A DNA stretch of 64,000 nt from a virus (taxonomy: Duplodnaviria > Heunggongvirae > Uroviricota > Caudoviricetes): IMG/VR virus record IMGVR_UViG_3300010883_000008, positions 2,668-66,667 of that record; one strand, written 5' to 3'. This document shows positions 1 through 64,000 of this stretch, piece by piece; positions within the stretch are counted from its first letter, which is position 1, and every line of letters starts with the position of its first letter. The translations under genes were made by a program, and so were the position numbers. Below the pieces are notes generated by a model. The model saw nothing but the letters and a program-made list of their open reading frames with translations. It was not told the origin of the DNA and searched no databases.

Positions 1-382
1 CCCAGATTTCGAGCTTACTGTCACTGCTACTCATCGGATCTTCCTTTCTACTAATCTACTGACTTGGCTGCTGAGCTTACTGCTGCTGCTGCTGGGGAAT
101 CCCATACAGTTCTCGTTCCTAGCTATAATCATTTCCTTACTTTTATGCATATATGTCATGTAGGGGGGAGGGGCAAGAGCTATAAAAAATGCCCCCCGAC
201 TTCCGAACATTCTGAACGGAAGAAGAGAGGCGTCTCTGTATTTATGTACTAGGACCACAGAGTGAGGTAGCTAGTAGAAGGTGATGTGCCTTAGGCTGGT
301 TTTAATTAGACTCATCCAATTCGGGATAGTTGGAGGCTTATATAAGCCCATCCGGTATATGAACATCACAGCTTACTTCGGG

Positions 383-637
383 TCATTCGGGGAGCGTTTC
401 AGGCTCCTTACAACATTCCATGAGATCGAGCAACTCGTCAGGCATACACGCATGTGGCGTACTCGCCCGCACAACTAAGAGATCAATAGCCATTTCCTGT
501 AAGAATTCGGCATCAGGGGGAACCTCTGCCAATGTCAAACTTACTATCAAATAACCCGGGACCCGCATAGTCTGTTTCTCGGTGTCAGTAATCGTGACGG
601 TAATGCTATACATCAAAGTACTCCAAGCTGCCCCCAA
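383..637 (-). CDS. hypothetical protein (weak)
   Basis: 84-aa minus-strand ORF with protein-like composition (LQEMAIDLLVVRASTPHACMPDELLDLME). No recognisable motif. The left end of the window is poorly coding. Confidence 0.25.
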   Translation of the reverse strand: MGAAWSTLMYSITVTITDTEKQTMRVPGYLIVSLTLAEVPPDAEFLQEMAIDLLVVRASTPHACMPDELLDLMECCKEPETLPE

Positions 638-671
638 GACATCATGCCTCAGGGGAGCTAGAGTGATACGG

Positions 672-1274
672 TTAGCCTTGCGATCCGGTCAAGGCGTCCA
701 GTGCAGGATTGCCTGCGACCCCCCCGGGGGTATCTTTTTCAGGAGTAGCGGCTGGTGTGATACCAGCGTCCTTTTCCGAGGTAGGTTCGACCGAAGTAGA
801 CTCCCCCTCAGTGATAGTATCCCCTCCGGTCGCCGTCTCCATTGAAGGGTTTGGGACAAACGCGTCCTTGGGAATTGTTGCATCTTTGAGAGATGCTTCG
901 AGTTCCTTGATGCGTTTCAGGGCCTTGGCATGTGTCGCCTTGGTGACCCCATCTTTACCGGCCCCGCCACCCTTGAGCGATTTGGCGAGGGCTTTGCTTT
1001 TGTCCGAGAAGCGTATCGAACCTCCGGGCAGGACACGTTCCGCCCCGTCTTCCTTCTCGACACAGGCCACCGCGTCCATAGCAATTATCTGCTCCGCAAG
1101 GGTTTTGAACGAGGCATGGGCTTTTCGCAACCCCTCCTCACGTGTGTCACCATCTGATTCAATAGTGACGTTCAAGATGAACTTCGACATGTCCAGTTCT
1201 CCATAAATTGTGTTGGTACTGCCCCGGATGGGGTCAGATTCATCAAGGTTCAGTCCCTCATTTGTACGCTCCAT
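672..1274 (-). CDS. hypothetical Lys/Glu/Thr-rich protein
   Basis: 200-aa ORF with a basic lysine-rich centre (KALAKSLKGGGAGKDGVTKATHAKALKRIKELEASLK) and an acidic/Thr-Pro-rich tail. The overlapping plus-strand ORF looks like antisense. Confidence 0.45.
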   Translation of the reverse strand: MERTNEGLNLDESDPIRGSTNTIYGELDMSKFILNVTIESDGDTREEGLRKAHASFKTLAEQIIAMDAVACVEKEDGAERVLPGGSIRFSDKSKALAKSLKGGGAGKDGVTKATHAKALKRIKELEASLKDATIPKDAFVPNPSMETATGGDTITEGESTSVEPTSEKDAGITPAATPEKDTPGGVAGNPALDALTGSQG

Positions 1275-1362
1275 GTTGGTGAGTAACGCTTCGGGGTCAG
1301 GTTTCCCATCGAAGACCCCAGCATACCCCCGGATTCTTTACAAGTCAAGGCAGAGATTGAGT

Positions 1363-1836
1363 TTACTTTGGACGTTTATTGGCGAACTTTGCTCGTATCA
1401 GAGCCTTCCACAACAGCAGTACACCCACCCGTTTACTTGTATCTTTGACCGGCACCGTAAAGCTCAGTTGCAACACGTCCCCGAGAACGAGTTCTTCAAA
1501 CTTCATGGTTTGACACTCCATCAAGCCACCAATCGTATTATAGGTGACGTGGTAATGCTCGCCTGCAACGAAATGCTCAGGGGATGTAATGTTCACAACC
1601 TGTCTCATCATGCGTCTCCAGTGTATAAATGTCGGACCACACTCAGGCAAGCACCCGACCATTCTGGTGGGAGAGCCTCGTCCGGGATTATCGCCCCACT
1701 TTGAGGGAGTCGTGCTTTTTTCATGTCCCGCCGACATTATGCTTCTAAACCAGGGAGGCAGGACTCGAACCTGCAAGGATTCAAAGTTGGGCAACGTCAT
1801 TCTGACAACCCGGTTGACTGACCATGAATCAGTCAC
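1363..1836 (-). CDS. hypothetical protein, start uncertain
   Basis: 157-aa ORF. The C-terminal half is protein-like (FVAGEHYHVTYNTIGGLMECQTMKFEELVLGDVLQL). The N-terminal part overlaps the tRNA-like element at 1750-1776, so the true start is probably internal. Confidence 0.25.
   Translation of the reverse strand: MTDSWSVNRVVRMTLPNFESLQVRVLPPWFRSIMSAGHEKSTTPSKWGDNPGRGSPTRMVGCLPECGPTFIHWRRMMRQVVNITSPEHFVAGEHYHVTYNTIGGLMECQTMKFEELVLGDVLQLSFTVPVKDTSKRVGVLLLWKALIRAKFANKRPK
1750..1776 (-). other. tRNA 3'-half-like element (T-arm plus acceptor 3' strand) without a matching 5' acceptor strand
   Basis: The minus strand reads GCAGG-TTCGAGT-CCTGC (canonical T-stem/T-loop), then CTCCCTG plus G. No complementary CAGGGAG is found 60-90 nt upstream. 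So this is either a tRNA fragment, an att-core-like element, or a tRNA I cannot fold by eye. Confidence 0.3.
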
Positions 1837-2144
1837 TTCTATCCCACAACGAGGAGTTGGCCCCCCGCATGTCTACCGATTGCATCACTCCCCGAAAAAC
1901 TAAAGAAGGCGGGGCAGGACTTGCACCTACAAGGGGATCACGATCAATGCCGAGTAGCTATCTCGAACACCGGACTACCAGGGCCTAAAGGTAGTAATCC
2001 GTACCACTTTCCCCATAGGGTTCTACACCCTACGCGTTTACTAATTTCGCCACCCGCCCAGGTGGTCAATGAACGTAGCCTAATTTCTCCGGGGCCGTTG
2101 GCCGACACTACCGAAATCAGGGACTTTAATACCCTACGTTCAAG

Positions 2145-2218
2145 CCCTCAGGGTGGGTATCGAACCCACGCGACTGTCGGGGAATGACCCACGCCAGTTT
2201 GCTCCAAAGTCCCTGAGG
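2145..2218 (-). tRNA. tRNA-like gene (anticodon not resolved)
   Basis: The minus strand has a perfect 7-bp acceptor stem (CCTCAGG/CCTGAGG). It also has a canonical T-arm, GTGGG-TTCGATA-CCCAC, and discriminator G. Total length is 74 nt. The D and anticodon arms are non-canonical when folded by hand. Confidence 0.4.
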
Positions 2219-2284
2219 ATTGTAATCCGCACCACTGCCCGAAGGCCCTCCAAGAGGGATGCGGATCACCTACGTTAGTCGCCA

Positions 2285-2300
2285 GTGCAACTGATTGCAC
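2285..2300. repeat. palindrome family copy: GTGCAACTGATTGCAC
   Basis: Near-perfect 16-bp inverted repeat with half sites GTGCAA/TTGCAC. It lies in the non-coding tRNA-like region. Confidence 0.85.
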
Positions 2301-2480
2301 AAATTAACTAGCCAAGAAGGATTCGATTTCTCGACCCCACATTCGGTGACCGTTGCTCAACACCACGTAGGGGATCAACAACCCGTCTAGGCGTTCCGCT
2401 GCGATAACCTCGACCGTCGCCGTGGACTTACCCCACGAGACCTTACTACCAATTCCCAACAATAACATACCATCCCTTTC

Positions 2481-2801
2481 TCAAAAGATTTCCCATCGAT
2501 CATCGACACGATGATAGCCTATAACGTCGTAAACTTGCCAATTCTTCTGGTATTGACTTAACCATTTGAGGAACGTTCTTCTCTTTTGATAACGTTGCAC
2601 ACGGGTCACTTCCCGCGTTTTTCGTGACACCAGTTCGATCTTAAACATGAGGGTACTTTCATGATGTTTTCTCGAATCAGGTGCAGTTGTATTATGCCGA
2701 ACCTCGCGGACCCCCATCCACTCAAACGGTTCGGCACCTGTCGGAGACCTATTCACGACAGGCGAATTCTCGTAGACCCACACGGACGCTCTTGGGGTCA
2801 A
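2481..2801 (-). CDS. hypothetical protein
   Basis: 106-aa ORF. It overlaps the next gene by 53 nt, so the start is probably internal. Confidence 0.3.
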   Translation of the reverse strand: MTPRASVWVYENSPVVNRSPTGAEPFEWMGVREVRHNTTAPDSRKHHESTLMFKIELVSRKTREVTRVQRYQKRRTFLKWLSQYQKNWQVYDVIGYHRVDDRWEIF

Positions 2802-3159
2802 ACTTGTATTGTTTTTTGTCGCTTAGGCGACGGGCGATAATCGGGTATTTGGGGGCACTCCGATTAGCACCTACGATCTGGAAGGTGTGACCATCATACT
2901 CGAATACCCGATGCATGTCGTCAGCTTCCAGTCCCCACTGAGGGGCCAGTCTTTCAAAGTCGGTGACCGTGCGATCACGAACCTTACCACCTTCGCCCAC
3001 CACAGCGACCTCAAGTTGGAACGTACAGTTCTCCGTGGTGAATTTGCCCCGGCCTACCTTAATGGATAGCCCGAGAGCCAAAGCAGACTTTTCCAGTTCC
3101 GCTTCGATGTGATTTCGTAGTTTCGTTACGACCTCACTGTTTAATTCGTCAATTCTCAT
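2749..3159 (-). CDS. hypothetical protein
   Basis: 136-aa ORF. Composition is protein-like and the arrangement is compact with its neighbours. Confidence 0.45.
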   Translation of the reverse strand: MRIDELNSEVVTKLRNHIEAELEKSALALGLSIKVGRGKFTTENCTFQLEVAVVGEGGKVRDRTVTDFERLAPQWGLEADDMHRVFEYDGHTFQIVGANRSAPKYPIIARRLSDKKQYKFDPKSVRVGLREFACRE

Positions 3160-3161
3160 GA

Positions 3162-3377
3162 TTAGTATACCTCCACCGAGATTTCCGCCATTTCAGACAT
3201 GTCGATGACTTCGACAGGCATTCCGCCAAATTCTTTGGCAATCGCGTCGACTTCGTCCCCGGAGAATTCCGAGGCTTCGTCTCGCTGAGTTGTCCAGCGG
3301 AACCCAAAGTCTGTGGTAGCGACGTACCGGAGGGGCTGGTTTGTGATCAGTAGATACATAGTAGGTCTCCGTAGCAA
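3162..3377 (-). CDS. hypothetical small acidic protein
   Basis: 71-aa ORF. It follows the previous gene with a 2-nt gap. Confidence 0.4.
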   Translation of the reverse strand: MLRRPTMYLLITNQPLRYVATTDFGFRWTTQRDEASEFSGDEVDAIAKEFGGMPVEVIDMSEMAEISVEVY

Positions 3378-3428
3378 GGGGGGTATCGTTTTCCGATGAG
3401 TACAGTATCGCAGGTCAGCTTTTACGTG

Positions 3429-3611
3429 TCAAACATCACTGCTGACAGGTTTTTCAACCAACTCCCCGCGTAATACTCGAATCGACGGATCAGCATCGAT
3501 ACCTAACTTAATGGTGTTTCCTCGTACTTTAGTCACGGTCACTATTACGGGACCGAGGGGGGTCTCAATCATCAGGCTTTCGCCGGGCTTCCGAGATAAA
3601 ATTAACGCCAT
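3429..3611 (-). CDS. csrA: CsrA/RsmA-family post-transcriptional regulator homologue
   Basis: Internal Met start at 3611 with a GGAGGA Shine-Dalgarno sequence 7 nt upstream. The 60-aa product, MALILSRKPGESLMIE..VIVTVTKVRGNTIKLGIDADPSIRVLRGEL, aligns along its length with E. coli CsrA ([47 protein letters not shown]). Confidence 0.75.
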   Translation of the reverse strand: MALILSRKPGESLMIETPLGPVIVTVTKVRGNTIKLGIDADPSIRVLRGELVEKPVSSDV

Positions 3612-3724
3612 GTCCAATCCTCCATGAAAATTACAACTACGTAGGCAACAACACCTATCGTTAAAGCCCCTGTGACCCATAGCAGGGTCGGCAGGGGGAT
3701 GCTAAAGATGAATCCTTCCATCAT
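3602..3724 (-). CDS. small single-pass membrane protein
   Basis: Internal start MMEGFIFSIPLPTLLWVTGALTIGVVAYVVVIFMEDWTWR, one hydrophobic helix. ATGA start/stop overlap with the upstream gene and an AGGAGA Shine-Dalgarno sequence. Its 3' end overlaps the csrA start. Confidence 0.4.
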   Translation of the reverse strand: MMEGFIFSIPLPTLLWVTGALTIGVVAYVVVIFMEDWTWR

Positions 3725-4008
3725 CGATTCTCCTGAAGTTCCTTGAGTGCTTTTTCCAAGATCGCCACGTCCCGGGCTGCTCGTTCGGATACGTCCTTCA
3801 TATCCGGACGTTTGTCCGCAGACCAATTCTTGTAGTGATCCACCCAAAAGGCCAACTCATCGAGGCAGTCCCCGAAGCCTTCGTGAACAACTGCGAATTT
3901 GGCATGGCGGTTGCTGTCGTTCGGGAGCCGCCGAACCTTTAGTCCGGTGTCCTTGAAGAACGTCGTGTTACGAATCTTATCCGCGTGCATATTCCGCCAC
4001 TCCTTCAT
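3721..4008 (-). CDS. hypothetical protein
   Basis: 95-aa ORF with charged composition. Confidence 0.45.
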   Translation of the reverse strand: MKEWRNMHADKIRNTTFFKDTGLKVRRLPNDSNRHAKFAVVHEGFGDCLDELAFWVDHYKNWSADKRPDMKDVSERAARDVAILEKALKELQENR

Positions 4009-4288
4009 CCACCGATTTGCATCCGGTGGTCTGCATGTTGAAGTCGTCCATCTTGACGCCGACCGACATCAGCCAGATAGCTCGTAGCACCTTACGTCGA
4101 TGCGGGGAGGTATTGAACAGCTTGATGGTCGAGGGCTTTTCAAACCCCAGCTTCACACAGGCGTTTTGAATGTCGACTAGTTTGGGTTCGTTGTTAGCCA
4201 TAAGAAAGGTCTCCAGTTGGGGGTGTCGTTTGGCAATCGATTTGCCATATAAAGAGTATCGACGATTCCCTTCCAAAAGTCCAGTCAT
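3977..4288 (-). CDS. hypothetical protein
   Basis: 103-aa ORF. Confidence 0.4.
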   Translation of the reverse strand: MTGLLEGNRRYSLYGKSIAKRHPQLETFLMANNEPKLVDIQNACVKLGFEKPSTIKLFNTSPHRRKVLRAIWLMSVGVKMDDFNMQTTGCKSVDEGVAEYARG

Positions 4289-4306
4289 TTCTGGGGTATA
4301 AAATTA

Positions 4307-4525
4307 TTAGGATTCTGGCTCGATAATGGCCTCAGCCCAGTAATAGATAGCTACAGTTAACACGGGCGGATGACCATCCTCACTTGGGATGCAGTTCTCC
4401 GTGATGCTTTGGATGTTTGCCCGACCTACTCGATGTACGTATCTACGTACTCGATCCATAGTAGGGTTAGCATCCTCATCGTGGGTAGGGTCTTCCTCCG
4501 AGAATTCTTGTCGCCACAGGTTCAT
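4307..4525 (-). CDS. hypothetical protein
   Basis: 72-aa ORF. Confidence 0.35.
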   Translation of the reverse strand: MNLWRQEFSEEDPTHDEDANPTMDRVRRYVHRVGRANIQSITENCIPSEDGHPPVLTVAIYYWAEAIIEPES

Positions 4526-4615
4526 ATCAGTCTCCTAAAGTAAAAGGAGCCTTAGGACGAATCCCAAGGCTCCCCGCGAAGTTCCTCGTTACTCCCAGGT
4601 AACGCGGACTATGTA

Positions 4616-4927
4616 TCAGTCTTTCATCTTTTTGATTTGTTTGTTGTACTTCTCAGCCCAATCGTTGGGTTTTTCTTCCTCTTTGTCCCCGAGCAGTTCC
4701 CGGGGAGTCTTACCCTGTTCCGTGATCGTAGCGACCACCCCAAGACTTTTGCTCCGGGTTCCTCCGAGAACAACCGTTATGTAACCCTTCCTTTTGAGGT
4801 ACTGAACCGTTTGTTCTAAATCCGGGTCCCCGACCTTCAAGTCCAGATCCAGAGCAAGATCCCTGACTGCGATTGTGGACTCATCCGCATCGCGTATCAA
4901 CTTTAGTATTCGGTTCCATTGCAGCAT
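4616..4927 (-). CDS. hypothetical protein
   Basis: 103-aa ORF with a Lys-rich C terminus. Confidence 0.45.
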   Translation of the reverse strand: MLQWNRILKLIRDADESTIAVRDLALDLDLKVGDPDLEQTVQYLKRKGYITVVLGGTRSKSLGVVATITEQGKTPRELLGDKEEEKPNDWAEKYNKQIKKMKD

Positions 4928-4930
4928 GGC

Positions 4931-5269
4931 TTAATCCATAGGGCGAGAGAGTATGTCGTCAGGGGGTTCCTCCACCGAAACCCCGTAGTCCTCGATAGGG
5001 CTAGGAAGTACCAGGGGGCGAAGGGATACCCGTTCAGGTTTTGGCACCTTTACAGGCTCAGTTAAAAGGTAGCCTGAAACAGTGCGTAGGTAGGGGCGTT
5101 TCTTTATGATATAGAGACACTCCCAAGTACAATCCAGACTTCGTATAAAGTCGTCTGCTTCCATCGACGTACTAAAGATGTAGTCGTCAGGGGAACTCAG
5201 GGGGAGGAAGCTCCGCCATTCGGCCATCCGATGGGTAACTTCTATACGGCAGGGTCCGCGTCCGTGCAT
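4931..5269 (-). CDS. hypothetical protein
   Basis: 112-aa ORF. Confidence 0.4.
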   Translation of the reverse strand: MHGRGPCRIEVTHRMAEWRSFLPLSSPDDYIFSTSMEADDFIRSLDCTWECLYIIKKRPYLRTVSGYLLTEPVKVPKPERVSLRPLVLPSPIEDYGVSVEEPPDDILSRPMD

Positions 5270-5319
5270 GTCACTTCCCTAATAATGTATCGTGAACTCC
5301 CCCATCATACCACAAACTT

Positions 5320-5796
5320 CTACTGTTTCATATCCGAGATCTGCACGCCGGGCTTCCCCGATTTGGTTATGCGGGACGCTGAGATAGCCGCAGCGAGTGC
5401 TTTCTCTTCATCAGATCCACCCCCCGCGTCAACCAGCTTAAGTAAGGCATCCACTTTCGATCCCGATTCTTTGTATTCAATCGCAATCATGTGGCCTAGC
5501 AATTTGGTGTGGACCGACAACAACGCTCGAAGGGGATGTTCTTCGCCGGATTCCCGGGGGTAGCTTGCGTTCAGCTTCCGAACCAGTTTGATCATGTGCA
5601 TCTTCCCCGGCAGAGGGACGGTCCCTTTGGTTTTCGTGGACAGCACCAACTCGTTCATCAAGTTCACAAGGTCAGTCTCATCCTGAACAAGGTCGTTCAT
5701 TTGTTTCTTGGTCTTGACATAGGTTTTAGCCAAGCTGTCAACCAGAGCTTCTTGCGAAGTAAATTCTTCCTTAGTGACGGGGTTAACGTGGAGCAT
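5320..5796 (-). CDS. hypothetical protein
   Basis: 158-aa ORF. Confidence 0.45.
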   Translation of the reverse strand: MLHVNPVTKEEFTSQEALVDSLAKTYVKTKKQMNDLVQDETDLVNLMNELVLSTKTKGTVPLPGKMHMIKLVRKLNASYPRESGEEHPLRALLSVHTKLLGHMIAIEYKESGSKVDALLKLVDAGGGSDEEKALAAAISASRITKSGKPGVQISDMKQ

Positions 5797-6073
5797 TCTT
5801 ATTTTCCTCTTGAATAGTTCTCATTAGGTGAGCCGCAAACGACTTTTCGAGATCCCCCAAGGATTTCGCGTCTGAGGTCCAAACTTCTACGGTAGGGGAG
5901 TTTGGCCGAGTCTTATCATGTTCCCGAATCACGTGGAGTTTCTCCCCCTTCATGAACCGGTACATCTGGCCCGTCCGGCGATGCACGTCCTCGTTCATCG
6001 ATTTCACCGGAAATCCTAGATGGTCCTTTAACCATGCCACGAACATCGGTATCAAGCCTGCATCTAAGGTCAT
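5783..6073 (-). CDS. hypothetical protein (may be the 3' part of a frameshifted gene)
   Basis: 96-aa ORF overlapping ORF 5916-6284 by 158 nt in another frame. Its C-terminal part is protein-like. Confidence 0.35.
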   Translation of the reverse strand: MTLDAGLIPMFVAWLKDHLGFPVKSMNEDVHRRTGQMYRFMKGEKLHVIREHDKTRPNSPTVEVWTSDAKSLGDLEKSFAAHLMRTIQEENKNAPR

Positions 6074-6284
6074 CCAAGCGTTCCTTTAATATCACGGCGT
6101 CCAATTCTTCGCCGTTAGTTTCGCCACATAGGGCATTCTTTGCCAAGCGTACCAGTTCATAACTCAAGCTAGTACGAATCCCCGACTCCCGTTTTGCCGC
6201 GACAATTTCAAGCAAGTACTCAAGTACCCACTCGTCAGTCCGACGAAAGGTGATCTCCCGAGTTTGGTTCTTGCCCTTGGGCAC
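5916..6284 (-). CDS. hypothetical protein (N-terminal ~70 aa convincing, tail low-complexity)
   Basis: 122-aa ORF. Residues 1-70 (MPKGKNQTREITFRRTDEWVLEYLLEIVAAKRESG...) look genuine. The part overlapping ORF 5783-6073 turns Gly/Pro/Arg-rich. Confidence 0.35.
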   Translation of the reverse strand: MPKGKNQTREITFRRTDEWVLEYLLEIVAAKRESGIRTSLSYELVRLAKNALCGETNGEELDAVILKERLDDLRCRLDTDVRGMVKGPSRISGEIDERGRASPDGPDVPVHEGGETPRDSGT

Positions 6285-6444
6285 GGTGTCGCTCCAATCC
6301 GATTTTCAGTACTTCAACCGCAGCAGCACCTTGGGACAACGGAATGCCTTGGCGTTCCGCAATGTCCCGTAGTTGCTGGAGGGCATCGAAGATCCATAAA
6401 TCTTCCTTCGGCACCCAGATGGATAGTTTACGGCCTTTGATCAA
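6235..6444 (-). CDS. ribbon-helix-helix (CopG/Arc-like) DNA-binding protein, putative
   Basis: 69 aa. KLSIWVPKEDLWIFDALQQLRDIAERQGIPLSQGAAAVEVLKIGLE fits the RHH beta-strand, helix A, helix B pattern. It sits just upstream of the vWA/MoxR pair. Confidence 0.45.
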   Translation of the reverse strand: MIKGRKLSIWVPKEDLWIFDALQQLRDIAERQGIPLSQGAAAVEVLKIGLERHRAQGQEPNSGDHLSSD

Positions 6445-9263
6445 GATACACTCCGGATTACTTTCTGTAACAGTTTCCTCATGTCATTTACGAGTTGCCG
6501 TAAGTCGAGGAACTGTATGTAATGCTTGAACATGGACGACGATTTGAATCTCGTTATGGCTACCTGAACCACGTCCATTTCCTTTTCCAATTTCCGAACT
6601 TCGTCCCGAGTGGCACGGCGAGCAGTATCTCCACCATAGTCGTTGCCACAGGGGGCTCCGTCAGACAGCACCAGCATCAGACGATTCTCATTGTCGGTGT
6701 TCTCCTTGAACAGTCGACCGGCTTCCCGTATCGCCATGTGGTCATAGTTCTGACCACCGTCGCCGTACCCACCTATCGAGTAGACGTTCTTTTGTCGTTT
6801 GCCGTACAGGTACTTCATGTAGTTGTCGTCATGTCTGTTACACGAGGCATACGAGTAGATCTCAAGTTCGATCTTCGACACGTTAGCCAGAGCTTCGGCG
6901 AACAGGATAGCGATTTGCTTTGCCACCCCCGCTCGACCGTTCCAATCTTGGTAGGAACCCTTGCAGGTCCCCATCGATCCCGACTCATCCAAGAGCAGGC
7001 AGATTGCCAACCCTTTGGACGTGATCTTGGACGTGTTCTTGAACAGCCGTTTGGTGGAGCGGGCTCGTCCCAGTCGACGCCCGTCCAATCGACCCTCGAT
7101 CAGTTCTCGGTTGTCAACCAGTCTGTCCCCACGTCGGAAGGACAAGGCATTCTTGGTCCGGCCAATGAAGGGCTGTACCAATTTCTTCCCCGCCAAGTAG
7201 TCTCGTTTAGCGGACTCGTCCGGTCGTGGGTGAGATATGACAGTTCTTCGTCGAGTGTACTTGTCACACGGGCACGTTTCGGCCTCAACGAATTCCAGAC
7301 GTTCATCTTCGGCCTTAGCCAGTTCACAGGATTCCTCAAGATCCATCGTTCCCCCGTCAAAGGCTTCCATCATCCGAGCTAAGTCGATCAGCCCGAATCG
7401 TTCACCCTCACGGGATTTCTCCAAGGCGTCCGAGGCTTCCTTAAGGTCATCCAGCTTTTTCTCGTCCCGTTTGGCATCGGCCAACCGATCATCTTTCATG
7501 GCCTCCGTCAGATCGGAGAGATCCTTCAACTTTTCCAGGGCTTTCCGCATCCGTTCCCCCGTAGCTTCGATATCCTTTAGTAGAGCTTCCGTGTCGGTAT
7601 CGGTTTCCTTGGCGAGTCTGTGGTCATCCAGCCGCGTCAGGGTATCATCCATCTCGGCCTTCATCACATCGCCATCGTCCCGCCCGGCCAACTCCATCAG
7701 GAAGTCCCCGAAGTCTAGCTCGGGTTCGGGGAGTTCGGGTTCGCCTTCGCCTTCCGGCGTCGGGTGTTCCCCGCCCGTCGTTTCTTCCCCGCGTTCCGTT
7801 GTTTCTTCGTCAGACGTTTCGAGCGAGTCTTCTTTCGTTTCCCCGCTTCCGCCTGTAGTTGATGTTTCATCCGTTGGAAGTCCGTCACCCCCTGGCTCTC
7901 CGGGGCCACCCCCTCGTTCGGATCGACTGGGGTCGGAACCACCCCCGCCAGTTGCATCTGATCCTTCAGTTGATCTGCCGCTTCCGCCATCGTCAGAGGG
8001 TCCGGTGTCGACTCCATCGGTTTCTCCTTCTGGTGTCCCGGAGGAAGATCCACTGGGACCGTCCGGGGTACTTGATTTGCCATCGTCATCCCCGTCGCCT
8101 GCTCCGGGGTCATCGGAGGTTGGGGGCTCACCGGACCCATCGTCGCCAGCTTCGGGGGTTGACTCACTGTCCGACCCGTCTGAGTCCCCGTCACATTCAG
8201 CAGATCCACCTTCGGCGGATTCGTCGGAGGATTCGTCGGAGGTAGATTCTTCTCGTCCATCGTCAGGTTCCTTATCAGGTTCAGTGCAATCAGTTGCACT
8301 AGATTTTTCCTCGGCCCGTTTATCGGCCATTTCTTTTTTAACGTCCTCGATCATTTCGTCAACACGTTCATCGCCCAAGGCTTCACGCAACGCATCTTCA
8401 TCGTCCTTAGCAGCAAGTTTGTCGTAGATGTCCTGCATCCGGTTGAAGTACTCAACCAATCTGGCCCCCGCCATTTCCACGTCGTCCTCAGTCACCGGGG
8501 TGTGGGGTATGACACCCCGCAACTCGTCGAACGCACAGTCGCCTTTCACAGTCTTCCAAGTTTTCATCGCGGGGGATAAATGGTACGGGCACCGGATGGC
8601 TGTAAACATCAACGTGGTGAGTTTGTCTAGGTCCGTCAACTTGTCCCAGTTGGTCAACGATTCAAGGAATTTCTTGGCTTGGAAGATCACCCGTTTCGAC
8701 GCCTGTAGATACGGAGCATACCCCGGGCTGCGTTTACGGGCGAGGTTCTCGATGCGTTCGTCTTCAAGCAGGTTCTCCCACATGATCCGTTTGGGATCAG
8801 AGAGAGCTTTGGATTGCAGACGTAGGCCGAGCTTGCGAGTGGAGATTAGATGTTCCGTCTCATGGATACCTAACCCACAGTAGGCGTCCATCATTTCTTG
8901 ACCATCGGCCAAGTCATAGACGCTCGTGCCCAGGAAGATGAACGGTCCCTCCCATGGGTCCATTCTTTGCCATCCCGCCATGCCGGAAGCGGCTGTCCCG
9001 ATGGACGCCAGTTGGATGTTGGTCTTGGGGGGTGCCCCGTGGATCTTACAGATCGAAGCTACCGCATTGCGTATGCGGATAAGATCGAATACCTTTTGTT
9101 GAGCATCTTTGGCCTTGGTTCGGCCATAGCCCCACCCGCCTGAGGTCGAGGCGGATCGTAGAACTTCGTCCCGTTCAACTTCGGCGGCGGCGAGTTCCGA
9201 TATGAAGTCGTCTCCCTCAACCGTAAGTTCCAGGGGCTCGTATTCATGTGTCCAGTTTGGCAT
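6441..9263 (-). CDS. vWA-domain protein with N-terminal HExxH region and long acidic low-complexity linker (CobT-like / DUF2201-like MoxR partner)
   Basis: 940 aa. C-terminal von Willebrand A domain with MIDAS motif DESGS (LAICLLLDESGSMG). About 170 aa of D/E/S/G-rich sequence and a coiled coil. HETEH motif at about aa 150. Confidence 0.75.
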   Translation of the reverse strand: MPNWTHEYEPLELTVEGDDFISELAAAEVERDEVLRSASTSGGWGYGRTKAKDAQQKVFDLIRIRNAVASICKIHGAPPKTNIQLASIGTAASGMAGWQRMDPWEGPFIFLGTSVYDLADGQEMMDAYCGLGIHETEHLISTRKLGLRLQSKALSDPKRIMWENLLEDERIENLARKRSPGYAPYLQASKRVIFQAKKFLESLTNWDKLTDLDKLTTLMFTAIRCPYHLSPAMKTWKTVKGDCAFDELRGVIPHTPVTEDDVEMAGARLVEYFNRMQDIYDKLAAKDDEDALREALGDERVDEMIEDVKKEMADKRAEEKSSATDCTEPDKEPDDGREESTSDESSDESAEGGSAECDGDSDGSDSESTPEAGDDGSGEPPTSDDPGAGDGDDDGKSSTPDGPSGSSSGTPEGETDGVDTGPSDDGGSGRSTEGSDATGGGGSDPSRSERGGGPGEPGGDGLPTDETSTTGGSGETKEDSLETSDEETTERGEETTGGEHPTPEGEGEPELPEPELDFGDFLMELAGRDDGDVMKAEMDDTLTRLDDHRLAKETDTDTEALLKDIEATGERMRKALEKLKDLSDLTEAMKDDRLADAKRDEKKLDDLKEASDALEKSREGERFGLIDLARMMEAFDGGTMDLEESCELAKAEDERLEFVEAETCPCDKYTRRRTVISHPRPDESAKRDYLAGKKLVQPFIGRTKNALSFRRGDRLVDNRELIEGRLDGRRLGRARSTKRLFKNTSKITSKGLAICLLLDESGSMGTCKGSYQDWNGRAGVAKQIAILFAEALANVSKIELEIYSYASCNRHDDNYMKYLYGKRQKNVYSIGGYGDGGQNYDHMAIREAGRLFKENTDNENRLMLVLSDGAPCGNDYGGDTARRATRDEVRKLEKEMDVVQVAITRFKSSSMFKHYIQFLDLRQLVNDMRKLLQKVIRSVS
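8284..8299. repeat. palindrome family copy: GTGCAATCAGTTGCAC
   Basis: 16-bp inverted repeat inside the acidic region of the vWA gene. Confidence 0.85.
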
Positions 9264-9348
9264 AACACAGGTCTCCTAATTGGGGGTAGGTTCATTTCCA
9301 TACCCATACAATAACCGATATCCTCAGTCACCACAAGGGGTTACTCGA

Positions 9349-10932
9349 TTATCCAATGTCACCCTTCTGGATGATTTGGAGGACTTTCGTGCGATCCGAT
9401 TCTTCCCCACCCTCGTCCGAGAAGTGGCAGAGGATTGAACCCCTACAGGCTAAGTCGAACCGCATACCATCCGCGAGCTTGCGTCCCGTTGCCAACAGCA
9501 TTCTCGTAGATATGAACTCGGGGAATTCTTGGTCCCCGCGAGTCAGTTCCCGCTGTCGTACGGCGATCTTCACTAGTCGAACCGCGTCCACCCGTTTCAG
9601 ACCTTTGCATCGTCCCGTCAGGATGGTCACTTCGTTGGCCTCGGGTGGGAAGAACATCTCGATGATGGTGGAGAAGCGATCTTTCAACGCCTTATCCAAT
9701 GCTTCCGTTCCCGTGTACTCCATGCCGATGTTCGCCGTAGCGGTGATGGAAACTCCCTCACCCATGTTAACTATCGACGCGTCGTCATGCTCGTCCAAAG
9801 CGATGTACCGTTGGCTGTCCAACGCGGGCAGTAAGATATTGAATGCGGCTGGTACGGCACGGGTCAACTCATCCAACATGATGATGCTGTTCCCGAGATC
9901 CCCCCGGTAGGCTTGCACGAATCGGGCATCCGATACATACGTCCCCGCCTCATTCAGTCCTACGTTTCCGATCAGCGAGGTTCGAGGCTCACTCATGGCA
10001 CCGCAGTTGAAGGCCGCTAACTCACGTTCAACCGCACGTGATACAAAGTGTAGCACCTGTGATTTACCTGACCCCGAAGGTCCCACCAGAAGCAAGTTCT
10101 CCCCTGGTGTCAAGATGGTGTAGCAGATCTCTTCCCAATCGTCCTTGGACACGAAGAACTCCGAAGGATGGGGTCGACGTATCGTCTTGTAGAGCGGTGT
10201 CGGTCGATCAGCCGCAAGTTCCTCCATCCGGGCTTTGACCTCATCGGTGGCCGACTTGGCGATTTCCGCAGGTTCCCCGAAGCCCTCTACTGGGTCGACC
10301 GGATCGACCGGGCTGGTAGGGGTCGGTGGCAGGAATTCTTCGTCGGTCGTGTCCTCCGGGGCATCCCCCGGACGAACCGCACTCGCTCCAGCATCCCGAA
10401 CTTCGGGTGATGCCGATGCCTTCTTGAGTCGTAGGGACGCTTGGCATTCAGCATATATGCGAGCCGGATTGAATGGGCGTTCTTTGGCCTCCAGACATGA
10501 CGTGTCCGGGTCCTTGCCGTCCAATAGCCACAGCAGGTTATGTAAGGACACATCTCCGATCCGAGGGGACACAGCCCCTAGAGAGTTCTCACCCTTAGGC
10601 AAGTTCAGCACCACTGCGTAGGTGAGAGGGCTGGATGTTCGCCAGGGGATAACCCCATCTGAATCGATCTCGACGCCCCCGCCCTCGGTCCAAGTGTTCA
10701 GATCCGTTCGGACCACTCGCTCATGGTCGCACTTGGATTCAAACTTGTACATCGCACAGTCGCAAACTGTCGCGTCGGGCGTGATAGATACGTTGGTAAG
10801 CAGTCTGGCAGTATTGCTCACGATTTGGAATACCTCAAATTGGTTTTCGTCCACTTTGAAGCCAATTAAGATAGCCTTGTCCGCCATAACATGATCTCCT
10901 GAAATTGGGGGTTCGTTCGTTTCGTCCAACAA
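9349..10932 (-). CDS. MoxR-family AAA+ ATPase (CobS-like)
   Basis: 527 aa. Walker A LLLVGPSGSGKSQ and Walker B IIMLDELTR. It sits immediately downstream of the vWA partner, the usual MoxR/CobS genetic coupling. Confidence 0.75.
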   Translation of the reverse strand: MLDETNEPPISGDHVMADKAILIGFKVDENQFEVFQIVSNTARLLTNVSITPDATVCDCAMYKFESKCDHERVVRTDLNTWTEGGGVEIDSDGVIPWRTSSPLTYAVVLNLPKGENSLGAVSPRIGDVSLHNLLWLLDGKDPDTSCLEAKERPFNPARIYAECQASLRLKKASASPEVRDAGASAVRPGDAPEDTTDEEFLPPTPTSPVDPVDPVEGFGEPAEIAKSATDEVKARMEELAADRPTPLYKTIRRPHPSEFFVSKDDWEEICYTILTPGENLLLVGPSGSGKSQVLHFVSRAVERELAAFNCGAMSEPRTSLIGNVGLNEAGTYVSDARFVQAYRGDLGNSIIMLDELTRAVPAAFNILLPALDSQRYIALDEHDDASIVNMGEGVSITATANIGMEYTGTEALDKALKDRFSTIIEMFFPPEANEVTILTGRCKGLKRVDAVRLVKIAVRQRELTRGDQEFPEFISTRMLLATGRKLADGMRFDLACRGSILCHFSDEGGEESDRTKVLQIIQKGDIG

Positions 10933-10976
10933 GATAGAGTATCGGTCATTTTCTCAGAAAGATCCAGTCCACACTA

Positions 10977-11477
10977 CTACCCATTTTTCACGTCGTAGAA
11001 TAGCTCAACCATCATCTCCTTTTTGTCCATGAACGTCCGCGTAGCTGCGATCTTGTCGAAAGGTTTGGTCATCTTGTCCAGAATGGGCAGACTTATGCAT
11101 TGGATCGCAGTATCCGGAACCTCCGCTGCCACAAGTTCCCATGCCTTCGAGGACAGGGGTAAGGCATCTGCGGACGTGCGGACTAAGTCCTCCAGCATTC
11201 GCTTCATGTAGTCGGGGCCGACACCTCCGCCTTTCACCCAACTATAGTCCCCGTTGAGCATTTGCAAGTGCTTACACATTTTGGGAGAGTCCTTGGACTT
11301 CATCCACGCCATGCATGTACATTGGGACCCACCTGTGATCAGATACCGCTGTCGTTTGAATGCGGTCTTATCCGGGTCGGTCAGCTTCTCACAATGTATC
11401 CCAGCCGGAGCAGTCTGGAAGACGTAGATCGGAGGATTGAATACCTCGGTCAGTAGCTTCATGTAATGCGAGATCAT
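10977..11477 (-). CDS. SWIM zinc-finger protein, putative
   Basis: 166 aa. The CxCx(n)CxH motif is QCTCMAWMKSKDSPKMCKH. Confidence 0.45.
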   Translation of the reverse strand: MISHYMKLLTEVFNPPIYVFQTAPAGIHCEKLTDPDKTAFKRQRYLITGGSQCTCMAWMKSKDSPKMCKHLQMLNGDYSWVKGGGVGPDYMKRMLEDLVRTSADALPLSSKAWELVAAEVPDTAIQCISLPILDKMTKPFDKIAATRTFMDKKEMMVELFYDVKNG

Positions 11478-11560
11478 AGTCTGTGTCCATAGGTGTGATA
11501 ACTAAAACAGGGCCACTACCCCATGAGAGCAGCGACCCTGAACCAATCCCCCAAGGAAGG

Positions 11561-12568
11561 TTAACTCTCTGTGGTCGGGGCGACAACTACCGGGGTGACG
11601 ACTTCGGCTACCGGAGTAGGTTCAGGCGTTGGGGCAGCTTCGACGACGGGTTCCGGAGCAGCTTCTTCAACCGTTTCGCCCTTGGCCTCAGCATCCGCAG
11701 CTTTCATCTTGGTGTAGCGTTCCTCATCAATCGACTTGATTTCGAGTTTGACCCCGAAGGCCGCTTCCAAGTTTTTGACGCCAACTTCCAGTTTGCTCAA
11801 AGCCCCCGTAAGTCCCGACCCCGCCGAACTAGCCATGAAGTCCGCACAGATCAACTCCAGTGCGAAGTTGTCCTTATCGGACCCCGACATGGTCTTAGCC
11901 AACGTAACGGCCTCGTCCACGATGATGGCTTGGTCTTCGTGCAGGGCGAAGGCTCGTCGAACGATATCCGAAGGTTCCCCGTCGCTACCGGAGGCGAGAC
12001 CCTTCATTTCGCGAACCATTGCCTTGACTTCCGAAACCTTCATCGATTTCAGTTTGTCGAGGATCTCGACCCAGTTGTCTGCATCGATCACGTCTACGAC
12101 TTCTTTCGCCTTCGACCATTCCAGGCCCTTCAAGATGTCAGGGGACAGCCCCAACTCGACGCAGAACTTCTTGTAGATGTTGACCAAGTAGTACGCTTTG
12201 CGTTTCTTGAATCCGAGTTCGTGGAGAGCGTATTCCTCAAAGGATGCGTACTCGCGGGTGTCGTCACCGAATGTGCCGATGTAGGCTTTCCAGTAATCGT
12301 TGCTGTGGACTTCGTAGAGCATCTCGCCCTTGAGAACGTCCAAGCGATCCGGCATGTCGTTGGTCTTGAGCAGTACGTCACGTACCGCGTCTCGACGTTC
12401 CGGAAGGGGCATGTCTTTCGACATTTGAGGGAGACCTGAAAGGCCCCCAGCTAGGATGGTCATACCTTCACCACCGGTGACGATAAGAGCGGTAGTCTCA
12501 GGGGCGGCATCCGCCTCCGGAGGTGTGACAACTTCGGGTGGAGTGATTGTTGCAGCGGCGTCTGTCAT
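11561..12568 (-). CDS. hypothetical protein with acidic TPE-rich termini
   Basis: 335 aa, protein-like with conserved-looking core YALHELGFKKRKAYYLVNIYKKF. The overlapping 318-aa plus-strand ORF is Arg/Phe-rich antisense. AAGGAGA Shine-Dalgarno sequence upstream. Confidence 0.5.
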   Translation of the reverse strand: MTDAAATITPPEVVTPPEADAAPETTALIVTGGEGMTILAGGLSGLPQMSKDMPLPERRDAVRDVLLKTNDMPDRLDVLKGEMLYEVHSNDYWKAYIGTFGDDTREYASFEEYALHELGFKKRKAYYLVNIYKKFCVELGLSPDILKGLEWSKAKEVVDVIDADNWVEILDKLKSMKVSEVKAMVREMKGLASGSDGEPSDIVRRAFALHEDQAIIVDEAVTLAKTMSGSDKDNFALELICADFMASSAGSGLTGALSKLEVGVKNLEAAFGVKLEIKSIDEERYTKMKAADAEAKGETVEEAAPEPVVEAAPTPEPTPVAEVVTPVVVAPTTES

Positions 12569-12609
12569 GGTAAATCTCCTTGGGAGGGTGTAAAGGTTTC
12601 AATAGCGAT

Positions 12610-12638
12610 AGTATAGACCACCGCTGATAGTGTGTCAA
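12610..12638 (-). promoter_or_regulatory. sigma70-like promoter (TTGACA-17-TATACT) reading into gene 11561-12568
   Basis: The minus strand reads TTGACA (12633-12638), a 17-nt spacer, then TATACT (12610-12615). It lies in a 76-nt intergenic gap. Confidence 0.4.
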
Positions 12639-12644
12639 TTGGGG

Positions 12645-13205
12645 CTACTTGATTAAGGGCATCTCAGCATAACTTAGGGAAACGCATACAGGATCGTCCC
12701 CGAACATTTGGACGAAGCTGTGAACTCCAGCAGTGCAATCCCGTCCCGGTTGAAAGATGGCTTCGGTTTTGTTGACCTTCACGATGCGACCGAACCATGC
12801 ACCTTCCTTGAACCCTTGTCCGTCCGTGACATTAATAGAGCCAGGAAACGTGGCCTTTCCCCCGGCGATCCCCATCTGAATGGGACCGCACTCGGGGGCG
12901 TAGACTTTGGCAGCGGTTTCCGCCACCTGAGCGACGATCTCGATGAACGGGGTGGCTAACACGACGTTAGACAAAGCTGTCTCCCCCGTGGCCCCGTTTT
13001 CAACCTTCCAGACCAACAAGTGGACGAACGGCCATTGCTTCTCAGACAAGTCCTTCTTACGAGCGAATTGCTTGACTAGCGATGCGGGGAATTCCCCGGT
13101 TGCTTGTTCATCCTTGACTAGTTTCCCCAACACGCCAATCGCTTCCGCGTTGGTGTGGGGGGACGTAAAAGTTTTTCCTTTTACTTTGTATTCAGTCGAT
13201 GCCAT
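12645..13205 (-). CDS. hypothetical protein
   Basis: 186-aa ORF. Confidence 0.45.
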   Translation of the reverse strand: MASTEYKVKGKTFTSPHTNAEAIGVLGKLVKDEQATGEFPASLVKQFARKKDLSEKQWPFVHLLVWKVENGATGETALSNVVLATPFIEIVAQVAETAAKVYAPECGPIQMGIAGGKATFPGSINVTDGQGFKEGAWFGRIVKVNKTEAIFQPGRDCTAGVHSFVQMFGDDPVCVSLSYAEMPLIK

Positions 13206-13247
13206 GTTGATCTCCTCAGGTCAATGTTAGGTAAGGGTCACAGCTAC

Positions 13248-13904
13248 TTAGTCGGCGTCGGGCAGTCGGATATGGGTGATGGTCATCTCGATGTCATCGA
13301 TATCGATATCCAAGTCTTTGGCGATGCGTAGTTTCGCATCGTTAAGTTCCTGATCCGAGGGAGGTTCTTCTCCCCCCATCAAAGGTACGAGGTGTTCTTG
13401 GAAAGCCACTTCCATGGCAGCAGGATCAATGTCCTTCTTTTTGGTCCCCGGTTCCCCGTCCGCTTCCGAATCGCAGAACGGACAGTCACTTTCCCCGCAG
13501 GAACCAATCGGGGATTTTTCAGCTTTGCGAGGTTGTGCAATCGATTGCACTGGGATGTTGATCGGAGCTTTTCGCGGTTTGGGGTCGTTCCCCGTGATCT
13601 CGCGGTAGAATTGCATTGCCGTGGGGCGAGTCTGCAACATTCGCAACGCTGTGTTGATGCGTTCGTCAATAAGCAGCATCAAATCGAGGTCCTGGGGGGC
13701 ACGGATACCCGAGGCTAACAGTTCCTCGTATCGAGTGGAGTCTTCGTCCAGTCCTTCGATCAGGGAAGCTGTGTCCATTAGCCAGCCTGAGGCGAGTTCC
13801 GAATCGTGGGCTGACAGGGGTTCGTCAAACATGTTCATTTCTCCAGTGGGGTGACGTGTTTTTTCCAACGAAAGTAGTATCGACCATTCACTCGGGAATG
13901 TCAA
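13248..13904 (-). CDS. hypothetical protein
   Basis: 218-aa ORF. It contains a palindrome copy at 13535-13550. Confidence 0.45.
   Translation of the reverse strand: MTFPSEWSILLSLEKTRHPTGEMNMFDEPLSAHDSELASGWLMDTASLIEGLDEDSTRYEELLASGIRAPQDLDLMLLIDERINTALRMLQTRPTAMQFYREITGNDPKPRKAPINIPVQSIAQPRKAEKSPIGSCGESDCPFCDSEADGEPGTKKKDIDPAAMEVAFQEHLVPLMGGEEPPSDQELNDAKLRIAKDLDIDIDDIEMTITHIRLPDAD
13535..13550. repeat. palindrome family copy: GTGCAATCGATTGCAC (perfect)
   Basis: Perfect 16-bp palindrome inside the coding sequence. Confidence 0.9.
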
Positions 13905-14376
13905 GGTAAATTGGTAGGATCTCCTGCATTTTTAATAGGATGCCTTCCTCCGGATATCGGATCTTCCGGACGTGTAAATCGACCACCTGGGAGTCGTCCA
14001 AATAGGCCACTCCTTTAAGTGCATCCTTCACAGGTTTGCTTAGATTGTCGAGGTCTGGGACGGACGTGTAGAAATCCCACCCCAGTCGCTCCGCCCGAGT
14101 CTTCTGTTTTTTGGGCCATTTGAAACAGTAATATATAGTCAGGGATACGGGGCCTGTAGCGGGTTCTTTCCCCGCCCACAAAGACGCAACGTGAGCCCTT
14201 AATTTGCCCACATAAGCCTTCTTCTTTGGATCGGCGTGTACGCTCCCCGAAAAGCCCATGCGAGCGGATTGCTTGGCCTGGGGTCGGATGGGGAAATAGA
14301 CGTATCGAGTATCAACTACTTCGGCAGTCTCATTGATATGGTCAAGTAGAAAGGCTAAGTCATCGCGGCTCGTCAT
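13888..14376 (-). CDS. rusA: RusA-family Holliday junction resolvase
   Basis: 162 aa. PDLDNLSKPVKDALKGVAYLDDSQVVDLHVRK matches the RusA catalytic region DLDNL..K..DAL....DD.QV. Confidence 0.7.
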   Translation of the reverse strand: MTSRDDLAFLLDHINETAEVVDTRYVYFPIRPQAKQSARMGFSGSVHADPKKKAYVGKLRAHVASLWAGKEPATGPVSLTIYYCFKWPKKQKTRAERLGWDFYTSVPDLDNLSKPVKDALKGVAYLDDSQVVDLHVRKIRYPEEGILLKMQEILPIYLDIPE

Positions 14377-14738
14377 GAGTTTCCTCGGTAGTAATTGTAT
14401 AGGTAGACCCTGATCCGTTCCTCCATGAAGTCCGCTATATGTTTAGCGTTATTGGAGTACTCGTCTGTCACAGTAAACGCTACGGTGTGTTCGGTCCCAT
14501 CTATCTCAAATGAAACCAAAAAATCATAGGCCCTATCTCTGACATTCTGGTACATGCGTACCTCAGGGGTACTGAGCCTACGCAAGACTGCTTTGAATTC
14601 CTCGGGTAAGTACCTTATCGATTCGTCTTTCGGCACGAGCAGTACGTCTTTTAACGTTTTGCGGGTGTAGCTTGGTACGCCTTTTATCGGTACAGTTACT
14701 CCAGCAATCGTTGCCGTAGCGTCGTGACCCATACTCAT
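14373..14738 (-). CDS. hypothetical protein
   Basis: 121-aa ORF with a 4-nt overlap to its neighbour. Confidence 0.4.
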   Translation of the reverse strand: MSMGHDATATIAGVTVPIKGVPSYTRKTLKDVLLVPKDESIRYLPEEFKAVLRRLSTPEVRMYQNVRDRAYDFLVSFEIDGTEHTVAFTVTDEYSNNAKHIADFMEERIRVYLYNYYRGNS

Positions 14739-14755
14739 ATCCCGACCCCTTTTCG

Positions 14756-15934
14756 TTATGTCGTGAGCGACTCATCTTTAGGCTCCGCCGTCCATGTGGA
14801 CAGATCAAGTAGTTTTCTTCCCTCAGCCTCGGCCCGGGCCTTCCCGTCCGCGACATACTTCGGCCAATCGAGCTTCCGAGCGTTCATCCAGCAGGTTTCC
14901 CCGTGGGCACATTCTTTAGCTCGCTTGTCCGAAGGTAGCTTACACAGCATCATTGACTCAGGTAAAGACTCGTCCCGAATCGCTTCCCAGATTATCTGGG
15001 CCTTACGTTTCGCCAAGTCCCACCATTTTTGGTCGTACTCGTAGATGAAGGCTTTCGACGTGTAATCGTCTCGCTTCATGTACCAGAACATGGTCTTACC
15101 AATGCCAGTCATGGCTTGGTAAACGTTAGCCTGCATCTTGTAGTATTCAGCGATGGCATCGGGGTTATCAATCTTATCGTAGACGTAGTTCCCCGCCGTC
15201 TTCAACTCAAACAAAATCATCTCTTGATCCAGCCCACACCCCGCCAACTCTCTGTAGGCTTTGAGGGGGTCAGCTTTGTAGAGTTTCCTGTTCTCATAGA
15301 TCCATTTGATGCGGTTCTCACAGATCAGACCATCAGTGTGTCCCCCAATTCTCCATTGAGGGTCCCAGTGTTGGTACTCCACATATCGCCAAGTTAAATC
15401 GGTCTGATGCTGAATCTCATAGATAGACTTCTCAGGGTCCGGATGAAACCCGCGTTTGACCGTCTCAGGATGTACGGTCATCCCCCCAGGAGATAAATGC
15501 TCCTTATGGCAAACCCAATCTCCATGCAAGATCCCCATTGGACCCAACACTTTGTTCTGTACGTAATCATGGATCGAGGTGCCTGTACTCATCATGAACT
15601 GGGACTTCCAGTCAAACGAACGGTTAGCTTTAGGTTGCCAGTAGTTCAACACGAATTCTCGGGGGCAAGTGAAGTACAGACCACTCGCTCTCAGAGCTTT
15701 AGTATTGGATTCCTGATCGGGCCAATTGTCCATGAACGTTTTCATAGACTTTAGCACGTTCACGAACTCAGCCGGTGCCGCGTCCTTAGCTTTGAATGGA
15801 GTTAGCTTCTTCTCGGTAGGATGCTTTGCCGCATCGTCGTCATGGAAGCCTTCAAGTATATCAGTCAGCATCGGTAGGTAATCCTTTCGAGGGGTCCAGA
15901 TGTCCGTCTTGTTCCAGCCGTACCATTTCGGCAA
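14756..15934 (-). CDS. Cas4/RecB-like PD-(D/E)xK exonuclease with Fe-S cysteine cluster
   Basis: 392 aa. Motifs GGHTDGLI (D), ILFELKTAG (ExK) and YYKMQANVYQ (QxxxY). N-terminal Cys (YFTCP) plus C-terminal CKLPSDKRAKECAHGETC. Confidence 0.65.
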   Translation of the reverse strand: MPKWYGWNKTDIWTPRKDYLPMLTDILEGFHDDDAAKHPTEKKLTPFKAKDAAPAEFVNVLKSMKTFMDNWPDQESNTKALRASGLYFTCPREFVLNYWQPKANRSFDWKSQFMMSTGTSIHDYVQNKVLGPMGILHGDWVCHKEHLSPGGMTVHPETVKRGFHPDPEKSIYEIQHQTDLTWRYVEYQHWDPQWRIGGHTDGLICENRIKWIYENRKLYKADPLKAYRELAGCGLDQEMILFELKTAGNYVYDKIDNPDAIAEYYKMQANVYQAMTGIGKTMFWYMKRDDYTSKAFIYEYDQKWWDLAKRKAQIIWEAIRDESLPESMMLCKLPSDKRAKECAHGETCWMNARKLDWPKYVADGKARAEAEGRKLLDLSTWTAEPKDESLTT

Positions 15935-16277
15935 AAACTTCTAGAGGTATAGCCACCCACTTTGCGGGTGTGGTCGCCGCGATCTCGCCCTTGAGAGTGA
16001 GTACAAGACCGGGGAATAGCTGAGACTCGGCAGCGTGGTGGCAAACTTTAGCCAGTTCCTTGCCATCGACTTTAATCTCACCATGAATAGTCTCCTTGGA
16101 GTCGAGTAGGAATCTATCGAGTTTAATATCCGACTTCTTCCCCCCAAAGGCCCCCGATCCCGGCTGGCGTTGACCGCCCAACTCCTCGGCGAGTTCTTGC
16201 TCATGTCGATTCACCGTAGTCTTCTGGTTTTCCCGAGTTTTCTTACTGCCCAGTGCCGTGCCTATCTCCTTAGCCAT
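15861..16277 (-). CDS. hypothetical protein
   Basis: 138-aa ORF. Its start overlaps the previous gene. Confidence 0.4.
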   Translation of the reverse strand: MAKEIGTALGSKKTRENQKTTVNRHEQELAEELGGQRQPGSGAFGGKKSDIKLDRFLLDSKETIHGEIKVDGKELAKVCHHAAESQLFPGLVLTLKGEIAATTPAKWVAIPLEVFAEMVRLEQDGHLDPSKGLPTDAD

Positions 16278-16560
16278 CAGGCCACTCCCCTACTATAGGA
16301 CGGTCCCCTAACGTATCTCTAGTGCCTGGCGGCTGGGGCTGTTGAATCCCATAGAGTTCCGAGTCCTCTCCATAATCATTTTCTTCCTCTTCGCCCTCGT
16401 AAGGCCAGCCGTGTTTCCAGCCCACGATGAGATCGGCCAAAATCTTAAAGCTCCCCAGGATTGCAACAGTTACAAAAAACATAACTACGGACCAAAATAC
16501 TACTGCTGTCCAAATCATTAGACTATCACCCCGCAATGTGCATTGACTACTGAACGCCAT
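16270..16560 (-). CDS. membrane protein with acidic C terminus
   Basis: 96 aa. One long hydrophobic segment (IWTAVVFWSVVMFFVTVAILGSFKILADLIVGW), then EGEEEENDYGEDSE. Confidence 0.4.
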   Translation of the reverse strand: MAFSSQCTLRGDSLMIWTAVVFWSVVMFFVTVAILGSFKILADLIVGWKHGWPYEGEEEENDYGEDSELYGIQQPQPPGTRDTLGDRPIVGEWPDG

Positions 16561-17669
16561 GCCGAGCGGAAGAACACTTCGTTCGACTGCATCTCCTCAA
16601 CCATGGCTTTTTGTGTGGCAAAGAGCCGTGTACCAAATCTCCATTTGGATTTCTCTTTGGTCAGCAGATTGTGTTGCTTCATCCGTTCGATCAACGGGTC
16701 ATAGTTGTTGATCCAACCTTTTGGCCCCTTCTCGTTGTCCACTAGGTTCAGCCTGAACATATACTCGTGGTTGGGCGGATAGGTTTTGTTTTTCTTAAAG
16801 TGTCCCGCCAACTTGGCGATGGATTGGGGAGCCGCTTTGGTATCCTCGTATTTGGTCCCTTCGGTGTAGCCGATAATTGCGGCAGCAAATTTCTGAGCTT
16901 GGCCCCCAGGCATGGTCCGGGGATCTCCAAACATCGCAGCTTTCCCCACCTTGTATCGCCACTGCTGTAGGCAATACAGTGTCGGACCCCCCACGGGGCT
17001 CTGTTGTGTCATTTTGTTAAGTGAGGCAACCCACTTACGAAATGCTTTGTTAAGTAGCCGGGCTTGTAGGCCAACTTGGAAATCCTCAGCAGAGTCTTCC
17101 AATTCCTTGGAGGGGATCAATGCTGCAAGGGAGTCTATGACGACCAAGTCGAACATGTTCTCCCGAATCGCCATGTTCACCACGTCAATAGCTTGCTCGG
17201 CGTATTCCGGGTAAGCTACACAATGCCAATCGGAATCCCAACCGTTTTTCTCAGCCCATCCCATATCGAAAGTCCCTTCGGCATCCAGCCAGAGGCATCT
17301 TCCAGGGATGAACTTTGACTCCTCGCAAAAGTCCCGATGCTTATGGGTGTTGTGGTCGTACTGTTGTACCGACGCAGCCGCCCGTAAGGCTTTCAAAGTC
17401 TTTCCCGTAGATTCGTTCCCAACGTCCTCCACGATTCGACTGAAAGGCCAACCGCCTCCTGTTGCCAAATCGAGTTCGAGGATACCCGTTGAGAATCTTC
17501 GTAGTGTTCCCGTATCCCGCCCCTTCTCGGACGAGACCACCAGACTTCCACCAAAGGTGTCGTTAATTTTCGCCTTAAAGGCGTCCAACAGCGAATCGCC
17601 TTCGGCAACGTCCAGGGGCTCATCGTCGAGTACAGGGGGGATAACTTCCAGGGGGGCATCAGTCGACAT
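16518..17669 (-). CDS. RecA-like recombinase (Sak4/UvsX-like)
   Basis: 383 aa. LDLATGGGWPFSRIVEDVGNESTGKT resembles the RecA Walker A region [20 protein letters not shown]. Later DSLAAL resembles the RecA DSVAAL. Confidence 0.65.
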   Translation of the reverse strand: MSTDAPLEVIPPVLDDEPLDVAEGDSLLDAFKAKINDTFGGSLVVSSEKGRDTGTLRRFSTGILELDLATGGGWPFSRIVEDVGNESTGKTLKALRAAASVQQYDHNTHKHRDFCEESKFIPGRCLWLDAEGTFDMGWAEKNGWDSDWHCVAYPEYAEQAIDVVNMAIRENMFDLVVIDSLAALIPSKELEDSAEDFQVGLQARLLNKAFRKWVASLNKMTQQSPVGGPTLYCLQQWRYKVGKAAMFGDPRTMPGGQAQKFAAAIIGYTEGTKYEDTKAAPQSIAKLAGHFKKNKTYPPNHEYMFRLNLVDNEKGPKGWINNYDPLIERMKQHNLLTKEKSKWRFGTRLFATQKAMVEEMQSNEVFFRSAWRSVVNAHCGVIV

Positions 17670-17675
17670 AGGAAC

Positions 17676-18215
17676 CTAACTTGCGGGGCGTGAATCTCGA
17701 TATTTACGAATGCCCGCCACCTCAGTGTTTAGGCGACCATCCACGAATGCTTTGGCAGCAGTAAAGGCATCATCAATTTCTTCCACCACCGAAGGCAATT
17801 TTACACCAACAGTGAGGGAAACTGACTCGAAGTTGCCTAAGTTCAGAGTCATCTTGCAGTCGTAGGAAACCTCTGCCAAAGGTGTTCCTTCGGGGTACAT
17901 GGCAACGGCGACGATCTCCTCGGTTGAATCCGATTCGAGTACAGGCTTACCGTCAACGTACCGCTTTGTGATTTTGTCCCGCGTAATAGTAGTACGGGCA
18001 CCCACCTCAGGTTCCGGTCCCGGCTCACTGGCATCAGGGTCGACCTTTGTCGGTTCGGTCACAGTAGCCGGGGGGTCTCCCGCAGCAACTCCGGTAGTTT
18101 CCGTGATCTTCTTTTCCAAAGCAGCTTTTTCCGCAGCAAGCAGAGCGGCCTTTTTGGAGGCAACTTCACCAGGGGCGGGAGTAGCGTCTTCTGGGGGTTT
18201 GGCATCAGGTTCCAT
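17676..18215 (-). CDS. hypothetical protein (possible ssDNA-binding role by position)
   Basis: 179 aa with an Ala/Glu/Pro-rich N terminus. It lies between the recombinase and the helicase. No motif. Confidence 0.35.
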   Translation of the reverse strand: MEPDAKPPEDATPAPGEVASKKAALLAAEKAALEKKITETTGVAAGDPPATVTEPTKVDPDASEPGPEPEVGARTTITRDKITKRYVDGKPVLESDSTEEIVAVAMYPEGTPLAEVSYDCKMTLNLGNFESVSLTVGVKLPSVVEEIDDAFTAAKAFVDGRLNTEVAGIRKYRDSRPAS

Positions 18216-18217
18216 GA

Positions 18218-19603
18218 TTAGCTCCGCATTTCTTCAAACTCCAGATCATCGTAAATAGCTCGACGTTTGTTCGCCATAGCCACGCAGACTCCCATCTGGA
18301 ATACAGGGTCCACTATTAACAATTCTCGTTTGTCCCCGAGCCTTTGAATTCGACCCACGGTCTGTTCAACGTCGGATCGGGGAGTACCAAAGAATAACGT
18401 ATCGAGGGTGGGTATGTCTGTTCCTTCGGACATCATTCCGTAAGTAGCTAAGACAATGTCGCACTCTTTGGCCGCATGTAACTGACTTTTCGTTAGTCGC
18501 TTGTTTCGAGGTTTCCCCGAGGCTGTGACTCCGTTAGGGACTGCCCCCACGTATAGTCCCATAGACCCCGTGTATCCAGCACGTCTGATCCGTTCCTGCA
18601 CGTCAACGCATTGGCTCACTCGATCCGAGCATAGGAGTACTCGTCTCCCCGTGCCAGAAGCCGCAACGATTTGCTCAGCTAACCAGCAGTTAAAGGGGAC
18701 GTTCTGTGCAATGGAGTTCACCATCTGAGCCATCAGCAGGGTGTTGCCCCGCTTGAACATGTGATCCGTAAGTGAGGTCTTCCACACAGGTTGGACGTAC
18801 TTCCCCGACAATCGTTCGGCGGTCATCTTGTGAACGATCTCACCTACATGCCAGTCCCAAATGCAGTCCATCCCGTCCTTTCGTCGCCATGTAGCGGAGA
18901 CTCCTAGACGTAAGTGCATAGGTAGACTTCTCAACACGTACTCAAACGTGTCAGCGGGATACCGGTGTCCTTCATCAGTAATCACCATCCCGAACTCGTT
19001 GTGCATCTCCTGTAGCAATGCCGCAGAGTCCCGCCTAGCATAGAGAGTCTGAGCCATTGCGGTGACCATATGCTTGCCTCGATAGTCCCAGTTATTCCCT
19101 TGGATGTGTCCCCCGTCAGCCTCAGGCCAAAACGTGCGTAAAGTCTCGTGCCATTGCTCCGCAAGGTCGTTCTTGTGTACGAGTACTAAGACGGGTTTAT
19201 CTAACTTCGAGGCAATGTCTAATCCCATCAAGGTCTTCCCTGAACCACATGGGGCTGACAAAAGACCTCCTAACCATCCCTTCTCAAAGTGAGTTACTAG
19301 TGCTTCCCGGGCCTGTTTCTGCCCTGATCTGTACCCCCAACTTTCTGGGAACCTGAGCTTCGGCCAGGACCTTGAGGTTCGGACAGTTCTGGTTACTAGC
19401 TGAAATCGTTTTCCATAGCGTTGTAGGCCCCATCTTCTCGGTACGCCAATATGGCTCTCTGACATTTCCCAAGGTTCCAGAAGGCGACCTTCCCCCACAA
19501 CCGCATCGGACATGAGGCGAAGGTCCATCTGAATCCGGTCCCACTCGACATGTTCGAGAGGTAGCCAGAGAAGTCTATCGAGATATGCTGTTGGTTTTGT
19601 CAT
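18218..19603 (-). CDS. superfamily 2 DEAD/DEAH-box DNA helicase
   Basis: 461 aa. Motif I LSAPCGSGKTLMG, motif II VITDEGHRY, with the helicase C-terminal region. Confidence 0.7.
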   Translation of the reverse strand: MTKPTAYLDRLLWLPLEHVEWDRIQMDLRLMSDAVVGEGRLLEPWEMSESHIGVPRRWGLQRYGKRFQLVTRTVRTSRSWPKLRFPESWGYRSGQKQAREALVTHFEKGWLGGLLSAPCGSGKTLMGLDIASKLDKPVLVLVHKNDLAEQWHETLRTFWPEADGGHIQGNNWDYRGKHMVTAMAQTLYARRDSAALLQEMHNEFGMVITDEGHRYPADTFEYVLRSLPMHLRLGVSATWRRKDGMDCIWDWHVGEIVHKMTAERLSGKYVQPVWKTSLTDHMFKRGNTLLMAQMVNSIAQNVPFNCWLAEQIVAASGTGRRVLLCSDRVSQCVDVQERIRRAGYTGSMGLYVGAVPNGVTASGKPRNKRLTKSQLHAAKECDIVLATYGMMSEGTDIPTLDTLFFGTPRSDVEQTVGRIQRLGDKRELLIVDPVFQMGVCVAMANKRRAIYDDLEFEEMRS

Positions 19604-19609
19604 GATCTA

Positions 19610-19626
19610 GTGCAATCCAGTTGCAC
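19610..19626. repeat. palindrome family copy (17-bp variant): GTGCAATCCAGTTGCAC
   Basis: Lies 6 nt upstream of the helicase ATG, in a 61-nt intergenic gap. No Shine-Dalgarno sequence is visible between it and the start codon. Confidence 0.8.
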
Positions 19627-19664
19627 AAACTCAAGTTAAGGTGATCTGGGAGTCCATCCCCCAG

Positions 19665-20312
19665 TTACTTTAAGAACGTGTAATGTGAGTTTGGATGCTC
19701 TTGAGCGTCGTAAGCTCGTAGCATCCCCGAAGTTTCAAGTTGTTTGTTCAGCACGACCGGAGGATTCTTACCGTTGTAGCTTATGCATGAGGGGTCAAAT
19801 ATATGGAAGGACAAGATCCTATCCCCGCCTGGGACAGACCCATACCAATCTCTCTTATTATCGAACAGGTTGACTGAGGTATTTGCCGACCGATGACACT
19901 GATTACAGGATACCCGATCCACGTGGAAAAGCTGTCGATACCCTCTTGGGAAAATGCCCCCTGCTGCGGAGATCACGGGCTGTTTTCCCGAATCCCTCCA
20001 GACCCCCCCGAGGGCACTCTTAAATTTACGGGATAGGAGCCTCTTAACAAGCCGGTCGGGGTACTGCGGAAGTAGCTCCACGGTTCCTTTGATGTTGAGT
20101 TCTTGTCGATCACGATGGTAGGTATCGTGCATCTTACCGGTGTGTAAGACAGGAACGTCTGTAATTCGGGCGGCTTCGTCGTCATATCCTAATTCTTTCA
20201 ATGCAGTAGTTAACTCGGTGTGTGTAGTGAAAGGACGGAACAGATCCACAGACCATTCCCCCGTCTCTCGGGTCCTCACATGACGTAAAGAAACGCTAAC
20301 AGTAGTAGCCAA
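19665..20312 (-). CDS. HNH-like endonuclease, putative
   Basis: 215 aa. FHVDRVSCNQCHRSANTSVN is a Cys/His/Asn cluster of the HNH type. G+C is slightly lower than the flanks. Confidence 0.4.
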   Translation of the reverse strand: MATTVSVSLRHVRTRETGEWSVDLFRPFTTHTELTTALKELGYDDEAARITDVPVLHTGKMHDTYHRDRQELNIKGTVELLPQYPDRLVKRLLSRKFKSALGGVWRDSGKQPVISAAGGIFPRGYRQLFHVDRVSCNQCHRSANTSVNLFDNKRDWYGSVPGGDRILSFHIFDPSCISYNGKNPPVVLNKQLETSGMLRAYDAQEHPNSHYTFLK

Positions 20313-20322
20313 CCAGACTTAA

Positions 20323-20844
20323 TCATTTGTAAACCTCCGAAAAAGAAAAAGATATATCGCCTTCATATTTTTTTTGAATGTGAATAGCGGCAATACCGTT
20401 TCCCATTCCCCATCCCAACTTACTTCCTGTTGCATAGTGTCGTATCTCTTTGATACCGCCATATTCATATATACTTCTAATTAATCCGTCGCTAAGAAAA
20501 AACTTCCAAGTTGGCATAAGCCAAACACTATTATCAGATAAAGTTAGTCCGTGCAAAATAAATTTTCTATACTTTGAAAATGGTGGATTTGTTATTATCC
20601 AATCAACCTTCTCATTGTAATTATAGAAATCTTTTCCCATAGAAATCTCACAAAAGGGTGAGCCTTCGGGCAAAAATTTATGTATATTGCCGATACCATA
20701 ACATGGTTCTAAAACTTTACCTTCGGGTTCAAACCACTTTATCATATCTTTTGCTACGATTTCGGGAGTCCAAGTTTCATCACCGCTCATTTGTAGTGGT
20801 CCTGGGATAGTTGAATAATTGCATCCACCACCGTTATTTCGCAA
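20323..20844 (-). CDS. N6-adenine DNA methyltransferase (gamma-class order, motif I before NPPF), orphan
   Basis: 173 aa. Motif I-like EPCYGIGNI, then ITNPPF. The whole ORF is visibly AT-rich (roughly 36% G+C by eye, the rest of the window about 55%). Confidence 0.6.
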   Translation of the reverse strand: MRNNGGGCNYSTIPGPLQMSGDETWTPEIVAKDMIKWFEPEGKVLEPCYGIGNIHKFLPEGSPFCEISMGKDFYNYNEKVDWIITNPPFSKYRKFILHGLTLSDNSVWLMPTWKFFLSDGLIRSIYEYGGIKEIRHYATGSKLGWGMGNGIAAIHIQKKYEGDISFSFSEVYK

Positions 20845-22756
20845 GTCCCCACGCGTCTACAATCAGAGGCTCAGTCCTGACAGGGACACGTAACTGTACA
20901 GTGTTTTCCATTACTTCCTGCATGGTCGCCGCGTGACGTGCGACGTGTTCTTCGGGAGCCTCGAAGATGATTTCATCATGCACAAAGTTCGACGGGAATA
21001 CCGTCTTCAACCATTCACCTTCCTCGATCCATTGTTCCCGGAGCTTAACCATGGACAACTGGATCAAGTTACAAGCTGATGCCTGAACCGGAAAGTTGAT
21101 GAACATGTTCAGTGAGTGCTTGAACGATTTGGCAATGTCCGACTTCGGAATACGCCGCTTCCGTCCAAAGATATCGGTGCAGACCCCCGACATTTTGAGG
21201 GCTTGCTCCATACGGATGTGCCAAGATCGGACGCCTTTGTACGCGTCGAAGAACTCGTTAATGACTTCCTGCCATTTCCGCATCGACAACTCAGGGTATT
21301 CCATGTGCATTCGTCGAGCGGTGGCTAGGTAGATCAGAGCGAAGTTCGCCATCTTACCGTTTTGCCGGTTCCCGCCGAGTGCTGGGATATTGTCCGTGGT
21401 CATCTGGTGAAGGTCCAGCCCGTGCCAAAAGGCGTCCAACTCCGGGTTTTTCAACAGATCCTCATTCTCCGCCACACCACATGCCGGACAAGAGTGCAGT
21501 ATCTTAGCAGATTGCCCTACGGTCCCACAGGCTCCACATTGGTAGTCAAGATAGGCTTTAAGGAACAAAGGATCTTGGGTGGTATGGGCACACACTCGTA
21601 ACTCAATCTGCGACAGGTCAGAAACGATCAGCTTCCGACCGGGGGCGGGTACTATGTTGTTACGAATGTTTAGGTGAGCGAATGCCTTCTCCCCCAGGGC
21701 GTTCTTGCGTTCATGTAACCATGCAGGAACATTCTGGAAGTTCGGCTTTTCACATCGAGTTCTCCCCGTCGAGGATACAAGCCAAAACGTGCAGTGTACT
21801 CGACCATTAGGGTCATCTATTGCCCATCGAGTGATAGGCTCAACGTAGGTGTTGATCATCTTGTGAGCAGTCCGGAACGTCCGGATGTCATCGCAAACTG
21901 GGTACTTCACCGCAAGCGTGTCCATCTGCTTGGCACCAACCGCGAGTCGCTTACCCGAGTCAGTCATGGGTATGCCCGCAGTATCGTACCCTAATTCCTC
22001 GAATAGTCGTCGAGCTACTTGGTCCCCGCTATTGAGGTTCAAAGGTCCAATCTCGTGGAAGATCTTATTTTTGATGTCCTCCCGAAGTTTTTGGAATCCC
22101 CGAAGCAGTTTCCGGGCTCCCGCAATCGACCAGCCAACACCGCAAGTCTCCATGTCCGCGAATAGCTTGGAGGAAGGCATCAGGATTTTCCAAAACAGCG
22201 GGCTCAATCCATCGGCTTCCAACCGAGGTTTGAGGAACTTCCACAGAAAGAACTCTTGTTGAGCATCGTCCGTAGCATATTCCGCAAACTCCTTCGAGTC
22301 CCCTCCGAAACCCCAGGCAGTCATGAAGTCCATCATCTGGACCCCGAAACCGTCACGCATAATCTTCTTGAGTCCCAACTCCCCCGGGCGACGGTTGTCG
22401 TCTAGAAGGTTGGTCGCAATCATCGGATCGCAGTAGTTCTTGGGGTATTCTACCGAGGTGATTACCCCCGCAGTCACGAGACCTTGCAAGTCGTACTTGC
22501 CGTTGAATGCCACCGCCTCCGACTCAGACGAAAAAAGCGTCTTGATGATTTTGGTATAAACCTCAGGACGCGGTTCGTAGAATGACGTGGTAGCTTTGTC
22601 CCCGGTTCCCGTCGCAAAACTGACCCCACCTAATTTGAAGTCTTTATCATGCAACGAGTCGTCAGGGTTATGCTCAATATCGAATGCATAACAGCCGTTC
22701 TGTATCGCATCTGATATAAATCCGTCAATGTCGACGGAGTGATGAACTGTAGGCAT
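20834..22756 (-). CDS. family A DNA polymerase
   Basis: 640 aa. Motif A DLSQIELRVCAH, motif B RQNGKMANFALIY, motif C VHDEIIFE. AGGAAGGA Shine-Dalgarno sequence upstream. Confidence 0.85.
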   Translation of the reverse strand: MPTVHHSVDIDGFISDAIQNGCYAFDIEHNPDDSLHDKDFKLGGVSFATGTGDKATTSFYEPRPEVYTKIIKTLFSSESEAVAFNGKYDLQGLVTAGVITSVEYPKNYCDPMIATNLLDDNRRPGELGLKKIMRDGFGVQMMDFMTAWGFGGDSKEFAEYATDDAQQEFFLWKFLKPRLEADGLSPLFWKILMPSSKLFADMETCGVGWSIAGARKLLRGFQKLREDIKNKIFHEIGPLNLNSGDQVARRLFEELGYDTAGIPMTDSGKRLAVGAKQMDTLAVKYPVCDDIRTFRTAHKMINTYVEPITRWAIDDPNGRVHCTFWLVSSTGRTRCEKPNFQNVPAWLHERKNALGEKAFAHLNIRNNIVPAPGRKLIVSDLSQIELRVCAHTTQDPLFLKAYLDYQCGACGTVGQSAKILHSCPACGVAENEDLLKNPELDAFWHGLDLHQMTTDNIPALGGNRQNGKMANFALIYLATARRMHMEYPELSMRKWQEVINEFFDAYKGVRSWHIRMEQALKMSGVCTDIFGRKRRIPKSDIAKSFKHSLNMFINFPVQASACNLIQLSMVKLREQWIEEGEWLKTVFPSNFVHDEIIFEAPEEHVARHAATMQEVMENTVQLRVPVRTEPLIVDAWGLAK

Positions 22757-22897
22757 AGGTTAAGATCCTTCCTTGGGGATAAAAATTCTGAGGTGGGGAA
22801 TTGAACCCAGCGTGGCCCTTAGTGGGGGATATTCCCAAGGCTTAACGCAGCAGTTACCGCTACCCGCGTCCCAGCACGGATGACACCTCATTACGCA

Positions 22898-23722
22898 TTA
22901 GTAGGAGATCTTAGATCCAGTACCTTCGGGTCGACCCGCAGCTACATCCCCACCACTTTCGGCCATCAGTCGATCATACATGATCTTCATCTTAGCCGGA
23001 TCAGGTTTCACCAACTTGCCAAGGTCAAGCTGACCATTGGGTTTGATGAACTCCTTGTTGGGGTCGTTGGCAAATCCGTAGTCACTCAGGTTGACCATCT
23101 TGATGAATTCGTAATCTTCCCCGACCGAAGCGGACTTATCCGTAGGTGGTCGGAAGATCTTGAACATGGCACCTGAAAGAGTCTCCCCGGCATCCTTGCG
23201 GGACAAGTACTTCCGCTTGATGATTTCCGAGGTGTCCTTCTTAGCTACAAGTAGTCGACGTTCGTTCTTACGAACCGCACCTTTGCTATCGGTGAATTCC
23301 GACAAGTCAATGACGGTGAAGTACCGAGCTTTGTAGCGTCGGAACTTACCCTTATGGATATTGGAGAACTTGCACCCAGGGCACTCAACACCAAGAGGTT
23401 CTAGGCAAGTACACCAGTTACGCCAACTTCCGCCGATCTGTCCAGAGTGTTCCCATAAGACCGGAGCCTCGTGACCATCGGTTGCAAAGATGACAATCTT
23501 TTCAGCACCTTTGGGAATCCAGAGACGGAGATTGTTCCCCTGATTGGGGTTAACATCACCCTCCATGTCGGTATCAAAACCGGAGCCTAGCATCCAACTT
23601 TCGTCGTCAGCAGCAGCGGGGGAGGGAGTGGGGCTTGGAGTATGCCCAGCAGTTGCGGCACTTTCCGCAGCGGGAACGCTACCTGCGTCGATAGCTTCCC
23701 ATGGAGGTCGTTCGTCAGCCAT
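22898..23722 (-). CDS. zinc-ribbon protein (possible ssDNA-binding protein by position)
   Basis: 274 aa with an Ala/Pro-rich N terminus. CTCLEPLGVECPGCKF is a four-Cys ribbon. It lies between the primase and the polymerase. Confidence 0.35.
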   Translation of the reverse strand: MADERPPWEAIDAGSVPAAESAATAGHTPSPTPSPAAADDESWMLGSGFDTDMEGDVNPNQGNNLRLWIPKGAEKIVIFATDGHEAPVLWEHSGQIGGSWRNWCTCLEPLGVECPGCKFSNIHKGKFRRYKARYFTVIDLSEFTDSKGAVRKNERRLLVAKKDTSEIIKRKYLSRKDAGETLSGAMFKIFRPPTDKSASVGEDYEFIKMVNLSDYGFANDPNKEFIKPNGQLDLGKLVKPDPAKMKIMYDRLMAESGGDVAAGRPEGTGSKISY

Positions 23723-23734
23723 TGTAGTGGCTCC

Positions 23735-24718
23735 TTAACAGAATGGTTTTACAAAGGACTCAAATTGGGGTCTATTCATATCCCCTAAGTCCACACTAAT
23801 GGGAGGCGTGAGACGACGAAGTGTACAAACCCCACCGAGGCGTGTCTTCGCTCGTTCCCAGCCCGTGTTCCCAGCCGAATCGTTATCATAGCAAAATACT
23901 ATGGTAGCGTCAAGCGAGGCTAATTGGTCCGCTTGGTACTCCGAAAGGTCGGCGTGCCAAGTACATACGCTGTCAAATCCTAAGTCCCAGCCCCAGGAGA
24001 CCGTCTTTGAAATATCGAAGTAACCTTCACTGACGAGGACTTTAGGATGACCTTGGCAATGATTGAGTCCTCCGAGAGATTTCCCCGCTGCGAACCCGAA
24101 GTAGTTATAGTACTTCGGGGTAACGTCACGGGTAAGACCTCGGCCAACGGCTCCGTAGAGGTTCCCACCCCCATCGAAAACGGGGAAGACGACTCGATTC
24201 TGACGGGGATCGTACCGCAAGTCAAATCGTAAAACATTCTCAGGCTCCATGTTACGTTCGTCAAACAGATAGGTAGAACTAGCCAAATGGCCGGTAGCTA
24301 AGGGGAATCTCTCGTACGACATCATGTCAGGGTTGAGAACAATAGGCTTGTCCACCGCCACGTCATAGACCCAGTCATCGAGACTTTCTCGGACCCCCGC
24401 CAACGTACTGAGCAGTGAGGGCTTGTCATCAATGAGTAGGTCCATAGACAACTTCCGCAATTCGTCGTTGTCAGTCAACTCAGCGTAGGAGTCTACTAGG
24501 TCAGCCAGCTTCCCCTGTTCCCCGCAAGCAAAGCACTTGAATAGGGAGGGGGTCTTGTCCACCACAATCGAACACCCCGGACGTGCATCGCTTCCGCCAT
24601 CATGCAACCAAGGAGCTAACGGACAATGTATCAGAACTTGCCCCTTGGAGTTAGCCTGCAAGTGAGTAGTGTCTACCCCCAACCGACTTAGTACGAGCTT
24701 CAAGCCATTCAGATTCAT
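23735..24718 (-). CDS. DNA primase, CHC2 zinc finger plus TOPRIM
   Basis: 327 aa. HCPLAPWLHDGGSDARPGCS...FKCFACGEQG (CHC2-type). TOPRIM residues VLVSEGYFD and IVFCYDNDSAGNTG. Confidence 0.65.
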   Translation of the reverse strand: MNLNGLKLVLSRLGVDTTHLQANSKGQVLIHCPLAPWLHDGGSDARPGCSIVVDKTPSLFKCFACGEQGKLADLVDSYAELTDNDELRKLSMDLLIDDKPSLLSTLAGVRESLDDWVYDVAVDKPIVLNPDMMSYERFPLATGHLASSTYLFDERNMEPENVLRFDLRYDPRQNRVVFPVFDGGGNLYGAVGRGLTRDVTPKYYNYFGFAAGKSLGGLNHCQGHPKVLVSEGYFDISKTVSWGWDLGFDSVCTWHADLSEYQADQLASLDATIVFCYDNDSAGNTGWERAKTRLGGVCTLRRLTPPISVDLGDMNRPQFESFVKPFC

Positions 24719-25323
24719 ACTGTATCCTCAGTTAATAGGTCCCCGGCGTCCCGCCTTGCATGGTGGTATCCTACGTACCAATCGATCCAGTTCCGTTCGG
24801 CCTCCTCGTAGTCATAGGGGTTTCCTTCTTCCCCGGCGTTTATCTTGATTTCAGTCATACGTTTCTGGTGCTTTCGGGTCGCCGCGTAATGCGTCCGTCC
24901 CAGCATATAGGGAGCAGCGGCTTCATCATCCTGGTATTTCCGGGCTGCGACGAAATACATCTCGCAACGACTTTTTGGATCGGAGTGGTATGCTTTGTAA
25001 ATTTGGCTGCGTACGGATTGTTCGCCCAGTGCAACTGATTGCACGCGAGGCGTCATCTTCGTCCGTTTTACCTTCACGGAAACCGTAGGGGATTCCGAGT
25101 TGCTCGTTGTAGAAGGTTTCTTCGAGGAAATCTCTTTCGGTAGCAGCCCCAATAGCTGCTCCGACAGACTCAGCGAGTTTTCGGAAGGCTTCGTCGCGAA
25201 GGGATTCGATGAGGGATTTACTGATTTGGACGGAGGGGGAGTACTTTCTACTGTCGTAGACATAGTTGCGGGGTCTGTGGCTTGCAGCAAGCGAGCAATC
25301 GTCTCCGATGGCGTTTCCGACAT
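24715..25323 (-). CDS. hypothetical protein with Ser/Thr/Pro-rich N terminus
   Basis: 202-aa ORF. It contains a palindrome copy at 25029-25044. Confidence 0.4.
   Translation of the reverse strand: MSETPSETIARLLQATDPATMSTTVESTPPPSKSVNPSSNPFATKPSENSLSLSEQLLGLLPKEISSKKPSTTSNSESPTVSVKVKRTKMTPRVQSVALGEQSVRSQIYKAYHSDPKSRCEMYFVAARKYQDDEAAAPYMLGRTHYAATRKHQKRMTEIKINAGEEGNPYDYEEAERNWIDWYVGYHHARRDAGDLLTEDTV
25029..25044. repeat. palindrome family copy: GTGCAACTGATTGCAC
   Basis: 16-bp inverted repeat identical to the copy at 2285. Confidence 0.85.
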
Positions 25324-25349
25324 ATGAGCCCTCCAAGATTTTCAAAGCA

Positions 25350-26258
25350 CTAATCATGGTACAATACTTTGGTTGAACTTAGTAAACGGTGTAATTTTGG
25401 GTTAGCCCCATTATAGCCCAGGTCCCGACGTTGCTGAGTTATAAAATTGTGGTGCCTTTTGGAGTGCTTATCTGGGAGTCCAAAGAAGGGAGTAACTGCA
25501 TACCGGGGGGCCTCTATTTCCGGGAAGCCTGTATACAACCGAGCATCGTGAATAAACACGGACCCTACGGGCACAGCTACTTTAATAGCCTTCTTCTCGT
25601 CCTTTCCCGGTATCAAGTGCGTGTCAGGAATCAGCGACACCTCGTCCTCTTCAACGAACGCCAAAACCCTCACCACTGAGTAAGGGGCATCGTTATCCCA
25701 GCACTCTCCCGTACAGTCTTCCTTACGGTCCACAGAATGTCGGCCCAACTTCGTCGTGGAATTGACCAGAACATCGCAGTGCTGCATGAACATGAAGTCT
25801 TCGCCCAACTCCGAGACCAACGCACCCAGTAACTTAGGGTGCATTACTGCCTCAGCTAACCGGTACGATTTGTTCAAGGCATCGGTAACCGCAGCGGACT
25901 TGGGGAAGTCCGCGTCCTCAATACCGAGCATGTCTTTGATAGCCAACTCAAGATTGAGTAAGTTCTCAGCCCCAAAGACAGAGTCAATTACGCAATAGCC
26001 ATCTTTCACTAGGTCAGTCATTCTTCTTCCTTTGTCGATAACGACACCCCGGGAGGCATCATCAATATCTTGCTGTCGGGAAAGGTCACTGTGAGAGCGT
26101 GAATTATCTGCTCGTGTACCAGCTTCGGGAGAGGTCTCTCCATATGGACACAAACTACATCGCCCCTTTTCACGGATTCGGCGGGGACTACAGACACATT
26201 TAGTTCTAAGTTCATTAGGCATCCTCCAACATAACCTCACCAGACCCGAAGAGATCAT
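25350..26258 (-). CDS. PhyH-like 2OG-Fe(II) dioxygenase, putative, with N-terminal Cys cluster
   Basis: 302 aa. HCDVLVN (HxD) and a later VFIHDARLY His. N-terminal CVCSPRRIREKGRCSLCPY. Confidence 0.35.
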   Translation of the reverse strand: MISSGLVRLCWRMPNELRTKCVCSPRRIREKGRCSLCPYGETSPEAGTRADNSRSHSDLSRQQDIDDASRGVVIDKGRRMTDLVKDGYCVIDSVFGAENLLNLELAIKDMLGIEDADFPKSAAVTDALNKSYRLAEAVMHPKLLGALVSELGEDFMFMQHCDVLVNSTTKLGRHSVDRKEDCTGECWDNDAPYSVVRVLAFVEEDEVSLIPDTHLIPGKDEKKAIKVAVPVGSVFIHDARLYTGFPEIEAPRYAVTPFFGLPDKHSKRHHNFITQQRRDLGYNGANPKLHRLLSSTKVLYHD

Positions 26259-27540
26259 CCTCCACAGGTATAGATCCCGTTTCCAGGGCTCCCAACTCGG
26301 AGAAGTCCATCCGGTTCAGATCCCACGATATCGTGAACTCGCTATGCATTGCATCGCCAGTTGCATCACGTGTCTTAAGTTGATGAATTTCTAACGACTT
26401 CGTCAGTCGTAGATCCTCATCGGCGTATAGTCCGATTACGTTGTCTGGGTTGATTACCCATTCCTTACCATACCGGACACCCCAAGCATGCATCTTGGAG
26501 TCACCTTTCTTTCTTTTCCCGGTTTCGTTGGCGTCACCTTGTTGAGTGGTAACCACCCAAGGGACTTGAGTCACCTCAGCCGCGATCTGTAGGTCGTTAA
26601 CGATCTCAACCGTATTCGCCCACTCACCGGCACCACCCCCGCCCCGGGAACTGAATCGATAACCTCCATCGATGAACACGATATCAGGCTTGTAATCCAT
26701 GACCATGAACAACACGTCAGAGACTCGTTGTACCATCTTCTTGTCGGCTAGGATGATGTCGCCCACGCCTTCCCTATCCTTGAGAATACGTCGTCGCCAT
26801 TCGTCTTCGGTTTCGGGCTCCATATCGCCACCCCGCAGTCGACCGTAAGGGACTTTGTATCGAATAGCTTCGATCCGTTTCCCGATCCGAGGAATGTCCA
26901 TCTCAAGTGTGACCATGAGAACCTTTTTCCCGAGATCTAACGCGTGATCCGCACAATAGCAACAAAACCACGATTTACCTGTGTTCTGCATAGCAGTGAT
27001 AACATTCAGGGTCCCATCACACCAGCCCCCTATGTTCACGTTTAGTCTTTCCCAGGGAGTGGGGAGTCCAATCAGGCCCCCCGCTTCTTTCAAGTCATCG
27101 TAGGCTTTGATTCGGTCGGGACCGGATTCCCGGAAGCTGGTAGGAGTCTCAACCTTTGCCCGAGATCTCAAAGCTAACGAGGCATCGCCCATCAGTTTCA
27201 AGGCTTCATCAGGATTTCGGGCCTCAATCTGTTTGGCAATCGCCGTAGCGGTTTGCTCCAGTCGTTTAGCTAACGACCGTTCCCGCACCAAGTTAGCGAC
27301 GTAATCCGCAGGCTTGTCCTCAATCGGAAGGTCGACCCCGGTCGACTCGGCGACCATGTCCCTATCCGGCCAAGAGCCGTGTTCTCGGAAATACTCAATC
27401 ACCCACGTCAGCGAGGTTCGAGCGTCCCCTAGAACATCCGTCTCATCCAACGAGTGCTTGGGTAGCAACGAGATATCGTCCCCGCTTATCAGAACGGATA
27501 CTAATCTCTTGCCAATATAGTCAGATACAGCCACTACCAA
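26215..27540 (-). CDS. DnaB-like replicative helicase (RecA-fold hexameric helicase)
   Basis: 441 aa. Walker A-like ITAMQNTGKSWF and Walker B DIVFIDGGY. N-terminal DnaB-like helical domain. Confidence 0.6.
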   Translation of the reverse strand: MVVAVSDYIGKRLVSVLISGDDISLLPKHSLDETDVLGDARTSLTWVIEYFREHGSWPDRDMVAESTGVDLPIEDKPADYVANLVRERSLAKRLEQTATAIAKQIEARNPDEALKLMGDASLALRSRAKVETPTSFRESGPDRIKAYDDLKEAGGLIGLPTPWERLNVNIGGWCDGTLNVITAMQNTGKSWFCCYCADHALDLGKKVLMVTLEMDIPRIGKRIEAIRYKVPYGRLRGGDMEPETEDEWRRRILKDREGVGDIILADKKMVQRVSDVLFMVMDYKPDIVFIDGGYRFSSRGGGGAGEWANTVEIVNDLQIAAEVTQVPWVVTTQQGDANETGKRKKGDSKMHAWGVRYGKEWVINPDNVIGLYADEDLRLTKSLEIHQLKTRDATGDAMHSEFTISWDLNRMDFSELGALETGSIPVEDDLFGSGEVMLEDA

Positions 27541-28178
27541 CCCCTGGAAGATCTAGGTTTACGTTTGTCTTTTGGGGCAGCTTTAGGTGTGCCCCTCAGG
27601 TCATCCCCTGGTACGTGCATTTGCCAGAACACCGACTCATGCAGAATAGAGGCTAAGGAATGTGTACGGCCTTGGACCGTCGTGGGGTCGTAGTTACTCG
27701 TGATAATTGTGGCCTTCTTCTTGTCCACCCGATCCCGGATTACTTCCTCAAGATGAGCTTCCTTGAATTTGGCATTCTCCCGGATGATAACTTCGTCGAT
27801 TATCAGCAAAGGAACTAGGGCCGCACGCTCCGCACAGGTCACCCTGCCGTCGAAGTCCGTGCCCTCCATGCATTCATTGATCAGGGTCTCATGCCGCACC
27901 CAATAGCCAATCAGCCCGAATTGGGCCGCTCGCTTTGCAATCAAAGCTGCCATGGACGTTTTGCCTGTCCCGTTCGGTCCATATAAGAACAGTCCCCGAC
28001 CCGAGTCTATATGGTTGGGGGCGTCTTTCCAAAATTCGAGGAACCCGTGTTTATGGGGACCTTCGGGTATTTTGGTAATTGTGGCTGACCAATACTTTTC
28101 AGGCAAGCAGATGACGTGGAAGATCCTCCTCCAATCATCGTTAGTTAATCGTGTCAGTTGGTCTACGAATTTTGCCAT
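27534..28178 (-). CDS. DnaC/IstB-like AAA+ helicase loader
   Basis: 214 aa. LFLYGPNGTGKTSMAALIAK (Walker A) and LLIIDEVII (Walker B). Confidence 0.65.
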   Translation of the reverse strand: MAKFVDQLTRLTNDDWRRIFHVICLPEKYWSATITKIPEGPHKHGFLEFWKDAPNHIDSGRGLFLYGPNGTGKTSMAALIAKRAAQFGLIGYWVRHETLINECMEGTDFDGRVTCAERAALVPLLIIDEVIIRENAKFKEAHLEEVIRDRVDKKKATIITSNYDPTTVQGRTHSLASILHESVFWQMHVPGDDLRGTPKAAPKDKRKPRSSRGW

Positions 28179-29362
28179 TAGCTCCGTCCTCGATCCGCAG
28201 TGGACTCTTCACGTTTTTTCGGTACAGTCCCCGTTTCGTGCCAATGCTTTAGAGCATGGGCAAACTTCTCAGAGTTCAGCAGTAGGTAATCTGGCACCAT
28301 AACGTCCATCGCATCTGAAAACTCGTCCCATCGGGCGAACAGGTAAGTCACAAGTTTAACACACAATTCTCGGTCGTTATCAAGGTAACTCACAAACCGG
28401 GAGAACACTGCCATCTTGGCCGCATATACTCGTCGGCGTTCCGCGTCCGTCAGGCTGGCCCAGTCATCGTCTACATAGGCAAGACTTGTTGGGCGGTATC
28501 CCCACCGGTCTTGGAACGTCTTATCAAAGAGCGTCATTATATCCCGTATCGGCAGAGCAGTAGGCTTCATGGTTTCCGCGTACTTGTTCCAACCCATAAA
28601 CCTAACGATTGCCATCTCAGACCATAGCTTCTTAGACCCCAAGCTATTCCACGTGAATACCCCATGTTCCACGATCTTCTCAGCTACCAATCGATCCCAG
28701 TTGGCAAAGGCCCACCTCATGGCATCCAAAGCCGCTGTGATGTCCCCGCCTGCATACTCCAGCATTCGATCAGCATAGGTACGAATGCTAGACTTTGGAC
28801 TCACGCCTTCCGGGTCCTTTGGGGGTACTCCGAAAGTATCTGTGTGTTCTTGGATGAAACATCGTCGAAGTCGAGCTATATCCTCAGGGCACACCACTTG
28901 AGCTTTGATGCATTTAGTGACAACTTGACGTTGTAATTCCTTAGGCAGTGCCGACCCCGCCCGGGCCTCCTTCGCAGCCATGTGTTCCTGAGAGGATTCC
29001 AAGTGTTTCATCACGCTTTGACTGGGACTCAGCCCCCGAGGGGGTTCGGGTATAGGAACCTCCAGATACCATTGCTCCGGAGTTCCCAACTCCCACAAAG
29101 GTTCCCCCGCAGTAGGAACACGTTTGATAACTCGACGGGTAACAAGCTCCGTCAGGAACATGAAAGCGGACTCAGGTGATATCCCGAGCCGCTTGGCAAG
29201 ATAGACCGAGGTAATCCCCGATGTCCGCTGCCCCGTAGTTTGCCCTAACTGAGCGGCTGGAGTATGGCCGAACTCGATATCCGCCCTAAGCAACGCGTAA
29301 GGCAGGAGTAGTCGAGGGGGCAGAGCTACATACTCAGGGGCAAAGAATAGGTTAGGATTCAT
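28178..29362 (-). CDS. putative replication initiation / primosomal protein with HTH
   Basis: 394 aa. HTH-like SVYLAKRLGISPESAFMFLTELVTRRVI. It sits immediately upstream of the loader and helicase genes. Confidence 0.4.
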   Translation of the reverse strand: MNPNLFFAPEYVALPPRLLLPYALLRADIEFGHTPAAQLGQTTGQRTSGITSVYLAKRLGISPESAFMFLTELVTRRVIKRVPTAGEPLWELGTPEQWYLEVPIPEPPRGLSPSQSVMKHLESSQEHMAAKEARAGSALPKELQRQVVTKCIKAQVVCPEDIARLRRCFIQEHTDTFGVPPKDPEGVSPKSSIRTYADRMLEYAGGDITAALDAMRWAFANWDRLVAEKIVEHGVFTWNSLGSKKLWSEMAIVRFMGWNKYAETMKPTALPIRDIMTLFDKTFQDRWGYRPTSLAYVDDDWASLTDAERRRVYAAKMAVFSRFVSYLDNDRELCVKLVTYLFARWDEFSDAMDVMVPDYLLLNSEKFAHALKHWHETGTVPKKREESTADRGRS

Positions 29363-29368
29363 AGCTAC

Positions 29369-29866
29369 TCAAAAGGGGATAAACGCATCGGCTAGTCGGG
29401 TGACGGACTTACGTAAGTCGGCTTCTCCCAAATTGTTCAATACGACTATATCGCACATGTCGCGGGTAATCGTGTTCGACGCCACTGATTCTGGAGGTAG
29501 TCGAGTATCCGCCTCCACCCAGATAGACAAATCAAATAAATCTTGCTTTTCAGCCGCAGAGAGTTCTTCATGGTTCCGTATTCCCACATACATATCAAAC
29601 TTGCCAAAGATGGCCTTTGATAGTCGTGCCTTATCGTACAAGTTGAATTCGCAGATGGCATCATACCATTCCGCTCGGTGATTTGCTCGATCCTCAAAGC
29701 ATTCTTGAGGGGTCGCGTACCCGTACTTTTCCCGCAACTGCTCGAAGATGAATTCCTCACAAGCAAACATGCTGGAGGATTGAAAGGTTAAGCCCATCAC
29801 CCCTTGTAGGTGTTCGGCGACAGTGTCTTTACCATGGCGTCCATGTCCACAGATCATTAACTTCAT
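29369..29866 (-). CDS. deoxynucleoside monophosphate kinase (T4 gp1-like)
   Basis: 165 aa. The N terminus MKLMICGHGRHGKDTVAEHL mirrors T4 Dnk MKLIFLSGVKRSGKDTTADFI. Confidence 0.6.
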   Translation of the reverse strand: MKLMICGHGRHGKDTVAEHLQGVMGLTFQSSSMFACEEFIFEQLREKYGYATPQECFEDRANHRAEWYDAICEFNLYDKARLSKAIFGKFDMYVGIRNHEELSAAEKQDLFDLSIWVEADTRLPPESVASNTITRDMCDIVVLNNLGEADLRKSVTRLADAFIPF

Positions 29867-30450
29867 GGTCGAAGGTCCTTATCGTGATCGTCAAAGAATA
29901 GGTTAGCTAACTCGGGCCGCATGGCGTCCGATAGCCTAGCTAAGGGAATGTTAGCAAACCCCAAATTTCCCCAAGCCCAAGTAGCGTAGTCTCGCATCAA
30001 CACCTTAGCCTCAGTGTGACACACGAGATTATCGACGTGCTTGATGAGATTCCAGTCTACTTCGGTAGGTAGATTCAGAGCTTGGAAGATCGTAGATTTG
30101 ATTTTGGTCTCAAGGGCACAATACTCAGGCATGTGTCTTTTGATCGGGCGGCACATGTCTCCGACATAGGCTTCCCCGGCATCGTGCCAAAGAGCGGCTA
30201 AGATGCAATCCTTTGAGCCTCCCAGTTTCTCCACTTCCCAAGCAACGTAGACTGAGTGCTGGGCGACCGAGTAGAACTTCTTGACGTGTCCCCCGAATCG
30301 GCAGATATTAGAGAGAGCATGAATTATGTCTTCCCGAACCACCAACTCAGGCTTGGGATCGAACACATCAAACATCACCCCGCTATGGGTAGAAATGGCA
30401 CCTTTACCTTTGGTGTAGATGCCCACGTCGTTAGGTATAGATTCGTCCAT
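29863..30450 (-). CDS. HD-domain phosphohydrolase (YfbR-like 5'-deoxynucleotidase)
   Basis: 195 aa. YSVAQHSVYVA ... ALWHDAGEAYVGD gives the H...HD...D metal ligands. Confidence 0.65.
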   Translation of the reverse strand: MDESIPNDVGIYTKGKGAISTHSGVMFDVFDPKPELVVREDIIHALSNICRFGGHVKKFYSVAQHSVYVAWEVEKLGGSKDCILAALWHDAGEAYVGDMCRPIKRHMPEYCALETKIKSTIFQALNLPTEVDWNLIKHVDNLVCHTEAKVLMRDYATWAWGNLGFANIPLARLSDAMRPELANLFFDDHDKDLRP

Positions 30451-30459
30451 GTTAAGTTC

Positions 30460-31650
30460 CTACTTCTTAGATAGTTTGGCTTCTAAGGATTGGACGATCT
30501 GTCCAATGTTAATAGTGCTTCGGCGATGTTCCCCGAATTCCTTGTGAAGTGTTATCGAGCAGATGTCCCGCTTACTTCGGAACCCGTTCGTGTGAGAGTA
30601 CTGGTCCCGGGGAATTAGGGTCCGGAAACTTTCGATCACCTGCCCGCCAACGTCTACACGTTTTTGGTGGTGGATATGTCCAGTATACCAGTAGCGATGC
30701 TCACACCGACCGCACTCAATACGTTTATCTTCGGCCATGACTTTGTATAATTGTTCAGGTTTGCACTTATGACCGTGATGTACTCCAATGAAGTTGTTAC
30801 CGAACTCATGCCAGTGGAACCCATCAGGGCTCGTGTCAATAGTCACCCGGGGCTCATTCTCGTAAGCCGTCTCCATGGTTAGTCCCAAAAGCTGACTGGT
30901 TTGCTCGTCGTGGTTACCTATGGAGTTGATAACCCGAACCAGTTGGTGTTTCTGTAGGGCAGCTTCGATCATTCGCCGCATCAGACGGATACCCACCCGA
31001 GCTACTTTGGCCCAGCGAGTGTCAACGTCCAAAGAGTGCCCACTAGCTGCGGTCACATTGGCGGGAGTATCCGTATGGAACCAGTCTCCCAAATTGCAAA
31101 TCAGGGCTTCTTCCGTGTCGGGGGTTGCGGCCAAAACTTTCAAGAACCCTTCGGTCATTAAAGCCTCGGCAATGTCCAAATCCCAGTCAGCTTGTACTTC
31201 TTCATGCCAGCAATACAGCCCAATGTGTGCGTCACCTATGGGATAAACCGCCAATTCTTCCGAAGTCGAGTTTTGTGCAATCAGTTGCACTGGGGGGAGG
31301 GGAGTTAGTTCCTGACTGATCCCCGTGGCGAGATCCACAGCGAATTCTTTGAGTCGGTCAGAGTCGACGCTTGATTTGACCCACTGGAGTTTTTGCTCCC
31401 CGTCCGGGCCATAGAGGGTGGAGACTCCTTTTACAAAGTGAGATTCGGGTACTACCTTCGTCATGTCATGGTCAGGACTCCATCCCTGTAGCGAGGCCCT
31501 ACGGCGTACTCGTGAAAGAGTTTTAGTCACCGTATTCCGAGGGAGCTTTAATTTTCTAGCAATCTCAGCCTGTGAAGTTTCCCCCGACTCAAATAGTTCT
31601 ACAATCTTACGTTGAATATCCGTGTTGCAAAAGTCAACTAGTTTGGGCAT
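30460..31650 (-). CDS. HTH domain fused to calcineurin-like metallophosphoesterase (SbcD/Mre11-like motifs)
   Basis: 396 aa. N-terminal HTH (SQAEIARKLKLPRNTVTKTLSRV). Then GDAHIG, GDWFH, GNHDE, GVHHGH, GHIHH. Confidence 0.6.
   Translation of the reverse strand: MPKLVDFCNTDIQRKIVELFESGETSQAEIARKLKLPRNTVTKTLSRVRRRASLQGWSPDHDMTKVVPESHFVKGVSTLYGPDGEQKLQWVKSSVDSDRLKEFAVDLATGISQELTPLPPVQLIAQNSTSEELAVYPIGDAHIGLYCWHEEVQADWDLDIAEALMTEGFLKVLAATPDTEEALICNLGDWFHTDTPANVTAASGHSLDVDTRWAKVARVGIRLMRRMIEAALQKHQLVRVINSIGNHDEQTSQLLGLTMETAYENEPRVTIDTSPDGFHWHEFGNNFIGVHHGHKCKPEQLYKVMAEDKRIECGRCEHRYWYTGHIHHQKRVDVGGQVIESFRTLIPRDQYSHTNGFRSKRDICSITLHKEFGEHRRSTINIGQIVQSLEAKLSKK
31275..31290. repeat. palindrome family copy: GTGCAATCAGTTGCAC
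   Basis: 16-bp inverted repeat inside the phosphoesterase gene. Confidence 0.85.
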
Positions 31651-31670
31651 GGTAACCCTCCAACTAAACC

Positions 31671-32318
31671 CTATTCAGCTTCCGTGATGACATCTGCAAT
31701 ATCAGTCATGTGTAACAGACTCAACCCAGTTGCAAAATCGGCTAAGGACAACCGTATGACCTTGATGCCGAAATGTCTCAGTTCCTCGCGTAATTGGGTA
31801 CTCAGATCTTCCCGACACTTTTTAGAATCGGCCAGTAGTTCACTGTAGTTATTATCGCAGATTACTTTGGAGATAGCAACTAGTGCAAAATCGTGCGAAG
31901 TGTCGTCATAGTCGTGGGTCTCGCATAAAAGTGCCCTTACGTCATGGATCTCATAGATCAGGACTCCCCGAAGGTGGAGCGGTTTATTGTCTCGGGTCGT
32001 GAGTTTCTGCTTAGGCAGATAGGTGGTCTGTCGCTTGATGGGGACGATTGTGGGAACATGGGTCACTAAGGGCCAGTACCAATGGATGCCTGTCAGCCTC
32101 CACCAGTTATCCCACCTACTCCAAAGAACGGGACGGAAAAGACCTTGAAGAAACATCCATCTAGGCCACCACATCCCGTTTGTATGGGTGAGTACTTTCA
32201 CATCCGCACCCCGAGTCCATTTGACCCCGGCTTGCGTAGAGTTAACTACCTCGAAATGAGGCAGAAACAAGACTATAAATTCAAATAGCCTTGTCAAGAC
32301 TGGAAACAATTCACCCAT
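31671..32318 (-). CDS. SPFH/band-7 (stomatin/HflK-like) domain membrane protein, putative
   Basis: 215 aa. N-terminal hydrophobic segment. GVKWTRG...GIHWYWPLV...TTRDNKPLHLRGVLIYEIHD...REDLSTQLREELRHFGIKVIRLSLADF follows the SPFH pattern. Confidence 0.45.
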   Translation of the reverse strand: MGELFPVLTRLFEFIVLFLPHFEVVNSTQAGVKWTRGADVKVLTHTNGMWWPRWMFLQGLFRPVLWSRWDNWWRLTGIHWYWPLVTHVPTIVPIKRQTTYLPKQKLTTRDNKPLHLRGVLIYEIHDVRALLCETHDYDDTSHDFALVAISKVICDNNYSELLADSKKCREDLSTQLREELRHFGIKVIRLSLADFATGLSLLHMTDIADVITEAE

Positions 32319-34255
32319 TATCCCACCTTAGTTTTAGTTAACTTGATCTCCGTCAATTGGGCAGTTATGTCAAATACTGGCATCAGAGCTACAGTGTTAC
32401 TCACCTCATCTGGAGTGAAAGTTAAAGGACTAATTCCTGACGCGTGTACGCCCGAATCTCGAATCTCTAAGTTCACATCCCCGTTAAGGTAGACGTTCTC
32501 AATCTCGATGGTGTAAGTATCCCCTATAGTTAGAGATAACTCTTGTGTGGCCTCAGTACTACCAAGCAAGGTCAATCCGTCCCCGGGGTTAGCCCTAGAA
32601 CCTAACGGGATCGTCCAAGGGACCGACTCAGTGGATTTAGGTACAGGATCTCGCAAGAGATTCGTAGGCGACGTGAACGTAGTCGAACCTATGTCCTCCA
32701 TCGAGTGAACGATTAGAGACATCTTAGCTTTTGGCCCCGGACTATAGTTGACTTTGATGTCCGTCAGCAGACCTGTGATCACGTCACCCTCAGGAGTGGT
32801 AAATGTAATCTTCTGACCCACATCCAAGCAAGTTACATAAGCACTCTCAACATCCCAGGCCTTACGGGCCATTTTCCATTCCTGAAAAGCTCGCACAGCA
32901 ACGTTGTAGGCAATCTCCCGATCAGGGATGTAAGTGTTCTCAATCTCCTCAGGAAGTATGCCCATCTCCGCTTGTAGATCCGGGTCATTAACGATAACCG
33001 CAAGTTGGTATTCAACCTTCTCCATTGCCGAAGCCGAAGGTGAACCTCCACCTTTACCGCCGCCACCTTGGCCCCCCGGACCACCTCCGGCATGCCCGGC
33101 CCCTCGACCGACACCCGCACCCATCTGACGCATGACAGCTTTGATCTGTTCAACGTCCTCTTTACCATGGGCGGCTTGGTGTTTCTCACCCAAGTTGTGG
33201 GCGTTCGCCAACTCAGGGTCTTGGGGGTTATCCAGAGCTTTGGCCGATACAGTTACTTCGTAGTCACCCTTCTGATAATGTGCCGAGTCATCATTGGGGT
33301 CGCCGTTAGTCATCCTTACCCCAGTCTCCCCCGAATTACCGTACATCAGTTCTTCGGTGTAGTCGGCGGGACCTGCATACTCACCGGCCCCTGTGATAAC
33401 AACGTCCAAGGCGTTCACCCTATCGTCGTTGATCTCCTTAAGCAGAATAGCGATCACCTTACGAGGTAAAGCATTGCCGATACAATGCTTCATTTTGGCC
33501 TTCTTCCCCTTCTTCTTAGTGTTCTTGGGGTTACTTTGACCACCTTGGGATTGTTGCTCTTTCTTCCCCCCAAGTTTGTCCTTCCATTCCCAGCAGCCCC
33601 GGACTTGGTATCGAGTAGGGCCTGATTGAATATCACGCTTCCGATTAGCAGACAGGACCGCCTCAGGGGGAAGAACCACGTCCACAGCAGAGTTATGGTC
33701 CTTCCAATCCTGAGTAACTAGGATACCGTTGCGATTGATGAAGAGATCCTGGCAAGCCGCCTGGGCAATCTTCATCATTTCTTGCATCATGTTCGTGCCG
33801 TTAGCGGGACCACATACTGTCTTAGTTGTGGGGGCAAACGCAGTCAAAGCCGGACTCAAGCCCCCCATCTCATGAGCAATGAGTTCCAGGGCATCCTTAG
33901 CGTTAGCCAAAGGCCCAGTAATGACAGGCTTCTTAGCTAGTCGAGACGCATACGAGTTGATGGAGAGTTGGACTTCATCATTCGAGAGTTCATCCTTCTC
34001 ATTGAAGTTCACAACCAGTCCGAAGACCCAACTGATCACCCCGTTAAAGCAGGACTCCACAATACCTTGGGATTCAAGGACCGAAGCGTCCAACTTGACC
34101 TGAAAAGGTTGCCACAAGAAGTTCTCGGGTTCCCACAGCCCATCCTCATTGGTGAGAACTACCGAAGCACTGTAGGACGACCGCATTGAAACGGTGACGT
34201 TCCAACTTACTAAGTTGTTAACCAGAGTCGAGGGGTAGGGTCCGTTACTAGCCAT
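32318..34255 (-). CDS. large Gly-rich protein, probable virion/structural component
   Basis: 645 aa. Gly run GAGHAGGGPGGQGGGGKGGG and Lys patch KNTKKKGKKAKMKH. No enzymatic motif recognised. Confidence 0.45.
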   Translation of the reverse strand: MASNGPYPSTLVNNLVSWNVTVSMRSSYSASVVLTNEDGLWEPENFLWQPFQVKLDASVLESQGIVESCFNGVISWVFGLVVNFNEKDELSNDEVQLSINSYASRLAKKPVITGPLANAKDALELIAHEMGGLSPALTAFAPTTKTVCGPANGTNMMQEMMKIAQAACQDLFINRNGILVTQDWKDHNSAVDVVLPPEAVLSANRKRDIQSGPTRYQVRGCWEWKDKLGGKKEQQSQGGQSNPKNTKKKGKKAKMKHCIGNALPRKVIAILLKEINDDRVNALDVVITGAGEYAGPADYTEELMYGNSGETGVRMTNGDPNDDSAHYQKGDYEVTVSAKALDNPQDPELANAHNLGEKHQAAHGKEDVEQIKAVMRQMGAGVGRGAGHAGGGPGGQGGGGKGGGSPSASAMEKVEYQLAVIVNDPDLQAEMGILPEEIENTYIPDREIAYNVAVRAFQEWKMARKAWDVESAYVTCLDVGQKITFTTPEGDVITGLLTDIKVNYSPGPKAKMSLIVHSMEDIGSTTFTSPTNLLRDPVPKSTESVPWTIPLGSRANPGDGLTLLGSTEATQELSLTIGDTYTIEIENVYLNGDVNLEIRDSGVHASGISPLTFTPDEVSNTVALMPVFDITAQLTEIKLTKTKVG

Positions 34256-36026
34256 CAGTATCTAATATCCCTTGAGGTATGTGTGAGGCGTCATGGCCTA
34301 GCTGCCAAACTTCGTGCAGCATCCCGCCATGTATTCGCTCTCGTATCAGTTCTTCAAGGTCATGCCTTCGAGTATGGGTCTGATTCACCAAAGTGGTGAA
34401 GTCTTCCGCAGATTGTACTGGGATGTTCCAATCGCCTGAGGGCTCGTTCCACAACAAGATCCACTTGTACTCCCCGAGACGAGCTTGAAATTCATCTACG
34501 AAAGATTGCCCCGTACCCGCAGCATCCGCCTCAGCATAGATCAAGTCTCGGACCCCAGTTAGAATCAGTATATCAGCTTTGGGCCAAGTATCAAGCAAGT
34601 CTTGTTCCCGTAGGTTCAATTTTGCGAGCATCCCCGCCTTTTCGATAGCTTTGGCGTTGGGTTCCAGCCCCGTGATGTCTAACCCATGTTCCGAGCAAGC
34701 CTTAACGAGTTCCCCCGAGAAGCTCCCCACCTCAAGGATTTTAGGGTCATCCTCCAATCGTTTCAACACCTCAGGAAGGATCTCCATGGATGCCTTAAAG
34801 TGCATCGCAGGTTTGTACCCCCATCGGGACTCTAGCCAACAGGTCTCCGGAGGATTAGCCGCACAGATTTCAGTGACCGCTTTCTCCCACAGATCCATAA
34901 CAGGGTCAATACTGAAAGTATCCGTCACGTGACGTTGAGCCTTTTCCGTAGCAGTCTTGATCCGTTCAGGGTCCTCAAAGAACCACTGGGTTGTGGCGAC
35001 CATCTGATTCACATCCGGCACCTGCCAAAGCGTTCCCAAACGTTCTTCTTTGAACGCAGGGTTGATTAGCATTGGACAATGCTCCGAGCCCATTAGCTCA
35101 GGCATCGTTGTGGTGTTGTTGAGAATCTGGAGTACTCCCAAGGCCGCAGCCTCAATCGTAGGCACCCCGAATCCTTCACCTTGTGAGGTAGTCAGACGAA
35201 CATCCGACATCTGCATCAGTTCCCCGACCTCCTCGTGTTCCAGTCCCCGACTCCAGTCGAATCCCGTAAAGGTCACATCTTCCCGAACGTCGTACATACG
35301 AGCTACTTTGGACAAATCGTACCCGTCCTGCCCACTGGGACCCTTTTGATGCATTATGGTGTGTGCAATCAAATGCACATCCTTATCCGGCCATGCTTTC
35401 TTTAATTGCCGGATGTAGTCGAAGGTCGCGTCCCACCGCTTGTGCCAAATGTTCCTGTCGCAGTTCAAGACTAAAAAGGTGTCGTCATGCAGAGGAACGT
35501 GGAGCTTCTTAGCCCATTTCCGCCGCAGGGCGTGCTTATCCACTTCAACATTGAGCTTGAACTTCTCAGGGTCCAGCATGTGAGGAATGACCCAATCCGA
35601 AGGGGCCTGTTTCTCCCACATAGTTTGAGCATATTCCGACAGATGAATTACCCGGTCTTTAGGCACCTCCAGAAAATAATCTCGACCATTCCAGGGGAGT
35701 TCGCTACCTTCCCACGGAAGCCAGAACAGTACAGGGATGTTTCTGGGGGCAAACTTTAGAGCCGACATGTCCAGGCATTGTTGAGTGTGATAGAAGACTA
35801 TGACACAGTCCGGTCGAATCTTCTCCAACTCACGGTCAATTACCGCGACCTTATCTAGTTCACGTATATGCCAACAGACAAGGTCATCTTCCTCGAAGGT
35901 GGGGGGGTTATTCGCCAGGATATAAACTTGATGGCCCCGGTCTCGGAATCCCCGAGCCAGCATACCCATCTGCATACCAAATCCTGAGGGTAAGTTAGGA
36001 CTTTCCCCGATCAGCACGATTCTCAT
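34248..36026 (-). CDS. bifunctional glycosyltransferase (GT4-like) plus class I SAM methyltransferase
   Basis: 592 aa. GT-B signature TSQGEGFGVPTIEAAALGV. C-terminal MTase motif I ILEVGSFSGELVKACSEHGLDITGLE. Confidence 0.65.
   Translation of the reverse strand: MRIVLIGESPNLPSGFGMQMGMLARGFRDRGHQVYILANNPPTFEEDDLVCWHIRELDKVAVIDRELEKIRPDCVIVFYHTQQCLDMSALKFAPRNIPVLFWLPWEGSELPWNGRDYFLEVPKDRVIHLSEYAQTMWEKQAPSDWVIPHMLDPEKFKLNVEVDKHALRRKWAKKLHVPLHDDTFLVLNCDRNIWHKRWDATFDYIRQLKKAWPDKDVHLIAHTIMHQKGPSGQDGYDLSKVARMYDVREDVTFTGFDWSRGLEHEEVGELMQMSDVRLTTSQGEGFGVPTIEAAALGVLQILNNTTTMPELMGSEHCPMLINPAFKEERLGTLWQVPDVNQMVATTQWFFEDPERIKTATEKAQRHVTDTFSIDPVMDLWEKAVTEICAANPPETCWLESRWGYKPAMHFKASMEILPEVLKRLEDDPKILEVGSFSGELVKACSEHGLDITGLEPNAKAIEKAGMLAKLNLREQDLLDTWPKADILILTGVRDLIYAEADAAGTGQSFVDEFQARLGEYKWILLWNEPSGDWNIPVQSAEDFTTLVNQTHTRRHDLEELIRERIHGGMLHEVWQLGHDASHIPQGILDTDG
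35363..35378. repeat. degenerate palindrome family copy: GTGCAATCAAATGCAC
   Basis: One half site is altered (ATGCAC). It lies inside the GT-MT gene. Confidence 0.5.
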
Positions 36027-36044
36027 CTACTCATACTCCAAAGG

Positions 36045-36704
36045 TCATGAAATTTTGCGTAAAAATCCATCCGGATTGTAAGTTATTATGTACTTTTCCC
36101 GAGATTTGTCTATTTTGAAATGGTCATCTTCCAAAAGAAATTTGTCAATGCCCCCAAGAGGCCCTCCTCGGGACTTCGGCTTCCCCTTAATAAAGGAGGT
36201 AGCCCCATCTTCTACAATAAAGTAGCACCCTTCAGTCACCAAAGGGGACCACCGAACTAAATCGTCATACACGCCTTGTATGGAGTGATCCGCGTCTTGA
36301 ATGACCATAACTCGATCAGTAGGACGTATCCACTGTAGCACCCTAGAAATAGCCGCCTGATCTGTAGTGTTACCCACAACATGACGAACGTTGGGGTGCT
36401 TAATAGCACACGCTCGATGATCAACTCCGATAACCAGCCCCATAGGATGCTTCGCTTGCATAACGTCGGCTAGGTACATAGTTGACCCTCCGCGATACGT
36501 ACCCAACTCAATAATGATTGACGGGTTAGTCTCGTGAATGATCTCTTGATACACCTGCAAATCTAGGGGACTCTTGATCATTTCGACCCCCCTCCAATGC
36601 ATCTTGGACTTGTGGCGTTTACTACCGTTTACAGGGCACCCCAAAACGTGTTGTTGATGCCACAGTAACCACTCATCCAAATTCATATTCTCGTAAAACG
36701 TCAC
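36045..36704 (-). CDS. TylF/macrocin-type sugar O-methyltransferase (class I SAM MTase)
   Basis: 219 aa. IIELGTYRGGSTMYLADV resembles the TylF family motif (IVETGVYRGGS). Lower G+C towards the 3' end. Confidence 0.6.
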   Translation of the reverse strand: MTFYENMNLDEWLLWHQQHVLGCPVNGSKRHKSKMHWRGVEMIKSPLDLQVYQEIIHETNPSIIIELGTYRGGSTMYLADVMQAKHPMGLVIGVDHRACAIKHPNVRHVVGNTTDQAAISRVLQWIRPTDRVMVIQDADHSIQGVYDDLVRWSPLVTEGCYFIVEDGATSFIKGKPKSRGGPLGGIDKFLLEDDHFKIDKSREKYIITYNPDGFLRKIS

Positions 36705-37471
36705 GGAGTTCTCCTAGGTTTTGGAACTTGCACAGTAGATAGCTCTTTGGGAAATTTCGCAAAGTAATCAGTGTCGGGGGGCAACATACCTTCGTCCGAC
36801 AGCATCTCACGATGAACATCCGAAAACGGAGGGAAGCCTCGCAGATGATGCATGTACGAGTAGAATCTTTGGGAGTGGTGATCCTGACCCCCATACGAGA
36901 GTTGATGAACTACCTTAGCATTGCTCGTAGGCTTACCTCGATGGAGTTGCCTCATATCGAATGCAATAATATCTCCGGGGTTAGCCCTCAAAGTAACTAC
37001 CTTCCCAGGTTGTACCAACTTGGGATTTAGGTCCTTGTAATACGAGCCTGGGATAATCTGTAGAGGTTCGTTGGTAGCCTCAAAATACATGATGACTTTG
37101 AGACACCGGTACTCGACCTCGGGGTTCCAATCTCGGCCTCTACCGAAAACCTTGTTAGAACAGTCTCGATGCCAGTTACTCCGAAACTTTTCAATTTGCG
37201 GGCGGATGTTGTGAATGCTCCAAACTTTAGGCCCAATGCATTGGTGAACCACATCTAAAATCTCAGAACGTACACTAAGCCTATCCAACGCGGACTCAGC
37301 CCCGAAGTGGATCTTAAGGGCGGCCAATTCACGAATGCGGGCACCTAAGTAGAGGGCTTCTTCCTTGGGAATAACTCCCGGAAACAACTCAAAATGTTGG
37401 GCCTTATACGTCATTTTTCTTCCACACAGAGCCTTCCGGATGGTGGCACCCGTATTGCTCGGTCTCCTCAA
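36701..37471 (-). CDS. phytanoyl-CoA dioxygenase (PhyH) family 2OG-Fe(II) oxygenase
   Basis: 256 aa. NWHRDCS (HxD), distal MRQLHRGKPTSN His, IIAFD strand. Confidence 0.6.
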   Translation of the reverse strand: MRRPSNTGATIRKALCGRKMTYKAQHFELFPGVIPKEEALYLGARIRELAALKIHFGAESALDRLSVRSEILDVVHQCIGPKVWSIHNIRPQIEKFRSNWHRDCSNKVFGRGRDWNPEVEYRCLKVIMYFEATNEPLQIIPGSYYKDLNPKLVQPGKVVTLRANPGDIIAFDMRQLHRGKPTSNAKVVHQLSYGGQDHHSQRFYSYMHHLRGFPPFSDVHREMLSDEGMLPPDTDYFAKFPKELSTVQVPKPRRTP

Positions 37472-37766
37472 ATCTGGCTAGGTTTATGAACTTCCGCTCG
37501 GCACTTACGTTACATTTGCAGATTCCACAATGAGCCTCAATGCCTTTCCCTTTCGAGTAGTAGCATTTAGCACACAGCCGGACTCGGGTCTCGAACCGTT
37601 CCCGGGTGACCCCTTTGCCAAAGGCCAGAGCCATGGCTACGGATAGGATCTTCCCGAAAACTGATTCGTTAAACCATCGTCCCACAGGGGCAGCCCAACC
37701 TTTATCGTTCAAACACGAAGCTCTCGATATCGTGATCGCCCGGAAAAATGTCCATATTGACTTCAC
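37404..37766 (-). CDS. small Cys-rich protein (weak)
   Basis: 120 aa. CAKCYYSKGKGIEAHCGICKCN...GCHH. It overlaps the PhyH gene by 68 nt. Confidence 0.3.
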   Translation of the reverse strand: MKSIWTFFRAITISRASCLNDKGWAAPVGRWFNESVFGKILSVAMALAFGKGVTRERFETRVRLCAKCYYSKGKGIEAHCGICKCNVSAERKFINLARFEETEQYGCHHPEGSVWKKNDV

Positions 37767-39078
37767 CGAATTTCATCCTCTCCCAGTATCCCGTATTCAT
37801 ATGGATGCCATGCATACCTATGTATCGGGAGCGGTTAACTATAGGAGTCAAACGACCCCAACCCGCTTGGTAGAAGCCTACCATTGTAGCGGCATCCTGT
37901 CCGGTTGGAGGTTGTCCAAAATACTTGAGTCGTGCCCGGGTGGTGGGGGCTCCCTCAGGCAGTAAGCGGTGACCCAGAACTTTCGGAGGGTCCTTCATAC
38001 TACGTCGGAACCAGTCCACGATAGACCGGTGGGGTCTCTTATTATAATCGCCCCCGAGGAACAGGTCTTGGAATGAGAACATGAACTTGTTCATCGAGTT
38101 CCAAGACTTCTTCGACATCATGTAAGCCCACCAATTGTCATAAGTGGTGCGTACTTTATGGCGATTTTTCGTCTTCCATTCGGTGGGTTCTTTGCATTTG
38201 ATCCACCCTTGAACCGCCCCGCAGTTGTCATAGTTAGCCTCGCCCCAAGTCATGAGGTTACGGCAATACTGCATGTAGTTCGGAGCTACGACCAAGTCGT
38301 CCTCGAAGAACCACCCATAGTCGAAGCCTAACTCGTCAAAGATCTGACGACGGGCGTCAATGATATTACGCCCACACCCGAGGTTGCGATCTCGCTGAAT
38401 AACATAGAGCTTGGGGAAGAGTTTTTGAGCCACGTTAATCTGAGCGTCAGTTACCCGTTGATCCTCGTACTTGTCGAGAAACAGGAACCAAGGCAATGTC
38501 TGGGATTCGGGGTTTTGTGCAATTGATTGCACAACCTCCGTGAAGTAGTCCGTACGGTTCCACCCTAGAATCACCCCGGCTTCCGACTTACCTACTTCTT
38601 GTTTGGGCAGATCGGACAGTTGGATTTCTTGTGCGAGCGACCACCTTTCCTCTTTCGACCAGTCTTTTTGGCGGGGGAGGGGGTCAAGATAGCGGAAATC
38701 GGCTGGAGCCGATTTGGATCGAATGCTGCGAAAATAGGCTGACGGGTCAGCCATTTCCTCCCACTGTTTGTGCCCATCCAGGGGATAAGGTCGTAGCATG
38801 ATAGTGCTTCGAGTTTTGCGGTCCCGGCCCTTCCAGACCCCGTCCTTCTGAATGGTTAGGATGACGATGGGAACTCGGTCAGCCCCCATCAGCCGCATTA
38901 TAAAGACAGCCCGTCCCGCGTCCTCCGTAATCGACCAGTGAGCAATCTCGTGGTCGTCAATGGTGCCTCCTTCTTTAAGGACAACATCCCTAACATCTCC
39001 GGTCCCCGCCACGAATTGAAATTTCTCGACTTCGTGTACTGCTGTAGTTAGTGCAGAGATGTAATCTACAATCGCCAT
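37702..39078 (-). CDS. glycosyltransferase family 2-like (GT-A fold)
   Basis: 458 aa. RDRNLGCGRNIIDARRQIFDELGFDYGWFFEDDLVV resembles the GT2 xRNxG..ARN.G......DDD core. Confidence 0.55.
   Translation of the reverse strand: MAIVDYISALTTAVHEVEKFQFVAGTGDVRDVVLKEGGTIDDHEIAHWSITEDAGRAVFIMRLMGADRVPIVILTIQKDGVWKGRDRKTRSTIMLRPYPLDGHKQWEEMADPSAYFRSIRSKSAPADFRYLDPLPRQKDWSKEERWSLAQEIQLSDLPKQEVGKSEAGVILGWNRTDYFTEVVQSIAQNPESQTLPWFLFLDKYEDQRVTDAQINVAQKLFPKLYVIQRDRNLGCGRNIIDARRQIFDELGFDYGWFFEDDLVVAPNYMQYCRNLMTWGEANYDNCGAVQGWIKCKEPTEWKTKNRHKVRTTYDNWWAYMMSKKSWNSMNKFMFSFQDLFLGGDYNKRPHRSIVDWFRRSMKDPPKVLGHRLLPEGAPTTRARLKYFGQPPTGQDAATMVGFYQAGWGRLTPIVNRSRYIGMHGIHMNTGYWERMKFGEVNMDIFPGDHDIESFVFER
38517..38532. repeat. 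palindrome family copy: GTGCAATTGATTGCAC
   Basis: 16-bp inverted repeat inside the GT2 gene. Confidence 0.85.
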
Positions 39079-39126
39079 GTTTATTTACTCCGTAAGTAGG
39101 TTCACAAGGTCAATATACCATAGTAT

Positions 39127-39552
39127 CTAAGGGAGGGCTATGAACCCCTCCTCGGGTTCCACATCCTGCCAAAGGCCCATCCATCGGGCGTGTTCTTTTT
39201 GGCCTCTAGGTTTCCCCAGTCTAGCCTGTAGTCGTTTCAAGTACAGATCAGTTAGTTCTAGCCCTCCAAAACGTTTTACCTGACGATCCCAAGGGCCTAT
39301 CCAAAAGTCCCGGTCTGATCTGCGGAGGTTCAAGTAGTCTATGACCACCGTCTCTTGTCCCGAGTCAAACAGGCACTCCACAAACAGTCGAGCAGTTGCC
39401 AACACCATAGGCTCCGCCGTAGGTATCTTACCCGCAGTATTCGTCAGCCTTTTCCGTAGGCTATCCATGCAGACAACCACGTGCCCTGAATTTCGGGACC
39501 ACGTGGTCTTGCCTGTATGAGGGTATCCCATCGTGAGGATCAGCTTAAGCAT
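39127..39552 (-). CDS. P-loop kinase (polynucleotide/nucleotide kinase-like)
   Basis: 141 aa. Walker A MGYPHTGKTTW and Walker B VVIDYLN. Confidence 0.5.
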   Translation of the reverse strand: MLKLILTMGYPHTGKTTWSRNSGHVVVCMDSLRKRLTNTAGKIPTAEPMVLATARLFVECLFDSGQETVVIDYLNLRRSDRDFWIGPWDRQVKRFGGLELTDLYLKRLQARLGKPRGQKEHARWMGLWQDVEPEEGFIALP

Positions 39553-42482
39553 TAGGGAGGGGTAGGTCCTCCTGCGACGTTGCAGACTACCGTACCGATG
39601 GGGTCTGATCCGTTAACGCCTTGCCAGTTGGATGCGTTGTCCGGGGACACTATCCCATAAGGCATTTCATCCGACTCATAGAGGACAGTACTGTTTTCCA
39701 AGATCTGCCATCTGATCCCCGTGAGGACCACTGTAAAGGTGGGGTCGTCATCTCCAGTATATATGCCTCCAGATTCTACGTATTCTTGACTAGTCCCCGA
39801 TTCCCCGAAGCTACCAACAAAGATGGTGGCACATAAGGCTTCTGCGGCTTGAGCAACTGCATAGCAGTCTACGTTACAAGCACACGGGCCTAAGTCTACT
39901 TCCGCATCCCAAGTGGTTGCGGCACCCGCAGTAATAGAGATCAAATCTCCGCAGGCATTTTTACCTACCGTCATGGTCTGCCCGGCTAAAGTGATCGTTA
40001 GACCGCAATAGTCCATAGCAGCGGTGAGTCCGGTGACTGCGAAGAAGCTAGTGTTGCTGTCCTCAACCATATCGGTAGCCAACCCACAGGGGCCTTGTGT
40101 GGTCAACCCGCACCCAGCTAAGTCCCCCGGAGCTACAGCCAATCCGCAAGCTCCGTCAGTCGTTAAACCGCAGCCTGCCAGAGCCGTGTTATCCACATGC
40201 AAAGTGTCCCCTACGGCAATCAAACCACATCCGGGCTCCGGAGTGATGTTGTATATCACCTGTAGCCCAATGTTCTGAGTGATGTAATTGCTCGTCGTGT
40301 AGCACGTGATATGCTGATGATAGTGCTGGTGCTGATGAATGTGACTATGCCCATGGTAATGCTCATGAGTGTGGTAGTGAGCATGGCTATGAGAATAGTT
40401 CTGAGTGAGATCTACGTTCGTAGTGTAATTCAGGTTCGTAGTACTGTAACAAGTCTTATGGTAATGAGCATGAAAGTGGTTGCTGATTTCCTGCGTCGTG
40501 TTGTAGTTAGTTGTTGAACTCGTATAGCAAGTAATGTGCTGGTGGTAATGCTGGTGGTTGTGCGTGTGGTTATTTACATGGTAATGGCTGTGCGTGTGGT
40601 AATGAGCGTGATGATGCTCATACGACAGGTTGATGTCGATGTTATTAGTGACGTAACTTGTACCGGTTACGTAGCAGTGCAGCTTACATCCATCCCCGAC
40701 TAAATTCATCCCCGCCAAGTCTGAGGCATTGACCGAGATTGAATCTCCCGAGTACAGACCACAGCCTACGCTAACGGATAGCTTACACCCGTAGTCTGAG
40801 ACAAGTCCGTCCCCCGCCAAGTCTTCCCCGACGACAGAGACATCGGCACCCACGTAAATACCACAGCCTCCGACTACATCCAAAGTGCAATCATACCCCG
40901 CCGTAAGTCCCTCGCCCGCGAGTGCCGCGTTATCAACCTCAAGAGCCCCGCCGTAGGTCTTAAGGCCACAACCTGTATTGATGTACAACTGACACCCGTC
41001 GTAACCTCCCCCCACCGAGAGCCCGTCACCGGCTAAGGCTTGACCGTCAACTCCGATAGTGCAATCCCCGCTGACTTTCAGCCCACAACCTGCCAGCGTG
41101 TAGGCATCCACTTCAAGCTGGTTGCCATACAGTTGAAGACCACAGCCAAAGTCTACGTAAAGGCCGCACTGATCCGACCGTAATCCGGGTCCCGCAAGAG
41201 CCTTGGTATCAATGTTGAGTTCCCCACCTTCACAGGTTAGGCAGTCTCCATAGTTGATATACTGACAATCCCAGGGGATAGGTAGAGGAATTCTCGCTTC
41301 AAATCCCACCCGAGTAACCGTCTCACCTATCTTCATCGAGGGCATAGTTAAATTAGTAGAACACTTATCTTCCGTCAATTCGGCCTCAGATTTACGGGTG
41401 AATCCAAAGGACTGGTTCTTTTGAGATTGACTAACCGTCTTGACCTTAATGACCGGCCCAAATGCGAAGAACTTGTCCCCGTAAGACGAGATCCCCGTCC
41501 CACTAGCAAAGGTGCCCCTCCAGGCGTCTTCCACCGTCATGAAGTCCGATTGATCAAGAACTTCGGTACGAGCGTAAGGGATCGAAGTTTGCGTACTGTC
41601 AGACTTAACGTATCCCCAAGGTTTGTACTGAGCATGTCCGAAATCACAGTCGACTTCGACTTCCTTTTCTTTACAACACGTAAAGAATTCGCCGGACTCA
41701 ATGTGGAAAAACGTCAGACACAGGCATACTGTGAAGTCCTGACTGAAATTACAGTTTGTGGATACCCCAATGGCTTTCTTAGTAGCGTCAAAGGGTTTCA
41801 TCTTGACAGTAGGTTTTAACTGAAATACGTCGTCTTCTGGGTTTTGTTTTAGTTTCCATTCAACCTTGAACAACGCCACTACAGGTACATCGTCTTCCGT
41901 CTTACATTTCCACGACCACAACCCCGCAAAGAGCGAAGTCTCACAGCATAGCATCGTGTCAGGACCATTGATCTTTATGGCAACGTCAAACTCGTCGCAC
42001 ATGTTGTGGAGTTGAATGACTTTCGCGGGGTCGGCTTGTCCCGATTTGCCACCCTTACCCGTCTGTTTTTTAGGGCACTTGTATTTGACCGTTCGAGCCT
42101 CAGACGCATCCGAGACACACCCCGCCTCGTCGTAAGCCATTACTCGCCAATGGAGATCATCCCCGTTCTCGATGTCATCGATGATCTTCATCTCATAGGA
42201 AGTAGCCGTAGTGATTACGGCCTTAAGAGTAGGTCCTTGAAACGATGAATTTCGAGACCACTGCAAGACATACTTAGTAGCTCCCGACACCGCATCCCAA
42301 GAGAGCGTGATCCCTGAGCCACCCCCATCGGCTACCGCGTAGTTATTCGGGCAATGTTCTGACTCGTGTTCCGGGTAGTCAAGGATGGGGGTCTCAAGCG
42401 TACAGTCACGCATCCAATCCACTGCGGGTTGCAGTGGAAAAGTGTAGATATCTTGGACGAGGAAATCGGTAGTGTTATACAT
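39552..42482 (-). CDS. tail fibre / receptor-binding protein with FN3-like, Cys-Gly repeat and His/Tyr-rich repeat regions
   Basis: 976 aa. FN3-like SWDAVSGATKYVLQWSRNS. Repeated LAGxGL..GCGL units. Three tandem His-rich units (HAHYHTHSHYHVNNHTHNHQHYHQHITCYT). Confidence 0.6.
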   Translation of the reverse strand: MYNTTDFLVQDIYTFPLQPAVDWMRDCTLETPILDYPEHESEHCPNNYAVADGGGSGITLSWDAVSGATKYVLQWSRNSSFQGPTLKAVITTATSYEMKIIDDIENGDDLHWRVMAYDEAGCVSDASEARTVKYKCPKKQTGKGGKSGQADPAKVIQLHNMCDEFDVAIKINGPDTMLCCETSLFAGLWSWKCKTEDDVPVVALFKVEWKLKQNPEDDVFQLKPTVKMKPFDATKKAIGVSTNCNFSQDFTVCLCLTFFHIESGEFFTCCKEKEVEVDCDFGHAQYKPWGYVKSDSTQTSIPYARTEVLDQSDFMTVEDAWRGTFASGTGISSYGDKFFAFGPVIKVKTVSQSQKNQSFGFTRKSEAELTEDKCSTNLTMPSMKIGETVTRVGFEARIPLPIPWDCQYINYGDCLTCEGGELNIDTKALAGPGLRSDQCGLYVDFGCGLQLYGNQLEVDAYTLAGCGLKVSGDCTIGVDGQALAGDGLSVGGGYDGCQLYINTGCGLKTYGGALEVDNAALAGEGLTAGYDCTLDVVGGCGIYVGADVSVVGEDLAGDGLVSDYGCKLSVSVGCGLYSGDSISVNASDLAGMNLVGDGCKLHCYVTGTSYVTNNIDINLSYEHHHAHYHTHSHYHVNNHTHNHQHYHQHITCYTSSTTNYNTTQEISNHFHAHYHKTCYSTTNLNYTTNVDLTQNYSHSHAHYHTHEHYHGHSHIHQHQHYHQHITCYTTSNYITQNIGLQVIYNITPEPGCGLIAVGDTLHVDNTALAGCGLTTDGACGLAVAPGDLAGCGLTTQGPCGLATDMVEDSNTSFFAVTGLTAAMDYCGLTITLAGQTMTVGKNACGDLISITAGAATTWDAEVDLGPCACNVDCYAVAQAAEALCATIFVGSFGESGTSQEYVESGGIYTGDDDPTFTVVLTGIRWQILENSTVLYESDEMPYGIVSPDNASNWQGVNGSDPIGTVVCNVAGGPTPP
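40270..40700. repeat. tandem coding repeats (about 3 units) encoding His/Tyr-rich HxHxH segments
   Basis: Repetitive DNA with units such as atggtaatg / gtgctggtg. Composition is visibly AT-richer than the surrounding gene. Confidence 0.6.
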
Positions 42483-42488
42483 AAATGC

Positions 42489-42872
42489 TTAACATGTTGG
42501 TGCAATTGATTGCACAACCCTCATTACCTGAAACTGACCGCCGAAGGTAAATAGCTTGGAGCGTACCTGAGGTTTATCCAGACTGGTGAAGTACACGTCG
42601 TACTCGTCCCCCCAGTATCCCACAAACCGGTATAGGGGGGAAGGGTCAGCTACGTAGAAATCGTGGAGCGTCTGGAATTCCGTAGGCCACGCACTTTCCA
42701 GCGAGAAAGGAATAGTTCCCTCCCCATGGATAATCTCGATAGCAGCAGATTGTACCACAACTGCATTGGCAGTTCTAGTAGTTGATCTACGCTTCGTAGG
42801 AACGTAAGGCTGGTAAGAGAAGTGGATTGGAAGATCCACTCCCTCAAACGTAGCTATGTTAGTAGTCGCCAT
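42489..42872 (-). CDS. tail protein (distal tail/assembly), by position
   Basis: 127 aa between the tape measure gene and the fibre gene. Confidence 0.4.
   Translation of the reverse strand: MATTNIATFEGVDLPIHFSYQPYVPTKRRSTTRTANAVVVQSAAIEIIHGEGTIPFSLESAWPTEFQTLHDFYVADPSPLYRFVGYWGDEYDVYFTSLDKPQVRSKLFTFGGQFQVMRVVQSIAPTC
42500..42515. repeat. palindrome family copy: GTGCAATTGATTGCAC
   Basis: Lies 18 nt upstream of the fibre ATG, overlapping the last codons of the upstream gene. Confidence 0.85.
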
Positions 42873-42874
42873 GA

Positions 42875-45800
42875 CTAAACCCCTGTCCCGTTATTAAATG
42901 CTTCCCCGATACCCTCACCCACAACCCGTGTCACGTCGTCAATATCTACGTTGTTATTCACGTCCATGTTGACCTGTCGGTTGTCGTTGAAGTCTCCCCC
43001 GATTCCGGGTGCAGGATCAATTACGGCTGCGGCATTCGCAAATCCATTCACATCTGGACCTCCGGGCATTGCGGCATCGAGTCGAGGACCTCCCCCAAAT
43101 CCATCCGCCGCCATACCTACAAGTAAGGTTGCTTGATCCAACATATCTTGTATAGCATTCAGTACTTGAGGAATGCCCAAGCGAATACCTGCGGCAAGTC
43201 GCATCATCCAAGTCTGCCCGGCAATTTCAAAGTCCGCACCGATAGCCTCAACCAGAACCTTAAACTTGGTTCTAGCCGCAGCCATATTGCGTTCCATCTC
43301 ACCGACAGCTTGTCCCGCCCCGTTGGCCGCAAGTCCCAATTCCCGAGCAGCTTCGCCCTCAAGGCCAGCTTCACCCGCACGTTTAGCAGCCACACCCTTC
43401 ATCAGGCGTAGTCGAGCCTCTTCGATTTTGATTTCTTGTCGCAATCGAACGTCATCAGGTTTTCCTTCGTTCAGGTTCTTAAAAGCCCGTGCCCGTAGTC
43501 GAGCGACCTTTTCTTCCTGAATGATGGTGTCCCGAGCCGCAGCAAAGGCTCTACGTTCCTGGGTGTCCCGCACGAATGCGATAGCTTGGTAAAGCATCAG
43601 CATATCTTGTAGGGATCGAACCTGACCCGTAAGTTGTTTGGTCACCGACTCTTCGATCTTAACTTCACGTTCAGCCGCACCAATCACCTTACCTTTGGCC
43701 CCGAAAACTTCGTCCTCAGCCTTACGCATAATGTCTTGAGCCCGGCGACGATCAATAGCCCGCTTCTCACCCACGATACGTTGAGCATGAGCCAATTCTT
43801 TTTTACCCGAAGCCTTAGCCGCAGCTAGGATTTCTTGGTTCTTCTCCTCTTCAACTTTAAGGAGTTTCTGAGCTTCCAGTTGAGCCCCTCGGAGCTTATC
43901 CCCCCGGAGCTTAGCGTCGTCGATACGAGCATCTCGAATCAACTCTTCCCGCTTTTTGTGTTCTTCCTTAATCAAGGCGTTCAATTCATTGCGTTGAGCA
44001 ATCTCAATTTGCCTCTTAAGGTTTTCCTCGTCCTTAAGTTGAGACAGTCGACGATTGACCGCCTCAAGACGCTCTTTAGCTTTCGCCGCAGATTCCTCAA
44101 GAGGTTTGATTGCATTGAGGAATTCAATCTCTGTTTTGAGAGCCGCAATACGTCGCTCCGACATGGCAATCTGTTGCCCCCGAACGCCCTTTATCTCAGC
44201 AAGTTCCCCCGCCAATCCGTCAAGCTCTTTCTTTTGAAGTTCCTCTCGTACTTTCGCCATCTCTTTGTCAGTATCCGCCAACGTACGTTGAGCCTCCGCC
44301 CGGGCATCCATCATTTTGGCTAGTTTGAGATCCATTTGCCACGTGCGTTGAAGAGTCTCCTGATTTTCATCCATCACTTTTGTGTGGAGTTCAAGAGCCT
44401 TGGTAGCCATGTCAACTTCCGCACGGTTAGTACGTCGAATCGCCTCCAGTTCCCGGACGCTTTGACCTAGAGCCTGCGTTTTGACAATCTCTTGCTCAGT
44501 GAGGGCCAAATTGTGTTCAGCTTCCGTCAAACCTGCGGCCAATTCAGCCCCGACATCAGCATGGGCCTTCTTTAGATCCGCCAACTCACGAAGTTGTTGA
44601 GCCCCTAGAGTCTTACCAAGGTTCGCCAAGTCCAGAAGTTTTTGTGCTGACGCGATTCGTTCGCCGTTGGCCTTAGCTCGTAACTTCTGATCTGCAACAT
44701 AGGCAGTATTCGACGCGTTCTGGGCAGCTTGAGCCGCAGCCAAAGCATCCGCTGCATCCTGAATAGCTTGGGTATCTTCCTCCGCAGCCTCTTTGATCAA
44801 TCCGAACCACTTCAGGGCTCCAACACCAAACTTCATGATTCCTAATGTCACCGCGTTTAACCCGACCAGAAACCATGTAACTGCGGTTATTAACTTGGTG
44901 ATCAGCATTAGTACAAACATTAAGACCTGCCCGATTGCCCCCCCTAACTGCCCAAACATAGGTCCAGTTTCCGACAGCGAGTCGAACATCTGGAGAATCG
45001 TACCAATCAACCATTCAAGAGCAACTTGCAACTCAGCAAAAGCAGGTTTTAAGAAGGCGTCGTATCCCGACTTAATTCCTGCCCATGTTCCCATGATGAC
45101 AGCTTTGATCGCGTTAAACACGTTCATTGCTGTAGCTTTGATTCGCTCCCACATTTTCACTACGGCATTGAACACGGGGAGGGCTATCAAAGCAATGACC
45201 GCAATGACTGCCAACCAAGGTCCCATAAACGCACTTACGATAGTACCACCTACCGACAGGAGAACCGAACCTAAAGTTCCCAGCATCGTAACTAAGGGAC
45301 CTAAGATCTGTAAAAACATCCCTGTAGGCAGAGCGATAGCACCTAAAGCCACCGAAGCTGCGGTGATTGCTCCCCCAATCTTAAGTATAGAGTTGACCAT
45401 AGGTTGGTTAGCTTCAACCCAAGCCTTGAAGTCTACTATGTTGAGACGTACTTCTTGTCCCAATTTGGCTAATGCCGCAGCAAAGGAATCGGTCTCCTTA
45501 ATATCCCCGATCAGGGTGATGATCAAGTCCTGCAAAGCTGACTTGAGTTTCAGGAGGGTCCCGGTAAGGTTGTCCTCCATAGTTTCCATCATCAATTGAG
45601 CGGCTAACGCAGCCGCCTCGTTCTTCGCGGTAAACTCAGCGACCTTCTCGGAACCTTGGTTCATTAAGGCAAGGAAGGATCGACCGCCTCGAACACCGAA
45701 GATCTGCATAGCATCGCCAGCAGACAAACTGACAGCTTCGAGCTTTTGCAGAATGTCCACAAGGGAGTTAGCCTTGGGATCAACGTCAGCTAAGGTCAGA

Positions 45801-46570
45801 CCGTAGCGACCTAATACTTTAGTGGTTCGAGTCGTTCCCCGAGCCAAGCTATCCATAATACGAGACAGCGACGTACCGGCTGTAGTGCCTTTGATACCCG
45901 CGTTCGCAAGAACACCCAGCACCGCCGTAACTTCTTCCAGAGACGCACCCAAGGCCGCTGCGGTTGGAGAGGCAAACGACAGGGCAAAGCCTAACTGACC
46001 CACTTGGGTGTTAGCATTGGTCGCCGTAACTGCCAGAACGTCCACAACTCGGCCTAAGGACTGAGCTTCCAGACGGAAGGCTCGCATAACGTCCGCAGAG
46101 ATTTCTGCGGCTCGGGCGAGATCCATGGTGCCGATAGCTGCCAGCGACAGAGTAGCTGACAAACCCGCCGCAGCTTCCTTAGCTGAGAAACCGGCACGAA
46201 CGAGGAATGTAGAGGCTTGAGCCACCTGTACGGCAGTGAACCGAGTATCTTGGCCCAACTGACGTACGGTAGTCTGTAGATTTTTGAAGTCTTCCACGGA
46301 GTTACCCGCAGAGTCCGAGGCTTGTTCAACGATAGCCTGGACAGCGTCCATCTGACGTTCAAAGTCAGCCGCAACTTTGATAGCGGGAATGAACGCGATA
46401 CTTAGAGCAGCACCGATGCCGATAGCGGCTCGGGCAAACGTGGTCATTCGAGTACCGACTGAGGTAACAGCCATACCGAATCGTCTGACCACATTCTCTG
46501 CTGTGACCATGCCAACGACGAAAGATCGTACGTCTGCGACGATTCGGAGTATCGCTGTTCCTAGATTCAT
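42875..46570 (-). CDS. tail tape measure protein
   Basis: 1231 aa. N-terminal helical domain, multiple transmembrane helices and an extended coiled-coil region rich in A/E/K/L/R. Confidence 0.8.
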   Translation of the reverse strand: MNLGTAILRIVADVRSFVVGMVTAENVVRRFGMAVTSVGTRMTTFARAAIGIGAALSIAFIPAIKVAADFERQMDAVQAIVEQASDSAGNSVEDFKNLQTTVRQLGQDTRFTAVQVAQASTFLVRAGFSAKEAAAGLSATLSLAAIGTMDLARAAEISADVMRAFRLEAQSLGRVVDVLAVTATNANTQVGQLGFALSFASPTAAALGASLEEVTAVLGVLANAGIKGTTAGTSLSRIMDSLARGTTRTTKVLGRYGLTLADVDPKANSLVDILQKLEAVSLSAGDAMQIFGVRGGRSFLALMNQGSEKVAEFTAKNEAAALAAQLMMETMEDNLTGTLLKLKSALQDLIITLIGDIKETDSFAAALAKLGQEVRLNIVDFKAWVEANQPMVNSILKIGGAITAASVALGAIALPTGMFLQILGPLVTMLGTLGSVLLSVGGTIVSAFMGPWLAVIAVIALIALPVFNAVVKMWERIKATAMNVFNAIKAVIMGTWAGIKSGYDAFLKPAFAELQVALEWLIGTILQMFDSLSETGPMFGQLGGAIGQVLMFVLMLITKLITAVTWFLVGLNAVTLGIMKFGVGALKWFGLIKEAAEEDTQAIQDAADALAAAQAAQNASNTAYVADQKLRAKANGERIASAQKLLDLANLGKTLGAQQLRELADLKKAHADVGAELAAGLTEAEHNLALTEQEIVKTQALGQSVRELEAIRRTNRAEVDMATKALELHTKVMDENQETLQRTWQMDLKLAKMMDARAEAQRTLADTDKEMAKVREELQKKELDGLAGELAEIKGVRGQQIAMSERRIAALKTEIEFLNAIKPLEESAAKAKERLEAVNRRLSQLKDEENLKRQIEIAQRNELNALIKEEHKKREELIRDARIDDAKLRGDKLRGAQLEAQKLLKVEEEKNQEILAAAKASGKKELAHAQRIVGEKRAIDRRRAQDIMRKAEDEVFGAKGKVIGAAEREVKIEESVTKQLTGQVRSLQDMLMLYQAIAFVRDTQERRAFAAARDTIIQEEKVARLRARAFKNLNEGKPDDVRLRQEIKIEEARLRLMKGVAAKRAGEAGLEGEAARELGLAANGAGQAVGEMERNMAAARTKFKVLVEAIGADFEIAGQTWMMRLAAGIRLGIPQVLNAIQDMLDQATLLVGMAADGFGGGPRLDAAMPGGPDVNGFANAAAVIDPAPGIGGDFNDNRQVNMDVNNNVDIDDVTRVVGEGIGEAFNNGTGV

Positions 46571-46869
46571 TACTCACGCTTCCGTTTGCTATATGCGAAT
46601 CCCTTGGGCACAGAGTCCTCACCTCCGACCCGTGATCGCTTACCCCGAGTGCGTAACGGATTGTCTTGCGAAGGCTTTAAGGTGTCCAGATAGCGTTCGT
46701 AGTCGTTCTTCTTCGCGTGGTTAGCAACGCGAATCAGGTTAGCCTGGATGGCCCTATTGAGATAGGTGCGTTCCGCAATTGCCGAACCCAGCGACTTGAT
46801 CTGAAAGTATGTATGCGAAACGATCTTGGCGACTGACCACCCGTACTCTCCCGCAAACATGTCGATCAA
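46570..46869 (-). CDS. tail assembly chaperone (second ORF, possible frameshift extension)
   Basis: 99 aa. Immediately 5' of the tape measure gene, in a different frame from the preceding 165-aa ORF (classic G/GT arrangement). Confidence 0.4.
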   Translation of the reverse strand: MIDMFAGEYGWSVAKIVSHTYFQIKSLGSAIAERTYLNRAIQANLIRVANHAKKNDYERYLDTLKPSQDNPLRTRGKRSRVGGEDSVPKGFAYSKRKRE

Positions 46870-46874
46870 GTTTG

Positions 46875-47372
46875 CTAAGGCGTCTCGGTCAGGTTCTTTA
46901 ACCTTTTTCCGAGCCCGCCGAGAACGCTTGGCGGGACCAGATGTGTAAAAAGCTCGCGGATCTCATCCCAGTTGGTCACTTTCTTGAAAGCAACCGCCCA
47001 CCGCATCCAGTCAGCCAAACCTACCTTAGCTAGTTCGGAGGTAGGTACATCCATGGAGGCGGCACCTACATCTTTCACAGCTTCGAGTAGAGCGGGCTCC
47101 TTCATCATGCGAATGAGAAAGTCATACCCTTGTTTGCCCTCATCGACGGGGTCGTCGGAGGCATCGGTCTGTTTGCGAGACCCTTTGGCGTCAGCAGTTT
47201 CTTCCGCACCCGTCACAGCCTGTAGAACGGCAATCAAAGATGGCCCAAGTTGGACTATCCCTTCAAGGGACAATTCTCTTACGAGAACCGTGTTCCCTTT
47301 GAACTGAATCGATTCCCCTAAGTTGAGCATACGGGCGGAGGTGTCTTCGGTCTTGGGTGCAGTTGCACTCAT
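46875..47372 (-). CDS. tail assembly chaperone (first ORF)
   Basis: 165 aa, acidic. Sits two genes upstream of the tape measure gene. Confidence 0.4.
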   Translation of the reverse strand: MSATAPKTEDTSARMLNLGESIQFKGNTVLVRELSLEGIVQLGPSLIAVLQAVTGAEETADAKGSRKQTDASDDPVDEGKQGYDFLIRMMKEPALLEAVKDVGAASMDVPTSELAKVGLADWMRWAVAFKKVTNWDEIRELFTHLVPPSVLGGLGKRLKNLTETP

Positions 47373-47656
47373 GATTTATTACTCTTTCGTCGTGTACCAA
47401 GTGAAGTATGTAACAGATCCCGCAACTGGCCTTGCCGTTGGCAGAACTTTCCGGGTTCTACCGTGGTTTTACCATTCGCATGATCTATTTGAAGTTGTGC
47501 GAATTCAGTCTCAGATAAAGGTAGCGTAAACGCGAAGTATACGGTACTACCACCACCTTGACTTTTTCCATCCAACTTCGTTAACTCGACCCCGTCCTGC
47601 GACCACAAAAATGCGGCTAGGTTGAGATCTTTTGTACGAAAATCGACAGTATTCAT
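47369..47656 (-). CDS. hypothetical tail-module protein
   Basis: 95-aa ORF with a 4-nt overlap. Confidence 0.4.
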   Translation of the reverse strand: MNTVDFRTKDLNLAAFLWSQDGVELTKLDGKSQGGGSTVYFAFTLPLSETEFAQLQIDHANGKTTVEPGKFCQRQGQLRDLLHTSLGTRRKSNKS

Positions 47657-47698
47657 CTACTCGGCTCCATCCAAAGGTGAGGGTAAAGTCCCGATGCT

Positions 47699-48076
47699 TT
47701 ACACAGTGTCGGCGTAAGGTCGTTCAACTGTGATATTGCCCGTGCTGCTGATGCTTGTCAGAGCAGTCAAAACTACTTCCGCAGCCTTGTCTTCAAACTT
47801 GAAATCGAAGTTTTGGAAACCATCTCCGATTCCCGGGTGAGCATCCTCACCAAGAACGGTAGTGTCCAAGTTCGTGTCCAAGTCCGCTCGTTCTGCAACG
47901 ATCCATTGCTGGATCGCATCGCACAGCACAGAGCGAATCATCTTGCCCTGCGTCAGAAGGTTAGCCGCGTCCGTAATCGTGAATCTCACGATATTGGATA
48001 TGGTAGCCCCACTGAAATCAGTTGCGGGCTGGGACTTCACAACGGTAAAATCGCCGTATTGAAGCGTGTTACCCAT
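47699..48076 (-). CDS. hypothetical tail-module protein
   Basis: 125 aa. GGAG Shine-Dalgarno sequence upstream. A palindrome copy lies 32 nt upstream of the ATG. Confidence 0.4.
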   Translation of the reverse strand: MGNTLQYGDFTVVKSQPATDFSGATISNIVRFTITDAANLLTQGKMIRSVLCDAIQQWIVAERADLDTNLDTTVLGEDAHPGIGDGFQNFDFKFEDKAAEVVLTALTSISSTGNITVERPYADTV

Positions 48077-48104
48077 GAGATCAATTCTCCGTACTAAAGT
48101 GAAT

Positions 48105-48126
48105 CCAGTGCAATCGATTGCACTGG
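48105..48126. repeat. palindrome family copy, extended perfect 22-bp form: CCAGTGCAATCGATTGCACTGG
   Basis: Perfect 22-bp palindrome in a 51-nt intergenic gap. Confidence 0.9.
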
Positions 48127-48127
48127 T

Positions 48128-48370
48128 TTATGAAAAAGTCACGCCTTCACGAATCAAACGCAGCGACATGCTACGAAGACGACGACGGCTGACCCAAACC
48201 ATGTTCAGATTACTTTTGAGGTAGCTGACCGCTGCTGCCATCGTATCCGCTGCCCGATTGGGCTGGTTACGAAAGTTATCAGTGATCGTCTCCTCAGAAG
48301 ACGCAACAGTAGTACCTGCGGCAACAGCCGCCGACACATCTGATTTGCTAACGAAAGCTCGTTTCGCCAT
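48128..48370 (-). CDS. hypothetical protein
   Basis: 80-aa ORF. Confidence 0.35.
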   Translation of the reverse strand: MAKRAFVSKSDVSAAVAAGTTVASSEETITDNFRNQPNRAADTMAAAVSYLKSNLNMVWVSRRRLRSMSLRLIREGVTFS

Positions 48371-48423
48371 GATTATATCTCCTTCGGAGTAGTGTACCCG
48401 ACAACCTTAGCCCCGTCAAGGGT

Positions 48424-48912
48424 TTAGCTGTCGACGATGGTGCCAAACGTACCGTTGGCTAGTTTCAAGACTTCAAATTCGACTTCAAAAGCCGTCTCTT
48501 CATCCCGCTGCATGTTGTACTCACGCGATCCCATAGCGATACACTTGGTGAACGTGAAAGTACGAGTACCACATCCGGGGGATTGACCCACTAGGATAAT
48601 GGCTAATTCTTCGACCCAGCAGGCATTGTTATACCCGATAGTCAAAGTCGATCCGCCACCCGTCAGGTTAGACGCGGGCTGCATAAAGGCTTGACGCATA
48701 CGTTCAAGCGTGACTTCCAATAGCGTAGTCTGTACAAAGACAGACTCGTCCGTACGAGCTTTTCGCACCGTACCGACTGCTTGATCAGCTTTGATTGCGA
48801 GGAACTCGGGTTCGTAACGAACCACGACGCCGCCTTTTGTAAAGCCTACGTCCGAGCCACCAATCGAAACATCAGCAGCACCTACGATGATGTTGTCGGC
48901 ATTTCCAGCCAT
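48424..48912 (-). CDS. major tail (tube) protein, putative
   Basis: 162 aa. Composition is beta-rich with Gly/Thr/Val. Position is upstream of the chaperone and tape measure genes. Confidence 0.5.
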   Translation of the reverse strand: MAGNADNIIVGAADVSIGGSDVGFTKGGVVVRYEPEFLAIKADQAVGTVRKARTDESVFVQTTLLEVTLERMRQAFMQPASNLTGGGSTLTIGYNNACWVEELAIILVGQSPGCGTRTFTFTKCIAMGSREYNMQRDEETAFEVEFEVLKLANGTFGTIVDS

Positions 48913-48927
48913 GATTTGTATTCTCCG

Positions 48928-49428
48928 TTAAGGGCAGGGTTTGTTTACCCAGATCACTTCTGCATCGACCCACAAGGTCCAAAGGTCATTATCTTCGTCG
49001 TAACGACTACCTACCCTACTCTTTCGTGTGGTCGACTTGCAGGAGATATTTGAATCTGAGAAATCCAAGTAGCTGCGATTGGGGGAATTCGCAACTTCCT
49101 GTTCGGGAACCAGCAGATTATCAAGTCTATCAGCAATCTTGTTAGCTGTCAACTCCCCGGACGATTTTGTCTTTGCCGAACAGTAAAACCGTACACGGGT
49201 TTTCTGCAAATGTCCAACATAGCCCCCTTCAATTTTGGGGACACTCCGGAAAAGCCATACGCCCAGATAGCGTTGCTTCTCTTTGTTGTTAGGAAGGTGG
49301 CGACCAATTCGGAAGTCTCGGTCAGAGGTGTATCCTGTTAAGACCTTGAGACCGTCCGCACCTGTATCGGCTCGTAACGTGGTTACGATAGCTCCCAGTA
49401 AATGCATGTCGCTTACGGCTTGAGCCAT
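48928..49428 (-). CDS. tail terminator / neck protein, by position
   Basis: 166 aa between the tube gene and the head-tail joining genes. Confidence 0.4.
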   Translation of the reverse strand: MAQAVSDMHLLGAIVTTLRADTGADGLKVLTGYTSDRDFRIGRHLPNNKEKQRYLGVWLFRSVPKIEGGYVGHLQKTRVRFYCSAKTKSSGELTANKIADRLDNLLVPEQEVANSPNRSYLDFSDSNISCKSTTRKSRVGSRYDEDNDLWTLWVDAEVIWVNKPCP

Positions 49429-49429
49429 G

Positions 49430-49993
49430 TTAGATACCCATCATTCTTAGTTTGAACTTAGCCAATGTAGCTTGAACGAACTGTTTTTTGGTAGCCTCGA
49501 ACTGGGGCATAATAAAGGGATGCGGAACCGTACCGTTCTCCTCAATACTATCCTGAATGGACGCGGCTACCCTACGTGCGGTAGGTTCGTCCACCCCGTT
49601 CTTAACCATAACCCAGTCAACTAGTCTCTCATAGTCCGGAGAATGCGGGTCGGCCCCTTGCTCAACAGCCAAAGCATAGTCAACTTCGGACCCCATCAAC
49701 AAAGTAGCCCCGCCTCGGGTAGTTTGTCCGGCCTCCACAAACAGACTGTTGTACAGTTCCTCGGTGAAGACCATCTTTCCATCAACTACGGCTTCCTGCA
49801 TAGCGGGTAGGAAGATATCGTTTCCGGTCTCCTCCATAACGTCGGACATGAGTACGGTAGCTCCGCCTGCCATAAGGCGTAGTCGACGTATGATCCGGTC
49901 TCGGCCATCGAGCCTTATGGACATTCCAAAATTAGATGCCACTATGCGGCCTCCCCGTCGTCCCCGTGTACGTCCTCTAATTCTATGAAGCAC
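49430..49993 (-). CDS. head-tail joining (head closure-like) protein, by position
   Basis: 187 aa with an Arg-rich N terminus. Confidence 0.4.
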   Translation of the reverse strand: MLHRIRGRTRGRRGGRIVASNFGMSIRLDGRDRIIRRLRLMAGGATVLMSDVMEETGNDIFLPAMQEAVVDGKMVFTEELYNSLFVEAGQTTRGGATLLMGSEVDYALAVEQGADPHSPDYERLVDWVMVKNGVDEPTARRVAASIQDSIEENGTVPHPFIMPQFEATKKQFVQATLAKFKLRMMGI

Positions 49994-50598
49994 ATAGTGT
50001 GATGGTGATTACCAACTACGTCTATTTGAGGCTTGACCCAGATAATGCGAAACGTCTGAATCGGACCAAGCGTTCCGAGAGTTGGCCCGCCACTCCAGCG
50101 ATCCCATACAGCGAAAGGAGAACAATCTCTATCGAGTAGAAAACTGTTACTCCCCAGAGTTCCCGCGAAATCCCAGCTAGGGCTTGAATACTGGAACGTG
50201 TTAGTGGGCGTATCTGAGTCATCAACGTAATACCCTAAATCATAGTCCCAGAACATGTCGACGGCTCCCGCCGCGAATTCTAGAGGGAAGTATTCACCCT
50301 CACCCAGGACACCTACGACATTAGGAAACTGCCCGAAGGGTAGCTCCACAAAGTCGTTCTTGTCCAAGTTAGCAACAGGTTCCCCAGTCATCTTGTACAT
50401 ATTCTTAGCCGAGGGTCCCGCGAACGCGACCTCAGCGTGATCCGAGAGTTCCAATGTCGTCAAACGACAGGCGTACTCGGAATATACCACGTTTCTGTTA
50501 CTGGGAATGATCCCCCCGAAACCATCGTCTGCATCAGTGTGACGAACAATGGTAACTTCGTGAGTCAGCCCAAACAGGGGTACTGAAAAATGTGCCAT
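49942..50598 (-). CDS. head-tail adaptor-like protein, by position
   Basis: 218 aa. A palindrome copy sits 10 nt upstream of its ATG with no visible Shine-Dalgarno sequence. Confidence 0.4.
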   Translation of the reverse strand: MAHFSVPLFGLTHEVTIVRHTDADDGFGGIIPSNRNVVYSEYACRLTTLELSDHAEVAFAGPSAKNMYKMTGEPVANLDKNDFVELPFGQFPNVVGVLGEGEYFPLEFAAGAVDMFWDYDLGYYVDDSDTPTNTFQYSSPSWDFAGTLGSNSFLLDRDCSPFAVWDRWSGGPTLGTLGPIQTFRIIWVKPQIDVVGNHHHTMCFIELEDVHGDDGEAA

Positions 50599-50607
50599 GC
50601 TGGATCA

Positions 50608-50623
50608 GTGCAATCAATTGCAC
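50608..50623. repeat. palindrome family copy: GTGCAATCAATTGCAC
   Basis: Lies in a 29-nt intergenic gap. Confidence 0.85.
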
Positions 50624-50627
50624 AACC

Positions 50628-51344
50628 TTAAATGCGGAAAAATGTACCTAACCCGTTGTCATGCGTTCCCCGCTTATCCGGAACAGCCATGAACAGACTG
50701 GAGTAATTGATGTGATCTTCCAACAATCGATCAACAGCTACGAATCCGGTTCGTCCCCCGAACGCATCCGAGCCTTTGAAGGTTACAGTAAAGTCATTCC
50801 AGACAGCTTGTTTCACGTCAGTGTTAGCCATCTTAGCCGCACCGGGAATCAGAGCTTCCATAGTCAGTAAGATGGTGGCCTTTTTGATTGCCGGAGGAAC
50901 CGCCGCTCGACCCCAAGTTCCTTCCACATGAATGTTCTTTTGACCCCGGGGCCAGATACCTCCCCGACCGAAGCGAACTCGGGGACGATCATGGTCATGA
51001 CCTAGATCCATATCGACCCAATAATCGTACTTGATGAAATCGTCGTTCTCCGTGTAGGTCCGTAAAACCGTAGTCCCATCGATGTCGATCTCCTTGAGGG
51101 AGGTGATCGTCAAAAGTCTGTAGGAGGTGTCCGGGGGGAAGAACAACTTATGTAACCCGTTGCCATCAAACTGGTTAGTTTCCGTCTTCTCATAGAAACA
51201 GTCACCCGTGATAGAGTCAATCACGGCCTCTACTTCCTCAAGGCGGTCCTCAATTTCAGGATCGGTGTACTTGTAGAAGTTTTTGACTACGGTGCCCGCA
51301 ATCTTGTATTCGCGGATATTATCGGCTGTAGCGTAATTAGGCAT
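50628..51344 (-). CDS. head-tail connector (gp6-like), putative
   Basis: 238 aa. Position is immediately after the head genes. Confidence 0.4.
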   Translation of the reverse strand: MPNYATADNIREYKIAGTVVKNFYKYTDPEIEDRLEEVEAVIDSITGDCFYEKTETNQFDGNGLHKLFFPPDTSYRLLTITSLKEIDIDGTTVLRTYTENDDFIKYDYWVDMDLGHDHDRPRVRFGRGGIWPRGQKNIHVEGTWGRAAVPPAIKKATILLTMEALIPGAAKMANTDVKQAVWNDFTVTFKGSDAFGGRTGFVAVDRLLEDHINYSSLFMAVPDKRGTHDNGLGTFFRI

Positions 51345-51541
51345 TATCCAAACCTCGGGGGATTGCGTTCGGCTTCAAGTTCTGTGGCTCGGTCCACAGC
51401 GGATTCAGCATCAGCTTCAAGGTTAGATTCCATTATAGCATACTTGGCAGGATCGTTCCAAGTAGCTTCCTCTTGAGCTTCCATAGCAACTTCCGCAGCA
51501 CACTCCAATAGGGCACACTTGCCAGTCTTTAGAATTCCCAC
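51344..51541 (-). CDS. small acidic protein (GTG start)
   Basis: 65 aa. The start codon is GTG. Confidence 0.3.
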   Translation of the reverse strand: MGILKTGKCALLECAAEVAMEAQEEATWNDPAKYAIMESNLEADAESAVDRATELEAERNPPRFG

Positions 51542-51569
51542 GTAATTGCTCCCAAGTTAGAGTTTGATT

Positions 51570-51585
51570 GGGCAATTGGTTGCAC
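51570..51585. repeat. degenerate palindrome family copy: GGGCAATTGGTTGCAC
   Basis: Two mismatches to the consensus. It lies in a 43-nt intergenic gap. Confidence 0.45.
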
Positions 51586-51872
51586 TAGACAGATTTTGTA
51601 ACTACACCGAACGTGATATCCGCGTCCCCGCCGTCACCCTTAACAGTAACCTTTCGGATACCAATAGGGTTCAACCGAAAGATAATACTCTCCCCCGCGA
51701 CGAGGGGGAAGAATTCTCCCGCATCGTGAAGTCCTGGGATGTTAATCAAAGCCGGGAATCCCGAGCCTGAGGTAACACCCACCTTAAATTCTGTACAACC
51801 TGCGGTGATTCCCGTAGGTTCGTAAATGTCTGTACCTCCAACAGGTACGGTAGCTGATCCGGCAGATGCCAT
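51585..51872 (-). CDS. hypothetical head-associated protein
   Basis: 95 aa, Gly/Thr/Val-rich. Confidence 0.4.
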   Translation of the reverse strand: MASAGSATVPVGGTDIYEPTGITAGCTEFKVGVTSGSGFPALINIPGLHDAGEFFPLVAGESIIFRLNPIGIRKVTVKGDGGDADITFGVVTKSV

Positions 51873-51885
51873 GATTATATCCTAA

Positions 51886-52197
51886 TTAGGGTCGGGGAAT
51901 TTCGGGTACGTCTAGTTCGGGGTTATCTTGCTGTAATTGGGAGGCCCAATTCTGGTGTTCGTGTCTATACCATCGATCCACTTGGAGATTACGAATAGTA
52001 GCCTCCAAAAGAGTGATTCGTTTGTCCTGTGCTGCCGCGTTATGGTTTAGGCGTACAGTCTCTTCCATCAGAGCTTCAATTTTTGAAAGCCGACCTTGCA
52101 TTGTGTAAGCCCAAGGAACTCCTGCCAAAAGTATTGCTACCCCCAACCCTATAAGTGCCGTGAGTATATCTATCCGACTTCTGCCCGGGTTAGTCAT
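51886..52197 (-). CDS. membrane-anchored coiled-coil protein
   Basis: 103 aa. N-terminal helix ILTALIGLGVAILLAGVPWAY, then a heptad-like region. Confidence 0.4.
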   Translation of the reverse strand: MTNPGRSRIDILTALIGLGVAILLAGVPWAYTMQGRLSKIEALMEETVRLNHNAAAQDKRITLLEATIRNLQVDRWYRHEHQNWASQLQQDNPELDVPEIPRP

Positions 52198-52198
52198 G

Positions 52199-53368
52199 TT
52201 AGTTTCCTAGAAGTATCTCACGTATAGCTCGTCGCATTTCTTCGACGTTGCCCATAGCCACGCGGGCGGAACGGAAGGTGGAGGTCACTAGTAGGTGGGT
52301 CTCTTCCAAGATAATCACCCCTTTAGGGGAATCGCTAGGTCCAATATAGTCTCCATAGGTTTTGAAGTCAAAGTGGTCCCCGAGTTGTATCTCAAGTTCC
52401 GAAGTCTCCCCGCGTACCAGTATCAAAGGTCGCTCAGGCGGAGTTATGTCCCCGATTGCTCCGTCTCCCGTAGGGAGGGGTAAAGCGTCGAGTACTTTAG
52501 CCACGGTCACTGCGGCCATGCACTTGAATCCTGTTAAGTCGTCCACACGTAGGCTCCGTGTGGGCACCAAACCTGCGGTGGCATCGAATGCGTGAATACC
52601 GTGCAACGTCGGGTACTGGGCGATTACGTCGTCTGGGTGGGTAACTGAGAACAGCACGTGTCCCGGCACCCCTAACATCCCCGCCATGTGAGCAAAGCCT
52701 GAATCGTTGCCTATGAAGTAGCGACAATTCGAGAGCATCGACAACTGGATGGGAAGGGCCTCAGATTCGTCACTCGCTTTGTGTGAATGTTCGTGAATAA
52801 ACCCGTACTCGTCCGAAGTGCCCAACCAGAGGATACTGGCTCCCCCGACAATCAACCGTTTAGCTACCTCTTCAAATCGAGAGATCGGCCAACGTCGATT
52901 AGGGTTACTCGCTCCGGGGTGAATAGCCACCATGGGGCGACCTTCAAACAGAGTGGGTTGATAGGTCAGTGTAAACTGAGCGGGCCGAATGCTTAGACCA
53001 ATGTGGTCCCCGAACAGCTTGTAGTATTCTCCCTCACGTATTGTTCGGGATGTTGCAATCGCTCCCGAGAAGTCCAGCATGATGTCGAACTTTGATCGGA
53101 CTTGGGCATCGTTTAGTCGTTGGCCCTCCTCAACATAGTCGACCCCTCGAACCAGTCCCATCAAAGCTCCTTGATGGGGCATGACGGACGCCGTGATCTC
53201 ACAGTGATGAAGAGTCTTTAAGGCTTGAGCTACCCCGCCGATCCCCATCAAAACGTCCCCGACTCCCCCGGTATAGTGAAGACAAATCTTCTGACCTTTC
53301 CACGACTCCGGTAGAGTGCGTCGAGGTTCTTTAGGAGCAGCGGCTAAAACTGTGAAAGGTAAAGTCAT
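52199..53368 (-). CDS. glycosyltransferase family 9 (ADP-heptose:LPS heptosyltransferase-like)
   Basis: 389 aa. RYFIGNDSGFAHMAGMLGVPGHVLFSVTHPDD matches the GT9 C-terminal signature GNDSG..H.A.A.G.P...LFG.T.P. Confidence 0.6.
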   Translation of the reverse strand: MTLPFTVLAAAPKEPRRTLPESWKGQKICLHYTGGVGDVLMGIGGVAQALKTLHHCEITASVMPHQGALMGLVRGVDYVEEGQRLNDAQVRSKFDIMLDFSGAIATSRTIREGEYYKLFGDHIGLSIRPAQFTLTYQPTLFEGRPMVAIHPGASNPNRRWPISRFEEVAKRLIVGGASILWLGTSDEYGFIHEHSHKASDESEALPIQLSMLSNCRYFIGNDSGFAHMAGMLGVPGHVLFSVTHPDDVIAQYPTLHGIHAFDATAGLVPTRSLRVDDLTGFKCMAAVTVAKVLDALPLPTGDGAIGDITPPERPLILVRGETSELEIQLGDHFDFKTYGDYIGPSDSPKGVIILEETHLLVTSTFRSARVAMGNVEEMRRAIREILLGN

Positions 53369-53384
53369 GCTAGGTTCCTTAGGT

Positions 53385-53423
53385 ATAGAAAAAGGCCCGA
53401 CTGGCGATTATACCAGCCGAGCC
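53385..53423 (-). terminator. rho-independent terminator downstream of the major capsid gene
   Basis: Minus-strand RNA forms an 11-bp stem (GGCUCGGCUGG/CCAGUCGGGCC, 2 G-U pairs), an 8-nt loop, then UUUUUCUAU. The plus-strand version has C-A and A-C mismatches. Confidence 0.6.
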
Positions 53424-53461
53424 TTGTGTTCACAACTCATTCAGCTTAAGCGTTTGAAGGC

Positions 53462-54481
53462 TTAGCCGGTGTAGTCGGCACCTGACATCGCGACGTTTTT
53501 CGCCAAGATAACCAAGTCTTCGTTCTCAACTTCGCAGTCGATTCGGAAGTGGATAGTGACTTCCCACATATCCTGACGAGGTTTGCGGTCCCACTCGATG
53601 GTGATCTCGCGTTGGACGAAGTAGATCAGGTTGCTCGGAGGAGTCAACCAAACTTCGCTACCATCCGTACCCGCCGAGCCGTAGCTCAAATCTTCGGGCA
53701 TCAGGTAGATTTCTTCCCAAGGAACACCCCAGATGTTAGGGGCAGTACCTTCCGCCATCGAAGCATCGCCTCGGGCGGTTTCTCGGTCGGACCAGTCAAG
53801 CATCAGCTTGTCAGAAGGACCGGAAGGCAAGAGGAACCGGTACTCGGGTTTCGCGACTCGGTATCGCGAAGGAATCTTCCGCTTCATCTCGTAGTAGAGC
53901 AACTTCGAGGGAGCCGCACCCGCAGCATCGATTTGCTGAGCCGCAGGAACTCGATCCTTGAGGATCTTCGAGAAACCATCGTTCACGCCAAGCAAGTTGT
54001 TCTCGTCGGATTGAGCATCGCCAGTAGGCAAAGATGAGTCACCTTCGATCAACGCCAACTCGGTGTCGATAGAGATCCGCTTGCTGAACATGTTCAACAG
54101 CTTGTTACGGACAGCGGATTTCTCGATGTTGTCTTCGAGGAAATCGGTCTTGAGGTCGAACGCCGAACGATACTTCTCGGTATCGTACGTGACGATCCGC
54201 TCAGTCGGGTTGCGAGTACTCGCTTTGGAGGTCGTGTGGGCACCTTCCGTAACGATATTTCCAAGATCCAATTTGTTGATCTCACCCTTGGGGTGGTCAA
54301 CTTTCTTTGTGCGAATCATTTTCAACAGCTTCGACGTATTGACAACAAGGTCAATAAACGCATCGGCTTGCTGACGATTCAACACACTATTCGGCAAGGA
54401 AGTGTCGTCAATAGCAGACTTGCTAATGAGTTCTTCCAAAGGTAGTTTGACAGCAACGTCCATGGTATTTTCTCTCTTCAA
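53462..54481 (-). CDS. major capsid protein (HK97-fold), putative
   Basis: 339 aa. Sits between the scaffold/protease gene and the tail module. Strong terminator downstream. Confidence 0.6.
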   Translation of the reverse strand: MKRENTMDVAVKLPLEELISKSAIDDTSLPNSVLNRQQADAFIDLVVNTSKLLKMIRTKKVDHPKGEINKLDLGNIVTEGAHTTSKASTRNPTERIVTYDTEKYRSAFDLKTDFLEDNIEKSAVRNKLLNMFSKRISIDTELALIEGDSSLPTGDAQSDENNLLGVNDGFSKILKDRVPAAQQIDAAGAAPSKLLYYEMKRKIPSRYRVAKPEYRFLLPSGPSDKLMLDWSDRETARGDASMAEGTAPNIWGVPWEEIYLMPEDLSYGSAGTDGSEVWLTPPSNLIYFVQREITIEWDRKPRQDMWEVTIHFRIDCEVENEDLVILAKNVAMSGADYTG

Positions 54482-54538
54482 GAAGACTAGGTGTTTTCAC
54501 GATTCCGGGCTGGTGGGTTCCTCAGAAATCGACTCAGA

Positions 54539-55618
54539 TTAGAAGGGCCAGAGACCACTTCCATTAAAGACGGCATTCGGGTCAGCAGCTTCGTCAGCGG
54601 CCTTCTTCTCGATAGCAATCTTTTCGTCGCGGTCCTCTACCACAGGAGTGGACTTTGCCACAGCCGTAGCCGATTTCTGGACATCTTCGACTTGCTTGGA
54701 CACAGCCAATAGGCCCGTCGCAAGCTGGTTCAACGTGTCGTTGACACTTGCCAAGTCGGCAGTCTTTGCAGTTTCCGTTTTCCCGGTTTCCGTTTCCGTA
54801 GTCTCATCGGTGTTGTCACCGTCAGGCTTAACCGCTTTGGGCTCTGCCAGTACGGCCAGTGTTTCAGCGGACTTTTGAGTCACTTCCGCTAGAGTTTTCA
54901 TGGTATCAGTGAGAGCTTCAAACGTCGGCTTGAGGCCATCAACAACAGCCGTGGCAGTAGCCGCAGCTACTTGATCCAAAGCGTTAGCTTGTTCGGTTTT
55001 CTTCTCGGCTTCGGCGGTTTTAGCAGCGTCAGCTTTTTTCGCGTCTTCGGCGGTTTTAGCAGCAGCATCGGCAACAGCTTTATCCGCAGCTTTTTTTACA
55101 TCGTCCTTAGTGAGGGATGTATCGGCCATTTCGTTCTCCTCGGAATTAAGTGTAGCGGAGGCAACCGCCTGTTTTGCAACGTCAGTGAGTTCTTGGAGCC
55201 AAGTGATCTGCCCCGGGCCGGATGTATCTTGCGTGACACCGGCCACGAAGAACACGCCTGAGTTCATTTTAGCTCGAACAAAAGTCTCAGCCCGAAACTT
55301 ACGTTCATTCTGGACACACACCCACGTAGAGTCGGCATCTCGAATATGTTCGTGTTGTAGTTTGCGTGACTTGAGATACTCGACGGCTTCTCCCTCAGAC
55401 GAAAAATGCGTTTTGTCTAACATCACATGCGAGAGGATCATAGGATCTCCATCGGCAGATTTTGCTACGACAAACGTCGAGGAGGGATTATCTGGAACAT
55501 TGACCAAGCTGATCTCATAGAGATCGATGTTGGTTAGCATCCGTTGGACGCCAGTTTCTACAGCCTTATACTCTACACGGACAAGTCCTCGCCAAGAGAA
55601 GGCTTGTAACTTGCCCAA
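54539..55618 (-). CDS. prohead protease / scaffold fusion, putative
   Basis: 359 aa. N-terminal approximately 150 aa globular domain. C-terminal approximately 170 aa Ala/Lys/Glu/Thr-rich coiled coil typical of scaffolding proteins. Confidence 0.45.
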   Translation of the reverse strand: MGKLQAFSWRGLVRVEYKAVETGVQRMLTNIDLYEISLVNVPDNPSSTFVVAKSADGDPMILSHVMLDKTHFSSEGEAVEYLKSRKLQHEHIRDADSTWVCVQNERKFRAETFVRAKMNSGVFFVAGVTQDTSGPGQITWLQELTDVAKQAVASATLNSEENEMADTSLTKDDVKKAADKAVADAAAKTAEDAKKADAAKTAEAEKKTEQANALDQVAAATATAVVDGLKPTFEALTDTMKTLAEVTQKSAETLAVLAEPKAVKPDGDNTDETTETETGKTETAKTADLASVNDTLNQLATGLLAVSKQVEDVQKSATAVAKSTPVVEDRDEKIAIEKKAADEAADPNAVFNGSGLWPF

Positions 55619-55746
55619 TTCAACTTCTCGCCAAACGTCGTCCTCCGTTACTTTCGCAACGATGAACAGTCCTCGGTCGCCCGCCTTTAGAGCAGGGACC
55701 TTTTGTTTGGGAAATGTATCAACTTGATCGCCCGTTTGGGCGTCAA

Positions 55747-56043
55747 CTATTCCCAGTCCTCATCGCTGCCGATGTCGGCCAACTTAGCGACGAAAAGCTG
55801 TTCGGGAACACCCACACTAATCTCGTTATCCATCGGGTCTTTCCAGAACCGGTGGTTAACTAGCAGCGTTGGAGCCGCCATGAACTGCTCAATGTTGAAT
55901 TCTTCGGGAGCAACAAGATCCTTGCTGCGGTCGATGGATTCAACCGAGGCGAAACCCTTAACTCGCTGCTCAGTACCCGTAACTAGGATGACTGGGGCAG
56001 CAAGATTCAGAAGTTCTCGCGTAGTTCCGATTTTTGTGGGCAT
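55747..56043 (-). CDS. hypothetical head-module protein
   Basis: 98-aa ORF. Confidence 0.35.
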   Translation of the reverse strand: MPTKIGTTRELLNLAAPVILVTGTEQRVKGFASVESIDRSKDLVAPEEFNIEQFMAAPTLLVNHRFWKDPMDNEISVGVPEQLFVAKLADIGSDEDWE

Positions 56044-56062
56044 GGTTATTCCTTAATCATCA

Positions 56063-56091
56063 AATCTTACACAATCTGAAAAACTTGTCAA
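56063..56091 (-). promoter_or_regulatory. sigma70-like promoter candidate (TTGACA-17-AAGATT with upstream TG)
   Basis: Perfect -35 on the minus strand (56086-56091). The -10 is weak. The palindrome copy at 56111-56132 is centred about 65 nt upstream of the predicted transcription start. Confidence 0.3.
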
Positions 56092-56110
56092 GTCGAAGGT
56101 CTAGTTTCAG

Positions 56111-56132
56111 CCAGTGCAATCGATTGCACAAG
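56111..56132. repeat. palindrome family copy, 22-mer: CCAGTGCAATCGATTGCACAAG
   Basis: Identical 22-mer to the copy at 62880-62901. It lies in an 89-nt intergenic gap. Confidence 0.9.
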
Positions 56133-57053
56133 CTAAAAGCCGAAAGCGTCCGTCAATCCGGAACTTAAATACGGCCCACTGGAACCCTCCCAAGGATCTA
56201 ACATGTCGAGGTCTATGAGGTTGAAAGTCATACTGCATCGGCAGTTGACCGATAATACTCCGTCCCCCGGGTGCATCTGACCTGAGGGGAAAGGTTCATA
56301 GATAGGGACGTAACCCGCTATGGAGTTATCCACATGTTGAAATCTTACCCGATTATCTCCAACTGTCAACCACGACTTTGACCTAATCCCTGACCGGAAC
56401 CCTTGGTCAAACAGTCCCGAGTTAACCCCCGACTGTATCTCAGTTAGAGCAAGTTTCTTAGATTGCCGCAAGGGGATATTCTTGGCCGAGGCCAAAACTG
56501 TGGCGACTTCTTCCGGAGTTTCCCCCCGAAAGTACAGCCTGTCAACGATCAGGCGTCGAGCATCCTCAACCACTGTGGAGGTCACCCGGCGACCAAACTT
56601 GAGAGTCCGTGACTGCATATGAAACAGTAACGTAGGATCGCGTAGCTCAAAAGCTGTTTTTCCCGAGGTCTCACCCGGTCGCATCGTGAAAAGATGCAAG
56701 CCTGTGATAGCCCCCATGCGATAGGCTTCGGGATGTATCTTACTATGCACCCCCATCGTCCGGGTTTCAAACGATGAATTCTCTTGGGCCGTAAAGACTT
56801 CCGAGGCGATAGCATTCACATTTGCATGAGCGAGTGCCCTGCGTTCTCGGCGGGGCATCGAGGCATGCCTATGATGAAAGGCGTGACGAGCTATCCGTTG
56901 AAGATAACCCCCACTCCTCATCTGATCCGACAACTCCCGAAACCAATCCGCCTGAATGCGTTGATACGCCCGAGCCGCCTGGAGTTCCAAGTTCATTCGG
57001 TTTAGGCTGGAGGCTAGTCGAAGTTGGAATTCTTCCTGCACATCGAGGGACAT
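56133..57053 (-). CDS. minor head / head morphogenesis protein, by position
   Basis: 306 aa, immediately downstream of the portal gene. Confidence 0.4.
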   Translation of the reverse strand: MSLDVQEEFQLRLASSLNRMNLELQAARAYQRIQADWFRELSDQMRSGGYLQRIARHAFHHRHASMPRRERRALAHANVNAIASEVFTAQENSSFETRTMGVHSKIHPEAYRMGAITGLHLFTMRPGETSGKTAFELRDPTLLFHMQSRTLKFGRRVTSTVVEDARRLIVDRLYFRGETPEEVATVLASAKNIPLRQSKKLALTEIQSGVNSGLFDQGFRSGIRSKSWLTVGDNRVRFQHVDNSIAGYVPIYEPFPSGQMHPGDGVLSVNCRCSMTFNLIDLDMLDPWEGSSGPYLSSGLTDAFGF

Positions 57054-57055
57054 GC

Positions 57056-58993
57056 TTAGCCTTTCTTAGGTTTAGGCTTGCCCAGTTTTCCAGCCCCGCC
57101 ACCCGTGGGACCTTGCCGTCGACCCTCTTGAGCTTTAGCGGATGCTTGAGCTTTCGCACCCTTATCCTTCACACCTTGAGCGGCATTAGCTCCTTCATCC
57201 TTTACACCCTGCATGGTTTTATCCATGACGGACTGTTGTTTCAGACCTTCGATTTCGTCCTCCATCGCCTGGATGTTTTCGGACTTCATTTCGTCAATCT
57301 CGTCAAGGAAGATTAGACCCCCAGTGGTGTTGAGGAATGGGCGATCTCCGCCTTCCACCGCGTCCCCAAGTTGTCCACGCTTCTTAGCTTGATTGATCGA
57401 CAGTAATCCTTTGTCCACATACGCGATCAAGATATCTTTCTCCGCCGTGCGGTCCCGGATATCTAGGGGTGTATGGTGCATAGCAACCAACTTGACACCC
57501 AGACCTAAGCGGAACAGTCTATTGATGCACCCATCCCACCGTCGTTGGCATGGAGATACTATGCGATCTTTGTAGATTTCCGCTTGGCTCAAACCCTTAC
57601 CCGAGCCGAGTTCGCTAGACTCCGAGATACCGATGATAGCTGGACTGACACCGTGGGAGGTCATGATACCTTGGGCACCCGACTTACGGGTTTCAAGGAA
57701 TGAGCCTTCACGTTGGTCCGCGTCCAGTTTCTCAAACCGTACGGTCACTTCTCCCCGCAAAGCAGGCACGGGAATGATAAGCGTCTTATGCGGTTTACCT
57801 TTCACGTGAGTCGAGAAGTATTCCGCGATCATTCGCTTAACAGGATCAGCGACCTTAGCACCTTCGATGATGACAGCATATCGAGGGACTGTATTATGCT
57901 CAAAGTATTGCAGCAAGAAATCACGAATCTGTACGTTAGCTAGGAGGTGTCCCAAGGCGGGAACTATGTCCGGCATTCCGTAGTAGATCGTATTCGAGTG
58001 CAGCTTAGGTATGTAGACGATCTCGTTGGCAGATTGGTTGAAGTCTTTTGTAGGCTTGCCCGTCTCCCGATGGATCATCTTCCAATCGATCTTGGAGTTA
58101 GACATATCCAGTTCCCCATCCGTTAGGGGACTATAGGGGCGGAACCCACCGGGTTCTTCTTTGTCCACAACCTGGATTTTGTTCCCGAACAGTTGGTAGT
58201 ATCGGAATTTGGTTGGCGACAGGATCTCGACAAAGCCTTTCCAGCCTTTCAAAACCCGTAACCGGGAGGCGGGTAGGTGATTGATTTTACGGACTTTACC
58301 GTCTCGTGATCGGATGATCTCAACGACCCCCCAACCGATACTTTCGTAGTCCATACAGGCTTTAGACAGAACACCTTCAAACCCAATGATTGGGTGGCTA
58401 TCCTGAATGAAGTTTCGGATAAGCCCGATCTCCTCAGCCGCAGCTTTTTGTTGGGCGGTTTTATCGGTCTCTTTGTTACTTTGAGTGGGATCGTGATCCG
58501 TACCATCCTCAGATTGGACAGCTTCGATTTTGTATTCCCGACCGACCGAGTCAGTTACCTTGGTCTGGACGCATCGATAGTGAGTTTCCTCAACCTCCAA
58601 AAAGGCCGACAGGATCTCAGGGGGGTATGGGGGAGGTACAACCTTGATAGCACTTAGACCCAAATCCTCATCCGGGTCCACGTCCCGAAGCTCCTTCTTG
58701 CTTTGAGTCGAACCGTCAATGGACTTAGCCACTACTTCGAGTTCAGGGTGGGGAGCCTTATGCGGAGAATCCGCGTCAAGAGCAATGCGGTCTGAATCAA
58801 AGCATCGCATGGACATCTTGGCAATATCTGCCATGATATCGTCCGAGGATACAACCGTATCTTCGGCCCCCGCAATGAACACCTCTTCAATAGTAGGGAT
58901 CTCCTTGTCAGGGGAGTCCGCAAACTTCTCCATCATAGCCACAATAGGGTGGTCTTCTGACAGGCGTTCTACATCATCTTTGTCGTGAGCCAT
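57056..58993 (-). CDS. portal protein
   Basis: 645 aa, immediately downstream of the large terminase gene. Gly/Lys-rich C-terminal tail. Confidence 0.6.
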   Translation of the reverse strand: MAHDKDDVERLSEDHPIVAMMEKFADSPDKEIPTIEEVFIAGAEDTVVSSDDIMADIAKMSMRCFDSDRIALDADSPHKAPHPELEVVAKSIDGSTQSKKELRDVDPDEDLGLSAIKVVPPPYPPEILSAFLEVEETHYRCVQTKVTDSVGREYKIEAVQSEDGTDHDPTQSNKETDKTAQQKAAAEEIGLIRNFIQDSHPIIGFEGVLSKACMDYESIGWGVVEIIRSRDGKVRKINHLPASRLRVLKGWKGFVEILSPTKFRYYQLFGNKIQVVDKEEPGGFRPYSPLTDGELDMSNSKIDWKMIHRETGKPTKDFNQSANEIVYIPKLHSNTIYYGMPDIVPALGHLLANVQIRDFLLQYFEHNTVPRYAVIIEGAKVADPVKRMIAEYFSTHVKGKPHKTLIIPVPALRGEVTVRFEKLDADQREGSFLETRKSGAQGIMTSHGVSPAIIGISESSELGSGKGLSQAEIYKDRIVSPCQRRWDGCINRLFRLGLGVKLVAMHHTPLDIRDRTAEKDILIAYVDKGLLSINQAKKRGQLGDAVEGGDRPFLNTTGGLIFLDEIDEMKSENIQAMEDEIEGLKQQSVMDKTMQGVKDEGANAAQGVKDKGAKAQASAKAQEGRRQGPTGGGAGKLGKPKPKKG

Positions 58994-60697
58994 TTATCCG
59001 ATCCAAACATCTGAGATTTCGGTCTCTAGAATGATTTGATGTGCGAGCAGATCATACGAGTCGGCGTGACGTTGGTGATCTTTGCACTTCGACCATTCAA
59101 ATTTAAGGTTGCCCTTAGTATCCTCAACGACTTTACGGACAGGTCCGCACATTTCTGCCGTCCACTGTCCTTCAAGTATCGAGTTATAATTTTCGGGAAG
59201 TATTACTTTCCCTCGTCGTAGTGCCGCAAACGACCGGTCTAGACATTCAGTTCGATCCACGTTAATGATTCGATCTCGAACGTCATAATTCTTCCGGCGA
59301 TCTGCACCCTCTCCGCGATAGCGGCAAAGCCACACAGCACAAGGGGCAGTTTCTTGGAAGTCCTGAACGAGTGTGATCTCCGGCATAGAGTCCACAACCG
59401 CGTACTCTACATTGTACCGTTCGATCAGATCGTTAACTTCGTCAAGTTCTTTAAGTTTCCCAACGTAAATCAGCCTCCGAACCCCGCGAGGTTCCAACGC
59501 CGATATCCTAACGTCGAAAACACCCCCTATGTCCATTCCCAGCGAGCAGGGACCGTCATGACGATCATCTTCGATGTGGGCACAGGTATCCTTAATTACA
59601 AGGTTATACCCTTCTTCGACCGATCTGTCAAGAAGTTCAGTCGTAACCTTATTTCCGGATGCATTATAGGGGAGCCCTAAGTACGAGTTATAGAACACCT
59701 GCATCAAGGCAGGGTCCGTAACTGCATCAAGGAACTTTTGCCACATCTCCGACACCGAGTTGATCGGGGAGCAAAGCATCGAGATATGGTAGCCTTCGAT
59801 GTCACAATCTGGGACTAACGCCCGCCATTCCCCGCGAGGACTAGCCCGCTCCAACTCGCCCCCGCAGTCGGGGCAGATGCATTTCACTTCACGTCGACAT
59901 CCGGGTTCCCAATCTTTGTCCCGCAATCGATAGTCTACGATGTTACCATCCCTATCGGTGATATCTTCTACGACTACTTTGAACCAGTCAAGGTCGTGAT
60001 AGTTGTCACAGGCTAGGCAGGGAACGAACCACTTACGTTGATCGGACTTTTGATAGAAAGCATTGATACCCTTGCCCGAAAGTTTCGGGTTGCCCAGGTA
60101 TCGTTTGAACTGGTATCGAGAAGCTCGCAACCGGTCCAACGCGTATTCTACGTTCTCTTGGTCGCATTCGTCCACTTCTTCTACGAAGATGCAATCTGCG
60201 GGGAATTCCTTAAAGTCGGCAAGGACGTTCGACCCCACATACTTAATGACGCCTTTTCCAAAAGACTTAATCGCCACAGAGTCAAAGAACCCTTCGCCCA
60301 CAATTCGCTTGTATTCGGGGATGGTTGCACAGGGTCGGTTGACTCGGTTCTGGACATAGGTAGTACGCATCTCATATTTGGGTAGGACAAAGAAGACTGA
60401 GAGTCCCGCCATTGCACAGGATAGCTGATCAATTACAGCCCACTCAGACTTGAACGATTGTACCGAACCTTGTAGCACGATTACCCTAGCCGTAGAGTTA
60501 TACAACTCCTTGATATGCGGGTAGTGCGTAAAGTCCATCTTCTCACCACGCGTATTCTGGTGGTGATTCAATGCGAAGTCTTGCCGGATTTCCCGGATCT
60601 TCATCAACTTCTCATAGACCATCAACTCACGGCGGTCAGAAAACGGAAGTAGATCGGAGGGTTCTCCGCCTTCGGCAAGTTCCAGTTCGTCAGGCAT
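58994..60697 (-). CDS. terminase large subunit
   Basis: 567 aa. N-terminal ATPase (QGSVQSFKS, FVEEVDECD) and C-terminal nuclease-like region. Flanked by HTH small-terminase-like and portal genes. Confidence 0.7.
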   Translation of the reverse strand: MPDELELAEGGEPSDLLPFSDRRELMVYEKLMKIREIRQDFALNHHQNTRGEKMDFTHYPHIKELYNSTARVIVLQGSVQSFKSEWAVIDQLSCAMAGLSVFFVLPKYEMRTTYVQNRVNRPCATIPEYKRIVGEGFFDSVAIKSFGKGVIKYVGSNVLADFKEFPADCIFVEEVDECDQENVEYALDRLRASRYQFKRYLGNPKLSGKGINAFYQKSDQRKWFVPCLACDNYHDLDWFKVVVEDITDRDGNIVDYRLRDKDWEPGCRREVKCICPDCGGELERASPRGEWRALVPDCDIEGYHISMLCSPINSVSEMWQKFLDAVTDPALMQVFYNSYLGLPYNASGNKVTTELLDRSVEEGYNLVIKDTCAHIEDDRHDGPCSLGMDIGGVFDVRISALEPRGVRRLIYVGKLKELDEVNDLIERYNVEYAVVDSMPEITLVQDFQETAPCAVWLCRYRGEGADRRKNYDVRDRIINVDRTECLDRSFAALRRGKVILPENYNSILEGQWTAEMCGPVRKVVEDTKGNLKFEWSKCKDHQRHADSYDLLAHQIILETEISDVWIG

Positions 60698-61335
60698 TAG
60701 ATTCTACGTCCTCGTTTGATTAACTCGTTGATGTCCTTGAGGATTTCCTCTTCCGACCGATCATCCGGGTGCTTCTCAACAACTTCTGCGGAGTCGTCAC
60801 CTTTAAGGGTGTGGAAGATTTTCTCGGCTTCCTTAGGAATAATGCCCGTATCCTTCATCAGGTCCACAGCCAATTTCTCAGCTTTCAAGGCCCCTTCCAG
60901 CATACGTTGCTTGTTTTGATCGTTGCCCTTAGAGGCTTCCCGGGTGATAGCTCCCGTATCGGGGTCTACCGTAGCGGCCCCTGCCCCGGATTGGTTAGCC
61001 TCAAACATGAAGATATCTCGACACCGTCGCATGAAGATTAGCGACTCTGCGATGATATCCGCAGCAGGCTTGTTCTCCATGCCTTGGCGGTGGATTTTAA
61101 CGCCTTGATCCAGCAGTCGGTAAACAGTACTACTAGAGACTCCGTAGAAAGCCGCGATGCTTTTAACTGGCATACCGTTCATACGGTTCATCCAGACAGC
61201 TTCACATTTCTCCTCGGTAGTCATCGTACTTAGACGTTTACCGTAGACCTTCTCATCTTCCGAAGGTGTATCTACCTCCGGATCACGAGGGGTCGAAGTA
61301 TCGTCTAACGATTCCAGAATATCGAGTATGCCCAT
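60697..61335 (-). CDS. terminase small subunit-like HTH protein
   Basis: 212 aa. HTH MPVKSIAAFYGVSSSTVYRLLDQG. Sits directly upstream of the large terminase gene. Confidence 0.5.
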   Translation of the reverse strand: MGILDILESLDDTSTPRDPEVDTPSEDEKVYGKRLSTMTTEEKCEAVWMNRMNGMPVKSIAAFYGVSSSTVYRLLDQGVKIHRQGMENKPAADIIAESLIFMRRCRDIFMFEANQSGAGAATVDPDTGAITREASKGNDQNKQRMLEGALKAEKLAVDLMKDTGIIPKEAEKIFHTLKGDDSAEVVEKHPDDRSEEEILKDINELIKRGRRI

Positions 61336-61360
61336 ATCTTAACCTCCAAGGGTACACAGG

Positions 61361-62107
61361 TTAGGATACGGCGGGTTCGATAATAGTCTTGAAGAAATCA
61401 GTAACGTTCCCACCATCCGTTCGGACCTTGTCACTGATTTTACGTACGAGCTTGGATAGATCGTCGTCACACAAGACCATCATATGAGTCTTCCCCTTAT
61501 AAGAGAAGATCATATAGCCTTGATCGAGAGTGTCCCCGAAAGACGAGAAGATCTCGTTGATTACGTCACTCAGCCCGTCAATAATGTGCTTGTCGCGGTC
61601 AACTTCGGCCATCAGTCCATCGAGGAACGATTTGTCTTTAGGATCAGCCCGCTCAATAAGTTGCTTATCCATAAGAGTTTCATTCTCGAAACCCATTAGT
61701 CGAGCCATCTCTTCCCGAGGTATCACCCCCGAGAGACCTTCGACCAAGTCCGTAAATTTCCGCTTATCTAATTCGCCCGAGAGCATGTTCTTACGCATGG
61801 TCTGGGTTTTTTGTTTTACTTCGTCCCAATCCTTGATGATGCAGGGTAGTTGAGGTTGGCCCTCAGCTACAGATACCCGCCAACGATGCTCACCGCTGAT
61901 AATCCGGTAGTGATCCCCATCCGGCCAGTCTTCTTCATGAGCATCCGTCAATAGGGGACAGACTACAAGGGCGTGATCAAAACCCTCTTGCACAATCTCG
62001 TCCGCGAGCATGTTAAATACTTCGTCAGATTGACTGTTAGGGTTCCAAGGATTCGCATGTAAATGCGACACTGGGATAAGTACAGGTTCGAGTATCTCAA
62101 AGGGCAT
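61361..62107 (-). CDS. ParB-like nuclease domain protein with HTH
   Basis: 248 aa. Box I LIPVSHLHANPWNPN and box II IISGEHRWRVSVAEG (ParB GERRxRA). HTH-like IPREEMARLMGFENETLMDKQL. Confidence 0.6.
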   Translation of the reverse strand: MPFEILEPVLIPVSHLHANPWNPNSQSDEVFNMLADEIVQEGFDHALVVCPLLTDAHEEDWPDGDHYRIISGEHRWRVSVAEGQPQLPCIIKDWDEVKQKTQTMRKNMLSGELDKRKFTDLVEGLSGVIPREEMARLMGFENETLMDKQLIERADPKDKSFLDGLMAEVDRDKHIIDGLSDVINEIFSSFGDTLDQGYMIFSYKGKTHMMVLCDDDLSKLVRKISDKVRTDGGNVTDFFKTIIEPAVS

Positions 62108-62109
62108 GT

Positions 62110-63477
62110 TTAGCTCCGCTTTTTGTATAGATTTGCTGACCCAATAACCGGATCAGCATTCTCCACCAACCAGCGATGAAGGTTTCTGTGGGCACCAATC
62201 AGTATAACGTAGTTTCCGAAACCTGCATCATACTTCTTTGCCGCCAAATCTGCAAACTCTTTGAGAGTGAACTGTTCCGGCAACTCGGCGACCACCGCCG
62301 TAAACTTGTCGTCCCATTCTCGGAACGGAGTCCACGAACCTGCGATGTCCTCATTCATTATAGCGAGATACCCCGCTGCTGCAACTCCAATGTCGTGTTC
62401 CTCCACGAACTCAGCAACGATGGGAGCTACCATCTTACGAGCCTCGTCGTAATTCTCGAAACAATACTTGAGCAGGGCAAGCAATTCCGACTGACTGGAG
62501 TAGAAAAACGGGTAGTCTTTCCCCACCAGAGCATATGCCCAACTTAAGTTAGGTAGGAGTAGCGGGTTGCCCGTACAGAACTGCTCGGAAAGACCAAACG
62601 AAAAGCCCTCATCCTCGGACATGGAAACAGACACATGACACTGATTCATCAGCTTCAAGTAGTCCATATACGGGAGAGGTTCAAGGTATTGAACCTTCTC
62701 GAATTTATCCAAGTCCCGACGAGTCGCCGAACTGTTGGGATAGACGGACTTGATTTCCACGTCCAGCCCCATCCGGAAAATATCCTCGTAGGCCCCCAAA
62801 ACTTCCTTCCACCGTTTATTCGAGTTGAATCTCGCAGCAAAAAGCATCGTGAATTTGTCAAACTTGGAAACTTCCGGGTCCAGTGCAATCGATTGCACAA
62901 GTTCACAAGGGACTCCCTGGGACCGGATAAGTCCCGTATCCATTATGGACTGGGTGGAAGACGCCGACAAATACCGTCGAGCTTCCGTAATGGCAAACCC
63001 TTTTTCCCGAGCCGTGGGGAAGAACGTTCGACACTCTGACCATGAGACCGCACGTAGCTTAGTCTCCACCGAATTGTCGTTGGAGATAGGTGTCTGCACC
63101 CAGTACTCAGCGATAAACACGGGTATGTTAAGGGCTTCCGACATCTTGAACATGCGTTTGATGTTCGCCGCAATCACGTTCTTGGACGTGATAACCGCGT
63201 CTACTTGATACTTCCCATTGACCGGATTAAACAGAGCGTATAGCTCCGAACCAATGTACCCTTGAGCAGCCGAATAGGGATGCCAATGATCAAGGTAGAT
63301 ATACCTCACATTCGGGAGCTTACAATCGTCAGGGATTTCCGCATCTTTATTGATGGGGATAAAGCAGGTTATCTCGGGCCATTGCCGAGCGAACTGCATC
63401 CATGTCACAAAGTCGGACTCCCGCCATACGGTCTTGCGGGTAGATATCAGGGGTAGAATCAGCAGCTTAGTGATCAT
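62110..63477 (-). CDS. glycosyltransferase (GT-B fold, GT4-like), putative
   Basis: 455 aa. MSEDEGFSFGLSEQFCTGNPLL resembles the GT-B signature. It contains the palindrome copy at 62880-62901. Confidence 0.5.
   Translation of the reverse strand: MITKLLILPLISTRKTVWRESDFVTWMQFARQWPEITCFIPINKDAEIPDDCKLPNVRYIYLDHWHPYSAAQGYIGSELYALFNPVNGKYQVDAVITSKNVIAANIKRMFKMSEALNIPVFIAEYWVQTPISNDNSVETKLRAVSWSECRTFFPTAREKGFAITEARRYLSASSTQSIMDTGLIRSQGVPCELVQSIALDPEVSKFDKFTMLFAARFNSNKRWKEVLGAYEDIFRMGLDVEIKSVYPNSSATRRDLDKFEKVQYLEPLPYMDYLKLMNQCHVSVSMSEDEGFSFGLSEQFCTGNPLLLPNLSWAYALVGKDYPFFYSSQSELLALLKYCFENYDEARKMVAPIVAEFVEEHDIGVAAAGYLAIMNEDIAGSWTPFREWDDKFTAVVAELPEQFTLKEFADLAAKKYDAGFGNYVILIGAHRNLHRWLVENADPVIGSANLYKKRS
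62880..62901. repeat. palindrome family copy, 22-mer: CCAGTGCAATCGATTGCACAAG
   Basis: Identical 22-mer to the copy at 56111-56132. Confidence 0.9.
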
Positions 63478-64000
63478 ATCATCTGTAGGTCGAAGTTACC
63501 CGACTTACTTTCCTGTAGTTGTAGATAGGACTCAACGATATCTGGGGTCAGATTGTAATCGTGCGACCGAGCAAGGGAGAAGTGAGTATCATATTTGTAG
63601 CTGTCAGTGCCTAGTTCGTGCATGGGTTGGGACAAGACCGAGATAATATACCCGTCGAAATCCACGTCTTGACAGAACTCAAGAGTCTGTTGGTATTCTT
63701 CTGGGGTAGTGTCTCCCCCAAGCATCAAGTAGGCCCCGACTTTGATGCCCGCATCTCGCATGATTTCGGTAGCGGTGGCTACCCCGTCTGCAACTTGGTT
63801 CTTTTTCATGCCCTTGTTGAATTGTCGACCGACGTTCTCCACGCCGATCTTGACATAGTCCACCCCAATACTGGCACATATCGGACCCAACTCAGGACTC
63901 TTGTTGATCAGCACCGCCCGACCTTCCGCCGTAAAGCGTAAGTCTTCCATACGTTGCCGCTTCAACTCTTGATCCAGATTCCGAAGACGCGGAGCGTTCC
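63474..64000 (-). CDS. radical SAM enzyme, C-terminal part (gene continues beyond the window edge)
   Basis: The reading frame is open to position 64000. VKIGVENVGRQFNKGMKKNQVADGVATATEIMRDAGIKVGAYLMLGGDTTPEEYQQTLEFCQ matches the C-terminal half of radical SAM domains. Confidence 0.45.
   Translation of the reverse strand, partial: NAPRLRNLDQELKRQRMEDLRFTAEGRAVLINKSPELGPICASIGVDYVKIGVENVGRQFNKGMKKNQVADGVATATEIMRDAGIKVGAYLMLGGDTTPEEYQQTLEFCQDVDFDGYIISVLSQPMHELGTDSYKYDTHFSLARSHDYNLTPDIVESYLQLQESKSGNFDLQMI

Follow-up and report, generated by a model that had tools for sequence, protein, structure and literature searches.

Regularly spaced palindromes in the genomes of a phage and its relatives, and a candidate two-protein ParB-like system that may read them

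Why should one short palindrome recur all along a phage genome, within genes as well as between them? The window, as we call the whole 64-kb stretch of uncultured-phage DNA analyzed here, contains 12 strong sites of the form GTGCAA-N4(5)-TTGCAC, palindromes to which we assign no strand. A sequence-only reading of this DNA had spoken of eleven strong copies but listed 12, and all 12 are present. It had also named three degenerate copies. Two are true one-mismatch sites, at 35363-35378 (GTGCAATCAAATGCAC, midway along the longest gap, 31275-38517) and at 51570-51585 (GGGCAATTGGTTGCAC, between ORFs 51344-51541 and 51585-51872), whereas the third, at 47357 (GTGCAGTTGCAC), is wrongly spaced and does not count as one. 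The pattern TGCAA-N2-6-TTGCA is matched 12 times in the window, against 0.22 ± 0.48 times in 100 dinucleotide-preserving shuffles (largest count, 2), and the full GTGCAATNNATTGCAC seven times, against 0.00. The family is thus real, non-random and genome-wide, as had been proposed. As the flanks of the sites are unrelated, the copies are not the remains of one duplicated segment, and the two 22-mers said to be identical are so, 6769 bp apart. A pyrimidine-purine step (CG, TG or CA) is present at the centre of each site, and in only four of the 12 copies is it CG. Variation is free at the centre and at positions 7 and 10, and asymmetric variants occur in both orientations.

Non-coding DNA, 4.7% of the window, is enriched in sites, holding five of the 12. 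One is at 2285-2300 (GTGCAACTGATTGCAC) in an ORF-poor gap (1837-2480), and another, with a 5-nt centre, is at 19610-19626 (GTGCAATCCAGTTGCAC) in a 61-nt gap, with a helicase start codon 6 nt on. The remaining three are intergenic and closely follow stop codons: a perfect 22-bp palindrome at 48105-48126 (CCAGTGCAATCGATTGCACTGG; core 48108-48123; stop 4 nt before), a site at 50608-50623 (GTGCAATCAATTGCAC) that occupies a 29-nt gap (stop 4 nt before, start 9 nt after), and the first of the identical 22-mers, at 56111-56132 (CCAGTGCAATCGATTGCACAAG; core 56114-56129; stop 3 nt before). A promoter-like TTGACA-16-TAAGAT lies on the coding strand 22 bp downstream of this last site. All genes are on one strand. 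Six of the seven coding copies use a V-Q-S/L-I/V-A frame: 13535-13550 (a perfect site, GTGCAATCGATTGCAC, in ORF 13248-13904; VQSIA), 25029-25044 (GTGCAACTGATTGCAC, in ORF 24715-25323; VQSVA), 31275-31290 (GTGCAATCAGTTGCAC, in a 396-aa gene with an N-terminal helix-turn-helix (HTH); VQLIA), 38517-38532 (GTGCAATTGATTGCAC, in a GT2-like gene; VQSIA), 42500-42515 (GTGCAATTGATTGCAC, in the final eight codons of ORF 42489-42872; VQSIA) and the second 22-mer, 62880-62901 (CCAGTGCAATCGATTGCACAAG; core 62883-62898), in a 455-aa glycosyltransferase-like gene (VQSIA). The exception, 8284-8299 (GTGCAATCAGTTGCAC), lies in a 940-aa CobT/VWA-like gene and reads ..ATDC.. in frame. Across the clade, coding copies occupy all three reading frames, showing that the DNA is selected and not the peptide, and in 13 related loci 37 of 113 sites are intergenic, where 12.6 would be expected.

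The sites are also evenly spread. Gaps between them range from 2500 to 7242 bp, with a coefficient of variation (CV) of 0.238, more even than random placement (P = 5e-6 to 1.5e-5) or 12 random gene boundaries (P = 1e-5). Beyond the earlier estimate of one copy about every 5 kb, the intervals, of ~5.5 kb, are significantly regular. We also scanned IMG/VR with the 16-mer alone, which recovered relatives of the window phage, among them contigs of 42-48% GC and a 76.9-kb contig of 63% GC with 23 sites. Distant relatives spanning 42-64% GC, with no DNA similarity, share the same motif, again evenly spaced. Among the related loci, evenness was significant in L214 (CV 0.25, P<1e-5), L123 (CV 0.20, P=5e-4), the 76.9-kb contig (CV 0.43, P=9e-4) and L206, whose motif is different (CV 0.20, P=0.008), and in 13 loci combined by Fisher's method (P = 7e-11).

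In other relatives the motif is replaced by different CG-centred palindromes of 16 bp, for example CCGCACACGTGTGCGG (five copies) and CTCCAATCGATTGGAG (14 copies); further replacements are TTGCACGCGCGTGCAA (five), GTGAAACCGGGTTCAC (four) and TTGCACACGTGTGCAA (10). Markov-1 controls for such palindrome families gave at most 2-4 members. As close relatives swap in quite different palindromes, the specificity travels with the phage. No dispersed palindrome rose above background in 20 kb at many loci (a 60% GC group made up of L132-L141, L148, L164 and L171) that encode ParB_N together with a homologue of phrog_17202, the family to which we now turn.

The sites are best read as bound by a protein, and the most likely binder is the product of 11561-12568 (minus strand), a 335-aa protein of phrog_17202 ('unknown function') with no Pfam match and a predicted HTH domain at residues ~55-190. 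Its model has a pLDDT above 90 over residues 50-190, and the sole sensible Foldseek match is the DNA-binding domain of Noc on NBS DNA (probability 0.94, target TM 0.67). The modelled fold of this domain resembles the DNA-binding domains of ParB, Noc and KorB. The perfect site at 13535-13550 lies 967 bp upstream of the gene. Sites also adjoin the homologue's gene in large, otherwise unrelated phages retrieved by the motif only. In L019 and L025, one directly precedes the ribosome-binding site of the homologue on the 5' side; in L087, a contig with 14 sites within 23 kb, one lies 61 nt past the homologue; and in the L166/L053 clade one separates the homologue from the ParB_N gene. The putative recognition helix of phrog_17202 appears to change where the motif changes. 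It reads R-K-A/S-x-Y-L/M in lineages with TGCAA sites, KKSMAHYLKG in a lineage with a CTCCAA motif, and KRSTARYRIQ in one with TTGCAC..GTGCAA; the contig with GTGCACCCGGGGACAC has KAYTLRQ. This covariation has been judged qualitatively, with phylogeny as a confounder, and L206 is a counterexample, retaining an R-K-A-E-Y-L helix with a different motif. No parallel change is seen in the adjoining TerS-like HTH protein or the ParB N-domain protein.

The latter, a 248-aa protein (PF02195, phrog_26387) encoded at 61361-62107 (minus strand), directly upstream of the TerS-like and TerL genes, is the candidate partner; the 22-mer at 62880-62901 lies 776 bp upstream of its gene. The sequence-only reading had pointed to this ParB-like protein as a possible binder, which proved a useful lead. 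However, its layout runs from a nucleotide-binding domain through a helical piece and a low-confidence linker to a C-terminal domain. As no DNA-binding domain can be recognized in it, it would probably not read the site by itself, and 11561-12568 is the better candidate. The two genes are 49 kb apart in the window. Of 79 ParB loci, 44 contain a phrog_17202 homologue, which in 29 lies directly upstream of ParB_N. No fusion of the two appeared among the best 150 of the family's 3305 clusters, nor did any of 10 long members show one, and no ParA was found. Phage ParBs that lack a DNA-binding domain have a matching domain architecture, according to PMC13229309, and phage fusions of a ParB fold with a C-terminal dimerization domain bind CTP (PMC12704722).

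Could something other than phrog_17202 read these sites? A small unannotated early protein, or one encoded beyond the window, might do so, with phrog_17202 linked only by shared ancestry. Specificity does travel with the phage, roughly half of the window ORFs are unannotated, and dispersed palindromes are absent from some loci with a homologue. In addition, the exact ParB_N protein occurs on a 99,426-bp contig, so the source contig may be ~99 kb, with part of the genome outside the window. We nevertheless think such a binder rather unlikely, as the other candidates at hand fare poorly: the motif-rich relative L049 lacks any homologue of the 396-aa HTH protein (30460-31650), the recognition region of the TerS-like HTH (GVS.STVYR) is constant across lineages with different motifs, and no further window protein recurs beside the motif in unrelated phages fetched with the 16-mer. 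The sequence-only reading had raised a host regulator of the LacI/GalR family, and the sites might be operators for such a repressor (a PurR/CytR/GalR-type box), either regulatory or as titrating decoys. The CG-centred copies do match TGNAANCGNTTNCA, as it had noted, and LacI-family operators accept an extra central base, as at 19610. Yet eight of the 12 copies lack the central CG, the motif persists in phages of such different GC content that one host regulator in common is unlikely, unrelated palindromes take its place in close relatives, the sites are even and intragenic and not at promoters, and a scan of about 70 window ORFs revealed no LacI-family domain. We therefore consider this explanation highly improbable.

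Enzymes could also recognize such sequences, be it a nicking or restriction-like nuclease or a sequence-directed base or sugar modification, with evenness reflecting processing reach. Such palindromes are typical of dimeric DNA enzymes, T5-type phages have site-specific nicks, and the window encodes a glycosyltransferase cluster, a CmcI-type methyltransferase, a P-loop kinase and a radical-SAM gene. DNA thymine dioxygenases are activated by phage ParBs that lack a DNA-binding domain, according to PMC13229309, but the dioxygenases characterized there favor trinucleotide contexts, not 16-mers. The free variation within the motif argues against an enzyme as well, and since the centre is variable, the idea that the sites are targets of an orphan methyltransferase is likewise disfavored. 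Neither the window nor the genes beside ParB_N in ten relatives yielded a Tet_JBP dioxygenase, a clear-type DNA methyltransferase or a nickase, and we regard the enzymatic explanation as improbable. An RNA hairpin in polycistronic transcripts, acting in processing, stability or translation, would suit the one-strand gene layout and the intergenic copies, which lie 3-4 nt past stop codons and 6-70 nt ahead of starts, several of them just before the start codon; a terminator scan also flagged 48105-48126 as a 9-bp stem. However, the stem is invariant, with no covariation, its 'loop' retains the central CG or pyrimidine-purine step, and no T-run follows. More than half of the window copies lie deep in coding sequence, the asymmetric variants point both ways, and evenness has no RNA rationale, making a hairpin very unlikely indeed.

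We thus favor, with moderate confidence, a model in which the palindromes are cis-acting double-stranded DNA sites for a dimeric phage HTH protein, likeliest phrog_17202, within a two-protein system like parS and ParB. The GTGCAA half-sites lie 10 bp apart, one helical turn, about a flexible pyrimidine-purine step, a geometry well matched to a symmetric dimer that reads two successive major grooves. The HTH protein would mark the sites, where the nucleotide-binding ParB_N protein may be recruited or loaded before spreading along the DNA. With even spacing of 1.5-5.5 kb, a short-range spreading factor could cover the entire phage genome, so that the two-component system would mark all of it. 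As for purpose, such marking might, at a guess, serve to compact or package phage DNA, to modify its bases or sugars, to protect it or to control genes globally.

Sites for one phage-encoded protein are likewise spread over whole genomes in mycobacteriophage L5 (stoperators) and phiC31 (conserved inverted repeats), where tens of them occur, many in short intergenic gaps. Those sites serve lysogeny repressors, and in L5 they are asymmetric and orientation-biased; we know of no report for either phage of even spacing, intragenic placement in a favored frame or replacement by a new motif among close relatives. ParB_N also resembles the phage ParBs that activate thymine dioxygenases (5mYOX) and lack a DNA-binding domain: as far as described in PMC13229309, their layout is identical to that of the window protein, including a linker of roughly 50 low-confidence residues, and they share its glycosyltransferase and terminase gene context. 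Unlike them, the window protein has no Tet_JBP gene in the window or beside ParB_N in relatives, and the passages on 5mYOX-linked ParBs describe neither cis sites nor a separate DNA-binding partner (PMC13229309).

Noc/NBS and chromosomal ParB/parS also use 14-16-bp palindromes with a central CG, read by an HTH domain, and Noc sites are dispersed over the genome, as here, whereas parS sites cluster near the origin and those of the window tile the replicon. Specificity in ParB and Noc shifts through a few residues in or near the recognition helix. The 11561-12568 chain differs from both in having no N-terminal CTPase domain, no ParA partner and no sequence-level similarity to them. In the KorB/OB system of the IncP plasmid RK2, too, a ParB-family protein reads a CG-centred palindrome dispersed, in many copies, over a ~60-kb mobile genome. 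RK2 is a plasmid with a ParA (IncC), whereas the window belongs to a lytic-looking phage, and OB sites lie at or near promoters and are unevenly spaced. KorB carries its nucleotide-binding, DNA-binding and C-terminal domains in one polypeptide, while here the DNA-binding domain is encoded by one gene and the nucleotide-binding and C-terminal domains by another. KorB itself is a CTP-dependent sliding clamp with a reach of about 1.5 kb, partnered by the small HTH protein KorA (PMC11790492).

The palindrome GTGCAA-N4-TTGCAC, of the form GTGCAATCGATTGCAC, occurs twelve times in the window, at 2285, 8284, 13535, 19610, 25029, 31275, 38517, 42500, 48108, 50608, 56114 and 62883, one copy having a 5-nt centre. 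In dinucleotide-preserving shuffles the relaxed pattern averages 0.22 matches and the strict pattern zero. The family picked out by the sequence-only reading is thus real; it is also clade-wide and unusual. Centre variants include TCAG, TTGA and TCCAG, and every centre contains a pyrimidine-purine step (CG in four copies, TG/CA in seven and CCAG in one). The stretches 56111-56132 and 62880-62901 are the same 22-mer, and all 22 bp of 48105-48126 form a perfect palindrome; the copies are nevertheless not a single duplicated segment, the DNA flanking them being unrelated. Among the degenerate copies listed by the sequence-only reading, 35363 and 51570 are true one-mismatch sites, whereas 47357 has the wrong spacing. 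Like the motifs of relatives, the sites fit the pattern of ParB-parS, KorB-OB and Noc-NBS cis sites: palindromes of 14-16 bp whose half-sites are separated by one helical turn.

The gaps between successive sites are 5999, 5251, 6075, 5419, 6246, 7242, 3983, 5608, 2500, 5506 and 6769 bp (CV 0.238), and random placement yields a CV this low with a P of about 5e-6 to 1.5e-5. Twelve random gene boundaries reach the same CV with P = 1e-5, ruling out evenness as a side effect of gene boundaries. When the one-mismatch sites 35363, which falls in the mid-point region of the longest gap, and 51570 are included, the 14 sites give a CV of 0.36 (P = 9e-5). Gap CVs at loci of other phages were 0.43 on a 76.9-kb contig (P 9e-4), 0.27 in L069 (P 0.008), 0.20 in L123 (P 5e-4), 0.25 in L214 (P <1e-5), 0.41 in L049 (P 0.02) and 0.43 in L142 (P 0.016); over 13 loci, the non-significant ones counted in, the Fisher-combined P is 7e-11. 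Full-text searches of the literature turned up no account of phage palindromes placed at even intervals, and it is very unusual for a cis site to recur so regularly along a whole viral genome. Such spacing implies a factor with limited reach on DNA, whose spreading distance becomes readable from sequence.

A scan of IMG/VR that used only the 16-mer yielded, besides unrelated single matches, many contigs that are relatives at the protein level, each with multiple TGCAA-N4-TTGCA sites, most of them CG-centred. The 76.9-kb contig (63% GC) carries 23 sites within an available 62 kb, and other motif-bearing relatives have 42-48% GC; none resembles the window in DNA sequence beyond coding-level matches. 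Single-copy matches in many ~30-kb gut-phage contigs were set aside as one homologous operator-like region unrelated to the clade. These contigs (L004, L021, L027, L030, L044, L054 and others from sample 3300045988) are low-GC phages in which a lone copy of the identical 16-mer lies shortly before a start codon, within a conserved flank, tgaaaatGTGCAATCGATTGCACaaattggaATG, and looks like an ordinary single operator.

Syntenic relatives without the TGCAA motif carry dispersed 16-bp palindromes of their own, nearly all CG-centred: CCGCACACGTGTGCGG in L206 (5 copies, gaps 2.8-4.2 kb, CV 0.20), CTCCAATCGATTGGAG in L213 (14 copies), TTGCACGCGCGTGCAA in L208 (5), GTGAAACCGGGTTCAC in L211 (4), TTGCACACGTGTGCAA in L146 (10), GTGCACTTAAGTGCAG in L158 (7), GGGACCATACGGTCCC in L134 (5) and GTGCACCCGGGGACAC in L124 and L204 together (6). 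Markov-1 simulated sequences produced palindrome families of 2-4 at most. These replacements indicate that specificity evolves with the phage, as expected of a phage-encoded reader and its sites. The DNA-polymerase relatives L117-L120 are without the TGCAA motif and have a weak GTGCAGACGTCTGCAC-like family at background level (2-3 copies). A second, separate operator-type motif is present in one relative: the palindrome CGCCGATACCGGC is conserved, at least four times, in the spacer of Sigma-70-like promoters (TTGAC ... TATA) at L204 5712, 9080 and 14798 and L124 1663 (IMGVR_UViG_3300029267_001718).

Five of the twelve window sites are intergenic, though the window is 95.3% coding with all genes on the minus strand, and these sites nearly fill their tiny gaps, with a stop codon 3-4 nt before and the next start 6-70 nt after. 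At 13 related loci the intergenic sites number 37 out of 113, where 12.6 would be expected. Coding copies in the window mostly (6/7) lie in the V-Q-S/L-I/V-A frame, the one without Cys, His or Arg codons, and across the related loci they use all three frames. Selection acts at the DNA level, and the pattern fits symmetric recognition of duplex DNA. If the palindromes instead formed RNA hairpins, their stems should covary, and they are invariant; as terminators, the one palindrome listed by an intrinsic terminator scan of the window, 48105-48126, has a weak tail. The asymmetric variants CTGA/TCAG and TTGA/TCAA occur in both orientations in the window and no window copy has a T-run 3' of its stem, which speaks against a function in RNA or on one strand only. 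Promoter-like matches number 26 in all, against 17.7 +/- 4.5 in shuffles; since 56114 is the sole site adjoining a strong one, we rejected an association of sites with promoters, and a purely promoter-bound operator role is unlikely. The match in question, at 56091-56064 (-), lies 22 bp downstream of that palindrome on the coding strand and forms an identical pair (TTGACA-16-TAAGAT) with 56369-56342 (-). Site 2285 lies within 1837-2480, 645 bp without a convincing ORF in a 95%-coding genome, which may be a regulatory or origin region.

The sequence-only reading had proposed host LacI/GalR operators. Four of the twelve copies do match TGNAANCGNTTNCA at the central CG; the other eight have a TG/CA or 5-nt centre. 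No LacI-family repressor (HTH_LacI plus a periplasmic-binding-like domain) was found in the roughly 70 window ORFs scanned. Specificity is also not fixed as a host would fix it, the same motif occurring in phages of 42-64% GC and different motifs in close relatives; phages that differ so widely in GC are unlikely to share the motif through a host factor. The LacI/GalR reading thus finds no support.

The palindromes very probably bind a phage-encoded protein, and there is roughly an even chance that this protein is the product of 11561-12568 (-), a 335-aa member of phrog_17202 ('unknown function', no Pfam). Besides a common helicase, it is the sole window protein that recurs in the large, otherwise unrelated phages retrieved with nothing but the motif. 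In L019 and L025 a site lies directly 5' of the ribosome-binding site of the homologue, and in L087, which has 14 sites over 23 kb, 61 nt past its stop. Of 79 ParB loci, 29 have a homologue directly upstream of the gene for a ParB_N-domain protein, and a site often separates the two genes. The putative recognition helix, KKRKAYYLVNIY in the window protein, reads R-K-A/S-x-Y-L/M in TGCAA lineages, KKSMAHYLKG with the CTCCAA motif (counterpart KKSMAHYLKGIY), KRSTARYRIQ with TTGCAC..GTGCAA and KAYTLRQ on the GTGCACCCGGGGACAC contig. On the contrary side, L206 keeps the helix while its motif differs. In a GC-rich group with both genes, we found no dispersed palindrome above background.

Three other candidate readers were rejected: the TerS-like HTH_23 protein, whose recognition region is unchanged across lineages of differing motif; the 396-aa HTH protein at 30460-31650, absent from the motif-rich relative L049; and the ParB_N protein itself, which has no DNA-binding domain and whose helical region is constant while the motif changes. 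The earlier suggestion of a ParB-like protein thus named the right family but probably not the right gene, the phrog_17202 gene being the likelier source of the reader. The phrog_17202 family (P0007-P0172) is large and unannotated, with 3305 clusters at 50% identity (E <= 1e-3), and a role in site recognition would be a likely one for it. Members of the best 150 of these clusters are all stand-alone proteins of 166-423 aa, and the distant member in L019 has a weak DUF3102 match.

The ParB_N gene (61361-62107 (-); PF02195, phrog_26387) is conserved beside TerS-like and TerL genes. Its 248-aa product is modelled as a nucleotide-binding domain (1-110), a short helical piece (115-147), a low-confidence linker (154-213) and a C-terminal beta-beta-alpha-alpha domain (198-247), and Foldseek aligned about 145 columns of the model to ParB/Noc. 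The candidate reader, often encoded next to ParB_N, stands alone and appears by fold likeness to have a DNA-binding domain of ParB-like form. No sequence-level link between phrog_17202 and ParB was detected, and no ParB_N-phrog_17202 fusion (Rosetta stone) was found among the best 150 of the 3305 clusters or 10 long members.

The window derives from an uncultured siphovirus-like phage that encodes a GpA-type TerL, portal, major capsid protein and tape measure; DNA polymerase I, primase, DnaB, DnaC-like and RecA-like proteins, a Cas4-like exonuclease and RusA; and CobS/CobT-like proteins, CsrA and several glycosyltransferases. It has no cultured relatives: Megablast gave no match, TerL and DNA polymerase are no more than 26% identical to those of any phage record, and in TerL the closest cultured phage stands at about 25% identity. 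Scanning IMG/VR with a tail protein yielded no relatives, and a host search through bacterial genomes returned eight uninformative MAG fragments only. The exact ParB_N protein is encoded on a 99-kb contig, which makes it probable that the genome extends beyond the window. The CsrA homologue (3429-3680 (-), PF02599, E 1e-14) belongs to a family of post-transcriptional global regulators that is, to our knowledge, uncommon in phages. A pair comprising a 940-aa CobT/VWA-like protein and a CobS/MoxR-type AAA protein (6441-10932 (-)) is kept in L117/L118, and an SPFH/Band-7 protein (31671-32318 (-)) lies between replication and glycosyltransferase genes. A cluster at 34248-39552 and 62110-63965 (-) encodes a GT4 glycosyltransferase fused to a methyltransferase-like region, a CmcI-type O-methyltransferase, a GT2-like protein, a P-loop kinase (AAA_33), another glycosyltransferase and a radical-SAM fragment, which suggests DNA or virion glycan modification.

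We infer a mechanism in which the HTH protein would bind the palindromes as a dimer and recruit or load the ParB-fold protein, which would then spread along the DNA. KorB has a reach of about 1.5 kb (PMC11790492), and the spacing of sites (1.5-5.5 kb) agrees with the short distances over which such clamps are known to act, so that even spacing would give full coverage of phage DNA. That the 11561-12568 product and ParB_N work as such a spreading system is a tentative proposal, doubtful enough that the odds lie against it. More speculative still is the general form: a split ParB encoded by two genes, widespread in lytic phages but so far undescribed, in which phrog_17202 would read lineage-specific palindromes tiling the genome evenly and load a ParB CTPase-fold protein with no DNA-binding domain, which would spread over the DNA of the phage itself and so mark it; fast motif switching among relatives would prevent cross-talk between co-infecting phages. 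Marking might serve packaging or compaction, as the neighbouring terminase genes suggest; targeting of DNA-modifying enzymes, as suggested by the sugar, methyl, kinase and radical-SAM genes and the published ParB-dioxygenase partnership; or shielding from host defences. Protection or KorB-like global repression is a possible purpose. The proposal gives a testable account of how ParBs that lack a DNA-binding domain locate DNA and of whether they act at defined sites, a question that the consulted sections of the 2025-2026 papers on phage ParB-fold proteins (PMC12704722, PMC13229309) leave open. Related phages with differing palindromes and recognition helices provide a natural specificity-switch series, and orthogonal protein-site pairs could serve as genome-labelling tools.

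Phage ParBs that activate thymine dioxygenases, the 5mYOX enzymes (PMC13229309), share the layout of the window ParB_N: nucleotide-binding domain, helices, linker and C-terminal domain, with no DNA-binding domain. They adjoin a TET/JBP dioxygenase, however, and we found none (PF12851, Tet_JBP) in the window ORFs or in ten genes flanking ParB_N in relatives. The phrog_17202 protein was rejected as a dioxygenase partner, being helical with no Tet_JBP match or HxD motif. In full-text searches of the literature, no phage ParB was described as having a DNA-binding partner of its own. Temperate-phage repressor-site arrays (L5 stoperators, phiC31 inverted repeats) are tied to lysogeny. We know of none that is even. 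Neither an integrase nor a CI-type repressor was detected among the window ORFs scanned, and stoperators are asymmetric and of one orientation, whereas the window sites are palindromic with asymmetric variants both ways. The closest analogues are ParB-parS, KorB-OB and Noc-NBS, whose cis sites are likewise 14-16-bp palindromes. In such systems nucleotide-binding and DNA-binding domains share one polypeptide, whereas here PF02195 is on a separate protein; another difference is that no ParA (ParA/CbiA-type ATPase) was found among the scanned window ORFs. Unlike ParB-parS, Noc-NBS and KorB-OB on RK2, the sites described here tile a lytic-type phage genome evenly and have been replaced wholesale among relatives.

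Follow-up and report, generated by a model that had tools for sequence, protein, structure and literature searches.

Homologs of the RNA-binding regulator CsrA (RsmA) are encoded by a number of phages and are thought to let these viruses rewire post-transcriptional control in the host. Sobrero & Valverde (2020) identified 30 phages with csrA homologs, corresponding to about 1.2% of phage genomes (PMC7366521). Subsequently, Campa et al. (2021) described many phage RsmA/CsrA homologs in GenBank and IMG/VR, for which they proposed host manipulation and anti-CRISPR activity; they also identified host RsmA as a repressor of type I-E, I-F, and III-A cas expression in Serratia and found that phage RsmA homologs correlate with hosts having RsmA (PMC8450108). 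Using E. coli CsrA as a query against 50,697 phage records, we obtained 88 matches, mostly from Pseudomonas and Vibrio phages. To our knowledge, no phage-borne CsrA has been functionally characterized, and in Planctomycetota both the Csr system and the phages have hardly been explored.

Here, we analyzed a csrA-like gene on a 64,000-nucleotide stretch of viral DNA (from here on, the window; positions 2,668 to 66,667 of IMG/VR record IMGVR_UViG_3300010883_000008), which an earlier sequence-only reading had described as a phage-encoded csrA overlapping a gene for a tiny membrane protein. With the protein from the window as the query, the same 50,697 records yielded a single match, with 43% identity, in an unannotated 595-kb metagenomic phage. 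Based on the published work, PHROG 9500, and the 88 matching records, phage CsrA is an already described class, and the copy in the window is, by sequence, a new and divergent example of it. The earlier reading did not take this class into account, and its prior description lowers the novelty of the gene.

A csrA-like gene in a tailed phage genome

The window carries genes for a terminase large subunit, a portal protein, a tape measure protein, a family-A DNA polymerase, and a helicase, and it also encodes RusA, a Cas4-like exonuclease, and a UvsX-like recombinase. The replicon is a tailed phage, and the terminase, portal, tape measure, and DNA polymerase genes bear out the earlier claim that csrA is phage-encoded. 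The genes of the window are all read from the minus strand; noise aside, no ORF of 150 aa or more departs from this orientation. csrA belongs to a series of small ORFs that follows the replication module and to which no function is assigned. Just upstream of this block of small ORFs (6441 to 10932, minus strand), a gene for a 527-aa MoxR/CbbQ-type AAA+ ATPase (PHROG 249, "porphyrin biosynthesis"; CobS-like) is followed by one for a 940-aa protein with weak VWA/CobT_C similarity, and this pair resembles a CobS/CobT-like accessory pair. Our searches for close viral relatives of the 940-aa VWA protein, the MoxR-like ATPase, and a 335-aa protein returned none.

No GenBank phage has a large terminase more than 25% identical to the one in the window, and a megablast search with positions 2400 to 6400 against phages gave no match. 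Two IMG/VR contigs (L006 and L007) have a syntenic head module with 34 to 65% identity, with the terminase at 60%, the portal protein at 51%, and a 339-aa protein at 65%; this comparison covers the head module and not the csrA region. By these comparisons, the phage lineage is itself novel, with no close cultured or deposited relative. The csrA region is 100% identical at the DNA level in five metagenome assemblies, and contigs that encode the protein reach a length of 99,426 bp. Because these five other copies are all identical, they give no substitution signal.

Elsewhere in the window, a stretch of ~700 nt (1609 to 2303, minus strand), for which the matching metagenome contig has no gene call, contains three tRNA-like elements at about 1749 to 1895, 1905 to 2059, and 2144 to 2255. 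Each combines an acceptor stem of 7 positions with a T-arm that approaches the consensus GGTTCGAnnCC, and the direct repeat GGCAGGACTCGAACCTGCAAGG is present at 1757 to 1778 and 1913 to 1934. The elements were missed by ARAGORN with default settings and by Rfam; with introns allowed and a lowered threshold, ARAGORN reported Val-GAC, Ser-AGA, and Asp-GTC with inserts of 61, 75, and 35 nt, respectively. They may be phage tRNAs that have degenerated or carry inserts, or structures that merely resemble tRNAs.

The csrA ORF extends from an ATG at 3611 to 3609 to a TGA at 3431 to 3429 and encodes the 60-aa product MALILSRKPGESLMIETPLGPVIVTVTKVRGNTIKLGIDADPSIRVLRGELVEKPVSSDV (Table 1). Its codons are phage-like, with a score of +0.28 based on the phage's own codon usage, and a search for a second csrA copy across the window identified none. 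We also considered an in-frame start at 3680, which would give a product of 83 aa. This start was dismissed: it has no Shine-Dalgarno sequence, the frame scores as noncoding, and BLAST extensions into the upstream DNA of relatives cross stop codons. In every case, the CsrA of the relatives starts with M-L/A-[VI]-L immediately after a stop codon.

Table 1. Features at and around the csrA-like gene (positions within the window)
Feature	Coordinates	Strand	Basis or remark
Downstream ORF, 64 aa, 72 nt past csrA	3162..3356	-	Coding-type codon usage
Promoter-like sequence TTGACA-17-(TG)GATACT over the csrA stop codon	3404..3432	-	10 of 12 consensus positions
csrA-like gene, 60 aa plus stop	3429..3611	-	Pfam, PHROG, PDB, AlphaFold2/Foldseek
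ORF for single-pass membrane peptide, 40 aa	3602..3724	-	Translation, codon usage, hydropathy
Shine-Dalgarno sequence of csrA, GGAGGA, 6 nt before the ATG, within the peptide ORF	3618..3623	-	Sequence
Upstream ORF, 95 aa (89 aa with the start MHADK)	3721..4008	-	TGA/ATG overlap with the peptide ORF
Terminator-like hairpin, 14-bp GC-rich stem, poor T-tail, between two small ORFs	4544..4575	-	

The product scores 55.9 bits with the model of Pfam family PF02599, for which the gathering score is 27 bits (E = 4.3e-15; residues 3 to 54 aligned to profile positions 2 to 50 of 53) and, thus, belongs to the CsrA family. It also matches PHROG 9500, "CsrA-like regulator" (E = 2.4e-10), and this profile match together with the viral genome places it among the phage CsrA-like regulators. 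Solved CsrA chains in the PDB match at E ~2e-5, with R48 aligned to R44 of E. coli CsrA. The scores against the NCBIfam equivalog models TIGR00202 and NF002469 were below threshold (42.0 bits versus 70.1 and 41.6 bits versus 73, respectively). Based on these profile scores, the protein is a member of the CsrA family and not an equivalog of the canonical, housekeeping CsrA.

Residues L3, L5, R7, K8, I44, V46, R48, and L51 align to L2, L4, R6, R7, V40, V42, R44, and I47 of E. coli CsrA, which were reportedly found to be critical by Mercante-type mutagenesis. In an alignment of 50 sequences of relatives, L3, L5, R7, R48, and E50 are invariant; the equivalent of Arg44, the conservation of which the earlier reading had proposed to check, is accordingly present as R48 in all 50. 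An AlphaFold2 model of the monomer, computed with this 50-sequence alignment as input, had a pLDDT of 87.9. Searching the PDB with the model using Foldseek, we found that ranks 1 to 14 were all CsrA, RsmA, or RsmE chains (TM 0.5 to 0.7, probability 0.95 to 1.00), with an rmsd of mostly about 2.1 to 2.7 Å over about 50 residues; the small size of the protein limited the E-values to about 1e-2. The predicted structure, thus, matches the CsrA protomer fold of β-strands followed by a C-terminal helix, and this helix is only three residues long in the model and followed by a low-confidence tail. Profile, conserved residues, and predicted fold agree with the original assignment of the 60-aa product as a CsrA homolog.

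Relatives of the protein in Planctomycetota and in phages

An exhaustive HMMER scan of 1.84 billion representatives identified 1503 relatives at E ≤ 1e-3, none of which was >61% identical to the protein in the window. Among 440 confirmed cellular relatives from a genome scan seeded with an N-terminal pattern, the 19 that ranked highest were all from Planctomycetota (Gemmataceae, Pirellulales, Planctomycetaceae, or similar), with identities of up to 59%; one representative carries the name Gemmataceae. Identity to the CsrA proteins of E. coli and B. subtilis is 40% and 38%, respectively. These data suggest that csrA was probably acquired from, and is probably used in, a Planctomycetota-like host, on the basis of one small gene and a pattern-limited search.

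Based on loop and tail, 125 short relatives split into two forms. Members of the first form, which include those traced to Planctomycetota genomes, have the canonical loop and C-terminal tails of 14 to 51 residues. Members of the second form have an "xTPxGxxI" insertion of 3 to 5 residues between strands 2 and 3, tails of mostly 2 to 17 residues, and a total length of mostly 53 to 67 aa. The protein from the window is of the second form, with a 3-residue loop insertion and 9 residues past the RGEL motif. Members of this form with enough flanking DNA have phage-like surroundings: one (L094) lies about 2 kb from a gene for a terminase large subunit, one (L010, described below) comes after an excisionase-like HTH gene, one (L008) is near a phage-type helicase gene, and one (L096) adjoins a nuclease gene.

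Relatives of the protein are encoded on 29 IMG/VR contigs. The tail is short in nearly all of the viral CsrAs retrieved from IMG/VR, and the loop is canonical in 17 of the 18 IMG/VR CsrAs with measurable spacing. The latter count rules out that the loop insertion is an exclusive mark of phage CsrA.

Two further observations concern the architecture and placement of the relatives. On contig L010 (1091 to 2480), the gene for a short-tailed CsrA comes second in what appears to be an early operon, after an excisionase/HTH-like gene that faces divergent genes; NinG is encoded a few genes further on. Such a position suggests that this CsrA acts early, in a phage of the lambdoid type. In addition, CsrA family members are normally stand-alone proteins of 60 to 75 aa, and fusions or giant architectures are unusual; the best-scoring relatives (P0007 to P0013, P0025, and P0035) include tandem CsrA-CsrA fusions of 110 to 176 aa as well as two giant proteins with internal CsrA-like stretches, one of 2639 aa and one of 2202 aa, in which six stretches match.

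Junctions of csrA with its neighbors

The ORF immediately upstream of csrA is read from 3724 to 3602 on the minus strand and encodes MMEGFIFSIPLPTLLWVTGALTIGVVAYVVVIFMEDWTWR. This peptide is 40 aa long; the length of 41 aa given in the earlier reading counts the stop codon. Its hydropathy maximum over 19 residues is 2.36, indicating a clear transmembrane segment and supporting the suggestion of a single-pass membrane peptide. The codon score of the ORF is +0.26 in frame, a value reached by only 0.3% of off-frame windows, with in-frame 40-codon windows of long phage genes scoring 0.36 ± 0.19 as the reference. Metagenome gene callers report the peptide as a 40-aa gene in five independent assemblies. 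Based on codon usage, the ORF is plausibly coding. Among 5.8 billion clusters, we found no homolog of the peptide except itself, and it had no match in Pfam, PHROG, or NCBIfam.

As the sequence-only reading had noted, the csrA start codon is located inside the peptide ORF, and the two ORFs overlap by the 10 nt ATGGCGTTAA (3611 to 3602). The Shine-Dalgarno sequence of csrA (3623 to 3618) is at the same time two adjacent GGA motifs. At the other end of the peptide ORF, the ATG (3724 to 3722) overlaps the TGA (3723 to 3721) of the 95-aa ORF as ATGA, and an AGGAG (3734 to 3730) is located 5 nt upstream of this ATG. Thus, csrA and the peptide ORF have the geometry of a coupled pair: the peptide ORF contains both the start codon and the Shine-Dalgarno sequence of csrA, and it ends close to that start codon. 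The layout of the junctions, an ATGA followed by a 10-nt overlap with an internal Shine-Dalgarno sequence, has the look of translational coupling, and coupling would be one reading of it. In the minimum free energy (MFE) fold, the Shine-Dalgarno sequence of csrA pairs with a weak AU/GU-rich arm inside the peptide ORF (3633 to 3626); this fold is no better than those of shuffled sequences (z = 0.76), and we found no significant RNA structure masking the csrA start.

At the 29 IMG/VR loci and four metagenomic loci that we inspected, no hydrophobic ORF lies upstream of csrA, which rules out the membrane peptide as a conserved partner of phage CsrA. Because the peptide has no homolog and no counterpart at other viral csrA loci, the overlap is best read as ordinary tight packing of phage genes and not as a conserved module. 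We also considered a holin- or toxin-type context for the peptide and identified no lysis gene near it.

Beyond these junctions, the 95-aa ORF had only itself as a homolog, and neither it (no match in Pfam or PHROG) nor the 64-aa ORF downstream of csrA (no significant match in Pfam or PHROG) could be assigned to a family. The promoter-like sequence over the csrA stop codon is weak evidence for a promoter, since such sites are no commoner in the region than in shuffled sequence. The hairpin further upstream may mark where the csrA-containing transcription unit begins.

Proposed function, alternatives, and comparison with known systems

Given an intact RNA-binding surface and a confidently predicted fold, the mechanism of the family is the most economical one for this protein, and a GGA-binding translational repressor made during infection is, by analogy with the family, its most likely function. 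We favor, with a confidence somewhat better than even, that it raises CsrA activity in an infected, Planctomycetota-like host and is expressed by re-initiation or coupling from the peptide ORF. We infer that this minimal CsrA-family protein would be made from a polycistronic block of small accessory genes, with its translation depending on ribosomes that read the 40-aa peptide ORF containing its Shine-Dalgarno sequence. By analogy with CsrA, RsmA, and RsmE, it would form an intertwined homodimer and bind GGA motifs at Shine-Dalgarno sequences or close to them, where the RNA is single-stranded or forms a hairpin loop, and the bound target mRNAs would be repressed or, sometimes, stabilized. The CsrA activity added during infection would shift the host Csr regulon, comprising motility, surface polysaccharide, carbon storage, and possibly defense genes, toward a CsrA-high state, and the GGA-rich start region of csrA itself could be a further target. 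The ideas of host reprogramming, sRNA titration, and genuine translational coupling in the sequence-only reading are of the same conditional kind. The sub-equivalog NCBIfam scores argue against this explanation in that they indicate that the protein is not a straightforward ortholog of housekeeping CsrA.

There is a modest chance that the phage CsrA mainly controls the phage's own mRNAs as a temporal repressor like T4 RegA, including autoregulation and control of the membrane peptide. E. coli CsrA represses its own translation, and in the window csrA lies within a densely packed operon of small phage genes. Moreover, the start regions of csrA and the peptide ORF, with three and four GGA motifs, respectively, are among the most GGA-rich of 80 (mean, 1.26). 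At least three motifs are present near the start of only 8 of the 80 genes, and these eight share no functional class, which speaks against a phage regulon, as does the observation that the GGA sites in the window are not clustered beyond what its composition predicts. Shine-Dalgarno sequences contain GGA anyway. The excess at the two start regions is modest; it would fit autoregulation but is not evidence for it.

We consider it improbable that the gene is primarily an anti-defense factor, in which the extra CsrA would repress host mRNAs for CRISPR-Cas or other defense systems as proposed for phage RsmA. Repression of cas by host RsmA in Serratia and the correlation of phage homologs with hosts having RsmA speak for this idea (PMC8450108). 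However, nothing in the window ties csrA to defense or anti-defense genes, and its neighbors are without detectable homologs.

Even less probable, in our view, is that the protein acts by interference, either soaking up CsrA antagonists such as sponge sRNAs and FliW-type proteins or forming mixed dimers with the host CsrA. The identity of up to 59% to CsrA of Planctomycetota makes mixed dimers conceivable. The C-terminal tail, which we take to be the region contacted by FliW in PDB 5DMB, is nearly absent, with the 9 residues after RGEL compared to 14 to 51 in cellular relatives. Conversely, all RNA-binding residues are intact, so that direct RNA binding is simplest, and the two Planctomycetota csrA loci that we inspected by eye have no fliW-like neighbor. 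A CsrB/RsmZ-type sponge RNA encoded together with csrA was also not found in the window: the Rfam scan gave no family at gathering score and, near csrA, none at E ≤ 1 except a spurious miRNA, and we detected no GGA-dense noncoding stretch. Finally, we give almost no credence to a recently captured passenger without an adaptive role or an unexpressed ORF, for which the single phage population with its identical copies and the neighbors without detectable homologs could be cited, in view of the intact ORF with its strong Shine-Dalgarno sequence, phage-like codons, and fully kept conserved residues, the maximum identity of 61% among the representatives scanned, which does not fit a recent capture, and the recurrence of short-tailed CsrAs across many viral contigs.

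A bolder reading can also be formulated, which we regard as improbable. The short-tailed, loop-extended CsrA would be a phage-specialized form that has shed the parts serving control by the cell and locks a planctomycete Csr regulon in the repressed state. In addition or instead, csrA and the peptide ORF might form a self-regulating two-gene module, in which the RNA-binding protein would repress the GGA-rich start of a coupled, membrane-active peptide.

A csrA gene in a phage is an expected type of accessory gene and no surprise in itself. The present example extends phage CsrA beyond the Pseudomonas and Vibrio phages to an uncultured lineage of roughly 100 kb with a planctomycete-looking CsrA. 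It also provides a compact natural variant of 60 aa, with a loop insertion and almost no tail, that bears on which parts of CsrA serve RNA binding and which serve control by antagonists. Its significance would be greater only if the short-tailed form resists host antagonists or works together with the peptide.

In comparison with E. coli CsrA, Pseudomonas RsmA and RsmE, and the CsrA proteins of B. subtilis and Geobacillus (1Y00, 1VPZ, 2JPP, and 5DMB), the protein has the same predicted fold (TM 0.6 to 0.7, rmsd about 2.1 Å over 50 residues) and equivalents of the binding residues but differs in its identity of only 38 to 44%, its truncated C-terminal helix, and its sub-equivalog score; neither a CsrB/RsmZ-type sponge RNA nor a FliW partner is seen close to it. 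CsrT of a Legionella ICE and the RsmA encoded on S. meliloti plasmid pMBA19a are likewise Csr-family regulators that a mobile element brings along, presumably to interface with host regulation; those genes are on conjugative elements or plasmids, whereas the csrA described here is on a virus with structural and replication modules and not beside transfer genes. Among phage CsrAs (PHROG 9500), examples are the RsmM-type proteins of Pseudomonas phages F116, H66, and YMC11/07/P54 and the proteins of Vibrio phage VvAW1 and Burkholderia phage DC1. The protein from the window resembles the PHROG 9500 proteins in being a small CsrA-domain protein encoded among tailed-phage accessory genes, with the binding residues kept and a short C terminus. 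The deposited phage CsrAs are of the gammaproteobacterial type and 55 to 69% identical to E. coli CsrA, in contrast to 40% for the protein from the window, which is nearest to CsrA of Planctomycetota and has the 3-residue insertion between strands 2 and 3. With CsrA of Gemmataceae, Pirellulales, and Planctomycetaceae, it shares the highest identity to any cellular relative (53 to 59%) and the signature MLVLSRKPGE...[VI]LRGEL, in which enterobacteria have VHREEI instead. The Planctomycetota proteins are 65 to 98 aa long with tails of 14 to 51 residues and a canonical loop, whereas the phage protein has 60 aa, a tail of 9 residues, and a longer loop.

Follow-up and report, generated by a model that had tools for sequence, protein, structure and literature searches.

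Genes resembling cobS and cobT occur as widespread pairs in tailed phages and archaeal viruses, where they are routinely counted as auxiliary metabolic genes for cobalamin. What such a pair does for the virus that carries it is the question raised by the present locus, found in a tailed phage of ~99 kb. The window that we analysed is a 64 kb stretch of this genome. On its minus strand, between 6235 and 10932, lie the open reading frames of an ATPase, of a 940-aa partner and of a 69-aa protein, which an earlier note had read from the letters alone as a CobS/CobT-like chaperone pair with a ribbon-helix-helix (RHH) gene. Searched by nucleotide sequence, 50,697 phage records yielded no match, and the phage is not near any isolate. 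We are highly confident that the pair is of the viral CobST-like kind and joins a MoxR-type ATPase to an adaptor resembling CobT and NorD. Assigning it a function requires a closer comparison with its characterized relatives, as well as attention to the genes that accompany it.

The ATPase and its multi-domain adaptor

The ATPase had been described as a protein of 527 aa, counted from a TTG at 10932, to which the reading frame extends. Its start is more probably the ATG at 10887 (9349..10887, 512 aa), because an AGGAG lies 8 nt upstream of that codon and the public gene call is of 512 aa. The MoxR-type Walker motifs withstood alignment where the length did not. In the 512-aa numbering, Walker A (GPSGSGKS, 269), Walker B (IIMLDE, 335), sensor 1 (TAN, 384), the DRF arginine (403) and sensor 2 (STR, 460) have key residues that are invariant across 23 homologues. 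Pfam AAA_5 (59.1 bits against a cut-off of 22; 6e-16), CbbQ_C (31.7 bits against 20.6; 2e-7) and bpMoxR (34 bits against 27; 2e-8) all match, as does phrog_249, labelled 'porphyrin biosynthesis' (7e-23). The AAA_5 module with its CbbQ_C-type lid, the intact motifs and the adjacent VWA partner assign the protein, at the level of sequence, to the CbbQ/NorQ/GvpN/CobS group of MoxR-like AAA+ ATPases. Within that group a profile search of the PDB returned CbbQ at 2e-25, NorQ at 1.6e-21 and CobS at 8.5e-13, while the CobS equivalog TIGR01650, which requires 558.55 bits, fails with a score of 17; by these measures the ATPase is nearer to CbbQ/NorQ than to CobS. With regard to the bpMoxR ternary conflict system, the cassette contains neither a beta-propeller nor a VMAP protein. 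PADLOC produced no meaningful match, its sole hit being a weak P-loop match to IetA, and a defence-system reading was therefore rejected.

The partner gene (6441..9263) lies downstream of the ATPase gene, across a gap of 85 nt. Its product consists of a zincin-fold N-domain, an acidic linker, a charged helical region, a finger motif and a VWA domain. The VWA domain (6444..7016) had been credited with an intact MIDAS motif, DESGS (encoded at 6975-6989), and the alignment bears this out: D759, S761, S763, N839 and D868 are all invariant among partner homologues and align with D422, S424, S426, N518 and D546 of CobT, as expected of a complete MIDAS site. For the partner itself, the scores of Pfam CobT_C, VWA and VWA_2 stop just short of the required values (19.1 bits against 21 in the case of CobT_C), and six of ten scanned relatives exceed the cut-off for CobT_C. 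In a profile search of the PDB, the VWA domain of NorD was matched at 4e-7 and CobT at 5e-3, with the EGRLD..RL finger region aligned, and in sequence the domain is nearer to NorD than to CobT.

The candidate finger or shaft motif, EGRLDGRRLGRA (7062..7097), is situated 25-36 residues N-terminal to the MIDAS. Its G724 and L726 are invariant in the partner alignment (A1), and it aligns with EEGYLDSARLVR of CobT, in the region termed the shaft in the CobT paper; it also resembles the fingertip motif of NorD, GRxL[L/I]xxxxT (PMC13036017). The linker, delimited by composition, spans residues 313-532 (7668..8327). Its core (residues 331-520) is 89% D/E/S/G/T/P, with 32% D+E and 4% K+R, and fits the run of about 170 D/E/S/G-rich residues remarked on previously; among homologues the linker varies in length and aligns poorly. 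A similar build is known from CobT, in which a disordered linker of ~90 aa stands between an M48C-like N-domain and a shaft-bearing VWA domain (bioRxiv 10.64898/2026.07.21.739949), and NorD is built likewise, again with a disordered linker (PMC13036017).

Viral cobST clusters have been proposed as cobalt chelatase auxiliary genes (PMC8651126), and on that reading the present pair would be a true CobS/CobT that hijacks host CobN to make cobalamin, for example for B12-dependent nucleotide metabolism. The architecture of the partner equals that of CobT in the description just cited, the fourth MIDAS position is N as in CobT, and both the phrog_249 match and the relatives that pass the CobT_C cut-off are points in its favour. 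The more specific family models speak against it: beside the low CobS score, the CobT equivalog TIGR01651 has no hit to the partner, and PF06213, the Pfam family of the CobT N-terminus, matches neither the partner nor ten relatives. The nearer affinities to CbbQ/NorQ and NorD are a further objection. What survives of the CobS/CobT assignment is accordingly the likeness, in ATPase group and in the three-part build of the partner, and not membership in the equivalog families.

Comparison with the solved complexes follows the same lines. With the cobaltochelatase subunits CobS-CobT of the aerobic B12 pathway (PDB 9uka and related) the phage pair has in common an M48-like N-domain, an acidic disordered linker, a VWA domain with, ahead of it, the shaft that in CobT enters the pore of the ATPase, the D-x-S-x-S/N/D MIDAS and an ATPase from the same AAA+ clade; it differs in that the adaptor N-domains have no detectable sequence similarity and in that the phage ATPase has an extra N-domain of ~250 aa. 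Among solved structures, NorQ-NorD, which inserts FeB into nitric oxide reductase, and the Rubisco activase CbbQ-CbbO come closest in sequence. Their ATPases share the CbbQ_C lid, and NorD, which works by a twisting mechanism and whose long linker is essential, also has an N-terminal domain, finger and VWA domain like the phage adaptor (PMC13036017). Unlike these systems, however, the phage locus has no nor or cbb genes nearby, the N-domain of its adaptor is a predicted zincin with an intact metal site, and the pair is set among SWIM and DUF3102-like accessories.

The zincin-fold domain and its viral relatives

The N-domain of the adaptor (residues 1-286, 8406..9263) carries HETEH at residues 134-138 (8850-8864) and EDERIE at 8748-8765. 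The former had been noticed as metallopeptidase-like, a suspicion to which structure prediction lends weight: the model is a confident zincin fold, with a mixed sheet, an HExxH helix and a downstream Glu helix, and is of gluzincin type. With this model, Foldseek recovered weak zincin matches in the PDB (best E 0.06), CobT and NorD being absent from them, and sequence profiles of the domain had no significant match in the PDB. DUF2201, which the earlier note had put forward for checking, proved unhelpful, neither DUF2201 nor DUF2201_N matching the partner at E ≤ 0.1 or its ten relatives at E ≤ 0.01.

An N-domain profile search gathered 786 cluster representatives at E ≤ 1e-3, and in the 159 members that we inspected for motifs both HExxH and EDERIE are kept almost without exception. 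Homologues reach E values down to 1e-193, and chance falls far short of explaining the features of the pair. The full 940-aa sequence obtained six matches in a word-based protein search, as compared with the 786 representatives above, a shortfall probably due to candidates taken up by words from the low-complexity stretch; an exact-sequence look-up found no record. Since the HExxH...E site is complete across the listed family members, the domain would bind zinc and probably cleave a target, instead of serving just to dock. The fold alone is compatible with a chelatase, because the N-domain of canonical CobT is also M48-like. An intact HExxH...E site, on the other hand, has no obvious role in cobalt insertion, and the same holds for the SWIM and fused DUF3102-like modules described below.

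Among cellular systems, the minimal zincin proteases SprT/Spartan and Wss1 with Cdc48/p97, whose substrates are bound to DNA, offer a parallel in the AAA+ partner and the link to DNA metabolism. The similarity is generic to the minimal zincin fold (7-16% identity) and the phage domain has no SprT or WLM signature, so that the parallel is one of analogy and not of membership.

Closer counterparts are found in other viruses. Gp69 of Gordonia phage DalanDe, a protein of Rhizobium phage RHph_X66, gp049 of Salmonella phage SSU5 and gp77 of Bacteroides phage BS162P1, annotated as CobT or 'porphyrin biosynthesis', have the N-domain and its HExxH in common with our partner. Because phage proteins called CobT carry this same N-domain, we assign the pair by sequence to the known viral CobST-like kind (Liu 2021; Iyer 2021), in agreement with the chaperone pair proposed at the outset. 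Like the pairs of DalanDe (gp68/gp69), SSU5 (gp050/gp049) and RHph_X66, and like the MoxR and metallopeptidase-vWA pairs of jumbo phages, it consists of an AAA_5 ATPase beside a large partner, in which an N-terminal HExxH domain recovered by the same profile precedes a linker and a DxSGSM-bearing VWA domain; such pairs are also often beside replication genes. The differences are nevertheless considerable. Identity between DalanDe gp69 and our partner is only 25% over 162 residues, SSU5 and RHph_X66 have the partner gene first where the ATPase gene is first here, and the acidic linker of the present protein is unusually long. In addition, this clade brings DUF3102-like, SWIM and RHH-like genes to the pair. 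We found no experiment on any viral CobS/CobT-like pair in the literature searched.

Accessory genes and genomic setting

The pair belongs to a cassette whose order (RusA, a 335-aa protein, a 166-aa protein, ATPase, partner, RHH-like genes) is kept in about 12 related phages, and in almost every locus that we fetched ATPase and partner adjoin. To our reading of the cassette, the SWIM domain on the ATPase, the separate SWIM protein and the DUF3102-like protein upstream, and the two RHH-like genes downstream are new; their assignments rest on motifs or on weak profile matches and are to be taken as provisional. The earlier reading had missed the SWIM domain and both upstream partner genes.

Residues 1-171 of the ATPase (10375..10887) make up an N-terminal domain with an invariant motif of the SWIM type, CxCxnCxH, here CDCx8CDH (encoded at 10723-10764), and it is on this motif that the putative SWIM zinc finger is based. 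Directly upstream of the ATPase gene, the 166-aa protein (10977..11477) bears a SWIM-type CxCx12CxH, the CxC...CxH being kept in 11 of 11 sequences and the place of the gene being conserved among related phages. The protein has no Pfam match, and its alignment to the ATPase N-domain with hhalign is weak (probability 55%, E 1e-4). The SWIM N-domain is absent from the ATPases of four isolated phages that have a CobT-like partner, and from that of Mel-JY01.

Further upstream lies the gene of the 335-aa protein (11561..12568), a conserved cassette member whose synteny extends to about 12 related phages and which matches phrog_17202 at 2e-24. Its core is DUF3102-like in the sense that DUF3102 weakly matches two of 15 aligned family members (best E 7e-5); the corresponding profile has nothing significant in the PDB. 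A profile of the family also matches the N-termini of ATPases, namely those of P0047 (2e-41), P0053, P0064, P0059 and P0057 as well as that of a Pirellulales locus (L012, 6e-11). By these profile matches, six homologues from other lineages carry the core as an N-terminal fusion to the ATPase.

The 69-aa RHH-like gene (6235..6444) had been placed directly upstream of the pair. In fact it lies on the downstream side of the partner gene, whose TGA stop overlaps its TTG start (TTGA). Pattern and conservation back the putative fold: a strand-helix-Gly-helix arrangement with a nearly invariant Gly recurs in 16 aligned RHH-like units, and the gene is conserved in six related loci. Profiles from Pfam, NCBIfam and the PDB do not match it, and an RHH profile likewise found nothing significant in the PDB. 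A second RHH-like gene, a 122-aa ORF with a conserved core of ~70 aa (5916..6284), has a 50-nt overlap with the first and is kept in most related loci. The two units can be aligned in register, and in three loci (L003, L021 and L028) they are fused as one ORF. As three other phages have the genes overlapping in the +1 frame, a programmed +1 frameshift joining them was considered, and dropped because the downstream genes have their own start codon just past the in-frame stop. A leader shared by the ATPase and partner genes, CCCCCAATT..AGGAGA, was also set aside as a repeated signal, since its three copies in the window (0.86 expected) are equalled in 5 of 100 shuffles and are not significant.

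The wider setting is one of replication. Within the window are a Toprim primase, PolA, a helicase and a UvsX-like recombinase, with RusA close by, and the cassette forms the end of this replication and recombination module, ~13 kb from the nearest gene assignable to the structural block. Elsewhere the neighbour of the pair is a DNA polymerase in BS162P1; in SSU5 and RHph_X66 it is Pol III alpha. The pair is also near DnaB in DalanDe and near a DnaB-like helicase in another locus (L040). Our expectation that replication genes would always accompany the pair was not borne out, for distant loci have mixed neighbours (glycosyltransferases, a DruA-like protein in L033, MutS); the association is recurrent, but not universal. 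In metagenome-assembled Pirellulales genomes, copies occur among unrelated genes, with no cob or phage genes in view.

These observations bear on what the pair might be for. A location by genes of nucleotide and DNA metabolism is compatible with B12 supply and so with the chelatase reading. Against this, tail proteins apart, the 64 kb window of the ~99 kb phage has no gene of CobN size, and no CobN-like gene was seen in it or beside the Pirellulales copies, which are not next to cob genes; and no B12-dependent enzyme was found among the scanned ORFs. In view of this and of the family models above, we regard cobalt insertion as an unlikely task for the pair.

For jumbo phages that are T4-like, a role in virion assembly has been proposed for the MoxR and metallopeptidase-vWA pair, by analogy with the MoxR-vWA system of Acidianus two-tailed virus, which is needed for tail development (PMC7824862). 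A virion assembly or maturation chaperone with a processing protease would account for the intact zincin site and for the wide occurrence of the pair in tailed phages, and the architecture described in those phages is the same as ours. The cassette, however, is separated from the structural block by the ~13 kb mentioned and sits at the far end of the replication module, several unrelated phages have the pair beside polymerase or helicase genes, none of the SWIM, DUF3102-like and RHH-like accessories is structural, and the chromosomal copies in Pirellulales have no phage genes nearby. An assembly function therefore seems to us improbable.

No more credence can be given to host takeover or counter-defence, by which the MIDAS adaptor would capture a host defence or nucleoid protein for the ATPase to unfold and the zincin to cut. 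A position among early or middle genes would suit such a function, as would the protease-like site and the variable neighbours in distant phages, the DruA-like protein included, and the acidic linker could, we suggest, mimic nucleic acid. Yet beyond the weak P-loop hit there is no match to defence or anti-defence systems, the present data identify no host target, and the Pirellulales copies argue for a function of housekeeping type that phages have borrowed.

A proposed remodelling machine

Taken as a whole, the explanation towards which we lean, with fair though far from full confidence, is that of a two-protein AAA+ remodelling machine of the CbbQ/NorQ/CobS type, encoded by the phage. The narrower proposition, that it remodels or cleaves a DNA-linked target as opposed to inserting cobalt, is offered tentatively. 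By homology to NorQD and CobST, the ATPase would form a hexameric ring, into the pore of which the finger segment preceding the adaptor VWA domain (EGRLDGRRLGRA) would insert, while the adaptor would dock through its N-domain on the lid, the small subdomain of the ATPase. An acidic residue of the target protein may be gripped by the MIDAS site; ATP hydrolysis would then twist and stretch the acidic linker, with the target remodelled as a result, and the zinc-bound N-domain would cut it. In this clade the larger cassette comprises the pair, with the SWIM domain on its ATPase, and the SWIM, DUF3102-like and RHH-like proteins. We infer that the target would be a DNA-associated complex of host or phage proteins, and not a corrin ring.

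A bolder extension, which we consider a long shot, is that the viral pairs have nothing to do with cobalamin and are ATP-driven, zinc-dependent remodelling proteases for DNA-bound protein complexes in phage replication. SWIM and DUF3102-like modules, recognizing DNA or protein, would recruit them, which would make them prokaryotic and viral counterparts of Cdc48/p97 with Wss1/Spartan, and canonical CobT and NorD would be protease-dead descendants of such a machine.

The newly solved mechanisms of CobST and NorQD may serve as a template for the phage machine. Conservation of the zinc site, an affinity to CobST no nearer than that to NorQD or CbbQO, the replication neighbours, the DUF3102-like fusion and the SWIM fingers point to a remodelling or protease role tied to DNA transactions and away from cobalt insertion. 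If this is true, many 'porphyrin/cobalamin biosynthesis' annotations in viromes would be wrong.

Cassette order and accessory genes

All large homologue-supported ORFs of the window, every cassette gene among them, lie on the minus strand. Genes identified in it are those for the terminase large subunit, portal, tape measure protein and family A DNA polymerase, together with a helicase, a UvsX-like recombinase, a Toprim primase and RusA; a nucleotide search of 50,697 phage records returned no relative of this phage. A metagenomic contig of 99,426 bp carries the public copies of the ATPase and its partner. Downstream of RusA (14376-13888, -) come, in order of transcription, a 218-aa ORF, a 186-aa ORF and genes for a 335-aa DUF3102-like protein (p335; 12568-11561, -), a 166-aa SWIM-motif protein (p166; 11477-10977, -), the MoxR-type ATPase (10932/10887-9349, -, with two alternative starts), its 940-aa partner (9263-6441, -), a 69-aa protein (6444-6235, -) and an overlapping 122-aa ORF (6284-5916, -). 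The earlier note had listed the ATPase, HETEH, an acidic stretch and DESGS, all of which are present, although the gene it read as RHH and placed upstream of the pair is in fact downstream: the TTG start of the 69-aa gene overlaps the TGA stop of the partner. The order RusA, p335, p166, ATPase, partner and RHH-like genes is common to some twelve contigs from related phages, with lengths reaching ~105 kb and several of them at ~95-105 kb, while more distant phages retain only the ATPase and partner from the cassette.

The pair in this phage is set apart by a second SWIM-type protein, by p335, which has fused counterparts on other ATPases, and by two RHH-like genes. The SWIM signature of p166 is that of the ATPase, with whose N-domain it aligns weakly (hhalign probability 55%, E 1e-4). 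p335 matches phrog_17202, its core weakly matching DUF3102, and its family profile matches the N-termini of six ATPase homologues which lack the SWIM motif (E 2e-41 to 6e-11), one of them chromosomally encoded in a Pirellulales MAG; gene fusion and synteny thus tie p335 to the ATPase. The two RHH-like units 3' of the partner (5916-6444, -) are separate genes in the window and in loci L022 and L025; they share 50-83 nt, and the second is always read in the +1 frame. Fusion into one ORF of 144-155 aa, a predicted single-chain double RHH-like protein, is seen in L003 (12505-12939), L021 (10016-10450) and L028 (9186-9653). As each downstream RHH-like gene has its own start codon, frameshifting is not required.

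Several further features were noted in the window. A near-consensus sigma-70-like promoter match (TTGACA, 17 nt, TATACT; 11/12 positions) lies just 5' of the p335 gene (12610-12638, -), and a 15-bp hairpin with a T-run (11508-11540, -) between its stop and the p166 gene; both are consensus matches only, with regional counts near shuffled expectation. The leaders of ATPase and partner are alike (CCCCCAATT..AGGAGA..TGTTATG; 10903-10911 and 9278-9286, both -), the excess of CCCCCAATT not being significant (3 window copies vs 0.86 expected; 5/100 shuffles reach 3). Glycosyltransferase-like genes lie within or beside the structural block (34248-36026 and 62110-63477, both -), with PHROG matches to phrog_2170 (3e-25) and phrog_30253 (4e-20). 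A 976-aa protein (39552-42482, -) adjoins the tape measure gene; neither it nor a 645-aa protein (32318-34255, -) had a PHROG match at E <= 1e-5.

The pair beside CobST, NorQD and CbbQO

The ATPase scores above the Pfam thresholds of AAA_5 and CbbQ_C, with bpMoxR also matched; 23 full-length homologues show no variation in the residues of Walker A, Walker B, sensor 1, the arginine finger and sensor 2. Because AGGAG precedes the ATG at 10887 by 8 nt and the public gene call is of 512 aa, a 512-aa product from that start is the more likely. Its profile matched the solved structures of CbbQ at 2e-25, NorQ at 1.6e-21 and CobS at 8.5e-13; judged by sequence, it is nearer CbbQ and NorQ than CobS.

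In the partner, HETEH occupies residues 134-138 and DESGS residues 759-763, and residues 331-520 are 89% D/E/S/G/T/P. Pfam gave sub-threshold CobT_C and VWA matches and, in the first 700 residues, nothing but a sub-threshold and probably spurious Dynactin_p22 match (551-610). Ten relatives carried C-terminal CobT_C or VWA in all but one case and no N-terminal Pfam domain in any. Searched exhaustively, a profile built on residues 1-286 recovered 786 cluster representatives at E <= 1e-3, the family members being mostly 600-850 aa. HExxH, EDERIE ~30 residues later and DxSGSM almost always co-occur (159 members inspected). Among solved structures, the full-length family profile matched the NorD VWA domain (4e-7) and CobT (5e-3), in alignments which bring into register all five positions of the MIDAS site as well as a segment EGRLD..RL, the latter within the region named shaft in CobT.

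CobT consists of a peptidase M48C-like N-domain, a disordered linker of ~90 residues and a VWA variant; its shaft, before the VWA, enters the CobS ring, while its N-domain contacts the CobS small subdomain and CobN binds opposite (bioRxiv 10.64898/2026.07.21.739949). In NorD, an N-terminal domain is combined with an essential linker that the structure does not resolve, a finger reaching into the NorQ pore, and a C-terminal contact; twisting and stretching is the proposed mechanism, and the authors see the same logic in CbbQO (PMC13036017). The parts of the 940-aa partner stand in the same order, from which we infer that it may work as CobT and NorD do. This order, and an N-domain shared with phage proteins called CobT, support the 'CobS/CobT-like' description in the earlier note. 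That the pair serves cobalt insertion is a live rival reading, against which stand its clear failure of the CobS and CobT equivalog models, its apparently closer relationship to NorQD and CbbQO than to CobST, and an intact zinc site, SWIM and DUF3102-like features without evident role in corrin metalation.

Relatives in phages and cellular genomes

The pair is of an already known viral kind. In Bacteroides phage BS162P1 it comprises two hypothetical proteins adjoining the DNA polymerase gene, and in Gordonia phage DalanDe gp68 and gp69, annotated as AAA-ATPase and 'CobT-like cobalamin biosynthesis protein', the HELAH and EDQRIE of gp69 aligning with the window partner. Rhizobium phage RHph_X66 'CobT' and Salmonella phage SSU5 'porphyrin biosynthetic protein' have HExxH and match the N-domain profile; in these genomes, of phages or phage-plasmids, the 'CobT'-'CobS' pair (L043 and L044) directly precedes the DNA polymerase III alpha gene and lies near RepC or DNA ligase. 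A CopG-family RHH gene lies ~1.6 kb upstream of the RHph_X66 pair on the opposite strand. Elsewhere, a gene for a Druantia DruA-family match (6.5e-22; L033, 5364-6542) lies ~700 nt downstream of the pair in a distant phage contig, IMG/VR 3300009158_002556, and glycosyltransferases flank the pair in the distant loci L031 and L032.

Viral cobST clusters are widespread according to Liu et al., who suggested that they hijack host CobN and noted that cyanophage cobT often carries a peptidase annotation (PMC8651126). For a MoxR and metallopeptidase-vWA pair of T4-like jumbo phages, Iyer et al. proposed virion assembly and proteolytic processing (PMC7824862). No experiment on either proposal appeared in the literature searched. 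Cobalt insertion is further weakened as a reading in that no CobN and no B12-dependent enzyme was seen among the window ORFs scanned. Virion assembly, also a live rival, fits poorly with where the cassette lies, distant from the structural block and beside replication genes; four unrelated isolated phages and locus L040 show this position again, though the replication link is not universal across loci.

Cellular copies speak against both. When species-representative genomes were scanned, the pair turned up in MAGs of both Pirellulales and Bacteroidales. Its Pirellulales neighbours are a Ser/Thr kinase, a DUF1559 protein, a cytochrome c/PA14 protein and an RTX protein, with no phage or cob genes in view on these contigs, which suggests a self-contained module moving between hosts and phages. 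In one such pair (L012, contig CAZYKP010000004.1, 5918-9824) the ATPase carries the DUF3102-like domain in place of SWIM; in another chromosomal pair (L010, 6849-9923) it has no N-terminal extension. The Pirellulales copies are a weak hint at a possible planctomycete host for this phage.

Function of the pair

Weighing the evidence on cobalt insertion and virion assembly, we adopted, with modest confidence, the reading that the pair would be an ATP-driven remodelling machine whose zincin domain is probably active and whose target would be a protein associated with DNA; host takeover is a further live rival. In itself the finding is no surprise. What makes the question of function directly testable is the zinc site kept across the family, together with the links to SWIM and DUF3102-like modules and the structural templates now available.
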